Positions 1 through 64,000 of a DNA stretch of 64,000 nt are shown here, piece after piece; the stretch's first letter is position 1; the number at the start of each line of letters is the position of its first letter. The notes beneath the pieces were generated by a model. The model made no database searches and had not been told where the DNA came from. It saw only the letters and a list, made by a program, of their open reading frames with translations. Location of the stretch: contig CDPCPM010000026.1 in NCBI GenBank assembly GCA_976551045.1, forward strand, positions 6,076,001 to 6,140,000, written 5' to 3'. This DNA comes from Glaucostegus cemiculus (lineage: Eukaryota). The position numbers and the translations under genes were made by a program.

Positions 1-956
1 TCTGCAAATGCTTAAGGACGTAGGTAGTCTCATTTGTGTGCGGTATTTCTGTGGAATACAGTCTAACAAACTTCAGAGTCTGATGGTAGAGTGAGAAGGT
101 GCAGAAATTCCAAAATGCTTATGCTGAGAAATACTCCCAAACAATCTGCACCAGGTTAAGCCTGTCAGAGACATTCAGAAACATTCATAATCTTCGATTG
201 CTTTGACAGCTGGCTATGTAAGGTAGCACAGTTGTCAACAGTTTTATGTGGTAGGGTTTGTTCTTGTCTGTCCCTACCCGATCATATCAATGCATACTCT
301 GGCCTGACATTGAGGATTAGGCTAGCTTGTGAGCAACGTTGAGACCAGGGGATTTGCATTAAGTGAATACTGACTTTTTGCAGATCAGTGGCATGTATGG
401 GTGATTCATCACTGACCACAAAATCCAGGCTATCCTTGTTAGGACATTCCATTGCACAACCTCAAGTATTTTTTGAGGGCCAGATATCTTGTTGGGCAGC
501 ATTACGGATTTGTGAGTTATTTAAAAACTACTTGAACTTCAGGTAACTAAGCAAAAGATTTTCAGGATATTTTACAATGGGATTAATTTGTCAATTGTGC
601 CTCTTCAAGTGGTTTCAAATTGTTTGTGTCAGAGAAGGCTGCAAACTGTACAGTCTTAGAGCTGGGTTGGATTGGTGACAGGAACTGAGATTTTCCACGT
701 TAAACTATGCTTGCATGAAAATCCAAGAGTTGCCATCAGTTTCACAGAATGAACACCAGTGGTTTCATTAGATCAAATCTTGTTGATCTTGGCCCATGTC
801 TTGAGGTCGTCACACCAAATTTTTGCAGCCACATTGCTTCCAACGCACTGCTGGCATCACTGCTGGATGCTTCTGTAAAGCACACAGTGAGTCACAAATG
901 CCAACTGGGCCGCAGGTGCTGGGAACTAATGCCCTGCCTACAGACCGCCTGGACAG

Positions 957-1265
957 TTTACGCTGTCAAAGACACTTTCACTATTTCCACATACATATGA
1001 CAAAAAAAGTTATTATCTTGGTGTTCTCTGGTATTTCATTCAAAATTAAACTACTTGTGAATCAATTGCAAGCCATGTGATATACTTGGTCTCAGTTTGC
1101 TTACTGCTCAAATGCAAATGAGGTGCTCACCTGTGGAAGCACCACTAACAAATCTCTAAGTTTGTACCATATATGGAAACATAGCCATTAAAAAATCTAC
1201 TGCTTCAGATGGCTCCAATAATCAACAATATGTGGAAATAGTGAAAGTGTCTTTGACAGCGTAAA
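957..1265. repeat. Perfect 37-bp inverted repeat (957-993 vs 1229-1265)
   Basis: tttacgctgtcaaagacactttcactatttccacata at 957-993 is the exact reverse complement of tatgtggaaatagtgaaagtgtctttgacagcgtaaa at 1229-1265. Confidence 0.97.
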
Positions 1266-2353
1266 GTTTTGTATGTATTTTTATTTCACCATATATTCAC
1301 AAGGAGGCATTGACTGCATTCAAATGATTGAAGCCATGTTGGATGCACCAGCTGTTCCTGGTGTAGAACTGAGGGGCCATGTATAAAGTATACTCTGCTC
1401 TCTGGAACAACAATTTATGTATCTGGTCCCCAGGGTGAATCCAGGGCCAGAACAGAAAGTCAGATGTACTTCACCTGACTTACAAATTGTTCCATGCTTT
1501 TGTAAGGCATGGACATCCACGTGCACTGCCTCTTACTGTATGTAGCTAGCTCTGCTTCTGGTATGGACCTGCCAAGTAGCCTTCAATGTGCTTTGCACTT
1601 TGCCTTTATGAATATAATTTACCTTTCTGAGGAACTGAATGGTCTACAGCAATGAAACTGGTCAATGTTTCAGTATAGTTTTTATTATCAACTTCAGTGA
1701 TGTAAAATCAAGTTTCTTACAGAAGGTGCAAGTGCAGTCATATGTGTCCATCCTGTGGCTGCAGCTCCATTCCAAAAATGGTCCCTTGAACTTTTAAACT
1801 GGTCTTTGACCACAATAGCATTAGAGATGCTTATTGTTTGTGATAAGCACATTTTCAGATGTATTAACTAAGATTTGCCCCTCACCATTAAATAACCAAT
1901 TGATATTTAAATGAAAAAAAACAGTTATGCTGTGTTATGTTAAGCAATTGTGCTGGTTCATGGAATAATATACATTTATGTAAATGAATTTTAGCAGAAG
2001 CTTTAACCATAACCTTACTAGCACAATTTTCACTCAAATTTCCAATTGTGCTTTACCCAGACACTTACCTTGATAGTCTCATAAACTAGTAACTTGTACC
2101 AGGTCACTTTGAGTTAAAAAAAATGAAAATTACTCTGTGTAACAGTAGATTTTTTAATGGCTATATTTCCATATATGGTACAAACTTGGAGATTTGTTAG
2201 TGGTGCTTCCACAGGTGAGCACCTCATTTGTATTTGAGCAGTAAGCAAACTGAGACCAAGTATATCACATGGCTTGCAATTGATTCACGAGTAGTTTAAT
2301 TTTGAATGAAATACCAGAGAACACCAAGATAATAACTTTTTTTGTCGTATGTA
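992..2353. repeat. 211-bp inverted duplication (992-1202 vs 2143-2353)
   Basis: Base-by-base comparison gives an ungapped reverse-complement match with 5 mismatches, all transitions. Neither arm resembles a transposon I recognise. Confidence 0.97.
2069..2106 (-). CDS. Candidate 38-nt internal exon of an unidentified host gene
   Basis: Minus strand reads ttttcattttttttaactcaaag|TGACCTGGTACAAGTTACTAGTTTATGAGACTATCAAG|gtaagt. Only one frame is open (xTWYKLLVYETIK). Peptide not recognised. Confidence 0.25.
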
Positions 2354-5300
2354 CATGTGATGGTTTGTAAATGTAATGCCCATGACATTAATTTCTAGTA
2401 TGACACCTCTCAAGGGCATGATGTGATGGAATGTACTAAATATATTAATTGGAATTGGACTAACAATGGTGATAACATATACTTTTATATACACGCCATT
2501 GACGATATTTACGAACAATCTTGCATATGTGTTTTGCATTGAAATTTTCTTCAGGTCTTTTACATGTGGGATGAATACATTAATAATATTGGTAGATTAG
2601 CCCAGTAATTTATCAATACTCATCTTCACTGCAGCATCTCACCTATATCTCTGTAGGGGGAAAAAAATACTGTTGAAACCTCTTGGGTGGGGGGGGGGGA
2701 GGGAAGGGTAAGTGGAGTTGTATTCAGGTCAAAATCCTTCCTAGAATGTTAACAAAGTTTCAAACAAGAGTGTGTGGAAAAAGAGCATGAAATTTGAAAT
2801 TTATGCCATTAATAATTCTGGACAATTCTCTGCAGGTGTGGGTTTAATAGAAATGAGTAATGATCCCAACTTAATGATAGTGTCAGCAAGAGATTTAGAA
2901 CCAAAAAAAGATCAATTCACAAATCATACATTATGTGTATGATTCCTGCCCCATCATGCTCAGCAATATTCATTTACTGGGGGCATGATTTTCCCACCAA
3001 CAGTAGCTTAATGTGTTATAGCCATTATTGGCATTTATAGTTCATGTTTGGCCAGTGGTGATAAATCTGTGACTCTGGCAGACTTACAATTTTCTCTGTT
3101 TGACAGCAAACTACTAACAGGGCTTAGAGAAGGGAAACTGTCACCAGGGAAAAGGGGCCAGTCAGTTGACCACGGGGAAAGGTCAGTCCTTGTGCAAAGC
3201 TTTCCTTCTTAAATGACAGTGTTACCATAACTGGAGGCCACATCAGTCAGATTGTTCCAGTAACAGTAGGTAAATCCAGATTCTGGACTGCTACATTAAT
3301 AATTAGAGCCTTTTCTTCACCAAAGGTCATCTCCTTCAGACTGGTAGAAACCACCAACTGGATTTGATTTGCTTCTTTTCTGTCAGTAGAGATGTGATTC
3401 TAGGGTTCATGACCAGTGGCAAATTTACCATCTCCCTTATATCAAACTGAAGCAGAGGAGTTTAAATTCAAATATCTCGCCTAATCATTATATTTTTGGA
3501 TTCTGTACAAAATTATATGTCACTTCACTCCACCCCCATCCCTTTCTCCTTCCAGGAATACTTTACTGTGGAAAGTATTGAGCTGCTTTTACCACAAATA
3601 AATTTGTTCAGCCACTCTAGGATTTGTATTAAGACATTTGAATTACGTGCCTGCTATATATCCAGATAGAAAATCGCTGGTTAATTTGCAAGAATACATA
3701 CTTCCTCATGTCAGATGTTTAACAGACAAGAAACACACATCTGGCCCAGCTCAGCTGGTGCTCCACAACTGCTCAATACTTTACCATGTGTCCCTTTCGA
3801 CATAAGTATTCCAACTATGATGATTTAAATTTATTTTTATCTGCTAACCTGGTATAAACCATTCCACAACTACACACTCAGCAAGCCACCCTTGTACTTA
3901 GACAATTGTATCTTAATTGGCACCACAGAAACTTGTGCAGTGCCTTCAAAGGACATCCTGGTGATGGTATTTCCTTGCAAAATGTTAATCTTTGTTTTAC
4001 ACAAACTCTCAAACACTTACAACTTTGCATTTCCTTTTATTACTTTTGGAGTTGTTTTATTTTTGTACATAACATGATAATACAATGTAATTGTTATTAA
4101 TATGAAGTGTACTGCTACTGACAACCAGTTCTTTCCACTGCACTCACAACAATGGAGGGCTGTGCAGCAGCCTAACTCTTTTCCTACTCCTCGTCCCTCC
4201 ATCGCTGTTTGCAGAATGTGTACCATCTGTTCCCTGTTGTAGGTTGTTAAGCACAAACTGCAGCCAATACAAATAGCTCTGCTTGATGTTTGTTTGCATA
4301 AATTGTTCTGAAAGCTTCATGAAGAGTTTAAGGGTTTGCTAGCAAGAGCGGCATACAATGATGAAATCTATAAAGTTGGCAGCAACATTGAACCTAACAA
4401 TTTACAATGGTATTTGCAAGCATCCACATGCATATCTATGAAAGGTGAGCCAGAGTAGAGAATAAAATGTAATGTAAATGTATGAAATCAAATAATAAAT
4501 ATAAAACTGTAATATAAACAGCCAATTGTACCTCATCATTTTTTCACAGTAATAATTCTTGTTTGAAATGACTTGACCTGCCTCTTTTCATCTTCAGGTA
4601 AATCAGCTCCAGTTGTGAGTCTACCCAAGAGCTTATGTAGATTTACAAAGAGAGTTAAAGCTCTATATTACACTGGCAGTTGCAGCATTTACACTGATGA
4701 CAGTTAAATTGTTGAGCCCTCTGTAACTTATTTAGTGCACAGACACTATGGGTCCTCTGACGACCTACTGCAAATGCAAGCCATATGTGCCTAAATATAT
4801 CCTTTGTACATATTCCTTCATTTAAAACACTTCTGTTAACTCTCAACTCAAACCTTCTGTTGTCATGTCATACTACACTAATTATTTTTTATAGCTTTGT
4901 TTTAATTAAATGTTAGAATTTTTCTGTCATCTTGTAGTTCGTGGAATGTGCTTACATCTATCTGCTGTGATCAGACTTTTTGTCCATAAAGAAATTACTG
5001 CACACAAAGCAATGCTTGGTGTGAGACTCTGATTTTTATCTTTCTCTTCCTCATCAGCAAAGAACTTGCACAATATATGTTCTAGTTGTCCCCATCTTTC
5101 AGTTTGTTATGGAAAACAAAATTGCAACTGTGATTCAGTCAGACTTTCCATTTTTCTGGGTTGCTGCTACAATGGTGATGTAGAAGATCTTCTTCAACAA
5201 TCAATGATAATGTTTAAAACGTACTGACAGAAGGAGCTGCCTAGTAGACAAGGCCCAATATGATTCATTATTCTCTTCAAGTTTCCATTAATGGTGAAGC

Positions 5301-6057
5301 ATTTCATATCCCACCCAATACTACACAAGAGGAGATACACTACCTCCATGTGTAGTATCTTTCTTGGGAGTGTGGCTCTTATTTCCATAATGAAGGCTGA
5401 CTGTATAATTTATAAGCAATGAAACTGTGAGTGAGAGATCATCATCTACATACATTGAAATGAAAACCTTATTAAATGAGTTATTCTGATTCAACTTGTA
5501 ATAAATGCAGGTTTGCAGGGAACCTGGTAGCCAAGACTTTTTGGGGGTTTTGACACCAAGCTTGAAACCTTGGATGGTTTTAGGTATGACATTTATTTCT
5601 TGAATAGTTTATACATCGTTTTGTCCACAAAAGTGAGCACTTTCTTCACTGCACCACTTGATACTATTAGCAAACTAATTGGAGGGGTATAGTGGATAAA
5701 GTAATTCATGTCTGCATATTTAACTACTTGTGTTGCATCCCCTCCCTTTCCACTCCCATACTAAGCAGTGACCCCTCTCTCCTGATGTCTTCTCAGTTGT
5801 ACCAACAAGTGGGAAAAGCTCCCTGACTTTGCTGAAGGCTGCTGCTTTGGATCACCTCCTCAGACACAGCCTGTGCTCCCATGTTTTCAGCAATTTGCAG
5901 GTCCATGAAACTATGCACCCAGTTGTGGTCAAGGACTCTGGGTTAAATGGCCACGGAGCAAGTCTCTAACAAAGGCCACTCTGGCTGGACCTCAGTGTCA
6001 GGCAGAATGTACCATCAGTCTGTCTCCTGCCCCATCCCACCTTCTATCACTCACTAA

Positions 6058-6650
6058 CACCAGCGCCTCTACTTCCTCAGGAGACCAAAGTATGTCCATG
6101 TTGACCCTCACTAATTTTTATAGAACATCCCATCCAGATGCATCATGGCTTGGAATGGCAACTGCTCTGCCTGAGACCCCAAGAAACTGCAGAGAGTTGT
6201 GCACACAGCCCAGCACATCATGGAAACCCTCCAATGGACTCTGTCTACATTTCCTGCTGCCTCGGGAAAGCAGCCAACATAATCAAAGACCCCACCCACC
6301 CTGGACACTCCCTCTTCTCCCCACTTCCATTGGGCAGAAGATACAAAAGCCTGAAAGCATGTACCACCAGGCTCAAGGACAGCTTCCATCCCATCGCTAT
6401 AAGAGTATTGAATGCACCCCTCGCACCCCCCCACCCCCATATGACAAGATGGACTCCTGACTTAACAATTTACTTTGTCATGGCCTTGCACCTTATTGTC
6501 TGCCTATGCTATCTCTGTAACTGTAACACTTTATTCTACATTCTGCTATTGCTTTTCCCAAGTACTTCCTCAATGCACTGTTGTAATAAAATGATCTGTC
6601 TGGATGGCAGGCAAAACAGTTTTTCACTGTACCTGTAACAATAATAAAGC
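6058..6650 (+). mobile_element. Rex1/Babar-like LINE, 3' fragment
   Basis: Frameshifted pieces QRLYFLRR / TLTNFYR / KAANIIKDPTHPGHSLFSPLPLGRRYKSLKACTTRLKDSFHPIAIRVLN match the Rex1 RT C-terminus; 3' UTR ends near an aataaa. Confidence 0.85.
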
Positions 6651-6999
6651 TATTTACCAGCTTAATTTGGGAGTACAGCTGTGCCAGCACTGCGATGCTG
6701 AGGCTTCCACTGAGGCACAGCTGACTTCCTGTCCTCTTGCCATCTCTCCTCACTAGAGTTGTAATGCTCGATAGCCTTGGCAAGTAGTGGTTCTGGGAGC
6801 CATGGCACACCATTCTCGCATTTTCAACCTCAACCCACTTAGCCCAGCCCAGCCAATCAACAGCCCTGCTTCTGACACACCTTCAGCCAATCATAAGCAA
6901 TGACGGGATTGTGTTTGATTCTGCGACCAAACAGAGTAGTCTGCCATGGTGCAAGGACTTCAGCTAATCCTGATCTGCTGTTGTGGAATTGTTAGGGGC

Positions 7000-7315
7000 A
7001 ATTATGAGCAGAGACGAAAGGAGATAGGGCTGTTCTCGTTGGAGAGAAGGATGATGAGGGGAGACATGATAGAGGTATACAAGATATTGAGAGGAATAGA
7101 GAAAGTGGACAGCCAGTGCCTCTTTTCTAGGTCTTTGATGCTCAAAACAAGAGGACATGGCTTTAAGGTATTGGGTGGGAAGTTCAAGGGAGATGTCAGA
7201 GGGAGGTTTTTCACCCAGAGAGTGGTTGGTTCATGGAATGCACTGCCTGGGGTGGTGGTGGAGGCTGATACGTTGGACAAGTTCAAGAGATTGTTAGGTA
7301 AGCATATGGAGGAAC
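7000..7315 (+). mobile_element. CR1 LINE ORF2 C-terminal fragment
   Basis: GLFSLERRMMRGDMIEVYKILRG...KTRGH...FFTQRVVGSWNALP...FKRLL is a typical CR1 C-terminus (within ORF 6946..7473). Confidence 0.92.
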
Positions 7316-9444
7316 GGGATGTTGGGGAATTGAGGGGTGCTGTTGTGAGGACTTGCATTCAAAAGGAGCCTAGTAAAAACCTCCAAGGTGGTTATGATCT
7401 GAGTTATAATGATGGAAAGCCACTAAATTCTGAAATAATCTTAGGTGTAGCTTTAATTGCTTGGCACTGTTGAAATGCTTCCTCTCCCTGATCAATTAAC
7501 TCAGTCCTCTATATTTCACTGAAAAGAAAACATTTGAACCTAATTGTCCCTGGGATACAGAAGCCAGTGGTTGAACCGTCCATTTAAACCCAGATAAGCA
7601 GCTACCTGATGGGGATGTATTGCAGTCCTGTGTGGTGCAGAGTGAGAGATCAGAGGCACTTCTGTTTGTAAGGGAGATGAGGATGTGTTCACAGACCATG
7701 ACAGTGTGTGTAAACTTCTCCTTGTACTAGATCTTTGTCTTTGGGATTACACTTCTGATGTTGGCTTCCATTACACACTCCCTCCACTCTCACTTAATGT
7801 ATACTTTGGCAACTTACCTGTCTTTGCTGTGGATAAAAGGCATTTGTCTCCCTCTCTAGATTGTCCACCCGTGCTTAAAAATGGGGCTGGGGTTGTCATC
7901 TCACACAACATCTGCTTGGGACGCACACTTCCTCTTCTCCCTTTGGGGCCAGAGATGCTCAGCTACATTTGAGTAATGGTGCCCCTAACTTTGTCAGGGT
8001 ACACTCTACTGTCATGAGCAGTGTGTGTAGGGCACAGCTCCACAGAAAGGGAAGAATGGAAGAACATCCTCTTCTTTGCCAATGGAGAGAAAAGCCTCTG
8101 GGCAAATTTAGGCAGTTTTGTTAGTTACCTTGTTTGTGTTGACAACTGGACAGGCTAATTACAGGTCGTTGTTGATTGATGTGCAGGAATGACCAACAGG
8201 GAGCTTGCAGGGAGAGTACTTGAGTGGTGAAATGAAAACAAATCTAGGCCATGACAGATGTCTCTTATTTCTGAAGACCTGGAAGATTGGGCAAAGCTGC
8301 AATGATTATTCATTTGCAAGTTAGTATTTTTTTAAATTAGAAAATTTAATCTTAAACCAAATCAAGATCTGTTGTTAAATGATGTGAGGAAAGGGGGGAG
8401 TGAACATACAGGTGATTGAAGCAATTTATCTGGGCTTTGTCTCTGCCGGTATAATTTTTCTGTGAAACTCCCAGACACCCAACTCAGTACACAAAATTTA
8501 CTACAATGAATAATTGTGCAGAGCAATTATATTTTTATTTCAGTTACCAATTATTGAAGATGGGGCTCAGTGTGGTTCTTTTGCATATCTATCTAAATGG
8601 AAACATTTTCCTTTGAATTTCCACGTGCCACACAAGCCTAGTTGTAATCACATATGTGTAAGTGGCTCTCCCAGGACTCTCATCTGTTTCAAACAGTGAG
8701 GAGAAAATGAAAGAGTTTAGGATTGGTTTATCAGCTTAACTCTTAGCCTACCAGCTATAGATATAATCAAGCACAAGGAACTGGTTAAATAGCAATTGAT
8801 TATCCTTTTAACTGGAAAGGGATTCTCTTCTGTCGTTGGATTTCAGCAAACCTTTGAAGGTTTGTAAAAAAAATTTTCAGAATGTTGTACCTTGTAGCCT
8901 AATCATAAGAATACTGTGCATCTTGGAGGACAGAGAGCTGCCAACCTTCGATGCAAATTAAGGGCTTACTTCATCCCAAGGAATATGGAACAATTTAATA
9001 CCAATTTCTTTGGATTAAAAAATTGCAAAAGCTGTCAATCATTATTTGTATGATGGGGATCTATTATAATCATGTTGAAAACCCATACAAATATTAAGGT
9101 GCAGGAATATAGTGAGTCTACAAAGAAAAGATTTTACCCACAGGTTAAGTATTTTGTATTTTCTGCTTATTATCTGCCACATTATAAATGAAAGCTGCTT
9201 GTTGTGGAACTGCAGGTGAAAGGATCAAAATTCAGGAATCTGCTTTGCGTTTGCCAGAGAGCTGTGATTGTTTGACTGCAAACTTCTTGGAACAAATTTG
9301 ACGTCAAGGAAGAGACTTGCATTTCTACTGCAGCTTTTTTTTCTCCTTTCATGACAGCCAAAGCAGACCCAGCAAAAACCCAGAAGCCAATTTGCACACA
9401 GCCTTCTCCCACATACAGCAAAGTTATTTCAACAGGGAGGAAAT

Positions 9445-9568
9445 GTTGAAAGGGATATGGGCCAAATGCAGGCAAATGGGACTAGCTCAGGTGGGAAGTT
9501 TGGTTGACATGAATGAGTTGGGCCATAGGGCCTTTTTCTTCCTGTATCACTCTTGACTCTATGACTCC
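9445..9568 (+). mobile_element. CR1 3' UTR fragment
   Basis: gggatatgggccaaatgcaggcaaatggga...gagttgggccatagggcc...gactctatgactc matches the chondrichthyan CR1 3' tail. Confidence 0.75.
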
Positions 9569-9689
9569 AGTAACAAAAGGGTAATCTGTCACTGGAATGG
9601 TAAGTAAGGGATGCACATTGGGCAGAACAGGAGGAAAAATGTCTCCGTTTTTCATTGAAACGGAGCCGGAGGATCTTTTTCTATGGGTC

Positions 9690-9850
9690 TAATGTGATTT
9701 TATCTCATCTGAGAAAAAGCAGTTCCCACAGTGCAATATTTCCTGAGTATCATAGTGGAGCCCAGAATAGATCTTTGTGCTTAAATCTCTAGAGTAAGAC
9801 TTGAACTCCACCTTCTGTCTCAAAGGCAATCCTGCTGCCAACTGAGCCAA
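9690..9850 (-). mobile_element. Old tRNA-derived Deu-type SINE, 5' part
   Basis: ...tgtgcttaaatctctagagtaagacttgaactc...caactgagcca is a reverse tRNA-like head (B box gttcaag) plus the start of the Deu domain; homologous to 17200-17360. Confidence 0.65.
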
Positions 9851-10841
9851 TCCTGATGTTTCCTTCAGTTTGGCCTTTGACCCTCTGAGAGAGACAGTTA
9901 CTGTTATCCTTGAGCTAGCAAAATGGGGTGTCTGTAGGTGATAACTTCAGAGATTTAGCTGACTGTTGAGTTAACTTTTCAGTTAGTCCCCAAACTATCT
10001 TACTCATTTGATAGAAGCCAGTCTGTATAATAACTCACATTTTAAACATATTGGCATCAATGGTAACATGCAATTATAGTTTCCACAGTGACTTGCATTC
10101 ATCTCCATGTCATTTTGATGTGCTATGGGTCTGCCATATGTGTCTTCTTTCACTGCACATGTCTAAAAATGCCTGTATACCTTGCTTCATCTGGCTCTGA
10201 GACTACAGGAAAAAGTTGAAGTGTATTATGTAGTTTGTGCTTCTCTTTGAAGATATTCCAGTAAGTGCCACACTTCCTTCTCAAGGTATGTTGGACTGAA
10301 TTCTTTCATGCAATGTAATTATACACTTCCAACCACAGTAAGGTATTCCCAAGTAGCAATCTGTCCTGCCTTCTCCTTGATTGCACCCAAATGGTTGAAT
10401 TCATACTGAAGATCTAGGTTCGTTTGAAAATATAAACAGAAAATGTTGTAGTTGTGCCACAGGTTGAAAGGTAAATTAACATTTTGCATACAAACTGATT
10501 TTACAGAATCCACATTGGCTCATTCCTAACTCCCTCCAGGGGATTTAGTTTTAGTTTTTCTGGAAAATAACACATTTTTTAGCCCCCTATCTCATCTTGA
10601 GACTTGCATTTCTACAGTGCTTTCACCGCCTCAGGTACCCAACTGGCTTAGCAGTTCAATTTTTGCACTCTAAAGCACGTTAGTGTTAATTACTTGTTCA
10701 AGGTATGTTTATTTTAAATAAAGCTATTACGTGGTCAGATTTTATTTCAGGAGATCTACTTTATTGCCTTGGGTCATTGCACTCTGGAAGTTCTCTCAGA
10801 TCTGTTTCCATTAAGCAGTGATGATAAAGAAAGGTGAGGAA

Positions 10842-11075
10842 TACCTGCACTTGTATGGTACTTCACAAACAATGAAATATTTTTGAAGTGTGGTAACTGA
10901 TAGTGACTGCCAATGTGCACACAGGTTCCCACAAACTACCATACAATGATGACCAGAAACTGTTTATAGTGATGTTAATCAAGAAATAAATATTGCCCAG
11001 GAACAAGGGACAACTGCACTGCTAACCCCCTTGTAATAAACACCATTTCTCTTGACATTTTCTTTACTCACCTGA
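10842..11075 (-). mobile_element. Old Deu-type SINE, 3' part
   Basis: tttgaagtgtggtaactg...gtgcacacaggttcccacaaac...gatgttaatcaagaaataaatattgcccagga; homologous to the reverse complement of 62370-62500. Confidence 0.6.
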
Positions 11076-11486
11076 CCAAGTACATCACTGCTGCATAAAA
11101 CTTCACAGCTATTTGATTAGCCAGTTACTGTCTGTTACTCAAATGAATAACAACAGATCTCAACTGCACACTCCTACCTAACTAGATTGGGGGGGGAGAT
11201 TGAAAATGTTAGTTTAACGTTCAGCTAAATCTCTAAAGAATCCCAGATTACGAACAGTAGCATGCCTGATTGCTGGAGTAGGCTAGTCAGGGTGGGAGAC
11301 ACTGTAACAGGAATCATTTAGTACCTAGGTTTAAATTAATTTGCAAATGTACAATTAACTGGGATGGATAGGTCCCTGTTGCACACACTTTTCTGCTGGT
11401 AAACATGCAAACAGTACCAATTTCTGAGCGCAATGGCTAATGTCAGAAGGACATTGGATTCCATATTACATTTGGTAATTGTTCAG

Positions 11487-11551
11487 CAATAAACAATTTG
11501 CTGGAGAAACTCTGAAGGTTGAGCAGCATCTGTGGGAGGAAAGGAATTGTT
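11487..11551 (-). mobile_element. Minimal Penelope-like pseudo-LTR insertion
   Basis: gctggagaaactctgaaggttgagcagcatctgtgggagg matches the other PLE ends; flanked by direct repeat aattgttcag (11477-11486, 11545-11554). Confidence 0.7.
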
Positions 11552-11649
11552 CAGATTCTATTGATGCTTGTGCTATATAACCCAGGAATCTTTAGTTATA
11601 TGTGGAGAGACAGCAGTTGTACCTAAATATGCATTATTTCTTTTTAAAG

Positions 11650-11940
11650 TTTCATATGGATCAGGAGGAGGAATCTGCCTCTTAGTTCCACAGCAGGCTA
11701 AAAGTTGCTGTTGCCTTTATCCTGTTGGGCATTCAATTCACGGAGTCTCTGCTCTGCTGCATTTCCATCTGCCCTGTACCCCCCACCAACAGCCTATTCC
11801 CTCTCGCATGTTCGTCAACTCCCCAATTCTCCTGCCAGCTACTTGCACTGGGAACAATTTATAGTAGGCAATTCACTTACCAGCATGCATTTAAATGTGG
11901 GAAGGAGTTAAAGCACCTAGGAGAAACCAATGCAACCACA
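11650..11940 (-). mobile_element. Degraded HE1/V-type SINE fragment
   Basis: gggaacaatttatagtaggcaattcacttaccagc...tgtgggaaggagttaaagcacctaggagaaacc resembles the adjacent SINE body. Confidence 0.55.
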
Positions 11941-12267
11941 GTCATACAGCATAGCAACAGAACCTTTGGCCCACTGAGATTGTGCCAACCATCCAGTACC
12001 CATTTACACTAATACTATTTCATTCTTCACCCCCATCCCCACCCCCAAGATTCTGCCACTCACCCATACGCTAGGGACAAGGTTTACAGTGGGTAGTCAC
12101 TCAGCCTGCACATCTTTGAGATTTGGGAGAAAACTGGAGCACTGGAAGGAAAAGCATGTCGTCGCAGGGAGAACGTGCAAACTCCATACTGACACCACCG
12201 GAGGTCAGGATCGAACTCGTGTTATTAGGGCTATGTGACGGTATCTCATACCTTCACTCTGCTGCCC
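11941..12267 (-). mobile_element. HE1/V-type SINE
   Basis: Reverse V-domain (gggagaacgtgcaaactcc), B box (ggatcgaac) and a CR1-like tail (catacagcatagcaacagaacctttggccc). Confidence 0.85.
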
Positions 12268-12972
12268 TTTCCTTCCCTTGCCTCACCCCCATACAGGTTC
12301 TGCATCCCCGCATCCAGGGACTTTTGGTGAAGATCAATGTCATTTAGGACAGGGGCCTGAAGGACCTATTTTCAAATATTTGCTAATGGAACAGGCTTTG
12401 ATAGTTTCTACTTACAGTCTAATCAATATTTTAGTATTACAATTCTGTCACAGAAATTTTAATTTTCTTTGTTCTGACTTAGAGTCTTTCTCTTTCCATG
12501 CATAATGTCTTTTTATGTTGGGGTTGGGAACTTACCACTGGCGCTTGATATGAAAATCAATGTAAAATCTTGCAGCACTGTTATTAGATATTTTAAAGTG
12601 TTCAGTTTTCAATAGCAATGCATATCATGTACAATCACCCTGTTTTATTGCTATTGTATTTTTGAACTAGATTGACAGTTTTAATGGAAAATAGTTTGTA
12701 ATTGCATTTTCCAGTCTGCTTTGAACCATTTATTCATTGAACTACTTAGATCAAAATTGATATTTCAGTTGAGGGAAATGACTGAGTGGTGAATTATTGG
12801 GAAATCTTAAACCAACCCATTACAAGCCATAGGGTCACAAGCCTTTGGGGTGCTTATTCACCTAAATCTTTATCTTATTATTCCTATGTTACATCACTAA
12901 CCACACTTCAAGAGTATTTCACTGTCCTGGGCTTATGAACAATGCTGTATAAAATAACTCTTTCAAAATAAA

Positions 12973-13203
12973 AACGGGAAATGTTGAAAAAGTTTAGCAA
13001 GCCAAGCAGCATCTGTGGAAGGAGAAACAGTTATTGTTTCAGGTCTGAGACCCTTCAGCAGTCTTCTGCGTTCTGACAGAGGGTCTCTTACCAAATGTTA
13101 AGTCTGTTTCTCTTTCCACGGATCCTAACGATTTGCTGACTGTTTCCAGCATCTTCTGCTTTTTTTTTATTTCAGATTTCCAGCAACTGCAGTTTTTTTG
13201 ATT
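12973..13203. mobile_element. Palindromic Penelope-like element (two inverted pseudo-LTR ends)
   Basis: The two arms are approximate reverse complements, each with a decayed hammerhead motif (13028-13063 minus, about 13070-13105 plus). Direct repeat tttcaaaataaa at 12961-12972 and 13204-13215. Confidence 0.8.
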
Positions 13204-15702
13204 TTTCAAAATAAATCTCACTTTTAGATTTTGTTTTCAGTTATTTGCAATGTTACAATCTGACTCCAGGACCGCTTCCTCAATGTGCAAAGAAATGCCT
13301 TGTGTTTTAACAGCCATTGTAACCTTTTTTGTTGATATCATGATGCTAACTGAACTTTTTTTGGTAGATTTGTGATAAGTGAGTATCCATATTATACACT
13401 ATGTAGTCTCTATACCTGAATAAGAGAGCAGTTGAACCTTGCCATGAGTCCAAGTGAACTTAGTGACCATGGACCTCTGTCTATAGGTGGATCCATGTAA
13501 ATGGTGCTCCTCTGCAGTTTAATTTTACATATGGGGAGGAGCAGGTTCAAATCACTCCCCTCATTTAACCTGGAATGACAATACAAAGACCATGCGCTAA
13601 AAGACAGTGGACTAAATCTGGTGTCACAACTTTTGACTTCAAGGTTTGGCTTTTTGGATGCATGTCTGAAACTCTTTTTCATAAATATAGTATAATGACA
13701 ATATATTACACCAAACTGCAAAAGACTCGAGGAACTTAAGTGGTTACCTCCTTACAAAGCCTACTTTGTATTTTTTTTATTTACCAAATTAATTTAATAT
13801 CTTATGAAATACCCAGCTGTGTGGTGGTGAGAAAATTAATAATGAGGCATTTGGATGAGGCTTATGCTTTATCACCTTTCATTAACTCAGAATTGCTCTT
13901 GAACAAACAAGATTTTCATAAGTGCACCATGAGGAGGTGTCTCAGCCATGTGTGCTTTTCTATGCAATAGGGAAAGATCAACTCTAACATTAGTATCCAG
14001 CTGGCCAATAAAACAACTGATCCTAAAAGGGTACATTTGTGGCAGTTTTGATTTTTGTTGCTGTCTGTTAGGGCACACCATTTTGCTGTTTAAATTTTAC
14101 CCTGCCATCATCTATCCTGCTCCTTTTAAGCTTTTACACATAATTTGAAATAGCTTCAGTTGTTTTTCTCAGAGACCGTGACTAATTGCATTACTTGCAT
14201 CACTGTTTTTGTCCTATCTCTGATGGCAATTACTTATTTTCTTACCAGATAATATGAAAATTACAGCTACTTTAAGTTTGTTATTTTGTACTCTTAGTGC
14301 GCTTTTGAACATTATGACATAAGAATGTCCAATGAAATTTTAGTAATACTTCGCAACCAAATTCCACAGCTAAATGGACAGCTGCTATTCTAGTCAACTT
14401 GGAGAGATAAAACAGTTTATTAACACCTGCATTTACTTGTTTACCCTTAAATATCACAGGGTACTTTAATCACATTTATTTGACACCTAACAGTGTAGAT
14501 CAGATTTTCTCCAGGATCAGGATGTGATTATTCATTGATAAAAATGACATTTATAATAATTACTAAAAAGTAATTGTAAAAGTGAATACAATAAGTTTTC
14601 TCATCACTACTTTTCAGCAAAAATCTTAAATATATCTGTATTGATGTAGAGCCAGTAACAAGTTAACATTTTAAAAACATTTTTCTACCTGTTGTAATTT
14701 TGTTTTGCACAGAAAGAAAGACAGTGGGGGGAAAAGGCATCCTGATCAAAGTTGAACATCTCTTCAGATTTGGCTCCTCCCTTTTGAATTTAGATTTAGA
14801 ATAATTGCTAATCATAAAGAGTATCAGTATGGCATGGATTAAGCAGAAAAGCAAGCAATTGTGAATAATGCTAAACATACTTGCCTTGTTCATCATGTTT
14901 TCATGGAGACAGCTGACATTATGGAAAAGACTAGTAATGTATGAAAAGAATCAGGCAAATTAAGTTCAATGTATACTAACTTGCCTATAAAAAAAAACTT
15001 TAAATTAATATGCATCCAATTAAACTTGATGTCATGGTCAAGCTTAACTGGATAAGTAGGTGATGTACATCCAAATCCAGTTCCACATCTCTCCCCTGTC
15101 TTACCAACCAATCTACAAACTGGATTTCAGTGAATCGGGACCCATTTGTGGTGTGGGAAATCGTAATTATGTTGGAGTAGCCACAGGCCCTCCCCTTCTG
15201 TCTGTGCTCATTTTTTGTCTGACCCAGGGTTCTGGACACATGAGATAGTGTTAGTCTGCTTTCTGTCATGGCATCTTTTCTACAGTGACCCTTTCAGACG
15301 CTGCTGTGGGAAGTATGTGATAAAAAGTGGAACTGATTTTGCACGTAGGGAAAGAAAACAAAACATGGAAAGAATGTTTCCTGCTTGTTTTCAGACATTT
15401 GATAACCTTAATTGGCTCAGTCTGTCAACTCTACATTGATTGTAGTCACTAATAAAAGGGCTATTGATTGTCATTTTATTTAAAAGTGCTCCACATGGAC
15501 TACACTTCAAACTAATGTTATTACCACGTCAACCTTTTCCTGTTTCAGTGCTTTCTTAATATCATAAATAATACTGAATGCCAAATACTCTTTCTTTACC
15601 TTCTGTAAATGGTTTTCTGTTGGTACCTTTTGAGCAGTGAATTTTTTTGTTGTGTGTGTTGATAATGTATGCTAATTTCAGAATAATATGTAAATTATAT
15701 TA

Positions 15703-15903
15703 CAGATTCTCCCAGGTTATGGCAGGGTTCCATTCACATGAACTGTTCGTAACCCTAGTAGTTTGCAAGTCAGAAATACGGCTGCAAACCAAGTCCCAAG
15801 GCAGTAGAAGAAGCCGGAAAATCCATCCCACCCAGCTCCCAAACGCTTGTTCATTTGTAGAACCTGTACATAAGTCAGGCATTCGTAAACTGGGGACGGC
15901 TTG
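15703..15903. mobile_element. Tc1/pogo (Tigger-like) MITE
   Basis: TA on both sides; degenerate terminal inverted repeats cagattctcccaggttatg / (rc) caagccgtccccagtttacg; internal ttcgtaa-type subterminal repeats. Confidence 0.6.
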
Positions 15904-16419
15904 TATTTCAATGAAGATTATCCGCAAGATTTCTGTCACTAATAACATCTCCACAATCTTACAATATGGTCAGACTGAGAGCCAACATGTACAGCATTAT
16001 GTAAAAATTTGTTGGTTTACAATTGGAAATGGGAACCAAGAAGTACAATCATAGATTTTATACCTCAAATATTTGATCAGTTTAGGGCAGATTCTGGGAA
16101 GAAAAATCTATTCATTGTCTGTAACAATAATGTTTTAAAATAAAATCTTATGATAGTTAAGTAACACAAGCTGTCAAAGTCAGAAAAATCTGAACTGGAT
16201 GCAATCAAGTAACCACGCTTCATTCTGCCCCTCTATATAACATCCGTCACAGTTGCGCATGATGTGATATCCCCCAGCTAGCATCTTCCATCAAAATGAG
16301 CTTGAGAATGACAGTAATTCTTTCAAGACATTTTAGAAAAATATAGTGCATGTATATATTGTTAAGTAGTTTAAATACTTGAAGATTCTAGGGCCTGCTG
16401 TTTGAATCCTACCTTACTG

Positions 16420-16770
16420 GCATTTTTTTGAAAAATTATTCGTGGGATGCAGTTGTCACTGGCTCTTATTATCTGTCCTTAATTGGCACCAAACTGAGGG
16501 AACAGATAAAAGACAACCACATTAATGGGTCTGGAGTCACGTAGAGGCCAGACAAGATATGGTCAACAGATTTCCTTCCCTGAAGAACATCAGGTATGTT
16601 TTTACAGCTGTCCAGTAGTTTTGTGGTTACCGTCACTGATGCTAGATTTATTTAATTCAATTTAAATTTCCTAGCTGCAAGATAGGATTTGAACTCCTGT
16701 CTTTGGATCATTGGTCCAAGCTTCTGGATACTAATCCAGTAATTTAACCACATCTTCAAAAGCCACAGTA
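16420..16770 (-). mobile_element. Old tRNA-derived SINE
   Basis: Reverse B box ggatttgaac and the body motif cagatttccttccctgaagaacat, which I recall from shark SINEs. Confidence 0.55.
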
Positions 16771-16834
16771 CCCATTCTTTTGATTTGATCTAAATTCCTT
16801 AACATGTAACCACTTTGTCATTGCACACAAAAGA

Positions 16835-17360
16835 GCATGCACTTCTGCAACATCTTTCCCATCCTCGGGCCATCTCAAGTATTTCTCAGCTGATCAAGTA
16901 CCTTTTGAAGATCTAAAACAAAAACAGAAAATCCTGGAAATACTCAGCAGGTCAGGCCACATCTGATGACCCATTGATTATTTCCAACATTTTCTATTTT
17001 TGTTTTAGATTTCCAGAATCTGCTGGTTTTTTTTATTTTCACCTTTTGAAGATGTGCCTTTTTTTTGTCAGCAAGTTCTGGGGGCAACATTAAAATTAAT
17101 GGCTAGTTAATCTATTTCAGTGAAGAACAAGTATGATCCCAAACAGAAGGGAAGCTCTTGTTTTGAGGCAATCTTCCATGGGATTTTCTAGAGAAGATCT
17201 TACATTAACATTTCATTTGAAAGATGATATCTTAAGTAATGCTCATTCCCACCGCACTACACTGAAATATCACTTAAGATCATGTACTTGAGCTCTGGAC
17301 AGGAACGTGACCCACAACCTTCTGACTCAGGTGAGAGTATGCAGTTGATCCAAGCTGACA
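16835..17360 (-). mobile_element. Deu-type SINE interrupted by a PLE insertion
   Basis: Reverse head cccacaaccttctgactcaggtgagagt...ccaagctgac; Deu body and L2-like tail; split at 16913-17040. Confidence 0.65.
16913..17040. mobile_element. Short palindromic PLE end with 13-bp TSD
   Basis: accttttgaagat at 16900-16912 and 17041-17053; arms aaaacagaaaatcctggaaatactca / tgattatttccaacattttctatttt. Confidence 0.85.
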
Positions 17361-19679
17361 TAATATAGTCATTTATTATTGGATTATATGCACTGCAAAG
17401 CTAAACAGATGGTTTTAACTAACTTCACATAATTTATGCAAATCCTACAGTGACTAGGCTATTCCACTTTGTGGGCCTAAATATCTTTCAGTTGAGTTCT
17501 TTTGATCAGCACAGTATCATTTCTTTTGGTGCAAATCAATTGCACGTTTGATGGGACTTTACTCCCTCCCCTGAATTAGCTGAATGTTTCAGTGAAGCTG
17601 GTAAATGTCTTTCACAATGCAGCTTGAACTCATTTTTCAAGACTTCATTTGCTATCAGTTTTTCTTTGTTACGTCCTGGCTTTTGAGATCTTTTACCCTC
17701 CCAATCAAATTTATAGCATTCAGTTTTCCTGTTCTGACAGCTGCCTACTTGATAAAATGGTCATAGAAAATATTTAGCACCTTTTATAGTTAAAGGTTAT
17801 TTTCATGACAAAACATAGCCTGCAATTCCCACAAGATGTGTTGATAAATGTGCTGACATTAGAGATTGTATTTAAAGCTATATAATTACTGCATTGTTGC
17901 TGAGAATTATGCAGAAACATTAGTTATTTTATTCTGTCACAGAATTTGAAGCAGCTCATTTCACAGTGCTGTCAGCATGGATTTGGTATTGGCTGCAACC
18001 CAACAACCCCAATGAGGATTGTCAGTTCTCAGCTAGGCTACTGAATGGTTTGGCTCGGGCAAGCAGACTCCATTCAAAAGTGTAAATCTTTGCTGTTTAC
18101 ATGACTGATACTCTCTGAGTGAGGAGTAGTCTTGCTGTTGGAGTTATGGCCTCTTTATTTGATTTGTTTACTTAAGAAGATTTATGGAGACAATGGACCA
18201 TGTTTGCAGTCATCAAAATGAGAGGCTATTGTGGTAGAAGGAATGCAGTTCCCACTTCTGTTGCCTACTGTTAGCATAAAGCACTTCAAGGTTAGTTGTA
18301 GAACAGTCAGTCGGAGATAGAAAAAAATATTTATCCTGCTCTTTACACAAAAAGACAGTGGAGTTTTTTTCAGAGACTGCTGGGGAAATCACTCTTCATT
18401 GAGTTTCACTGAGGTGGGCAATGTTCATTCCTAAACCATCGGAACAATAAACTCCACAGGACCCTGATTTACATGGAACAGTGAGGCACTACCTTACACA
18501 GTGGCACTTCAAAATCACTAATGTCCAGTTTGCTCCAAAGTTGTGGCATCTACAGGCACAAGTCGTATTGGACAGTTGGTTTCTCCACCATGCCTTTCCT
18601 AGTGAAAATGAGGTAATAAGGAATTAGCCATATGAACACTGTTTTGAAAGAGAATAGCTGCAAGTAGAAATATTATTTGCTTGGAATGCAGGGTTTAGGC
18701 TTGGACTTTGAAGGTGTAATGAAGTACTGTGCAAAATGTTGTTCGGAGCTCAAACCACATTGATGGATTCTTCTTTATTCTATTTGTTGATAAGTTAATT
18801 TATTTATAGGCCTTGATAATGTATTTTTTTAAAGTATCAAACACTTTTGAGAGTAACAAGTAGAAAAAAATCGGAATACTTGGAAGAAATGTAATGCACT
18901 GATATAATTGCATTGCATGATAAACAAAAGCATTGCTCTCTGCCAAACTTACAGAGTTCAGTGTTGAACCAGGATTTATTAGCTAGGAGCATGATCAAGA
19001 AATGTTTGATTTCAAACAGTTGGTGTGGGTGTTAAAAATAAACTTATGAAAAAAACAATAATGACAACATAGCACCTATCACAGCATCAAGAGGTTCTGA
19101 TGGACTTAACAGACCATTAAGTTTTAATGGTCTGCTTGTTACATAGGGAAATTGTAATTTTTTTGCATGTCAAAGCCCAAAACAAAACCATGAGGTAAAT
19201 GATCTGGTAATCTGTTGTCATGTACTGCAGCACAGATAAGGAACAGACAGGCACCAAGAGAATCATTTCTGCAATTAAAACAGTGGGGTACTCTGTGTAC
19301 TCTTCACAGGGTAAACAAGGTGTTCACTTTGCTATTTCACGAGAAATACTGGGTTAGAATTCAGTCTTCAGTCATATGTGCTGAATTTGCGATGTACTAG
19401 CACTCTGCTTTTGAAATTTATTTCATTTAAATACAGTAAATTTTGAACAATCTCAAGCCAGCTTAAAAATTGAAATATTTATAAAGTGGAGAGAGTTTCC
19501 ACTTCCTTTCCATTTAAATCATTTACAGATTGTCCAGGAAGTTTCACAGGCCCTTCCAGCACCTTGTCAAACATTATGTCAGACAAAGCAGGGGAGTCGT
19601 TTGAGGAATTTCATTCCTCTTTGTTTTAGACCTGTCTCCTGATTAGCACTATCCATTCAGCATCAATACACACCTGATC

Positions 19680-20005
19680 AATTTGGCCTCGCCCCTTCCC
19701 ATCCTTGTAGAATCCTCAGCCCTGCAGTTGAGATCAGAGCTGCCCTATAGATCTTGGCCCAGTTTTCACTGCTCCACCACAGGTGGCCATGTATTTAGAT
19801 GTTTTGGCTCTAAGTCCAAGAATTCCTTTCCTAACCCTGTCTATCCCTTTATTTTTTTCAACCTACCTCTTTGGCAAACCATTCAATCACCATGTGAAAT
19901 ATCTCTATTCGTGGCTTTGTTTCAAACTTCTATCATAACATTCCTTTAAAGAGTCTTGCCACAATTTACTACATTAAAGGGGTTGTTGGAATAAAAATTG
20001 TTGCT
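19680..20005 (+). mobile_element. L2 LINE 3' remnant
   Basis: tggcctcgcccc...ctccaccacaggtggccatg...ctctaagtccaagaattcctttcctaaccct plus an L2-like tail. Confidence 0.55.
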
Positions 20006-20084
20006 AAGGTTAAATAAAGGAAATAATAATAAAACACAACCAGCCACAACAGTTTAGAATTGTTGAGTGAAAATTACTGAATTT

Positions 20085-20340
20085 ATAGCAAGAAATGGCA
20101 GATGATGGAAATCTGAAATAAAAATGGAAAATGTTAAAAATATAGAGCATGTAGGGCAGCATGTGAAATTGAGTTGACGTTTCAGTTTGTTGATCTTTCG
20201 TCAAAACTCAGACAAATTAGAAATCAAGTGTGTGTTAAATTGCAGAAAAGGGGATGGGTAAAGAGAACAAGGTTATGTTGTAATTGGGTGGAGACCAAAA
20301 GAGATTGAATGACATGAAGGATGATAAGAGAGGGTGGAGA
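20085..20340 (-). mobile_element. PLE pseudo-LTR with hammerhead-like motif at 20171-20209
   Basis: Minus strand: gagtt-TTGACGA-aagatcaacaaact-GAAAC-GTC-aactc. Confidence 0.75.
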
Positions 20341-23300
20341 TGTGTCTGTGAGAAGAGGGGGATGTGTCAGTGGAATTAACTGACATTGGCATATAAAGTT
20401 GAATAGTGGTAGAGAGAGCAGAACAATGCTATAACATATTTGATGGGGATTAGACTCTTACTCAGTGGTCTAGTACGTCAATTACTTTTGTTTCATCCAT
20501 AGGTTAGGCTCACATTAGAACATGAGTATTAAACCTAGCCCAACATGATGACACCTCTAATAGCAGCATGCCTTTTTGAGACTTGTTTCTTGCTGTAAAG
20601 AATCAAATGAAACTATAAATTAGTGGCAGGTCATTTTATTTCGATTCTGAGGTTTTTCAATGTATTCCTTAAGAAATTTATGGAGTTTGATGACACAATG
20701 GCATGCCAGCAAGCCAGCCATATTCGCAAGATGTTTCAGGCTGAGAGTAATCATGTGAAACCTGTCAGAATGCATTTACTTGGACAACAGGTGTTGACAA
20801 GATGCAGTTACCAATCAAATGCCCTTTGTAGATAAAAACATAGACAGACTAATCCAGAAGAATCTGATGTGCTCAGCTTTTTTTAACACAGGAATTTTGC
20901 TATAGAATGATCTATAAACTTGAGATAGCATGCAGTAATTTATAGTATCTGTAATTTAGTTTGCTCATTCCTTTAAAGGTCCATGTGAGTTTTGTGACCC
21001 TGGAGATGTTTGTGGCTCAATAATACAGGCAGGTAATGGAAATATTTTTGGATTCATTAAAAGTCTGCATCCCAGAATATCATTAGTAACAAAGCATGGT
21101 GGTGCATACTTGGATTGGATATAAAATAGAACAATTGACATATTTTCAATTGCTAATCCATGGGTAATCCCAGTGTAAAGCATGGCTGTTATAATAACAC
21201 TAGATATAGCATTCTTGGGGCCCTGAACACACACAAACTTTAGGGCACTTTCAGGTTATATGCACAAATACACTTCTCCAAAATTTTGTCCACTCAAGGA
21301 CAAATATGTTAGAAATATATAGAGAAATAAGCACATTGAATGTTTATGCATTACATTAACAACAAACCAAGTTGTGAACACACACACATGATGAAATTGA
21401 TCTAATGGTCATAAGCCGTTTTAATATGGCATAGCAAATTCTTCAGAAGCCTCTGAAAATAAACACCTTGACCAAAGAACATGCCAGCTGTCAAAAACTC
21501 ACAGTTCAAATCCATTATCATATATGGTCTAATGTATTGCTGTGCCTATTTGCATTAACTGATGTGGTTACTCATTGTAAGTGATCCAGGCGCAATCATG
21601 GAAATGAAAAGCCATTAATTCCAGTCTTGACTTTCACCTCATCTGGCTTGCACAAGAGCACAGTTGGTTAAACTGAAGAAATCATGGAGTTGACTGTTGA
21701 TAAAGATCTCAGATGGTTGCTTTCTGCTTGACTCCTATCCTTTTCCTCATTCACTCTTGTCCAATATGTTTGGCCATGCAGAACGGGCAATTACAACCAC
21801 TAACAGGCTTTTATGTTCTTGGAGCCAACACTGCATTCCAGATTTTTCGCCTTCCATAGGAGCAGGAATTACCTCCAAACACTTCCCAGATTCTCTGCCT
21901 CACTTCTGTTTTCAAACATTCAGTTGACTACGGTGACCTTGATAAAGATTTTGGTTGGTCCTCTTTGGCAGTGTTTTTTTAAATTAAGTTTCTTGAGGTA
22001 TTTTCCTATATAAATGCAAGTTGTTGTGTGGCAAGAGGTTGAATTCTGTGCTCAAATCAAGAACCCAATGATATAAACTCTGAGGCCATTGTTTGCTTAA
22101 CTTGCACTACTTTTGAATGTGTTTCATGACTGCTGCTTCACTATAAAAGGGTTAAGCAAACAAGCCTAATATCATGTGGAACAATGTCAAGTGTCAGAAT
22201 ATTCAAAATCATGCAACAAAAATACCAGGTTTTTTTCCTGTTCATAATTTTAACAAAATAAGGCTCTTAACAAGACTGGAAGGATTCTGGATTTTTGTAC
22301 AAATGCTGAATATTCCAGAAATATTTCAAATTAAATTTGTGCTTCAAAGCTAAAACAGACCTTTAAGATAAGCAATGTAAAATATGTGAAACAAATTTCA
22401 GAAGTATCTTAAAAATTTATTATGGTTTAATGTTACAAAGCAAGCTAAGAGTTTGGAGCATTTACTTTCACCATTGTATTCTCTTCAACTGTATCATTGT
22501 GCTTAATAACTGTGAATAATTTAGCTCTTGCTGTTGTTAACACAGCCATTGTTGGCACGTTATTTTTGGTTAAGTGTTAACAACTTTGCTTTAATATTAA
22601 CTATAAAGTAAATTGATTAAAATAGATAGCAACATAAAATGGAATTGACAGAAAAGCAATATCACGTTGTGAGGAAATAGTTTCTTTCCATTTCATGTTT
22701 TAAGTGTTTAATACAAAGCAAATCTTGTTCACTTCATTTCACTTGCTGAAAGCAACCAAGTTATTCATAACTCCTGTGACAAATACCAACTTCTTTACAT
22801 TTTCAAAGAAATTCGGTGCCTGTTCATTAATTACGATATTAATCTAAAAGATCAAAATATGGAAATATATGATGGTTACTTTGGGTGTTGCTTTTGCAAT
22901 TCCATCATAAATATCACTGCAACATACACAAATATATATCGAAATAGATCAGGATTTGTATATTTAAAAGAAATCAGATGACTTCATGTTCATAAAAGAA
23001 CCTCACTCGGTGTCATTCAATGCTTTGAAAAGAATCATTTGTATAACTTGTTTACGTTGATCAATAGATTTCATTAAAGTTGATCAATAGATGCATTTGC
23101 TTAAAGATAAAGCCATGTATAAATTTTCAATAATTGCTTTACAAATCAGACCTTGTCATGTCCTCTTCCATGGCAGCTGTACCATTTTGCAATGTCATAT
23201 ATATCATAATAAATCATTAGCTCATACCAGTATTGCCTTTCATTGATCTCTTATCTGTATTTACAGCCTGAAGCGATGACTTTTATGGAGCTTGTGAAAA

Positions 23301-24559
23301 TAGATGTAACATTTGGCTGTTAATATTTTCATTCTGGAAAGATGTGATGTTTATTAATGTAAAACTTTTCTTATATAATACTGGGAAATCATGTTTGGGA
23401 TGCAATGCAACTGGGGTTCAGTGATGAACCAGGGATGCATAAAATCAAACAGTGCATTACAATCTTTGAGTCTAAATAGTGAAGAGCAGTTCTCCTTCTT
23501 TAAATGGGGTGGAGAGTGTCATATATTTCTCAGGTAGTTTATTGTCCTTGATGTAATGCTTTTAAAAGTTCATATTTATGAGGTCTTTCAGATCAAGTTA
23601 AATATGAAAATTAAGAATTGAGGAACACGTGTTTAATCTCAGAAAAAAACATGTATGGAAATGGCTGATTTGGATACATATGCCATTACTTTTTGGAAAT
23701 AAAATAATTAAATAGTGCGATTTGAAGGATGATTTTAGGATGACTTTAATGCACTAAGATGAGCAATATTCATAAAATTAAACTGAAGGTGTTCCATGGT
23801 GGAAATGATGCAGTGTACAGTCATTATTGATCTTGTCAAGCCTAGCCATAATCATAAATGAGGACTGCAAGAGTATCACAGACTCGAGCTGAAATTTCCC
23901 ATGTGTAGAAGCTGTTTGTCTGCAATGCGTTAATCTATTCAGCACAAAATTGCAGAAGTTGCTAGTTTAATAATTTCTAACCAAATGAAGAAATCCACAA
24001 TGCACATTAATTTTGAAACAGATGCATCAAAGTGGGGTCAATGACTGATTGTTGTTGTTACATCTTGAAGTTCAGAATTTGTGGGAGCTTCAACTTCATA
24101 AAGTAAACCTCCGTTTAACTGGAAATATATAAAATGCAGCACAGACTTGTTTCAAAAGTAGTCAATGGGCAGATGTTGTCTTCACAAACTAGATAACAAT
24201 CTAGCAGAACTATGCCAAATGGAAAAACAATTGAGTTCAGGAGTGAGACAAGCACATTACCAAGTTACCCCTCAGATGCAGAGACATAATTAACATGCTG
24301 TAGATTTTTCAGTTGTTTCATATTCTACCAGCACTAAAATTCCACGTCCCTTTTTAAAGGTTAGTGTGTAAAACCAAAATTACTGCGGTCTCAGAATACC
24401 ACTGAAGAACTTTCATCTCCTGTTGTTCAGTAATTGCTTACGTTATGTGGAAATGCATTAATGACTTTGAGTTTTAAATGGTGACAACAGATTCCCGAAC
24501 ACTTTTTAATTCATTTATATTAGCTACATACGTTAGCTAAATAATTATAACTCCATATA

Positions 24560-25056
24560 AGCTGTCTTATCACCTCTCACCTCTCATCTCTGACCCTTCT
24601 CACCTCTCCCACCACCTCTTCACAATTTTGCCATCAGGGAGGAGGCTTAAATGTATCAGGGCAAGAACGACCAGGCTGAACAATAGCTTCTTTCTGCAAG
24701 CCATCAGAACTGCAAACTCTCTCATTCCTCCATCTTCCTTTGCTAACACTAAGAGATGCTAGGTGCACAGAAATGCACCAGCACTTTAAATGCCCGACTC
24801 CAGCCGTTCACTTTAATAACTATTTATTTATTTACTGGCCATTTTAAATTTAATCTGCGTAATAATTTAATTTTAACCTCCATAGCTTCTAATGTGTAAT
24901 GTTTTGTACTGTGTATTCTGCCAAGTGTGTATGTGCGTCTCTGTTGGTTGTTATGTTATTTTTATGGGACGAGCACCTGAGGAGGACGGTATCTCGCTCC
25001 TATGCATACTATGTATGTATATGGTTGTGACAATAAAACTGATTCTGATTCTGATC
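24560..25056 (+). mobile_element. Rex1-like LINE 3' fragment
   Basis: SDPSHLSHHLFTILPSGRRLKCIRARTTRLNNSFFLQAIR; ends in aataaa plus a short ctgatt-repeat tail. Confidence 0.85.
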
Positions 25057-26639
25057 TTTACTCCCTGGATCAACCATCTTAAATGCAATATAAAGTGTTA
25101 AATAAAAGGTTTGGGGTGAAAATCCCATCTCTTCCTTGTGTTCTATTCTGAGAAAGATCCTCATCCAATTCTCTCCAGATTCTCAAACCATTGATGTAAC
25201 ACGGTCTCAAATGATCAACTAAACATAATGACTGCTTGGCAACATTTCTAGACCCAAAATGAAAAATTTTCATTGTCATTCTATTCAATAATTATTTCAA
25301 CAGTCTATAAGTTTTTAAAATACTTATTTAACTTCTTAAACATTTTTTGTTTATGACATTTTGGTTCCTGTCTTAACTTAATGCACAAGATCTAATCTTT
25401 AGTTTGTACTCTTAAAATGTTTAAAGAAATTGTTGAAAATGGTGAGGTTACGTTCTTGGTTTGGAGTCGATGAGCAGCCTTTAATGTGGGCTGCTCCACC
25501 CGCTTGATAACTTCAGTGAAGCTGGACAACGGAGGTCCTTTGGAACTGATGCCTGACAGAAGCAACGTTGGAGGAAATTAATCCATATCACTGAATCTTT
25601 TGTGGGCAGGCTTCTTTGAGATCAGCTCTGCTGCCACCCACAAACTCCAGGCCAATACAGGTTTGCTTCAGGGATATTTTTCTTCAAGTTTTCAGCTGTC
25701 TAACTGGGGTCACGAATGAAGACCTTATTTCAAACAGTTCAGAATTAATATTGTAATTTATTGCATAGTTTTGGGAGAATCTATGCCCAGTGCTTCCTAA
25801 GCAGAGCACATTCAAACTATTGAACTACTTGGAAAGGTCCACTCAGCCAAACTGAAACAAGAAGTCCATGGAAAGTGGACGCACATGCTGCAAGTCTTGT
25901 TAGGGTGGGGGGGGGGGGGGGTCAGACAAGTACTGAACTGGTAGAAGAGACATCTTGTAATGCTTTATATAAAAAATCATTAATTTCATACCTGCATTAT
26001 ATTTTGGGGGAAAACTCATGGAATAATTTTTTTCTTGCCGTAGATTTCGTAAAAAATCATTTTTCAAATTAATATATTTTAAAAATCTTTATAAGAAAAG
26101 TGACAAGCAATATATATGGAATCACAGAAAACTTTGATTTTGTGTCACATGCTGTTGTAAAAAAAGAAATGGTATAAATAATGTGTCTCCTAGTAGAAGG
26201 AAGCTTGAGTATTTCATGATTATTTGAACTGCATGAGTGAATTACTATTTTGCGATGGTACCTGATTAAGCCGTTGTTATCGCTTAAATGATTATAGGTG
26301 TTTCAGTTTTGTTTTTGTTGAGTTAATTCCTCTGCCACAACTATGTTTTATTTGTTGGATTTGGATCTTGGGCAGCTGCAGTGCTTAATGTTATACAAGT
26401 AGACACATCCTCCTCTGGGAGAAAGGGTGAAACAAATACATCTCTTTCAGCATGGTGCAGTGATATTCAATGTCTTGCACACTTACCATATCACTTTGAT
26501 ATACTGTGAAAGAAAACCGATACTTTGTCTTAACCAGAGATTGATTAAGCTTCCAGGAAAGAAAATAATTATATTAGAGGATGTTGCTATTCCTCCTTCT
26601 GAATTCAATTCTTTGGTAATTGGCAGTGTTTGGTCATGA

Positions 26640-27140
26640 ATAATGCATTAAAAAATATGAATAACACACCTTCCTACCATTGGAATATGTGCTTGCTGAA
26701 TTCAGAGCTCATTGATTGGGCAAGGGCAACAATGATAATGATATTTTCTTTCAGTGCTTGCTCATCACTGACCAATGGTCCAATCAATGAAAAGCGTCAC
26801 TGTGCCGATGACCTTGAGATGAACTCCTGAATAATCACTCAGTAATGGCAGTAACAAAATATCTTGCACGATGTGACTATTCGTCAGCTTCACTGTTGGA
26901 ATTTTGTCAGTGCTCAGTGAGGTAAAGAGCAAGTGTTTTACTGCTATAATTGGGACTGTGAACTGCTTTATAAATAGTATCACACTCTAATTACACCATA
27001 GTACATTGGTGGCCTGCTATATTGGCTAATACAGATCAATGATTTAACAAAAAGTTTTGTAATAAATCAACATATAGTTAATGTTATTTAATGCAAGCAA
27101 CAAAATGCAATATTTATCTCTCAATTAATTATCTGGATTT
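26640..27140. promoter_or_regulatory. Candidate conserved non-coding element
   Basis: Unique, transposon-free sequence with TAATTA, a Pbx-Hox-like ATAAATCA (27062) and TGATTTAAC (27040). Conservation not tested. Confidence 0.3.
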
Positions 27141-27769
27141 ACTTTGCTTTACAGACTACGAGAGTTTGCCTCAAACTTTCAGAAACAATGGACTTCAACT
27201 CTTTAAAAAGTTAATGGAATCACTTTAATACTTTTTTACAGCAATATTCATATTTCTTAAGGTGGGATAATCATCTTGCCCTATCTGAGTTGTATATGAT
27301 TGTTGTCATAGCAGTTTCACAGACCCTTGAATTCAGCATTGCTTAAGCAATTCGAAACTCTGGCGGCCTATACACCAGGGTCATATTTCAGCCTGGATGG
27401 CACTAAAAGGGCCATAATCTTTCACTGAATGACTTTTGTGATGCACAAGCTGAGGCAAATTATTCAGCCTGAGGTTCAGACTGCATTGGGACTCCTGGGC
27501 TGTGGAGTGCATTGGAACGGTGTAAGCGCCTTTCATGCACTGAAGCAGAATGGCCAGATTAATCCATAATGAAATGGGTAACTTTAGGCCTGCATAAATT
27601 TTCCAGCAGTCTTAGTATCCCAGGAATCTCTCAGTGAGATTAATGGCCAGCAGCCTTCCACATAATGAAGTAGTTTACCTTGGCAATGTGCTCATGAATT
27701 TATTATGGTGTCCACCAGTGTGCTATATGGCCCAGACATCTTTATAAATCCTGGATTTAGAGCTGCAGC

Positions 27770-28030
27770 GATGAGCCATTTCAGTCCTAATGGGAAGCTT
27801 GATTTATCACTCTGCTCCCCCCTGTTCAGCCCCCTCCCAGACAGTTATAAAAGGAAAATTCAGGTCATATTGATGGAGATGAAATGTGATGGTAATTAGA
27901 TAATGCAAAGTGGAAATTGGAAAGGAGCATTATTGAAATTTTAAATATGTTGGTTATTTTGCTTTTGAGCAATTATACCAGGCTGATTTATTTCTACAGT
28001 TTATAATCACTTAACAACCTCTGGCTGAAC
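27770..28030. promoter_or_regulatory. Candidate conserved non-coding element (enhancer)
   Basis: Two TGATTTAT Pbx-Hox motifs (27800, 27984) plus TAATTA in unique sequence. Conservation not tested. Confidence 0.4.
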
Positions 28031-28995
28031 TTTAACTGTTACTGGAGCTGACGCCTTTCACTCGAGACTTGTCCCGATTATTTTCAGTTGTAAAAATAAT
28101 TTATTTACTGAGATAGCAACTTGCAATTTAAACACTGAAAGTATAAAAGCATGCAGTTTTCATTCAGAGATTTAATGTTTAATCTCCACTAGTTGTTCAA
28201 GTACCGATTTTTTGAAACAAGTATAATTCAAAGTTTAAGATGATGCAGGATTTTAGTATCCAGATTGGGTACTTTTCCAAAGCCTTGGACCATTCACCTG
28301 CATATGAGTTTCAATTGGATTTTCATTTTGCACCACAGGCTTCAGGAACATTCATAAAACCTAGTTAGGATGGTGACTGAGTCTTTCCTCAGACATTATT
28401 ATGTTCAAACAGGATTTATGTAGTGACAGAATTTATACAGAAACTTAATGGCAGCAGACAAAATGAAAGAGAATTTTCACAAATATAAACCATTATAAAT
28501 ACAGGTAACAATGGAAAAAATGTAGGAAAAGTTTAGAAGTTCAGATTAATATTTAGGAGCTGTGCAAAGTTAAATGGAATTGGATTGTATGTACTTATCT
28601 TGCTCAATGTATTTGTTTAATGAATCAGTATTCTCCAAGAAGTCCTGAAGGAAAAATGATTGTATTAGTTTGGTGCAGTGTGCCACAGAGATAATATAAA
28701 ACATTTGAGGTGAAATGTACCGTAAAGAGATTTGGACATTTGAGCTTTAAGTGGCTCCATGGTCAGTGGGTTGGTGCTTTTTATGTTTGCAAAAGCTTAA
28801 ACACTACTCTGGAGAGCAAGAAAGTTCCAGGAACCCTAATGTGAAGAGACAAAACTGAACCTGTTCAGGGTTTCACTACCATTGATTGACCATTAATTGG
28901 TGAAATTAATGTTATGATTGCTTTGTTTGCCACTCCATATTTTTCTCCAAAAATAGAGACATTTGCCATGCCTGGAATGTGAATAATATGCAAAA

Positions 28996-31690
28996 TGAAA
29001 TGGCTGATGCAGAGTTTGTGTACATAACCTTTAACAAGATCCATTGCAGACTGAAACACACAAGACAGGAAGAGCTCACACCATATCAGTCTAATTTATT
29101 CAAAGAGTCTACTTCGGCTAACCACAGGCAAGTTAAGGCACATGTTATACATGTGTACTGCAGTGCATCCCTTTTTATCAAAAATTTTAGCACATGTATA
29201 AATTCACATGAGCTGCAGATTTTAGTTGCTTCATTATTGATGTCAGTTGTGGATTTACCAGGTTTAGAGCATCAACTGTCTCCACACAACGTTATTTTCT
29301 TGTTTTGACTCCCTTTAGGAAACTTGCGCGTTGAACAATTGTGGGATTTACTGAAGGAACATCACGGAACATCTTCCCTGTTCTCCTGAGCATAGCACAC
29401 TATAATCATATGGTCCACGTGAATCTTTCTGAATCGCTCGCTTATTACTACTTCACCTTTCCTTTCAAATTGGACTGATCAAACAAATACTGAGAATGCT
29501 GGAGATACCCAGCAGGTCAGACTGCAGCTATGGAGAGGGAACCAGAGTTAATGTTTCATGTGAATAACATCTCATCAGAATTGATGAGAACTAAACGAAA
29601 CTCAATTTTGTCCAGACACTTCTGTCCATCAGCTGTATGTCATCTGTATATCCTGTTGTGCAGTGTGCCATTGTTCTATAGTTTAGAAGAAATGCTCCAA
29701 GTCAAGGTTTCATGGCTGTATTTGATCAGCAGTACATGAGCTCTTTCCTCAATATCCCCATTGCCCTGTGAATTGACCTTTCTACATCTCCTCTTGAAAC
29801 TAGGTAGCAGTGAGAAGTGAAGAAGTATTTCATTCTATTGTTCTTCATGAATCATTAAAACTAATATAATCTAAGTTATGGATCATTGTCTAACTTCCAG
29901 AATACCATGTGTGGCGAGCATACATCTTAATTTTTCTATTGTTACACTCTGTGCCCCACACTTTCAATGGCTCCTGATTAACATTTAAAGGGTTGGCCAC
30001 AGATTTTTCACAATTATTTATGTGGACCCACTGGAATGGTCTTGTAGGCCACTTTGCCCTCTGGACTGGCATTCTAGGAACTATGTGCTGCAGACTTGAC
30101 ATACTGTACTGATCAGTTCTTTTTCTTTGTCAATGCCAAGTAAAAAAAACACATCCTTCAGCTACTACCTTTTATATTTACTATAACCAAAGAATCTGCA
30201 TTGAATTATTCTCTCATCTTGCTTTGCAGTTCCTTCAGCATTTTTACCCTGTCTACCCAATCTGTGCAGCCATGGACAATTCATCCAACCTATATTTCTT
30301 CATTTGGACATGTGTCAGATTCACAAAATCAGTCCATCTGCTTCTCCTGTGCTCATATGCTTACCTCGACATCATGTCTTTTTTGCATAATCTGGACAGG
30401 GCTTCTCTATTGATAGGGGTTTTATCATGAGGTGGTCTAAACATGGATTCAGCCGTAGGACTTTGTTATGGTGGTATTGAAGCAGGAAGGTGGCTCACCT
30501 CTGTGAACTTGATGCTACCAGTGTAGAAAAAGCAGACTTCAGTTTCAGGATGGCCAATAGTGGCTTCTCGATAACGAATTCTACAGTTAAAGCACCTTGC
30601 TGCTCTGAACTGACATGCTTGTACTGAATGATTCTCACAAGAACAGTAGCAGGGTTTTCCACTACACCAGCCTTCTATCCCATTCATGTTCATAGATGCA
30701 AACTCTGTTGGAGTCTTACAGTTGCTCCTGCTATTGGACAATATACTGTGTTTGCTCCAATGCTGTGTGCTGGTTGTAATTGCATTGCATGCTTAGAGGC
30801 CATTTCCATTGATGCAGTTGTCTTGCATGTCCATTAGAACATTAGATCTAGTGTGTTGAATAATTTGAACTGGATGTCCTCATTATTGAGGTAATGCACA
30901 GCATAATTCATTGCATGCAATCCAAGAATGAGCCAAAGTTACAATGCTGTCATAGACTTTCTTTTTAAGAATGCCTGTGTAACTGCTAATCATCTCACTT
31001 AACCTCTGGTTATGGGTTCCAGCCTCATAGCTCTCCACAGTCTCAAATACACTGTATTGGAATGGTTTTGCATATTTTCTATTCCTTCATTAAATGGGAC
31101 ATAACTTGCAAGTAAATTTGCTAACAGCACATGAGTATCTGACCTTATGCACATGATTGTCCTCTTGCATTTGTGAGTACTTTCATCCTCGTTCTCTATT
31201 TTGATAATTTAACTTGTCTTAATAGACATCTCCATCTGTTCAATGTATGAATGGAAGTATCCCTGTGCTTCTTAATGCTGAGATTACTGACATGATCACT
31301 CTGACACTGTACTGCCATTGTGTGTGGTCTTTCAGTTTGACGGTTACTGGGATCATCTTTTTACTTGTAATAAGTTTGCACTACTGCCTTTTCTCTTCTT
31401 CATGCTCGAGTCCACTTCTTGGATGGCCCGATCAATCATGAGTCTCTCAGTCTTGCCCTATGGTCACATGATATCATTTAATCACTCAATATCTTTGACA
31501 ACCTCATCACTTTTCATGGCAGTATCTCATCCTCATCACCAGTGTAAGTTCTGTATAATCAGTGAGTTCTTAACCTCCAATAAAGCTGCTGCAGAGAGCA
31601 TAGACTGATGCATGTGAGCCATAAGGAGCCCAAAAACACAAGTCTGGCTTTTCGAAGGTTCCACTCAGCAATAAGCACGTGACAAAATAT
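28996..31690 (-). mobile_element. Degraded, internally deleted Gypsy LTR retrotransposon
   Basis: Minus-strand order: 5' LTR about 31543-31690; PBS tggtgatgaggatgagat 31524-31541; gag (YFHSYIEQME, DTHVLLANLLA, NNEDIQFKL, CYCSCENHSVQACQFRAARCFNC); RNase H end (KPLLAIL); integrase (WPTRPFQWVHI, DNDP, FLLNYRT..H.TTG, IHVDH); 3' LTR about 28996-29162. Confidence 0.85.
29480..29600 (-). mobile_element. PLE pseudo-LTR nested in the Gypsy element; hammerhead-like motif at 29545-29583
   Basis: Minus strand: caatt-CTGATGA-g-atgt-tattc-acat-GAAAC-ATT-aactc. Confidence 0.75.
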
Positions 31691-31699
31691 GTCCCAAAC

Positions 31700-31866
31700 G
31701 AAAAGCAAAAGCTGCAGATGCTGGAACTATGAAATAAAAATAGTAAAAGCTGACAGTAGTCAGGAGGTAATTTCTGATGGAGGGTTATCAAACTGAAACA
31801 TCAATTCGTTTTCTCTCTCCACAGATGCTACCTGATCTGCTGAACATTTCCCAACTTCTCTGCTTT
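31700..31866. mobile_element. Palindromic PLE end
   Basis: gctgcagatgctggaac... followed by ctgatggagggttatcaaactgaaacatc...tctctccacagatgctacctgatctgctgaac. Confidence 0.75.
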
Positions 31867-32425
31867 AGTGTCATAACTGACATAACAGAAACCTACTTTG
31901 CACTTCAGCTGAGAGCCATGTCTACGGCAGAGGTCACATTACAGCTTGGATGGTGGGTCGATCATGGCAGACAAAAATTTTGACAGCCAAGTGAAGGCAG
32001 CCATTCCTTTATAATCATTGTTAATACGTGAATACTTTATTTATGATTCAGTGCATGGGAGAGAACACAAGTTGAAGAATTCAGTGTGACGTTCTTTGCT
32101 GAATCATAAGTAATCAGTACTTTTCTAGGAACAATAACACTCATTGTCAACTTTACTGTGAAACAAAATATGAAAATGCCCAAACGGATGGAACAAAACC
32201 TTCTCACCAGCTAATGGACTTAAATAAAAATAAACCAACAAAAAGTATTCAAAACACTTCAAACTGTTGTTCACTTCCAATACTGTCAGGAAACCAGCAC
32301 AGTCATTATAACTCATAGTAACATCTACAAACAACAATTGTGACAATAAGATCTTTTATGGAATAAGTCAGCTGGATCTCGGACTTGGAGCTTGTGAACT
32401 TCATTCTAAGAAAAATTAAATTCAA

Positions 32426-32577
32426 ACATAAAAAGGGGAAGTGCTGGAAATACTTCTATTGAAGGTCATTGATCTGAAACCTTTCCTCCATTTCTCTTTC
32501 CACAGATGGTGCCTAATCCACTGAGTATTTCCAGCATTTTCTGTTTTTATTCCAGCATTTATGATTTTTGATTTTTC
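32426..32577. mobile_element. Palindromic PLE end
   Basis: gtgctggaaatact ... agtatttccagcat arms; imperfect 14-bp direct repeat aaaatt(aa/gg)attcaa at 32412 and 32578. Confidence 0.7.
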
Positions 32578-33043
32578 AAAATTGGATTCAATCTTAGTTG
32601 TAAAAAGATGAACATTCTTAACTTCACTATGCTTAGGATAGCAAACATACATTTGAATTAGCCAGAGATGCAATGGTTGCAGAGGATATTATAAATTTCC
32701 AAAGGATCGTGTAAGATTCTTTGACAGATGAATACTGCTATAGGTCAGATTACAGTTTCCTTATAAAGTATAGTTATAATGCTCTTCAATAATCATGGTT
32801 CATGCGGAAGAGTTGCAGAATTTTCACTAATAAAATAAAAGAAAAGAAAATAGCAGATAATGTACACATGACTTCCTGCAATGAGCTATCTACAGTCTCC
32901 ACTTCTATAGAAGTACAGACTGAGAATATAATGCAGAATGCTGAGCCTTCCCTTGAATCTTTCACTCTCTGTTTAGAAAGTAGTTAGAATGTAGCACTCC
33001 TTGTCTTATTAAGTGAGTAATGACTGAAGCAAGTTATTCCCTT

Positions 33044-33171
33044 AGAGAAGCAAAGGACTGCAGATGCTGGAATTTAGATGAAAAACACAATGATGTTGGA
33101 GGAACTCAACAGGCCAGGCAGCATCCATGAAGAAAAGCAGGTGGTCAATGTTTTGGGTCAGGACCCTGAAG
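33044..33171 (-). mobile_element. PLE end with 13-bp TSD
   Basis: aagttattccctt at 33031-33043 and 33172-33184 flanks ctgcagatgctgg...ggaggaactcaacaggccaggcagcatc. Confidence 0.85.
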
Positions 33172-34229
33172 AAGTTATTCCCTTTCACAGCCTGTTTTGT
33201 TTGGAAGAACTTCAAAAGAATTTTGTTCTTCATTTTGAAAGGATTTTGAAGGCAAGGAGTTATGGCCAGTCTAAGGAAGGACTACAGCACGATAGCATTC
33301 AGTGGTATGGAATGACTTTCAGCATCATTTACAGTCATAAAGAACCTTCTCCTTCAAAAGTGCAGGCCTGCAGTTGATTATTGCTGGACATCCCTCACTG
33401 GTGTAAAGCACATATCTGCATTAGTACCAGGGACAATCAGTTCTGGCTGCACACTTCAAATGATAATAATGAGGACTGAGCCCAGATTTCCCACTCAACC
33501 TCCAATAACTCAGTTAATCACTCATTGTGAGCTGTGCTCCTGTTTTATAGCAGTTTCCAATTTCTCCACTGATCTTTTCCCAAAGAAAAGTAAACTGGTA
33601 AACTCATAAGGAAATACATGATTTAAAGTATTGATTAGATCTCGATGCTTTCTTTGTCACTTTTGGGGATTTTTTTTTGTCACTCTATCTACAACTGAGC
33701 TATTTTCACATTACAGTATGCTTAATATGGAAACTGATCTCAGAAATTGAATCAATTTCACTGTTCTGAGAAATATTCTCAGCTTTTCTGTAGTCTCTGA
33801 CATTGGTAAAATTACAAAACAAAAACAAGAGGCAGCAAACTGTGGGCAGCATGCCGCCTGAGTAATTGAATTGTGTTGGCAGTGATTCAGCCTTGCCTGT
33901 GTAGTGGGAAGACAAACTTTGCTTTCTAAGAGGAACAGTCATTTAAAAAAAAAGGAGGGTGAGAAAAAAATAGCAAAGCTAAAACTTGGGTTGAAGGAGC
34001 ATTAAAAGGATAATGGATAATTGTCGTTATAGCAAGACTTTTTTTCAATTACCACAGGGGTGTGGAAACAATCCGACAGTAGTTTTGACAGAATTAATTT
34101 TTAGCCCAAATGTGAAATCAGTAGTAGCTGAAGAGTTAAATACCTTGCACTTGTTCTTTCTTTAGAAGACATTGCCACAATATACTTAGCAATAACTGTA
34201 TATACACAGGTACTGCATCATTGAAAGTA

Positions 34230-34720
34230 AATATGGAAATAGTTTTGGATAGGATTAAAATACCCAAGTCTGTTAACACTGCAGGTTGGAATGCCATTTA
34301 GTCTAGAAAGTTGAGAGAAATAAGGAAAACTCTGAGTGAAATTGATTCACGTTCAATAGCTTATTAAGGTTGGAGTTGATTCCTGTAGATTTGAGGTTGC
34401 CTTACATGACCCTGGAAATGATAGGCCTGTAAGATTAACTTCAGTAGTAGGGAAGCAGTTGGAAAGTATTTAATGGGATGTGATAGATGATCACTTGGAC
34501 TGTTTGACAGTTATTAGGGATACCCAGCATGGGTTTAGGAAACGTAAACCCTCCCTCATTAATGTGACTGAGGTCTTTTAGAAAGTGACCAGAACAGTTT
34601 TAACTTAACACCCAAAAATGTCTGATAATGTGCTGTATTTATGATGATTAGCAAAATCCAGGTCACACTGGATTATAAAGTAGAGGTTGAAATCATGTTA
34701 ATGACAGTGGATTGGATTGG
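34230..34720 (+). mobile_element. Degraded CR1 reverse transcriptase fragment
   Basis: DPGNDRPVRLTSVVGKQLESI...QHGFRK motifs. Confidence 0.8.
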
Positions 34721-35925
34721 GGCAGTGGATAGAATGGAGTTCAAAAGAGTGTGAATGAGATCTTAAAATGATAAAGGGATAGGATACAATCCAGATGAAA
34801 GGGCTGTTTGAAATATAAAGGAATGACAGAAGTTGATCCCTGTAAAAATTGTGGAGAGAGAGTTGGATTAAATGGGAGGAAGTATTACTTTTACAGTGAT
34901 CTTCCATTGGGTCACCTTGGTGAGGTAAGTAATGAGTGAGGATTGTCCTTAACAAGACAACTTGACAAGCCATTGAGCAGGAGATGGTTATATAAACCTA
35001 GTTGATTATCATTCATGATCAAAAGGGATTTCTGAACTCCTGGCATTTGTCAGAGAGTGTTAGAGAAGTTTGTTCCATTGTTTCATTCAATTTAGTTACA
35101 GTTTTCCTTTTGGTTAAAAGATGAAGTATAATACACAATGGAGCTCATTCAATTTTCCATCTAATCCAGCAGAAATGGTCAGAACTTCTGTAGAAAATGT
35201 AAAGTGGCCTCAAAGATTTCATGTGAATATTATCAGAACAAGTGTCTCAATGGAACTAGCTTGATAAGTCTTAAGATATTTTTTCTCCCAATTTAAGTTT
35301 GTGTCAGTAAACAAAGTAGTCTGCAATATTACACTGAGTACATCAGTTTAAATATCATTCAACAGCCTTTTTTTTCTATTTTAAGATAACGTTAAATTTT
35401 ACAATATCCTTTAGAGCCTAGCTTAAGTTGATCGTAACAAATTTGAACTTTGTGTTTTGTGTCTGGTGCCTGAGAGTCTTCACTTAACAGATTATTATTT
35501 TGAGAAATCCTCAGACAAACACAACATGTACCATTTTCATACATTTTTCATATTTCATCTGATTTGAAAAATTAATTAGACATTGAATCATCTGGAAAGA
35601 GAACATGGAGCAATCTACTTTCAAGTGAGAGCTACACTTTTATTCATCTGTTTGTATAATTGCATTTTCTACATGAGCTGTACTTCACACTTCTGCTAAA
35701 CAGCATTAGTACATTGATGTTAAGATAATGATATTTTGCCATGTAATGAAAAAGGTTACAACAATTTATATTTCCTTGTTAAGCTATGAAATTATAAAAG
35801 ATCTATATTTTCAAATGATAATCTGCTCACAAGAGTCGAGGTTTTACACAGAACTTGTTTCTAAATTCCACCCATGGCCTCACTGGACAATCCCACAAGA
35901 ATGTCATCTCTAAGTGCTGCTGTCA

Positions 35926-36020
35926 TTAAGATTAAGATAACTTTATTAGTCACATGTACATTAAAACACACAGTGAAAGGCACCTTTTGCATTGAGTGTT
36001 CTGGGGGCAGCCTGCAGGCA
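35926..36020 (-). mobile_element. SINE 3' tail fragment
   Basis: Reverse complement matches the 3' end of the SINE at 43770-43861. Confidence 0.75.
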
Positions 36021-36021
36021 C

Positions 36022-36385
36022 GGTATGTCCTCCCTTATCAAAAAGGCAACACCACCGCCTTGCTTACCTGTACCTCTGTCACACCTGTAGCATATGTATC
36101 CTGGAATATTGAGCTGCCAGCCCTGCCCTTTTCTCAGCCATGTTTCTGTTGTGGCTATAACCTCCCAGACCTCAGAGCCAATCCATGCTCTGAGTTCATC
36201 CGCCTTACCTGTTAAACCTCGTGCATTGAAATAAATGCAGTTGAACTGGGTATTCCTTTCCCTGCCTTTACTCTTCTCCTGGCTATCCCGATTATTAAAC
36301 TTGCTCTCACTGACTACTGCTTTATGCCATGACTTGCTCCTGCTCAGAGTCCCACCCCCCTGCCAATCTAATTTAAATCCTCCAG
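36022..36385 (-). mobile_element. CR1 ORF2 N-terminus (apurinic-like endonuclease)
   Basis: CIYFNARGLTGKADELRAW...IATTETWL...LNIPGYICYRCDR...GGGVAFLIRE (within ORF 35961..36470). Confidence 0.92.
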
Positions 36386-36517
36386 ATTCTAGAGATGGGT
36401 CATTGACCCAAAACATAACCTTTGTTTCTTTCTCCATTGATGCTGCATGACTGCAGAGTCCCTCCAACATCTTCTGTTTTTATTTCAGATTATTAGCATC
36501 TGCAGACATTTGCTTTA
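36385..36517 (+). mobile_element. PLE pseudo-LTR end
   Basis: gggtcattgaccc hairpin followed by aaaac, then ctccattgatgctgc...ttcagattattagcatctgcag. Confidence 0.7.
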
Positions 36518-38989
36518 CTTACAATGCTGGTTCCTCCACCCATTAAATACTTACTGTTAAATTTTGATTAACTTCTGCTTCGTCAAAATCAGAAGAGATA
36601 TTTGTTTGAATTAAGTTATTTTCCAGTTCTTCACTCAAAAAAAGTTGAAATATCAAAGTTACTTCCTTTTTCATCTACCCCATGATCTTGATCATTTTTA
36701 TCCCCCCTTCATATCAAAAGGCAGTCAAATGAAAATGGTTTAATATATCAGGATATATTCATCTTCTAATGTTATTGTAATGAAAAGTGGCTACAACAAA
36801 GGCTATGGGACCAAACACAATCCCAGACAGCTGACCTGAAGATCTGTGTTCCAAAACTCATCACTTCTCAAGCCAAGGTGTTTCTCCATAGTTGCAACAC
36901 TGGCATCAACCTGACAATGTGGAAGATTGCTCAGGTCTGTCCAGTTTACAATCAGCAGGATAAATCCAATCCAGCTAATTACCTCTCGATCATCAACCAC
37001 TCACCACTAACCCATCACAAGTCCATCACATCTAACTCTGAAAGCTCCACCTCCTGATGTACCATCCCCCAATACAGCATTATATTCACCAGTTCCATAT
37101 GTGCTTTCATCCCTTGCCTAAACCATACACTCCTTCCCCTGCCAACTCTTTGCCTAAAACACATGCACCACCAGGTTCTATCTTCCTGCCATCCCCCTAA
37201 CCCCTACTCTTCCACACCAGTGATCCTGATGCAATGACAGAGACAATGGAAGAAAGGCCTCTCTTACAGTAAATTGTTCATGTCCTGCTCTATTGAGTCC
37301 TCCATGTGCAGCTCTGCTTTGATACACCTTTCCTGGAGTGGAAGATTTTCTAGCCCAGGCAATTTTATAGGTGTTTTGTTGGGATGGTGTAATGAGAGTT
37401 TAGTAAAATTGGTTGGATTATATTGTAGGAACATACTTATGTTAAGAAAGTAATTCTGTGTAGTATTACATAGGTAAGAAAAGTATGTTTATTGTAATAT
37501 ACTTTGTGTGAATTACCAGCTGATTTCTGAGAACCAATTGTCAATAAAACAATATCTCACTGCACAAATCATCTGTGTGTAACTGGGAATATCTCTTGTC
37601 TGAGTGGACAGTGTTTTAAGAAAGATAAAAACAAAGTTTTTGCTTAATTTAACTTTTAAGATTCTGATCATGAAACAAAAGGGATCTGCATTTACTTTTT
37701 TAGACTGTGCTATGATAATTGCAGATTATGGAAAGTTTCAAATCATAAGCAAGAAATCCATTAGATTGCAAATTCTTTATGATGTAACCAACTTTTCAAC
37801 AGAAATTTGGTAACATTGGCTGTCAGATCAGATTTCAAAAGGAAGAATTTTAAATTTTATTTTTTTTCCTCAAGAGAATTGTCCTTTTTTAAGCACTCAA
37901 AAGAGTCCGGAAATGTCTTGTGCCATTCTATTTCCAGTTATACCTCATTATGAGAAAGGGTAAAATTTCATCTGAAGTTACCTGAACTGAAGGTATGTTG
38001 TACCTAATTTCCACAATTGGGTTCCATTGAAGTCAATACCACGTTGCATATATGCAACTGTGAGTGAATGTTTCAATATTTTAATAACATTATTGGAGAG
38101 TGTTAGCATATCTTTCTTCTCCAGGCATATGATTAGTACTTTAAATATTGCATGCCCTATAGACATAATTTAATCTATTTATATTATGTCTTCACAAATT
38201 AACTTAACTAACATACCTCTGTAGACAAAAATAATGATGGGCAGTCAATATTGACATTAATGAGAGCAGACAATGGATATCTTGATTCATCAAAATTTTG
38301 AACTGATATACTGCCTTCATAATCTATTGAGTAGCAAAAGGTGATGCTCTGTAGGATGTGGTGATTATCAGCAATAAGCCATGGGTGAGGCATCTAATGC
38401 CAGAGATATTTGAGCAGTTTCAGTCAAGTAGTTTTAATAGCTAATTCAAACATTGAAGTACTCAAGTTTCACATGTTTGCATTGTCAAACTGCTGAGTTT
38501 TCTCATACTTGGAAAGGGGGCAGGTTTCATATTCAGCCAAACAAAATGAACAATGCATTATCATGAATATAGCACTGTAGATTTTCCCATCAACTGATCA
38601 CTTCTGAAAGTAGCTATAATTTACTTTGGTCAAGAGATGGAATCTTCCTTATGTGTTAAGATAAATAAGATTTATTCAATTGAACTCTGAAGACTTATAA
38701 TCCTCTGAACCTCAAAACAATACTTTTTCTTTTTACACAGAATAAAATGTACTTGGAGAAAAAAAATCAAATGCCAAGAAACTGAGAACATCCATGGTCC
38801 ATATGCGTCCATTAAATTCCACCCCTCGAAGCAATTGCCGGAAAGCAATTTAGTATTCCCTCAGATTTGATTAAGTATCTCAATTTGCATGATGTGCAAA
38901 GACTAATAATAAATACTGTGTGTGTTAGGTAAATGTAAAAATGAGATCCAACCCCTTGTGTTTTCAAAACATAATTTAATTTACTTTGT

Positions 38990-40140
38990 GCAGGGCCTGA
39001 TTTATATTCTATCCTATCAGTCAGCCCTACCAGGCCATGATGTTAGACTTTATTGGCTAAAATGATGTGTGATGATAATTAATGAGCGCAATAACAAGCC
39101 ATCTTTAAATAAACTCCACATTAAAGGAGCAATTTGTTTTATCTTCTATAATTAGATTATTACACATCCAAGTGTGTTGGGATTATCTTTCCAATTGTTA
39201 ATTGTAAGGTGAGGTGCTCTTTAATATTTTACATCAGGATTAAAAAGGTTAGTATCTCAGCTTTAACCTGTCTCTATTTTCTGAACTCCTCTGAATTTGA
39301 TTAGAAATTACACAAAACCTCTTGTATCTTCGGCACTGGGATCCAAGTGGGTTTGCCTGTTTTCAGGTTCATTCAGTTGTTATTTTCATGTTTAATTATA
39401 AGGCTGTGAGCCAAGGCTTGGGATGCGTTTTTGCTTTTTATGGAAATGTAAATTGGAAATCTCCTGCTGCACGGAAGAACCATTTTTCCCTTCAGGGTTA
39501 TGTATGCAGCAGATGTATTGCCAATCCTCTTATTGTACAGATATTGATCCCTCCTCTCCATAATGAACTGTAACAACAACTCTATTACTCCGAGCTTCCT
39601 GATTGGCCCAGCATAATATGAAATTAGCTGGCGTGCATCAGGCCTGTCAGTATTGATTTCACTACTGAGATTACTTGTTACAAAAGAATAGAGCTGTCTG
39701 CGCAGTAATTGAACAAGTTAACTCCTTGTCTCATAAAATGTAAGCCTGTATTGATTGCTTACTGTTATTATGCAAAAGTAAGAAAGTTGTAACAATGTTT
39801 AATCACCATGGTGCTATGAGACCTTTACTTTGAGGCCCTTTTGACAGCTGCTGTGAAAGGGCAGGCAGTGCTGACAGACTGAGAGAGCAAACATTATCTC
39901 CCAGCCCTAAGCATATGAGTACTTATTCCAGTCAGTTAACCCTCTTAATTACAATATTGGGGCTATTTCCTATAACATGGATGGTTTATTTATATACTTT
40001 ACCAAAGTAGTTCATCAGGGGTTAAATAAGATCAAATCCCTTCTGCCACAATGTAATAAATTGTTTCATCTGTGAATTTAGCTGTTCTCCCTAATGCAAA
40101 CATGGATGTTACAGCAGTTCTCCCTTGATAGGGTTACAGG
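38990..40140. promoter_or_regulatory. Candidate conserved non-coding cluster
   Basis: Unique sequence with TGATTTAT (38998), TGATTGGC (39600), Meis-type CTGTCA/TGACAG (39644, 39842, 39872) and several TAATT cores. Conservation not tested. Confidence 0.4.
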
Positions 40141-40179
40141 TTAATGAAATGCTCTTTCTGTTGCTTATTTTTTTTCTCC

Positions 40180-40544
40180 NNNNNNNNNNNNNNNNNNNNN
40201 NNNNNNNNNNNNNNNNNNNNNNNNNNNNNNNNNNNNNNNNNNNNNNNNNNNNNNNNNNNNNNNNNNNNNNNNNNNNNNNNNNNNNNNNNNNNNNNNNNNN
40301 NNNNNNNNNNNNNNNNNNNNNNNNNNNNNNNNNNNNCCTNNNNNNNNNNNNNNNNNNNNNNNNNNNNNNNNNNNNNNNNNNNNNNNNNNNNNNNNNNNNN
40401 NNNNNNNNNNNNNNNNNNNNNNNNNNNNNNNNNNNNNNNNNNNNNNNNNNNNNNNNNNNNNNNNNNNNNNNNNNNNNNNNNNNNNNNNNNNNNNNNNNNN
40501 NNNNNNNNNNNNNNNNNNNNNNNNNNNNNNNNNNNNNNNNNNNN
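40180..40544. other. Two N runs separated by cct (gap or hard-masked microsatellites)
   Basis: N at 40180-40336 and 40340-40544; flanks are T/C-rich on the left and GT-rich on the right. Confidence 0.9.
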
Positions 40545-40980
40545 CTGTGACAGAGAAGTGTGTGTGTGTATGTATATGTGTGTGAACAGTGGGCTAAAGG
40601 AGTGGATATAGGTGCAGCTAACCCCCTGTAGGAAACTCTTTGATGATCGCAGACTCTCATTGTGAAGCTGCGGTTTGTATGCCGCACAGCCAGGTCAAGT
40701 CTTTGAGTCTCATAATCACACAGCTCAGCACAGTCCTCTTGCCACAAAGCCTTTTTTCATGCCTATTTAATGCATCAGAAGTGCTTTCAAGTGCTCTTTG
40801 ATAAATCATAGAAAGCGTTATTCCAGCCGCTCAATAACTGTACCTGGTAGTCTTTTTCAGATCCCAAGGCAGCTGTTCCCTCCTGCTTTATTTTCGCCAC
40901 TGATGGTAATTCATTCCACTTGAGCTTACTGGTTCATTCCACATTTATTTGCACATCATGAGCAATGTCATTTTACTTAC

Positions 40981-41024
40981 CCTGAAGACAGTAAATGGTT
41001 TGAAAAATGTAAGTATCACAAATA
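40981..41024 (-). other. Candidate 44-nt exon
   Basis: Minus strand: gctttttctcccccag|TATTTG...CTTCAGG|gtaagt; both splice sites close to consensus, in unique sequence. Confidence 0.25.
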
Positions 41025-42769
41025 CTGGGGGAGAAAAAGCACTGCTGGACCTTTATATCGTAGCCAAAATAACAACGTTATGAATAAATCATGCCACTGA
41101 ATTATCTCAGTCATTTCTTGGCTGTTGGGGAAATCAAAGACCCTGCATAAACTCGTTTAACTCCTATGGGGATAAATTTCCTATACTCACCCAGCAGCTA
41201 AGTTTGCTTTTCCCATGCAAAGTTAAATAAAATATTACTGTAAGGTCATAAAAATAATTAGTTGTGTCTCATCTCCTCTCTCCCTGGAAATCAAATTTGA
41301 CCCTTATGTTTTATGTATGTTTTTGCACCAAAGACATGACTATGCCAATGGCTGCAATTACACAATACACCTTGTGTCCACTGATGACTTTTTCATGGGT
41401 TTATATGACAGAAGGACTAACTTAAAAAAAATTAGTAAGTCTTTTAAATGATGTATAAAATGTAACTCTACTTTTCGGTGGGCTTAAAGGTGATTTAATA
41501 ATGCATTCAAAGAATTCTAGAAAACTTAATCTTCAGTGAACTGGCAATTTAATAGTGAAAGCATGTTATGTTCTTTAAAAGCTTCATGTGTATTTGAAAT
41601 TGCAATTAAACCAAACTATGTAGTCCTGACCCACAAGCAGAAGTGCTTAATGAAATGAATTTCTTCTCCAAGTTGGGCTAAACTTCATCAGAATTCCATT
41701 TTGCTGGCTCTGAATTATAAATGAAAATACACTGTTATGAATATCCAGTAATTCCACTTTTTCCTTCCCATGAATTAAAAAGTCCCTTCATGTCAACAGA
41801 AAACTACGTTCACACCAGGTGCACTGGCAGGACGACAAGTAATACTCCCCTACTCTGTGTACTTTGCTTTAAGAGATGAATCATTAAGACGACGGAAGGA
41901 AAAGGCTTTAAAGACCAGATATGACTGAATGAGATGGAATGGTAGTTAGGAAGGTGGTGAGTGAAAAAGAATGAAGCAGGAGGGAATGAGCAGATTGTTG
42001 AAGGAGCAATCAGTCAGGAAGATTAAGTGGAAAGAGGAAAGGCCAGGAGAGAATATGTAAGATAAAAATTCCTGTGACAATGAGGATAGTTTCCAGACCT
42101 CAGAAGTAATCATTAGCAAAAATAATTCAGATGAAAGGATTGAGAACAAATATGGAAAATTAGCTTTTGAGGGTTTTGTAAGAGTGAATAAATACACATT
42201 TCTTCTTTGTACCAAATGTAATGTTTATCTTGCTGTCAATATTCTGTTTGAAGACCCTTGGGTTCTAATCTTCAAAGTTAACTTGGTTGTTGGGGGGAAA
42301 AAAATCACATTCTAACTTGAAGGGAGGGATATGAATCCAAGAAGTCATTGCATGTGAATTGACAATTTGGATTTGCATGGTATTTAAAGAAGACCAGCCT
42401 CCATAATCTATGTATGAGCTAATGCACAATGCTATTTTCACTCATTCTATCTTTACATTTTTGGCCTGCAAACACTTCTCTATTTCTCTTCACAATTTAG
42501 AAGCAGGTTATGTGCTGGTTCTTCCAAAACATTTTATATGGGAGAATAGAATGTATATCTACCTGTTCTGCTGTTCCTGGTGACATGCACTTGTCTTTTG
42601 ATGTGTCGGGTAATGGACTCACAGTTGTGATCAAGTTCCTTAATGACCTGTTTTGGGATGTGATGATGGAAGTGGCAGCCTTTCCTACACCAATGGTCCT
42701 ATTATTTAGGGAACTGAAAACAATGATAAATTATAGTTCCACACAAAATCATTCAGGAGGTCATTTGGC

Positions 42770-42950
42770 TGAAAAATAGAAAATGCTAGAAATACTCAGC
42801 TGGTCAGGCAGCATCTGTGGAAGAAGAAACTGAGTCAATATTTCAGGTTAAAGATGTTTTGTTAGAACCAGGAAAGTGAAAAACCAGTTAGTTTTAAGTT
42901 GCAGAGAGAATGAATAGAACAAAGGCAATATCTCTGATAAGTCAAGGCCA
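42770..42950 (-). mobile_element. PLE pseudo-LTR end
   Basis: aaatgctagaaatactcagctggtcaggcagcatctgtgga. Confidence 0.75.
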
Positions 42951-43447
42951 GTGTCATTGTGCTGGGAAGCTGTTGATGAATTTAGTACATCATCACATCA
43001 ATCTCAGTTGTTTCAGCTGGCTGAGCCATTATGATGTAGGAATGCCATTTCGTTTAGATGTGCAGAACCTGATCTTAGCAGATAGGTGTTGTCTAACGAC
43101 ACTACCGATGACTCCTTCCGTCATGGTGACAGTGAAGGGATTGATAGGACATTATCTGCTGGGTTAGATATACAGTATTTTTTTTTCTAGTTTATCTTTA
43201 CCAGGTGACAAAACCTATCCAACTTATTCGTGATTGACTAATCTTTCAGTAGTACTGCTTAACACTGGCTAAAGTAGTGTGGCAGGTAAAGCTGAGTAAA
43301 TGGGGGAAAAGGTTTGCCTGTGCTGATGTGTGCGATAGTTTCCCAACATTGTCAATGTTATTACTAAAGGAGAGAAGAAAGCCTGGCACAAATCTGTAAA
43401 TAGTCATCTTGGATGCAAAGCAAGAAAATGAAAAAGCGTGAATGCTG

Positions 43448-43563
43448 GCCCAGGCCTCTTTAGTGCCAGTTCCATTGCCCTCAATTCCTAAGTCTTTCAA
43501 AAGTTGATCTACCTCCTCTTTAAATACCTTCCAAAATCTCACCTCCACAACCCTTTCTGGCAG
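43448..43563 (-). mobile_element. CR1 3' fragment, closely similar to 44013-44128
   Basis: Shares gtctttcaaaa-ttgatctacctcctctttaaataccttc...ctccacaaccct with the nearby CR1. Confidence 0.75.
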
Positions 43564-43861
43564 GCATGGTAGTGTAGCGGTTAGCATAATGCTATTACAG
43601 CGCCAGCGACCTGGGTTTAATTCTGGCCGCTGACTGTAAGGAGTTTTACGTTCTCCCTGTGTCTGAGTGGGTTTCCTCCGGGTGCTGTGGTTTTTGAGGG
43701 CCACATTCCAAAGACATACAGGTTAGGAAGTTGTGGGCATGCTATGTTGGCACCAGAAGCATTGTTTCACTTGCGGGCTGCCCCCAGAACACTACACAGA
43801 AGATGTATTTCACTGTTTGTTTCAATGTATGTGTGACTAATAAAGATATCTTATTTTATCT
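43561..43861 (+). mobile_element. HE1/V-type SINE
   Basis: tRNA-like head (gtagcggttagc; ggtttaattc), V-domain taaggagttttacgttctccc, aataaa tail. Confidence 0.88.
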
Positions 43862-43924
43862 AAAATATAAACTTTACCCTATCTTCATACACCTTTATTA
43901 TGCAACAGATATAGTGTACATTTC

Positions 43925-45025
43925 TAGTAGGACACAAGAAAATAAGGACAGAAATAGGCTACCCGACACCTCATGCTTGTTTGACATTCAATGTGATCAT
44001 GGCTGATTTTTGCCCCAGGCCACCTCTGTGCCAGTTTCATCGCCCTCAGTTCCTCAGTCTTTCAAAAATTGATCTACCTCCTCTTTAAATACCTTCAGAA
44101 ATCTCGCCTCCACAACCCTCTGTGGCAGAGAATTACAAAGATTCATCCCCTTCTGCAAGAAGTTCCTACCTATCTTAATTTTAAATGACCTCCCCTTGTA
44201 ACTACAGCCTCTTGCTTGAGACTCTCCCACCAATGGAAACATATCATCACTTAATGCCATTACATCCTCTCAGGATCTTATGTTTCAATAAGATCACCCC
44301 TCATTCCTTTAAATTCCAAATAATATAGATAATAACTTTTTAACCTTTCATGATAAGACAAACCTGCCATCAGAGGAATCAGTCAAGTGAATCTCTTTTG
44401 GACTGCCTCCAATGCTAATATATCCTTTCTTAAATAAGAAATAATTCTGTGCTATGTGACCCTATGACCAAAACTGTACACTATACTCCAGCTGTGGTTC
44501 ACCAATATCCTTACAAATGCAACAATATTTATCTGTTTTTATACTCCAACTCCCTTGCAGTAAAGGCTAATATGCTATTTGCCTTCCTAACCACTTGCTG
44601 CACCTTAACTGCTAACTCTTTTGTGCTTCAAGAACAAGAGCACCTAGATCCCTCTGTACTCCACTTATGTGCAATCTCTCTCCAATAGACTATCTTTTGA
44701 TTCCCTTTACTGAAGTGCATAACCTCACACCTTAAGCTCAATTGACCAAATTTATGGCAATTCGTTATTTATATCCTGTTGGAGAGTCCAAAAGTCCTCA
44801 TTGCAGAATGCCCTCCCACCTGTTTTTGTGCATTTAGCAAACTTGGACACTTTGCACTCCGCCCCCTCCTCTGGATCGTTAATATAAATCATCAATAATT
44901 GAGGGCCAAAAACAACCCTTGGGACACTCAATTGAATGACCAATTTATTCCAATTGTCCTTTTCTTGATAACCAGTTTTCAGTCCATGCTAACATACTTC
45001 CCTCAATACCGTGACCTCTTAGACC
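43925..45025 (-). mobile_element. CR1 LINE (RT to 3' end), degraded
   Basis: VPRVVFGPQLLMIYIND...KVSKFA (ORF 44752..44943) and NSLPQRVVEA (ORF 44054..44260). Confidence 0.88.
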
Positions 45026-46109
45026 TATGAGAAGTTTAGCATACCTCTCGTGTTCGTGTTTGATGGCCTGTATTAGTGTAGTCGAGTTCTGGCCCAGCAC
45101 ATTGTTAATTTTGTACCTGTTCCAGTTGTTATCTTTGTGTAGAGGAATTTATGAGGATGTTTCCTCTGGCAACTCTCACATGTTTTATGAACTTACAGAA
45201 AACACTTGCCTGATTTGGCAGATCCCTTTGCAGCAACTTTTAATTACAGGGAAACATATTGTCACAACACACCTCATAACAATGGGGAAACCTGTCTGGT
45301 TCTTAAGTTATCTGCAGGTCCAATTAGAAGAAATGGCATTCTAATGTCATAATTTCTCTGCCGTCAAAAACGGCCAAGAATGATGTAATGATTTATTAAG
45401 TGAAGGTGTGGGAAAATACTTGCTGAGGTACTAATGTGCCACTGCATTTGGTGCATCCTCAGAGAACTAAATCCTCCTAATCTAAATATAGTAGTGTGAG
45501 AACACAACAGAAACACTCAAGAGGTTTCCAATTCTCAGCACATTACAAGGTGAGATCTGTGTTAATTTTAAATGGAAAAGATGTAATCTATGGTTTAGTT
45601 TGGGTGAAATTTGCCACAGGAGCCAATTTGAATGGTTAATGCACAGAAATAAGACTCTCATTTATCCGTAGCATGGATTCTTTTCACTCTCTGACAACAT
45701 TGCGTGTAAAATCCAGCTCTTTGATATTTGGATTAAAGCATGTAAAGTTATGATCATGTCTGATATTACTGATGTGGTCATGAATTGGTCATGGCTGATC
45801 CTCCTAATCTAAGTGTAGCAGCTCAGAACCCTCAAGACTTTCCATATCTTTTGCTGAGAATGGCAAAATTCTGATTGCAGCTGATATTCTGATCTTGCCT
45901 GACAAAATCATAACTGAATTTACCAACATAGCTAAAGATATGATCAATGTTTATTGCCATATTGCTCATAAAAAGAGCATTTATACAACAAGGCTCTGCC
46001 CCAAAGATTCTATTCAAGTTCAAGGTTAAATGTAATTTACTTAAACATACCTGAGAGATTTAATGCATGTAGAGTTTTATATACATGAAAAAGGTATGGG
46101 GTCCAAAGT

Positions 46110-46620
46110 TAGCACATGAATGTAAGTAAACAAAGTTGAATGCGATCTGAGTTTTTGGTGAAGCAGTTGCTGATAATGCAAATAGAATGATAAGCCATAT
46201 AACCACAAGACAAGGAGACAAGTCAGTGAAAATCATGCAGAACTTGTAAGATACTCTGGTTAGACCACAACTTCTGCACTTTGTTCACTTCTACTCACCT
46301 ATTCACAAGGGAGAAATTCAGACCTTGCAATTGGTTTGGCAAAAAGCCACAAGGCTGATTTCTAAGATCAAAAGACAGTGCTTTGAGGAAATTTTGTTGA
46401 AACTCAGGCTTTTCCACATTGAAAGCATTAAAATGATGTGATCTTACACACTGTTAACAGTAGAGGAGGAGGAAATCAAACTAAACAGTGATGATGGGAC
46501 AGTAGAATACAAATTAATTGGTTTTAAATTGAGTAGCAGAGGTGGTTATCCTAAACTTATCTAACAAACAGTCAGATACTTTGTGGTGGACAAGTTAAAA
46601 TAGATCATACTGCCATTCTT
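46110..46620 (+). mobile_element. Highly degraded CR1-like fragment
   Basis: TLVRPQL-like motif (actctggttagaccacaactt) and GF-like motif (ctcaggcttttcc). Confidence 0.5.
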
Positions 46621-46929
46621 ATTTGTCTCCACCCTAAGTCAAAGGAATTAAATATTTCTCACGTCCAGAATTATGTCTTCCTCAAGTTGGTAAGCCTTCA
46701 TGAGTGTAAAGGTTCCATTACATTATTACCTCAAGATTCCTAGATGATCTTTCCATGGTCTCTCCTGTTTCTAATAATCTAGGTAATGACTCATCCCAAT
46801 AAGCTCAGTCAAAGTCATGAAGTCAATTTTCATATGTAGGAATAATTCCCAGTTTTAACTCACCACTGTCCCTCTGAAGGTGAGACATAATTTTCTCTAA
46901 GTGTACCTTTTGAGCACTGAAGTCGCTTT

Positions 46930-47200
46930 CTGGAGTCACAGCATAAATTTCATTGCCTTTTTTCCACTCCTATCCGAATCCTATTTGAGACTGAGTGGGC
47001 TTCTGAGCCTATATCTCTCCATCTCTAAGGTTTATTCCGCATATATAGCATTGCCTGTCTCTGCCTCAGTCTCAGCCCACCAGTTGCTGTAATCTTCATT
47101 TCTGCTGTTGTTACTTCCAGAATTGATTTTCCAGTGTTCTCTTGGCCAGCATCCTATTTTCCATTCTCCATGAGCTTGAGCTCATTCCAAACTCTGTATC
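46930..47200 (+). mobile_element. L2 LINE RT C-terminal remnant
   Basis: Frameshifted AVVTSRIDF...LLA...LHELELIPNS resembles L2 AFVTSRLDY..LLAG...KLQLIQN. Confidence 0.65.
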
Positions 47201-47404
47201 CTAATAAAAATGTGAAAACATTCAAGCATGCTCTATCATTTCAATAAGGTCATGGCTGATCTTCAACTTCATTCACTCTCCTTCCAAATCCCCAAATCTC
47301 TTGATTCTCTTCATGTTCAAAAATTTATTGATCTCAGCATTGAATATATTCATCAGCATGGTTCACCAAAGCCTTGTAAAATTACAGGAAGACTTATTTA
47401 TGTT

Positions 47405-47505
47405 GATAGAAAAAGCAGAAAATGTAGGAAACATTCAGCAGGTCAGGCAGCCTTTGTGGAAAGAGAATCAGTCAATGTTTCAGGTTTGAGTCCCTTCATC
47501 AATTC
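47405..47505 (-). mobile_element. PLE end within a CR1 remnant
   Basis: Minus strand: TTGATGA-agggactcaaacct-GAAAC-ATT-gactg. Confidence 0.75.
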
Positions 47506-49484
47506 TCTTGAATTTTTTATTGGATTTATTCATGATAATCATAAATATACCATATAGTTCCAGCTTCCCCTGCAAGAGGGAATATTTTTCTGTGCCTATC
47601 CTTTCATTAGCTTAGTCATTCAAGGTGTGTGCCATTGCCAAGTGGTGTGATCACTTCTTCAGAGGCCATTTGCAGTTCTTGCAGTCAGCACTGAACTTGG
47701 TGATGGACAGCCATTGCCAGTATGCAACATGGTTGATTTACCACAATCCAAGTCTAACATCATGAAGACCCCAATTGTAGAGATTGGTCATGTACTAACC
47801 CAAACCTGTGAGAAACCTATTAAGCTGTTGCCACAAGTCCAATTAATTGTTAATCAATGGTTTCAGCAATGAGCCTTGAAGGATACTCCAACCTATAGTT
47901 TCTCAACCTCTACTCTGTTTTCTGTTCTGTAGTCATCTTACTACCTACTGATAGCTACTTGTCCCCTGATTCCCCAAGCATTGATCTTAATCATGAATCA
48001 ATTATGCAGTGCTAACCCAAAGCAAATCCAGAAACATTGTCTGTTGGTCTGTTCTTGCTTACCATTTCTTTTCCTTCAATAAGTTTGGCTAAGCATGTCC
48101 CTTCTTTTGGGCATTTGTGCTGACTGCTTTTGATTGTATTTTTATTCTCAATATTTTCAATTACATTTTTAAGTATAAGAGAATTGTAAATTAGATTGCA
48201 GCAATTCAGTAAGTTAATGGGAGTTTATTCCTGAAACCAAAATATTAACTATTATAAAGAATTTAAGTAAAACCAAAAAACTTTATCAAAATGAATCTGA
48301 AGTTAGCATTCAGTATTTTTGAGTAATTCTCCATTAGTCTATATCAAAAGCATTTGCTCTCGTTTTTCAAACAGCTGAAATTAAATTTGGAGCTGGGGTG
48401 ATATCAAAAGGTAAAAAATATGTAGGTGGTATCTCAATGGATTGTGCTCTGCAGGCCTGAATTTGCTCATAAGATCCAGGATTTTTTTTTAAAGAGTTCA
48501 CAATTAGTAAGTCTACTGCCAACCATGCAACAGGATGTAATTTAATTAATCCCAGAGAAAGAGAAAGATCATGATGACATCTTGAAATACTATTGAAAAT
48601 CTTTCTCACAATTTAGAAGAGTTATAGCTATATGTACTGAATATGATTTAATCAAATGCATACTTATTTAATGATCTAATATTGTAAGGGAAAAGCTCAG
48701 CAATTGGGCTACATTAAGTTATAGGCAGAAAAGCCAATTGATTGAGATGTCATTTCACATGTTCTGAAAAAATATTTGAAGCCTGCATTTTGGAATTTGC
48801 GTCAGTTGCTGTATTTGATAAACTGCAATTACGTTCATGACAAAGACCACTGATTTATAGTTATCACCAAAAATGGAGAAACTTGCAAAATTCAATCCTC
48901 AAAACAAGGCACAGAATCTTGTAATAAAAATGGAATCTGGATTAGTCACTCACTCAAAACTATTGATCCTAATTGTAAACAGATGGGATTGTGAAGAATG
49001 ACCTTGAAACTTTGGGAAATGTCCTGGAATCCCTTATAACACACCAAAATTGGTCTTATAGGCCCATTAGCTATTAAATATTGTTATTGTGGCCAATGAT
49101 TTCCTCTTCCTTGAATGAGGCGAGGAGCAGTTATACAGCAATGGTTTAAAGACAGAAGATAACTGTTTATATCACAATTCTTTGCATTTGTATATTCCTT
49201 ATGACAAAGTATATGAATACACCACTTTCTCAAATAACACTGAAGTATCCACATTAGTAGTCAAGACAAAGGAAAGGCAAACACTTACATCTTGAAATAA
49301 ATCATAATGAATAATTGATCAACATTTCTACTTGAATATCTATGGAAAGGTCTTTGTGATTATTCTCTCTATATAAATGCTGCTGAGCACTTCCAGTATT
49401 CTAACAGCTAGAAATTATAATGCATCCTAAAGTGAGATTGTTCAGAGGGGTAGGAGGGTGATGGAATATTCTATTCTTTGAAGC

Positions 49485-49704
49485 CTAAGAGGGTGAGGTT
49501 GATATCTGGAATACACTGCCTGAGGAGGTGGTACTATCAGATACAACGACTACATTTAAGAGGCATTTAGACAGGCATTTAAATAGGCAAGACATGAAAG
49601 AATACACATCTATTGCAGGCAAATGGGATTTGTGTAGATGGACAAAAGGTTAGCATGGAGTTGGTGGGCCAAAGGGCCTGTTTCTGTGCTGTATGACTCA
49701 ATGA
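49485..49704 (+). mobile_element. CR1 3' end
   Basis: WNTLPEEVV...FKRHLDRH plus the tail gggccaaagggcctgtttctgtgctgtatgactc. Confidence 0.85.
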
Positions 49705-49952
49705 GGTGATGGTTAGGGAGTGGAGGCCAAGGAGATAATTGGTGGAAGGAGATGGGAGGGACATAATTGCTCGTGGATGAGAGACAATGATAGGGGCTGT
49801 GGAGATGAGGATAAGACGATCTGTCCAGATGGCTGCAAATGGGGTCAGTTGGGAGGATGACTGGGGATGTTGTCAGGGAGATAATTGATACAGTTGGGGA
49901 GGTAAATTATTAGGGGTCACTGAGGAAAACTGGAAGTTTTTGAGTGATTTGA

Positions 49953-50607
49953 GTGGCCAGCCACTTCAATTCCACATCCCACTCCCATACTGACATGTCT
50001 GTCCACAGCCTCCTCTACTGCCATGTTGAGGCCAGATGCAGGTTGGAGGAACACCTTGTATTCTGCCTTGGTAGTTTCCAACCAAACGGCCTCAACATTG
50101 ATTTCTCTAACTTCCAGTAAATCGTCCCTAACTTATTCCCCCTTCTTCCCTCCCCCCCCTTGTCTTCCCTCATTCATTTGGCCCCCTCAACCCTTCTCCT
50201 TCCCCTCCCCTGCCCTCATGACCTTTCTATCTATTCCCCACCTCCTTCCCTTTATTCCAAGGTCCACTGCCCTCTCCTGCCGGATTCCTCCTCCTCCAGC
50301 CCTTTGCCTCTTCTACCCATCACCTCTCAGCTTCTTGCATCACTCCCTTTCATCCCCCCTCCCCCAGCCACCTACCTTCCCCCTCACACCTGGACTCACC
50401 TATCACCTGCCAGTCTGTGCTTCTCCCCCTCCCCCTCCCCAACCTTCATATTCTGGCTTCTGCCTTCTCTTTTTCCAGTCCTGATGAAAGGTCTCGACCC
50501 GAAACACTGACTGTTCATTTCCCTCCATTGATGCTGCCTGATCTGTTGAGTTCCTCTAGCATTTTGTGTGTTGCTCCAGATTCCAGTATCTGCAGAATCT
50601 TTTGTGT
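49953..50607 (+). mobile_element. Penelope-like retroelement 3' end: GIY-YIG endonuclease C-terminus plus pseudo-LTR
   Basis: 49953-50120 reads VASHFNSTSHSHTDMSVHSLLYCHVEARCRLEEHLVFCLGSFQPNGLNIDFSNFQ*, followed by a C/T-rich UTR and a hammerhead motif. Confidence 0.9.
50476..50513 (+). ncRNA. Minimal type I hammerhead ribozyme motif (cleavage triplet mutated)
   Basis: cagtc-CTGATGA-aaggtctcgaccc-GAAAC-act-gactg; stem I cagtc/gactg is perfect. Confidence 0.7.
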
Positions 50608-50729
50608 TGAAGTAAGTCAAAGCTGGCCTGAGTGGGGGAGGTGGGTTAAAAGTTAAAGGAACCTATCTGAAGAAAAATTAATGCCCTAAATCCTTGGGAA
50701 CTGGATAAATTGGTGAGGGTCCTTTAACC

Positions 50730-51380
50730 AATGCCAAAGTTGAGCTCAATCCTTCAATCACCAGTTCCCTCTTGAAGACCACACTGGGATTGGCCTTCAT
50801 CAGATCTTCAGGCAGTGCATCCAAATTCCAACCACATGCTGCATAAAAAATGTTTTTCCTCATGTCACTCTTAACTCTCTTATTTGTCTTATAACTGTGG
50901 AGACTTGTCCTCAACCCCTCTGCCAAAGAGGAGCAGCTTCCCATAATCTTCTCTATCAAGACCATTCATCGTTTTGTATACCTATCAACTCACACTTCAG
51001 TTTTCTCTTCTACAAAGAAAGCAGTTTAGCTACTCTATCATTTTAACTGAAGTTCCTTATCCTAAGGATCATTCTGGTAAGTCTTTTCTGGACCCTCTCT
51101 AAAGTCCTTACATTCTTCCTGCAACATGGCAATCAGAACAAAACAATTCTCCAGACCAGTGTTTTATAAAGGTTCAGCATAACTGCCTTGCTTTTATACT
51201 ATATGCCTCTATTGATAAATCCCAGACTGTAAATGTCTTATTAATTGTATACTGTATCCAAAGCGCATTGAAAAATTATGATCAGTGCCCCCACAATTTC
51301 CTTCCATATTTCCCTCAAAATCTTAGGATTTATCCCATCCTGTCCAGGTGACTTACCGACTTTAATTTTAGGCAACTTTT
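50730..51380 (-). mobile_element. Degraded CR1 fragments
   Basis: ...SDMRKNIF...WNLDALPE...VFKREL (ORF 50678..50965) and downstream CR1-like sequence. Confidence 0.7.
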
Positions 51381-54101
51381 CTAATACCTCCATGCTACCA
51401 ATTTTCTGTTACTGTGTTATGGTGATTTGAGTGCTGGTAACCAAGTACTCATTGCTGATATGTGAACCTTGACAGTTAGCTTCTCAGACTATTTGGCTTT
51501 GGGGCGTATCAAATGAAGTTTATTCCTGTTTTTACCTGAAGTGCACTCATGTAACACACACAGGACATAAGGATCATCTGTCGTGATCATAGTGTAAACC
51601 ATGGTTGATATTTCTTGTCACCAGTGAGGATATCCCTTCGCCAATTTTACAGTCTCCAAGATAAACTGTAGGCTCAAAACATAATGGCAAAATATCAGAG
51701 TCATCCGTGTTAAGTAAGAATTAACTTCTCACATTGACCCATTGACGATGTCCAACATTCTGTAATTTTAAAAAGTTGGAGAACATTCAAGATTATTTGG
51801 TTACAGTTGAGATGTTCAGACTTCTTGGCAAGGAATTGTGTGCAAAGCAACTAACTACAAATCTCCAACATGAACAGGGAGGAGTTAGTTTCAAATATCT
51901 TGGTATGAAAACAGAACAAGATGGATACTGAAAATGAACTCTAGCTCCCTGATGTAAATAATAGATAATGAACTGTTGAGCTATGGTAAAATCCTAAATC
52001 CTGATGGATTCAAGCAAGTTTGACCAAACATTTTGTTCCTGTTTTGATTTGATTGGAAATACAGTATATCTTCATGGCCTATTTTGCTATAACTATTATT
52101 TTCAGAAGATGATCAAAATGAATTGCTCTTAATGCCTCATGATCTGTTTTAGACTCCAGAGGTAAGGTACCTCTAACTTATGTGTAGAGACTCATCATCT
52201 GTATCTAAACGTTAATTTGCTAATTTGCTGTTGATATGGGATTTTCAAGATGAAACGCATTTCATTCTGCAATACACTCAATTCCTTATTGTGATAGGAA
52301 CATATTCCTACCTCGCACTAGATTCATAAAAAAATTTAATTTAGTACCCAGATTATCTCTCAAGGCAATTTAGCTGCCAAGGGACAAAGGCAGATTTAGA
52401 ATTCTAAACTTTAAAATTTCATATGACCATGCATTAACTTATCCATTCCATTCTGTCCCCTGGCAATTAGAATCAGAACTATGCAAATTAAATGGTCAGC
52501 AATCTCAACCATCCAGAACTCATAATCGAGCTGAAAAGATTAAACCTGGAAATTACTGTGAGCCACATCTTTGTACAATTGCTCTATGCACTCATCAGCA
52601 CCTTTCTCAAAGATTTTAACAAACGTTTGTTTAATGTGTAGGAGTTCTAGGCTAAGTAACACCATGGATAAACCAGTTAGAAGTTGTGACTACATTTGGG
52701 AAATAAATTGGTTTGTGTTTTATATGGGGAATGAGACTTCTGACTTTTTAATTTAAGTGAGAAGTCCTTTGCTGTTTACATTTGTTGCTATTGGAATTTA
52801 TATTAATTCAAGCACTTAAAAGGACTAGATACCATGATCGGCAAATTATGCAAACGACATTTGTGAATTACTGGGTGTTTCTGAACAAAAATTGTCTTCT
52901 CTGGGATATGAGAACCTGCACCCTTGCCCTGGGCCTTCAATTTCAAAGAATTCACACACAGAGTTTGTTTTGTCAATTAAACATTTCTAAGAACTTGTTG
53001 GACCTTTCCCAGATAAAATAATATTTCAGTAGGAGCAAAATTGATCTGTGTATTAGGTCAAAGAAAATGATATTCTTTCTAAAGATATTTACCTTTTTAC
53101 TATATCTGATGGATGGGGGAAATCTTATTGGGTTTTTGGATATGAGAACAAGGCTGTAGTGATTAGTCTGGAACAGTTTCAAAATATGGAAGTTTTATTA
53201 AAATTATTTCTAAAATCTAATTGTATGTGTCTGCTCCATCCCTGAACAGGTAAACAAGCTGATATTCCTCTGCCATCCTTTTATGGACACAGTAAAGGAG
53301 CAGATATAACAGACGTGTTTGCAGGGGTTCAGAGTTGAGTTACCTAAGGGATGGAACTTTCACAGATGGAATGAAATGGAAAGAAAGGACAAGTAAAATC
53401 AGCATTCTGCCTGTCTTCGTTAACATATTGATGGCTACAATGTGTTGGCTTCACCTTTCAGAATAGCAAACAAGTAGAGGTGTTTTTCTTTTTCCCACAT
53501 TGCTGAAAGGATGCAGAGCAGGATTGGTGTTCTCGGATAGGAGTGGTAGGATTCTGAAGCAAATGACCATTACTGCTCCCATCACCTGGGGCTTGCAGAA
53601 CTGGTACAGTTCTCTGCAGCTGCTTTTCTGCAACTTTTCTGTTCCTGGGGGTGTTCCTGTGCACTATTAAAGGTATCTGTACACATGGGCACACCAGACT
53701 CTGTCCCATCACGTAGCCTGCCCAGCCTGGATAATGTTGGGGTCGAGGATAGTGTGGTGATAAGAGGAAAATTAGCTTTACTCAATTCATATTTTTGATG
53801 GATTATGTGCATAAAGTTACTTTTCCTGTCCATATCAAGATACCTGCTTCCATTGAAACAGAACATCTAATTTAGCAAAAACATCCCCAAGCAATTCACA
53901 GGGGTATTATCATTAAAATTAGATGTTCATCCACATAACAAGATGTTGGGTAAACACCCTGTCACAATCTGCTGATGGATATGCCTATGACTGGACAATT
54001 GCCCAGGCTTATCCTGGGGTATATGCTTTGCTCATTTAAGTTCTTCACTGAAAGAATTTTGATGAGGGTAATGTTTAACATGTTGGATACCAGTAGTTAT
54101 A

Positions 54102-54277
54102 ACACGGACATAGAACAGTACAGCAGAGGAAAAGGCCCTTTCACCCACGATGTTGTGCCAAACTAATTAAGCTAATGATGCCTAATTAAACAAATTCTGC
54201 CTGCACATGGTCCATATCCCTCCATTCTCTGTATATTTGTGTGCTTATCTAAGAGCCTCTTCAACACGTCTATCGTT
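54102..54277 (-). mobile_element. CR1 3' tail
   Basis: catagaacagtacagcagaggaaaaggccctttcacccacgatgttgtgcc. Confidence 0.75.
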
Positions 54278-55939
54278 TAAGATGACCGCAATATTACGGA
54301 GGGTTGAACAAGGGATGTTAGCCTGGAGGTAAATTGCAACAATCAGGTCCAGAGGTATCGGGTTGGCCTGGTAGATTTTAAAAATGAGTCAATTGGTGGG
54401 AAAAGTCTCAACTGTGTAAATTCATTTTTGTTGATTAAGCAACAAGCATGTCCATGAACAGAAAGTTAAGAATGAAAGGAGAAAGAAAAAATACAGCAGG
54501 AATCAAAACATTGTAAATAAGTTAGGGTAACATTAAAAGACAACCAAATTAAGGAAGAAAATAAGGCTATCAGACCAAGGTTTCATTAGTTTCTGACATC
54601 CTTGTAAAATAAAATCAGATTACTTCAGAGGCTGTGTTGAATCTTGAATACCATTATATTGTGATATAGGGGAAAAGAAGAGAAAGTAGTACGGTGTTTT
54701 TGGAGTGTAGAAGGAACAAATATGGAAAGCGGAAGGAAGCAATCATCATATTAGTCTCATTAAAATGCATAAAAGGTTGAGAATCAGAAATGAAAATGTC
54801 CAGGAACTGGAAACAACTACTTGCAGGTTATATTAAACATGGAGAATTAAACATTTCCAAGAAGAAAAACAAAATCTATTACATTGAGGGTTTTTTTTGT
54901 GCAGTTTAATCAATTTTCATTTCCATGTTCACACTGGTCTTTTCAATGAACTCTTGATTCCCATCTGCTAACAGAAGAAACTTTGATCATTAAGCAAGAG
55001 AAATATTGAACAGTGGACAAAAAAACGGAGTCGCAACTGAAGCATGCAATATATTTTATCCTGCAGTTATTAAATTAAACCAATAGCTTGTGGAGTAGAA
55101 GGTTATAAATAGTTTACAACCACTGTGCCAAAATATACTGCAATGTTACTTTTCCCCCATCCCCTCCCCCAAAGCTATCTGGTCCAGTTATCTCTTGTTG
55201 AAGGCTCTGCTATTGTCAGAAACCAAACTTTCACACACTTTGAACAAACAGATAATCATTTCTGAACAAATTGAAAAATCCTGTTGCCCTGATAACAGTC
55301 TTCCTGTGGGCCACCATAATACGTACAGTTTCCCCAATTATCCAGAGAAGCTGTTTCAGCTAATGTGCGCTAGGTAATTGAATCAGGAAAAATCCTCAGC
55401 TTTTAAGCAATCTGTCCAACATGTATATATAAAAAAAGTAATACATCTTTAAGTCAAGTGGCTAAGCAAAGTTTTGAAGCATTACATCAGCCATGGGTAT
55501 TTAGGATTAACTCAATGAGAAGTGTGGGGCCGAGTTCTGGTATTGATGAGAGCAGTGTTGAATACACAGTAAACATAATCCATTATAAGCAGTACACCCT
55601 GATAGCTGGCAACAATCACATCTGCTCAATGAATCAAGGAGCATTCAGAAAATACTTCATATTTAAGTTTTGAACTTAAAATTGTGTTGTTCATTAAATA
55701 TCTGTGTAACATAATTCCAATGCTCTAAAGTCACTGTTTACATTGGATGAGTCTGGAGTTTGAGAGATGTGTACCATCAGTTCTATTGTTGATTCTGTGG
55801 CAGGATGCAGTTTCACACTGTGGTGTTGTTTCTGTCTTGATCTGTAACCTTCCATGTGTACACTAACAGCATTAAGGTGCAGAACAGGAAAGAGGGGTAT
55901 CAGTGGATGTGCGGTTTTGGATTCTGAGTCTTTCCAACA

Positions 55940-56420
55940 GAGTGTCATACAAGAGATTACTAAACAAAATTAGAGTGCATTGGATTGTGAGTAATGTACT
56001 ATTGGGGATTCGTTAATGGACAGAGAAGGGACAGGAAATAAATGGATCTTTTTTGGCTTCAGAGGTTGTTAACAGAAAGAGGGTGCAGGAATAAGTGCTG
56101 GGTTTCCAGATAATCACAATCTATAATCAATGGTTTGGATGAAGGGCCAAGTGTTTTATATCCAAGTTTGATAATGATCAAAAGTTGTGTTCTGACACTG
56201 ATGCAGAGAGGCTTCAGACAGATAGATAAGGGCTAAGTGAATTGAGAGGAGATGGCAGATGGAATATAATGAACCAGATGTGACCAATACCCTCTTGAGT
56301 TCAGAACAATGAAGTGATCTCATTGAAACAAACAAAATTCTTATAGTGCTTGGCAGGGTAGATGCACAGACGATGCTTCCTTTTGCTAGGTTGTCTCGAA
56401 CCAGGGTCAGCCTTTGAGGA
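55940..56420 (+). mobile_element. Degraded CR1 RT fragment
   Basis: RLLNKIRVHW..., tatatccaagtttgataatgat (ISKFADD-like). Confidence 0.65.
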
Positions 56421-56424
56421 CAGA

Positions 56425-56987
56425 GATGAGAACATAGAACAGTACAACACAAGAACAGGCCCTTCGACCCACCATGTCTGTGCCCACCCTGATGCCAATC
56501 TAACTAATCCCATCTAACTGAACGTGGTCCATATCCTTTCCTTGCCTGTTCATGTGCTAGGCTAATTGCCTCTTAAGACTGTTGTTGGATCTGCTACCAC
56601 CACCTCCTCTGGCAACATGTTCCAGGCACCTAACAAAAATAACTTGCCTTGCAAATCTCCTTAAAGTGTTCTCCTTTTACCTTAAAGCAATGTCCTCTAG
56701 TATTTAATATTTCCACCCTTGTAAAAAGACTCTGACTATCTACTGTATCTCTGCATCTCCTCATTCTTTTATACGTATATCTGGTCTCCCCTCAGCCTCT
56801 GATACTCCAGAGAAAACAATCCAGGTTTGTCCAACCTCTCCTCATAGTGAATTCTCTCCAATCCAGGCAACATCCAACATCCTGGTGAACCTCTTCTGCA
56901 CCCTCTCCAAAGCCTCCACATCCTTCCTGTCGTGTGGCACCTGGAAATGCACACAATACTCCAAATGTGACCAAACTAAAGTTTTAT
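56425..56987 (-). mobile_element. CR1 3' fragment
   Basis: MLPGLERIHYEERLDKPGLFSLEYQRLRGDQI (ORF 56769..56954) plus CR1 tail. Confidence 0.88.
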
Positions 56988-57858
56988 ACACACAAAATGC
57001 TGGAGGAGTTCAGTGGGTCAGACAGCATCTATGGATGGAAATGAACAGTCAGCGTTTCAGATCAAGACCCTTCATCTGGCCTGAAAGAGGGGAAATAGCC
57101 AGTTTAAAGGGGTGGAGCAAAAATGGCAAGTGATAGGTAGATCCAGTGGGGGGGTGGGAGGGTGTTGAAAAGCAGATGGGGGAGGCGAGAGTGGGAATGA
57201 TGTCGGAAGCTGGGAGGTGATAGGTGGACGTGACAGAGGGCTGAAGATGATAGAATCTGATAGAAGAGGAAGGTGGAGCATGGAATAAAGGGAGTGAGGT
57301 GGGGACAGCAGATAGGATCAGTGGGGAAGGAGAAAGAGATGTGGTGATGGGGGCTAGGGTATCAGGAGGGGGAGGAAGAGCTCCCCCTCTGTCCCTTTTC
57401 TATTTTCTCTGGTCCCCATCATCCTGCCTCTTTCTGCACCCACACCCTCTCCATCTGTCCATTACCTGCACGTTCCTCCCACTGATTCCTGTCCAAACTC
57501 CCTCCCTTTATTTCATGTTCCACCTCCCTTTCTTATCAGACTCCACCATTTTCAGCCCTCTGACACTTCCACCAGTCACCTCCCACCTTCTGACTCTGTT
57601 CCAACTCTCCCCTCTCCCATCTGCCTATCACCCCCCCCCTCACCTGTATCCACCTATCACCCACCAGCTCTTGCTTCACCCCTTCCCCCCACCTTTTCAC
57701 ACTGGCTCTCTCCCTTCTATCTTTCAGTCCAGATGAAGGGTCTCGATCTGAAACGTCAACTGCCCATTTCTCTCTATAGGTGCTGCCTGACCCACTGAAT
57801 TCCTGCAGAGTTTTGTGTGTTGCTCCATATTCCAACACCTGCAGTCTTTTGTGTCTCC
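56988..57858. mobile_element. Large inverted (palindromic) PLE insertion with 10-bp TSD
   Basis: Purine-rich left arm and pyrimidine-rich right arm; aaagttttat at 56978-56987 and 57859-57868; hammerhead-like motifs at 57046-57083 (minus) and 57725-57762 (plus). Confidence 0.88.
57725..57762 (+). ncRNA. Hammerhead ribozyme-like motif with CAGAUGA core variant
   Basis: cagtc-CAGATGA-agggtctcgatct-GAAAC-GTC-aactg. Confidence 0.6.
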
Positions 57859-57879
57859 AAAGTTTTATTCAGCTTCACT

Positions 57880-58125
57880 GCTTCACTCAGAGGATGCTGA
57901 ACCTTTAGAGTTCTCAGCCCAAAAGTGGCTTGAAGACTTTGTTGCTGGGTAGAATCAAGAGAGAGAGAGATTTCTGGATATTAAGGGAATGAAGGGAAAT
58001 AGGGTTAGTACAGGGAAGTTGCACTGAGGTAAAACATCAGCAATCACCCAATGAATGTCAAGGTAGAATCAAGGAACCAAATGGCTGACTCTGTTTCTAT
58101 TACGAGTATTTTCATGTTCATTTAT
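57880..58125 (+). mobile_element. CR1 3' end, degraded
   Basis: ttcactcagagg (FTQR)...gatttctggatattaagggaatgaaggg...aatggctgactctgtttctat. Confidence 0.65.
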
Positions 58126-58231
58126 GTCAAAAAATGTAGATCAGCAGCAATGGCATGGGTACATCCCATTATTCACACGCGTTTTGTACCAGGTGCAATT
58201 AATAAGAAATTTTAGAAAAAGATGCACAACC

Positions 58232-58671
58232 TGTTCTTGGATCTGGTTACTTTCAAATCCACAGGTTCTTTCAGGAGTCCAGGAATGAGTTGAAAACAAC
58301 TTGGTGCTTCAAAGTTTTATTGGAAAAGTTTAAAAACAAAGGAACCGTCACTGAGCACATGGGACTAGCTTTGATGAGCCGAGACAAAGGGAACAAATGA
58401 TGAAGCTCAGGCCAGGGGAGATGAGCAAGAGAGAGATTAACAAAAGGACGACACCTTTTATACCTGAGGTAAGAGATGATCTTTAGCTAACAATAGTCCA
58501 ATCAGGAAACCTACTAGATACTTGTGGCCAAACCAACCAATGAGAAAGCCACATATTCACCTGATGGATGAACCAATAAGCTAGTAAGCGGCTATTCCTT
58601 GTGCAGCCTCTTGAAGTATATTAAACACTATACATGTTAAAAAAAACTAATTAAAACAGTTGAATCCAACA
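58232..58671 (-). mobile_element. Probable solo LTR
   Basis: TGTT...AACA ends; on the minus strand three ATTGG (CCAAT) boxes (58574, 58538, 58498), then TATAAAA (58456-58462), then AATAAA (58316-58321), in U3-R-U5 order. No TSD resolved. Confidence 0.55.
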
Positions 58672-60826
58672 CTGTCAACAAGATTGCCAAGACTGAGAAG
58701 AAGGATATAATGTCTATTATGGGGGGGAGGAGCGATAGGGTAGGTTCACTAAAATATTACCAAGATTTGAAGGGTTGAATAATAAAGATAGATTGAATAA
58801 AATTAGCTCGTCTTTCCTTGGGTGTAGAAGATTAATGCTTGAAAGATTTGAAATGATAAAAGCATTTGATACAGTAGCTATCAATAAGGTTCAATTGTTG
58901 TCTTCAAGATTAAGATCAATAGATTTTTGTAAGGTAAGAGTATCAAAGGAAATAGATCAAAGGTAAACAGACTGCATTAAGGAACAGATCAGCAGTGATT
59001 TTACTGAACATAAGAATGGTCTTGTAGGATTATATTGACACTCCAGTTTCTATAATCTACCTGCCATCATTCTGGTTGATATAACAGATTATCTCCCCTG
59101 TAGTGCAGTTGCCTAATCAGTATCAAATTCTACAAATCCTTTGGTACCCAGAAAGATGCAGCAATGATGAGGTGCTCAGGAGCCAGTGAATGTTTTTGCA
59201 GAAACTCACATCCGCAAAGTTCAGGTGAGGGTAATGTGAAGAGGGTTTGGCGAGAGATTGTTGAGGGTTGTCATGTTGAGATTGGCATGGATGTTGGGGT
59301 CTCAATTGTTAGGAAATGGAGGGCCCAAGAGGAAGTTCTCAAAAGATCATCTTTTTAGATATAAAAGGCATTGATCTGAAGCCACTTGCCAGCACTGGAC
59401 AGCAAAAGGTTGGGTCCTGTTCAGATAAGACACCTTTAAGTTTAGTTGAGGCTGGCCTCACCTTCATTGGGATGAACTACCTCTTCAAGAGTTGGTTGTG
59501 CACCCCTCTCCTCTGTGCACTTGTAGACGCCTCAGCACATTATTGTGTCATCTGGATGGAAAGCTGCAGACCTTGTTACCAATGTGGTAGGTTCCAACTC
59601 TTAAATAGAAATCAGTTTTCTGATGAAATTCTACAAAGTAGAACACATAATATTTGTGCTGTCTAGGCCCAAACATTTTAATTTTTGATGCCGCACTTTC
59701 TTTGTTGCTCTATCTTATGTTTCATTATTCAAGGACTTAAATAGATTAAGCTTTCTGTAGGTGTAGAATGAACATGCAAAGCTCCAGGCATCCAGCAGTT
59801 GTAACCGAACCTAAAGCTCAGTTTGTAACCTGCACTCAATATCTTCATAGGACAGCCCTAATATGTAGGACGAAAGAAAATGAAAACCTGAGTGCATGAA
59901 AAAGCTTGTGAGCAGATTGATATCACATAAATGAAGGAACCTTCCTGTCTTTAGCACCTGTATTATATACCCTTAGGACATCGTCTCATTTGGGGCAATT
60001 TACTTGGATTAGAATTAAAATTAACACATTATCATGAAAGCCCTGTGTGGTTAATTTAACATAAAATGAAGCATGATTGCACAAATTTCTTTGGGTAATT
60101 TGAATGTTTGAATCTTCGTGACAGTCGCTGAGAGTTGTGGGAGCCTGGATCCATAAGACAGCAAATAGTAAAAACAGTGAAAGCAGCCGGGAGTTTCACT
60201 GATGAACTAAAACATCTTTCAATCGTTGAGCGACTCAGTGCAGAAGATGTATCCCTTGCACTGTTCAGAATAACCGATTTCAAATCATAATACCTTTGAA
60301 ATTGTTCCCCTGGGGCATTAAATGACTTCTTCAGAATGTTAAATGAATATAACTGATAGGAAAGAGCCAATGAACAGATTCACCACATTATTCATCCCCA
60401 CCTTCCTTCATATTACTCAGTTAAGGAAAACCCTATTAATCCCACTGGCTGTATTATTCCTCAGAGGGCACACGATATAGAGAGTTAAAGTGAGTCGGAT
60501 GGCAGTTTGCTTATTTAATGAAAGACTGCATGAACGGTTTGCAAAATTAGATTCAGTGATGATATCAAGGTAATTTTATTTTCTGGCAGTAAAGGCTTTA
60601 AAAAGCTGGGATTGGCATAGGACCTCTTGACAAACAGCCGTACCAGAATGGGAAGGAGATTCCTGCAATGGATCAGTAGTTTCTAGCAAATAGTAAAACA
60701 ATACTGCTTAGGATCTGGAATTTTTAGACTTTCAGTGTAAGTATTGGCAAATGTTGGAAACACTCAGCAGGTTAGGGCAGATGTAAAAATGTTTTTGAAG
60801 TCACTTATGACATTTTATGTCACTTG

Positions 60827-61380
60827 TGTAATATAGTGTGTGCAGCAGCTGTCTGAGTTGAAGTTTTGAATAAACCAACCATAACTAGTTTGAGCTCCTT
60901 GTGTCTTGTGTATAAGTTTGTACACTCTGAAATGAAGCTTGTTAGAGGTTATGACCTCACTGAGCGCACATTCCTAGTATTGGTGACACGGATGGGGTAG
61001 CAAAGATGATATTTCCAGTTATGGAGTTGGGGCAGTGATGAGCCATGTCATGGGCAATGGCCATAAAAGATCTACTGCTTACACTTCACACACATTGACC
61101 AAAAGAGGAAAAGAAAACATACCCGTACTGAGAAGTAGACATTGGCAATCATACTTAGAGTTACATTGCTTAATCAATTTTTGCTGGGAATACCATTTGC
61201 ATACAAGCTGCTGTTATCCTTTCTGGGAATGAAGTCTGCCATTCATAGGATGGTGGCATTAAGGATGCAGAGATGGAATACCCTCCTTCTCAATTTAACC
61301 ATGATATTAAGTGCAGAACATCAAAAAAAAACCAAAATGCTGCTGTGGATTCTTTGTCAAGACTACCTTATAAAGAAGCC
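60827..61380 (+). mobile_element. Gypsy remnant: LTR, PBS and RNase H fragment
   Basis: LTR about 60827-60978; PBS tggtgacacggatggggt 60981-60998; then SSYGVGAVMSHVM...AYTSHTLTK, KLLLSFLG...RMQRW, AVDSLSRLP. Confidence 0.85.
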
Positions 61381-62189
61381 ATGGCCAACACAGAAAATGA
61401 AATTTATACTCCTGGATTTTGCAGGATTTGGAAAGTAAAACTGGTCAAATTTACAGTCATCACCCCAGGTAAAGGACAGTAGCAGTGGGACTTCTACACA
61501 TGAGTTCCAAATTTGCAAGCCATGACTTGCCACAGGGCAACAGGCTGCTGTCTGAAGCTGGAGTACAATGAGGGAGTGATGGGTTGAGGTGATTTTCCGC
61601 ACCTATGTTGGAATTCCCTCAAAGATCCTGCACTGGACAGAGAATGCTCACCCATTAATTTCAATCTAATGAAACAGTTGGGAGGGAAAAGTAAGTATTT
61701 GTCCTATATTTACTGGAGTTATTTGAATATAAGTCATTAATGACTAATACACATAATAAATCTCAGAAGTAATGAAACTGAGTCCTGAAGCTGTTTAACA
61801 GCAAAACATTAAAATCTGTGTTAATATTTCTTCAATTAATCTGTGAAGCTAAATTGTTTCAAAGTCAGATTTCTATGTCATTATATCACAAACAATTTTT
61901 CCCACATGTGCTGTTTAGAGCATATGGCAAAGTAACATCAACGTAGTGTGACCCAGATCCTCTGAGGGTGAATCCTAGTGGTTACCTTGTGAGGGATTCC
62001 AATGCTCTTTCATCTGTTCTGCAATAACTGTACTGTAGAATTGTATTCCAGTAATAACATGATTACTACAGAACAGAACATGAGTGCTAATTCAATACAG
62101 GCTTTTACTTCATTTATTACCGTTGATATTATTTGACTTGTTAAATATTTTGTTTTACTGAGCATAAATCTGGTATTTGTCCACTGTAA

Positions 62190-63030
62190 AATTTACTTCC
62201 AACGCATTAAGCTGCAAGTTCAATTTCTGCTCCAGTGATCTGGCTAAGAATGCAATGTTGTACCAAGGGAGAGCTACATTGTCAGAGGTGCTGGCAGGTG
62301 ATGAAAGGTTGGCCTGAAGAGTCATCTGCACCCTCTGATCTAAAAAAAACAATCCACAGCATCCTTCAAAGTTAACCCAGGTTTCCACGCCAATACCTGT
62401 CTCTCATTTAACATTTCTGAAGAGGTTATTTGATCATTATCATTTTGGTATTTGTGGGAGCCTAGTGTACTCAAATTTGATTATGCTTACCTACACTTTG
62501 ACTACAGCAACACACAAAATGCTGGAGAAACTCAGCAGGTCAAGCGGCATCTATGGAGGGAAATGAACAGTCAATATTTTGGGCCGAGACCCTTCATCAG
62601 GACTGGAAAGCCAGAATAAAAGGGGAGGGGAGGACCACGAGCTGGCAGATGATAGGTGAGTTCAGGTGAAAGGGGAAGGTAGGTGGGTTGGGTGGGGTAG
62701 GGGAGAGGTGTAAAAGGAAATGATGTGAGAAGCTGGTAGGTGATAGGTGGAAAAGGCAAAAGGCTGAAGAAGAAGGAATCTGATTGCAGAGGACAGTAGA
62801 CCACGGAATAAAGGAAAGGAGGTAGGCAAGGGCAGGGGAGGGGGAAAGAGAAAGGGTGAAGGGGTCACAAGATGAGGGAAAACAAAGGGGGGGGAACAGA
62901 GTGGAGTGGTTACCAGAAGTTAGAGAAATCTAACTGACTGCAATTATTTAATTAACTGACTACAGAAGTATTTAATATATGTTGCAAAATGCTTTGGGAC
63001 AGTGTGAAGACCACAACATGAATACTAAAT
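62190..63030 (+). mobile_element. Deu-type SINE interrupted by a PLE
   Basis: agggagagctacattgtcagaggtgc...tttgtgggagcctagtgt...; the tail atgctttgggac resumes after the PLE. Confidence 0.6.
62508..62930 (-). mobile_element. PLE pseudo-LTR; hammerhead-like motif at 62568-62605
   Basis: Reverse complement matches 50100-50575. Minus strand: cagtc-CTGATGA-agggtctcggccc-AAAAT-ATT-gactg. Confidence 0.88.
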
Positions 63031-63140
63031 CTTATAATGAATTTCAGAACTAGAATTATTTTTATTACTTTTAAATGCAAATTTTAAAACAAAGGGAGAA
63101 AAGCTAAAATTCAAGCTGTAAAGAACATGAGTAAAGAACA

Positions 63141-63416
63141 TGGGGCGGCACAATAGCGTAGTGGTTAGCGCGACGCTGTTACAGTGCCAGTGATCGGGGT
63201 TCGATTCCCGTCGCTGACTGTAAGGAGTTTGTATGTTCTCCTGTGTCTGTGTGGGATTCCTCCAGGTGCTCCGGTTTCCTCCCACATTCTAAAGACGTAC
63301 GGGTAGGTTAATTTGGGGGTTTAAAATGGGCGGCGTGGGCTCGTTGGGCTGAAAGGGCCTGTTACCGCGCTGTAAAATAAAACTTTAAAAAAAATATTTT
63401 AAAAAATTAAATTTAA
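63141..63416 (+). mobile_element. Young HE1/V-type SINE
   Basis: A box (tagcgtagtgg), intact B box ggttcgattcc, V-domain, retained CpGs, CR1-like end and A/T tail. Confidence 0.9.
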
Positions 63417-64000
63417 TATGGACAACTTATACTGCAACCATCTTCGAATGTGGTTGATGCAGCGCTAATGGACAGTAGATAGAATTGGGGAACAATTAAG
63501 CTGTCACAAAATGTACTTGGATCTAAGTCACTTAGATCCAAATTACCTCTGTCTTTTGCACCAGAAAGTGAGATTATGTTGGGTTTATATGTTTAGTGAG
63601 CTCCGATTGACTGGAAATTCCAGGTACATGTACAGTGAGCTCAAGCCATATCAGAAAATTAGACGTGAAGTGATTATTTAATTTCATGAAACAGTCCCAC
63701 CTTTCTTGAGTAAAGAGCTGCAAATGATTCTGAAAGTAAAGAGTGTCTGAGGGCTGTCTTCGGTCAGATATTGCATTCACCTCTCTCATTATGTTAATTG
63801 TGCACACAACAAGGGACTTCATCTTAGCAGCAGACAGCACGGCAAAACAACTTGTATTTTTTTAAAGTCATACCAAAATTGAACATGACGCATTTAGTAA
63901 CATATAAAAGTGTTCATTTTTGGTTGCACATATGTGCAATCAAAAACAGTCTCCATTTCCCTAGGTATCAATCTGACAGGCCACTTAGTACATACTGAAG

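What the first reader, a model, noticed from the sequence alone, without database searches (positions are those of the whole stretch)
12961..62930. Dispersed family of hammerhead-bearing Penelope-like ends with covarying stems
Seen: at least 9 motifs of the form stem I-CUGAUGA-stem II-GAAAC-GUH-stem I', at 13028, 20171, 29545, 31769, 47467, 50476, 57046, 57725 and 62568. Stem I covaries (cagtc/gactg vs gagtt/aactc). Stem II varies while keeping pairing (ggg/ccc, agg/cct, atgt/acat). Stem III is reduced to the palindrome ACGU. The motif follows a GIY-YIG C-terminus at 49953-50120. Established: PLE pseudo-LTRs carry minimal type I hammerheads thought to cleave as dimers. No copy here is fully intact (much of the decay is at CpG), but the consensus is. 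About one PLE end per 5 kb implies a very large genome-wide load if this window is typical. This is the most system-like signal in the window, but the class is known rather than new.
Basis: partly seen in the sequence, partly recalled or inferred. Interest (0 to 1): 0.7.

Follow-up and report, generated by a model that had tools for sequence, protein, structure and literature searches.

The report
Fossil Penelope ends with mutated hammerheads
These motifs are real but worn-out ends of a known kind of jumping gene (a Penelope-like retrotransposon) that carries a small self-cutting RNA motif, about one end per 5 kb of this genome; two very successful subfamilies carry changes in the motif's catalytic core and the copies do not start at the predicted cut site, so cutting was likely not needed for the element to spread.

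Summary
All nine motifs are present. They are decayed pseudo-LTR ends of an endonuclease-positive Penelope-like element (RT, CxxxxCxxC linker, C-terminal GIY-YIG) with a minimal type I hammerhead, a published class. Only 1 of 131 hammerhead-bearing copies is intact, and no intact ORF turned up. Covariation is weaker than claimed: not significant on the window copies, atgt/acat is a single-copy accident (1 of 46), and two pair changes separate subfamilies. "The consensus is intact" fails for two large subfamilies, U4A (2,220 exact hits) and A9C (2,270), against 4,936 canonical. No excess of copies starts at the predicted cut site (0 of 25 near-full-length copies); starts pile up about 30 nt earlier, at the 5' edge of stem I. 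Head-to-head pairs carry the ~35-bp tail on exactly one arm (45 of 52), which fits priming from both strands. The scan noted this family before, in this genome and in other sharks, including twin priming. No cleavage assay was possible.

The parts
12962..13062 (-).
13062..13202 (+). Partner arm with a second hammerhead remnant and the tail; pair flanked by a ~12-bp target-site duplication
16903..17032 (.). Miniature head-to-head pair without hammerhead (16903-16965 minus, tail-less; 16967-17032 plus, tailed), ~13-bp target-site duplication
20088..20215 (-).
29476..29591 (-).
31707..31871 (.).
32424..32564 (.). Further end 32460-32555 (plus) with a weak inverted stub at 32424-32454
33042..33167 (-). 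Tailed end truncated inside stem II (A3-like by eye)
36385..36516 (+).
42750..42877 (-).
47408..47508 (-).
49953..50120 (+). C-terminal 55 codons and stop of the PLE GIY-YIG endonuclease
50121..50475 (+). Pyrimidine-rich 3' UTR/pLTR, ending in a pyrimidine tract before CAG
50476..50513 (+). Minimal type I hammerhead remnant, subfamily A1; core start 50481, predicted cut between 50508 and 50509; G16.2 and U16.1 are changed, so it is predicted dead
50514..50610 (+). 3' part of the end: first codons of the ORF (inferred) and the ~35-bp tail
56988..57858 (.).
62501..62929 (-).

Best explanation
The motifs are decayed, 5'-truncated ends of a Penelope-like retrotransposon family whose pseudo-LTR holds a minimal hammerhead; the copies were likely laid down by reverse transcription primed at two internal start sites on RNA that was likely still uncut, so self-cleavage was likely dispensable for spread and these copies are likely inert. 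SHOWN: homology to RT + GIY-YIG elements; two alternative 3' ends ~35 bp apart; head-to-head pairs with the tail on one arm and often a target-site duplication; long copies that run through both hammerheads unbroken; no excess of starts at the cut site; two high-copy subfamilies with U4A or A9C cores; an excess of starts at the 5' edge of stem I. INFERRED: (1) the endonuclease cuts both strands and each 3'-OH primes a cDNA, one from the distal and one from the proximal start site, and the two are joined head to head; (2) many templates had their 5' end about 4 nt before C3, and priming on the pLTR copy at the RNA's 5' end then yields the common 100-140-bp stubs that begin at the hammerhead (a start site at the YYANWYY-like YCAGTY motif is my preferred reading, a splice acceptor the rival); (3) U4A and A9C lower cleavage; (4) the ORF starts at an ATG 22 nt after the predicted cut.
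For: Element: RT motifs, CxxxxCxxC linker and GIY-YIG upstream in relatives; 996 homologs at E<=1e-20, mostly 800-950 aa, with PF00078 and some PF01541. Two 3' ends: bimodal at model 115-124 and 145-155. Pairs: 41 of 66 head-to-head neighbours lie within 100 bp vs 2 of 41 tail-to-tail. Tail on exactly one arm in 24 of 29 scorable pairs (P=5e-4, 12 of 41 unscorable) and in 21 of 23 from an independent set (P=7e-5, 9 of 32 unscorable). Flanking duplication score >=10 in 14 of 33 pairs vs 2 of 33 controls. Uncut templates: of 36 near-full-length candidates 25 gave a 5' start; 14 start upstream of the cut, 0 within +21..+36, the cut being at +28 from C3. Truncation hazard is 0.009/nt at the cut vs 0.044/nt at -10..+2 and 0.011/nt just upstream (257 starts). 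39 of 106 short copies abut an inverted arm vs 3 of 88 long ones. Core variants: 4,936 canonical, 2,220 U4A, 2,270 A9C, vs 227 for a control transversion; 94 of the first 100 listed copies with A2's upstream carry A at position 4. Literature: the anole PLE protein cuts and extends both strands, starts RT at two sites bounding the tail and inserts equally well with dead hammerheads (PMC11167929); single mutants in the CUGA turn have low activity (PMC9901934).
Against: The youngest subfamilies (A1, A3, ~10% diverged) keep a canonical core, and C3-G8, G5, A6, G12-A14 and A15.1-U16.1 stay the majority state in all five subfamilies, which argues for selection on the fold. A2 and A4 may have been mobilised in trans or complemented in mixed dimers. 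Most single copies show no second arm (4 of 72 tail-less singles vs 1 of 65 controls), so twin priming is not shown for every insertion. One pair scored tail on both arms and 6 on neither. The pile-up bin is inflated by old B copies whose upstream is too decayed to align and by under-detection of short arms; it is weak in A1 (3 of 16) and A3 (2 of 13). U4A and A9C were not assayed in this fold. A cleaved RNA might simply be a poor template, so absence of a footprint does not show absence of cleavage.
Confidence: 0.7

Rival explanations
1. The hammerhead was an essential, active dimeric ribozyme in all master elements: it cut tandem transcripts to set the RNA ends, and U4A and A9C are tolerated variants.
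For: The rest of the core and the palindromic stem III persist across subfamilies spanning ~10-20% divergence; two pair changes are compensatory between subfamilies; natural core variants with residual activity exist (PMC3088659); the anole PLE hammerhead cleaves when protein is present (PMC11167929).
Against: 0 of 25 near-full-length copies start at the cut and 14 run through it; every copy with sequence upstream of its 3' hammerhead came from RNA uncut there; A4 also loses two stem I pairs; no read pile-up at the site in RNA of another species (weak test).
Confidence: 0.2
2. The ~140-bp stubs are a separate non-autonomous SINE- or retrozyme-like element with a fixed 5' end at stem I.
For: Most A2, A4 and B copies in the unbiased sample begin at stem I (15 of 21, 8 of 14, 42 of 67).
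Against: The same subfamilies have long copies with 3' UTR and endonuclease (L234, L265, L279; window 57493-57858); other starts are spread continuously; pair centres differ from copy to copy; no tandem hammerhead arrays were seen in 14 inspected loci.
Confidence: 0.1
3. The mirror arms arise by self-priming on an antisense template (PMC3846280) or by fold-back after a single priming, not by priming on both strands.
For: Proposed in print; junctions often overlap by 1-6 nt (14 of 41 pairs have a negative gap).
Against: A fold-back copy should end where the first arm ends, yet the arms differ by the tail in 45 of 52 pairs, and either the long or the short arm can carry it.
Confidence: 0.2
4. 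The motifs were domesticated by the host as working ribozymes or regulators at this locus.
For: The family is abundant in RNA reads of a related organism, on both strands.
Against: None of the nine is intact; 1 of 131 sampled copies is intact; decay follows CpG; reads on both strands fit passive read-through.
Confidence: 0.02

Closest known systems
Minimal hammerheads (min-HHR) of metazoan PLE pseudo-LTRs (Cervera & De la Pena 2014, PMC4209133; main text read, figures and supplements not seen)
   Same: Type I layout, no real stem III, palindromic 15.2-16.2, extra nucleotide between A9 and 10.1, G10.1-C11.1 in the A families, thousands of solo copies in several consensus families.
   Different: That text names U3-A8 as core variant, not U4A or A9C; it names fishes, coelacanth and Xenopus, not sharks or rays; its counts (4,000-9,000 descriptor hits) compare with 4,936 exact cores here but ~0.3 million decayed hammerhead-bearing ends.
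PAc, Poseidon element of Anolis carolinensis (Frangieh et al. 2024, PMC11167929; main text read)
   Same: Hammerhead next to the ORF start, two 3' ends bounding a tail inside the first codons, no trace of cleaved RNA ends.
   Different: Here the linker is Neptune/Nematis-type; the inferred ATG lies 22 nt after the cut instead of before it; no intact copy was found; the one-arm-only rule and the start pile-up are counted here from genomic copies.
EN+ PLE insertions with inverted pLTR, one-sided tail and TSD (PMC3846280, PMC8557442; passages read)
   Same: Head-to-head arms, tail on one of the inverted pLTRs, duplications of 8-10 bp there and ~10-16 bp here, partial tandems.
   Different: Described there qualitatively and explained by antisense self-priming; here many pairs are miniature (130-250 bp) and hold 82 of 266 sampled ends.
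Drosophila virilis Penelope (PMC2377424 passages; PMC4209133)
   Same: Its intron ends at the 5' side of helix I; here a pyrimidine tract plus CAG sits at the same place in all five subfamilies.
   Different: No shared upstream exon was found in the short copies, and no splice joint was among the listed joints.
Non-LTR retrozymes (bioRxiv 10.64898/2026.07.22.740005; abstract, introduction, methods part and passages read)
   Same: Hammerhead-bearing, PLE-derived, reported in one chondrichthyan.
   Different: Retrozymes are head-to-tail arrays with complete hammerheads; these ends are dispersed, solo or head-to-head, and decayed.

Membership tests
EN+ Penelope-like elements | Single ORF with RT and C-terminal GIY-YIG endonuclease | tested here: met
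   RT and EN pieces in order in relatives; homologs with PF00078/PF01541; RVT_1 E 4e-4, below the Pfam cut-off; met on broken copies only, no intact ORF among 150+150 best hits
EN+ Penelope-like elements | Pseudo-LTR from partial tandems; pLTR runs into the ORF start | tested here: met
   L163, L285, L290, L292, L298, L302
EN+ Penelope-like elements | Inverted 5'-truncated arm, optional 30-40-bp tail, TSD | tested here: met
Neptune clade | CX2-5CxxC linker between RT and EN | tested here: met
   CNRTKCYTC-type motif; shared with Nematis per PMC8557442
Neptune clade | RT phylogeny with named clade references | not tested
   no named PLE references among the hits
Minimal type I hammerhead | CUGANGA and GAAA core, NUH site (subfamilies A1, A3, B, majority state) | tested here: met
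   H17 is U in A3 and B
Minimal type I hammerhead | CUGANGA core (subfamilies A2, A4) | tested here: not met
   U4A in 22 of 33 A2 copies and 94 of 100 listed; C at position 9 in 19 of 24 A4 copies; A4 can also be read as a C inserted before A9
Minimal type I hammerhead | Intact core in the nine window copies | tested here: not met
Minimal type I hammerhead | Stems I and II with covariation | tested here: inconclusive
   pairing far above slid controls but not above shuffles; two changes between subfamilies; atgt/acat rejected
Minimal type I hammerhead | Self-cleavage as a dimer | not testable with these tools
   needs an in vitro assay
Non-LTR retrozymes | Head-to-tail arrays with a complete hammerhead in each unit | tested here: not met
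   none in the window or in 14 inspected 10-kb loci; not excluded elsewhere in the genome

The most novel reading that the evidence does not exclude
The fossil record of this family reads out the Penelope insertion cycle in vivo. The RNA begins at the 5' edge of the hammerhead and is copied uncut, from two internal start sites onto both strands of the cut target, so the genome fills with hammerhead stubs and one-tailed mirror pairs. [quoted passage not shown]
Probability: 0.35. Interest if true: 0.6.

Novelty: new member of a known kind. Interest (0 to 1): 0.35.

Why it matters
The class is published and these copies are inert, so the finding as stated is ordinary. Its use is statistical. The role of the PLE hammerhead is still open in print (PMC8557442, PMC11167929), and a genome with about 0.6 million ends lets that question be tested by counting. 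Natural U4A and A9C subfamilies give ready constructs for asking whether cleavage matters, and the start pile-up at stem I and the one-tail rule make sharp predictions for the insertion mechanism.

Tried and rejected
Rfam scan: no hammerhead family hit. Pfam on the window peptide and on two EN pieces: nothing. Search for an intact ORF: longest open frames 395 and 530 aa among 150+150 hits, against 800-950 aa in homologs. Loci sharing sequence beyond the tail (L041 group) share both flanks over many kb, so they are segmental duplications, not a new element. 'Every insertion has a hidden second arm': not supported. 'Cleavage sets the template's 5' end': rejected on present data. 'Short copies carry a shared spliced exon 1': none found. 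atgt/acat subfamily: rejected. One search used a mis-registered stem II and is replaced. The mixed-family start list at the end was not used because it is biased by subfamily divergence. Sequencing runs: no RNA holder listed for this organism. Raw RNA reads of another, coded organism laid at 80% likeness cover the family on both strands with no pile-up of ends at the predicted cut; these are fragmented libraries with many copies summed, and only 15 of 64 and 15 of 194 joints were shown. Lunse et al. 2016 (dimer cleavage) was not held; I know it only from the review PMC6765202, and it or the unseen supplements of PMC4209133 may already list U4A/A9C variants. Paper searches with no report of these variants, of the stem I start pile-up or of twin priming in PLEs. 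The possible exon at 60132-60287 was not identified.
Full report
Observation. The nine motifs are at the stated places. A profile seeded on eight of them found no hit in the reversed window. Refined on 68 genome copies it gives 19 ends in the window. None of the nine keeps both core halves and the cut site. Rfam has no hammerhead hit here. The frame at 49953-50117 matches the C-terminus of 800-850-aa proteins found with the family's RT region.

The element. The window is G000:C26:6076001-6140000 of a 2.85-Gb genome. That the host is a shark or ray comes from the scan's earlier notes and my recall of its repeats; I did not test it. Thirty relatives of the 50476 copy share the 3' end and stop at varied 5' points. 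Longer ones carry RT motifs, a CxxxxCxxC linker and GIY-YIG, which places them with the Neptune/Nematis type (PMC8557442, passages); no tree was built. Near-full-length copies show the pLTR running through the tail into the ORF; by eye the frame opens at an ATG 22 nt after the predicted cut. No intact ORF was among the 150+150 best protein hits.

Load. In 120 arbitrary 10-kb stretches, all from large contigs, there were 247 ends and none in the reversed control: 2.06 +/- 0.15 per 10 kb, or about 0.6 million genome-wide by extrapolation. Of these, 131 in 1.26 Mb cover the hammerhead, and 1 of 131 is intact. The exact pattern CTGATGA-N12-20-GAAACGT occurs 4,936 times against 160 for the control.

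Subfamilies and covariation. Clustering on columns outside the ribozyme gave A1, A3, A4, a mixed group later split as A2, and the old B group; non-CpG divergence is 0.10-0.13 for A and 0.20 for B. On 14 window copies pairing beats slid controls but not shuffles (28 of 500; covariation 57 of 500). The atgt/acat case is one copy in 46. Two changes between subfamilies keep pairing: 2.1-1.1 C-G to U-A, and 10.1-11.1 G-C to G-U/A-U. A3 has a mismatch in stem I, and A4 keeps only three stem I pairs.

Core variants. CAGATGA (U4A) gives 2,220 exact matches and CTGATGC (A9C, or a C inserted before A9) 2,270, against 227 for a control transversion. With A2's upstream as anchor, 94 of the first 100 of 444 matches have A at position 4, so this is the subfamily state. 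Both subfamilies have copies with endonuclease upstream. In a canonical hammerhead single CUGA-turn mutants have low activity (PMC9901934, passages), though some natural variants keep a little (PMC3088659, section 8 and passages). I did not find these two variants in the texts searched, but could not see Lunse 2016 or the supplements of PMC4209133.

No footprint of cleavage. With C3 as 0 the predicted cut is at +28. Of 36 near-full-length candidates, 25 gave a 5' start; 14 start upstream of the cut and none between +21 and +36. Three start at -3 or -2, and two more do so by the profile alignment. Over 257 unbiased starts the truncation hazard is 0.009/nt at the cut, 0.044/nt at -10..+2 and 0.011/nt just upstream. 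In 39 of 106 short copies an inverted arm lies directly upstream, which fixes the end. The pile-up is strong in A2, A4 and B and weak in A1 and A3; decay of B inflates it. The spot is a pyrimidine tract plus CAG in all five subfamilies. It fits an initiator (consensus recalled) and also a splice acceptor like the one D. virilis Penelope has at helix I (PMC4209133); no shared exon was found upstream of short copies.

Mirror pairs. Head-to-head neighbours lie within 100 bp in 41 of 66 cases, tail-to-tail in 2 of 41, same-strand in 7 of 63. The tail is on exactly one arm in 24 of 29 and 21 of 23 scorable pairs; 1 had both, 6 neither, 21 were unscorable. Single ends split 83 tailed to 75 tail-less, 26 unscored, and mostly show no second arm. 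Target-site duplications flank 14 of 33 pairs against 2 of 33 controls, including three window pairs; 57046 and 57725 are one insertion. The one-sided tail is in print (PMC3846280, PMC8557442, passages). The anole protein cuts and extends both strands and starts at two sites bounding the tail (PMC11167929, main text), so priming on both strands is the simplest reading. I reached it before the look-up; other agents reached it in other sharks (e1-9964995), which is not independent support.

Verdict. A real, very abundant, inert family of a known kind. The points worth keeping are the two core-variant subfamilies, the missing cleavage footprint and the start pile-up at stem I, which together favour a hammerhead that was not needed for spread (confidence 0.7). 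Interest 0.35.

Noticed in passing
window 992-1207 / 2138-2353 and 957-993 / 1229-1265: Long near-perfect inverted repeats (216 bp at 97%, 37 bp at 100%), possibly a young DNA transposon or MITE.
   Followed up: no
window 43563-43646 and 63147-63230: tRNA-like SINE heads, resembling V-SINE/HE1 of cartilaginous fishes (name recalled).
   Followed up: no
window 5909-7473, 35961-36479: Fragments that look like LINE (CR1/L2-type) RT and endonuclease frames (labels recalled).
   Followed up: no
window 60132-60287 (+): Short frame that may be a host exon; no Pfam or significant PDB match.
   Followed up: partly
L046, L068 (G000:C1:6820152, C3:3415216) and L056 (C2:3662304): Intact-core minimal hammerheads with different stem II and flanks, probably unrelated PLE families.
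   Followed up: no
subfamily majorities, positions 16.2 to 1.3: The six bases around the cut read GTCGAC in A1/A2/A4 and GTTAAC in B, both palindromes; H17 and 1.1 change together. One event, may be chance.
   Followed up: no
3' part of all ends (window 50555-50562 and 50583-50590): A TCCAGCAT-like box precedes each of the two 3' ends, as if the start signal were duplicated.
   Followed up: partly
L131-L137 (G000 C1, C3, C4): Copies with well-kept CpGs inside multi-kb segmental duplications.
   Followed up: partly
L153:3306-6279: The inverted arm sorts with A2 while the main arm looks A1-like, a possible two-template insertion.
   Followed up: no
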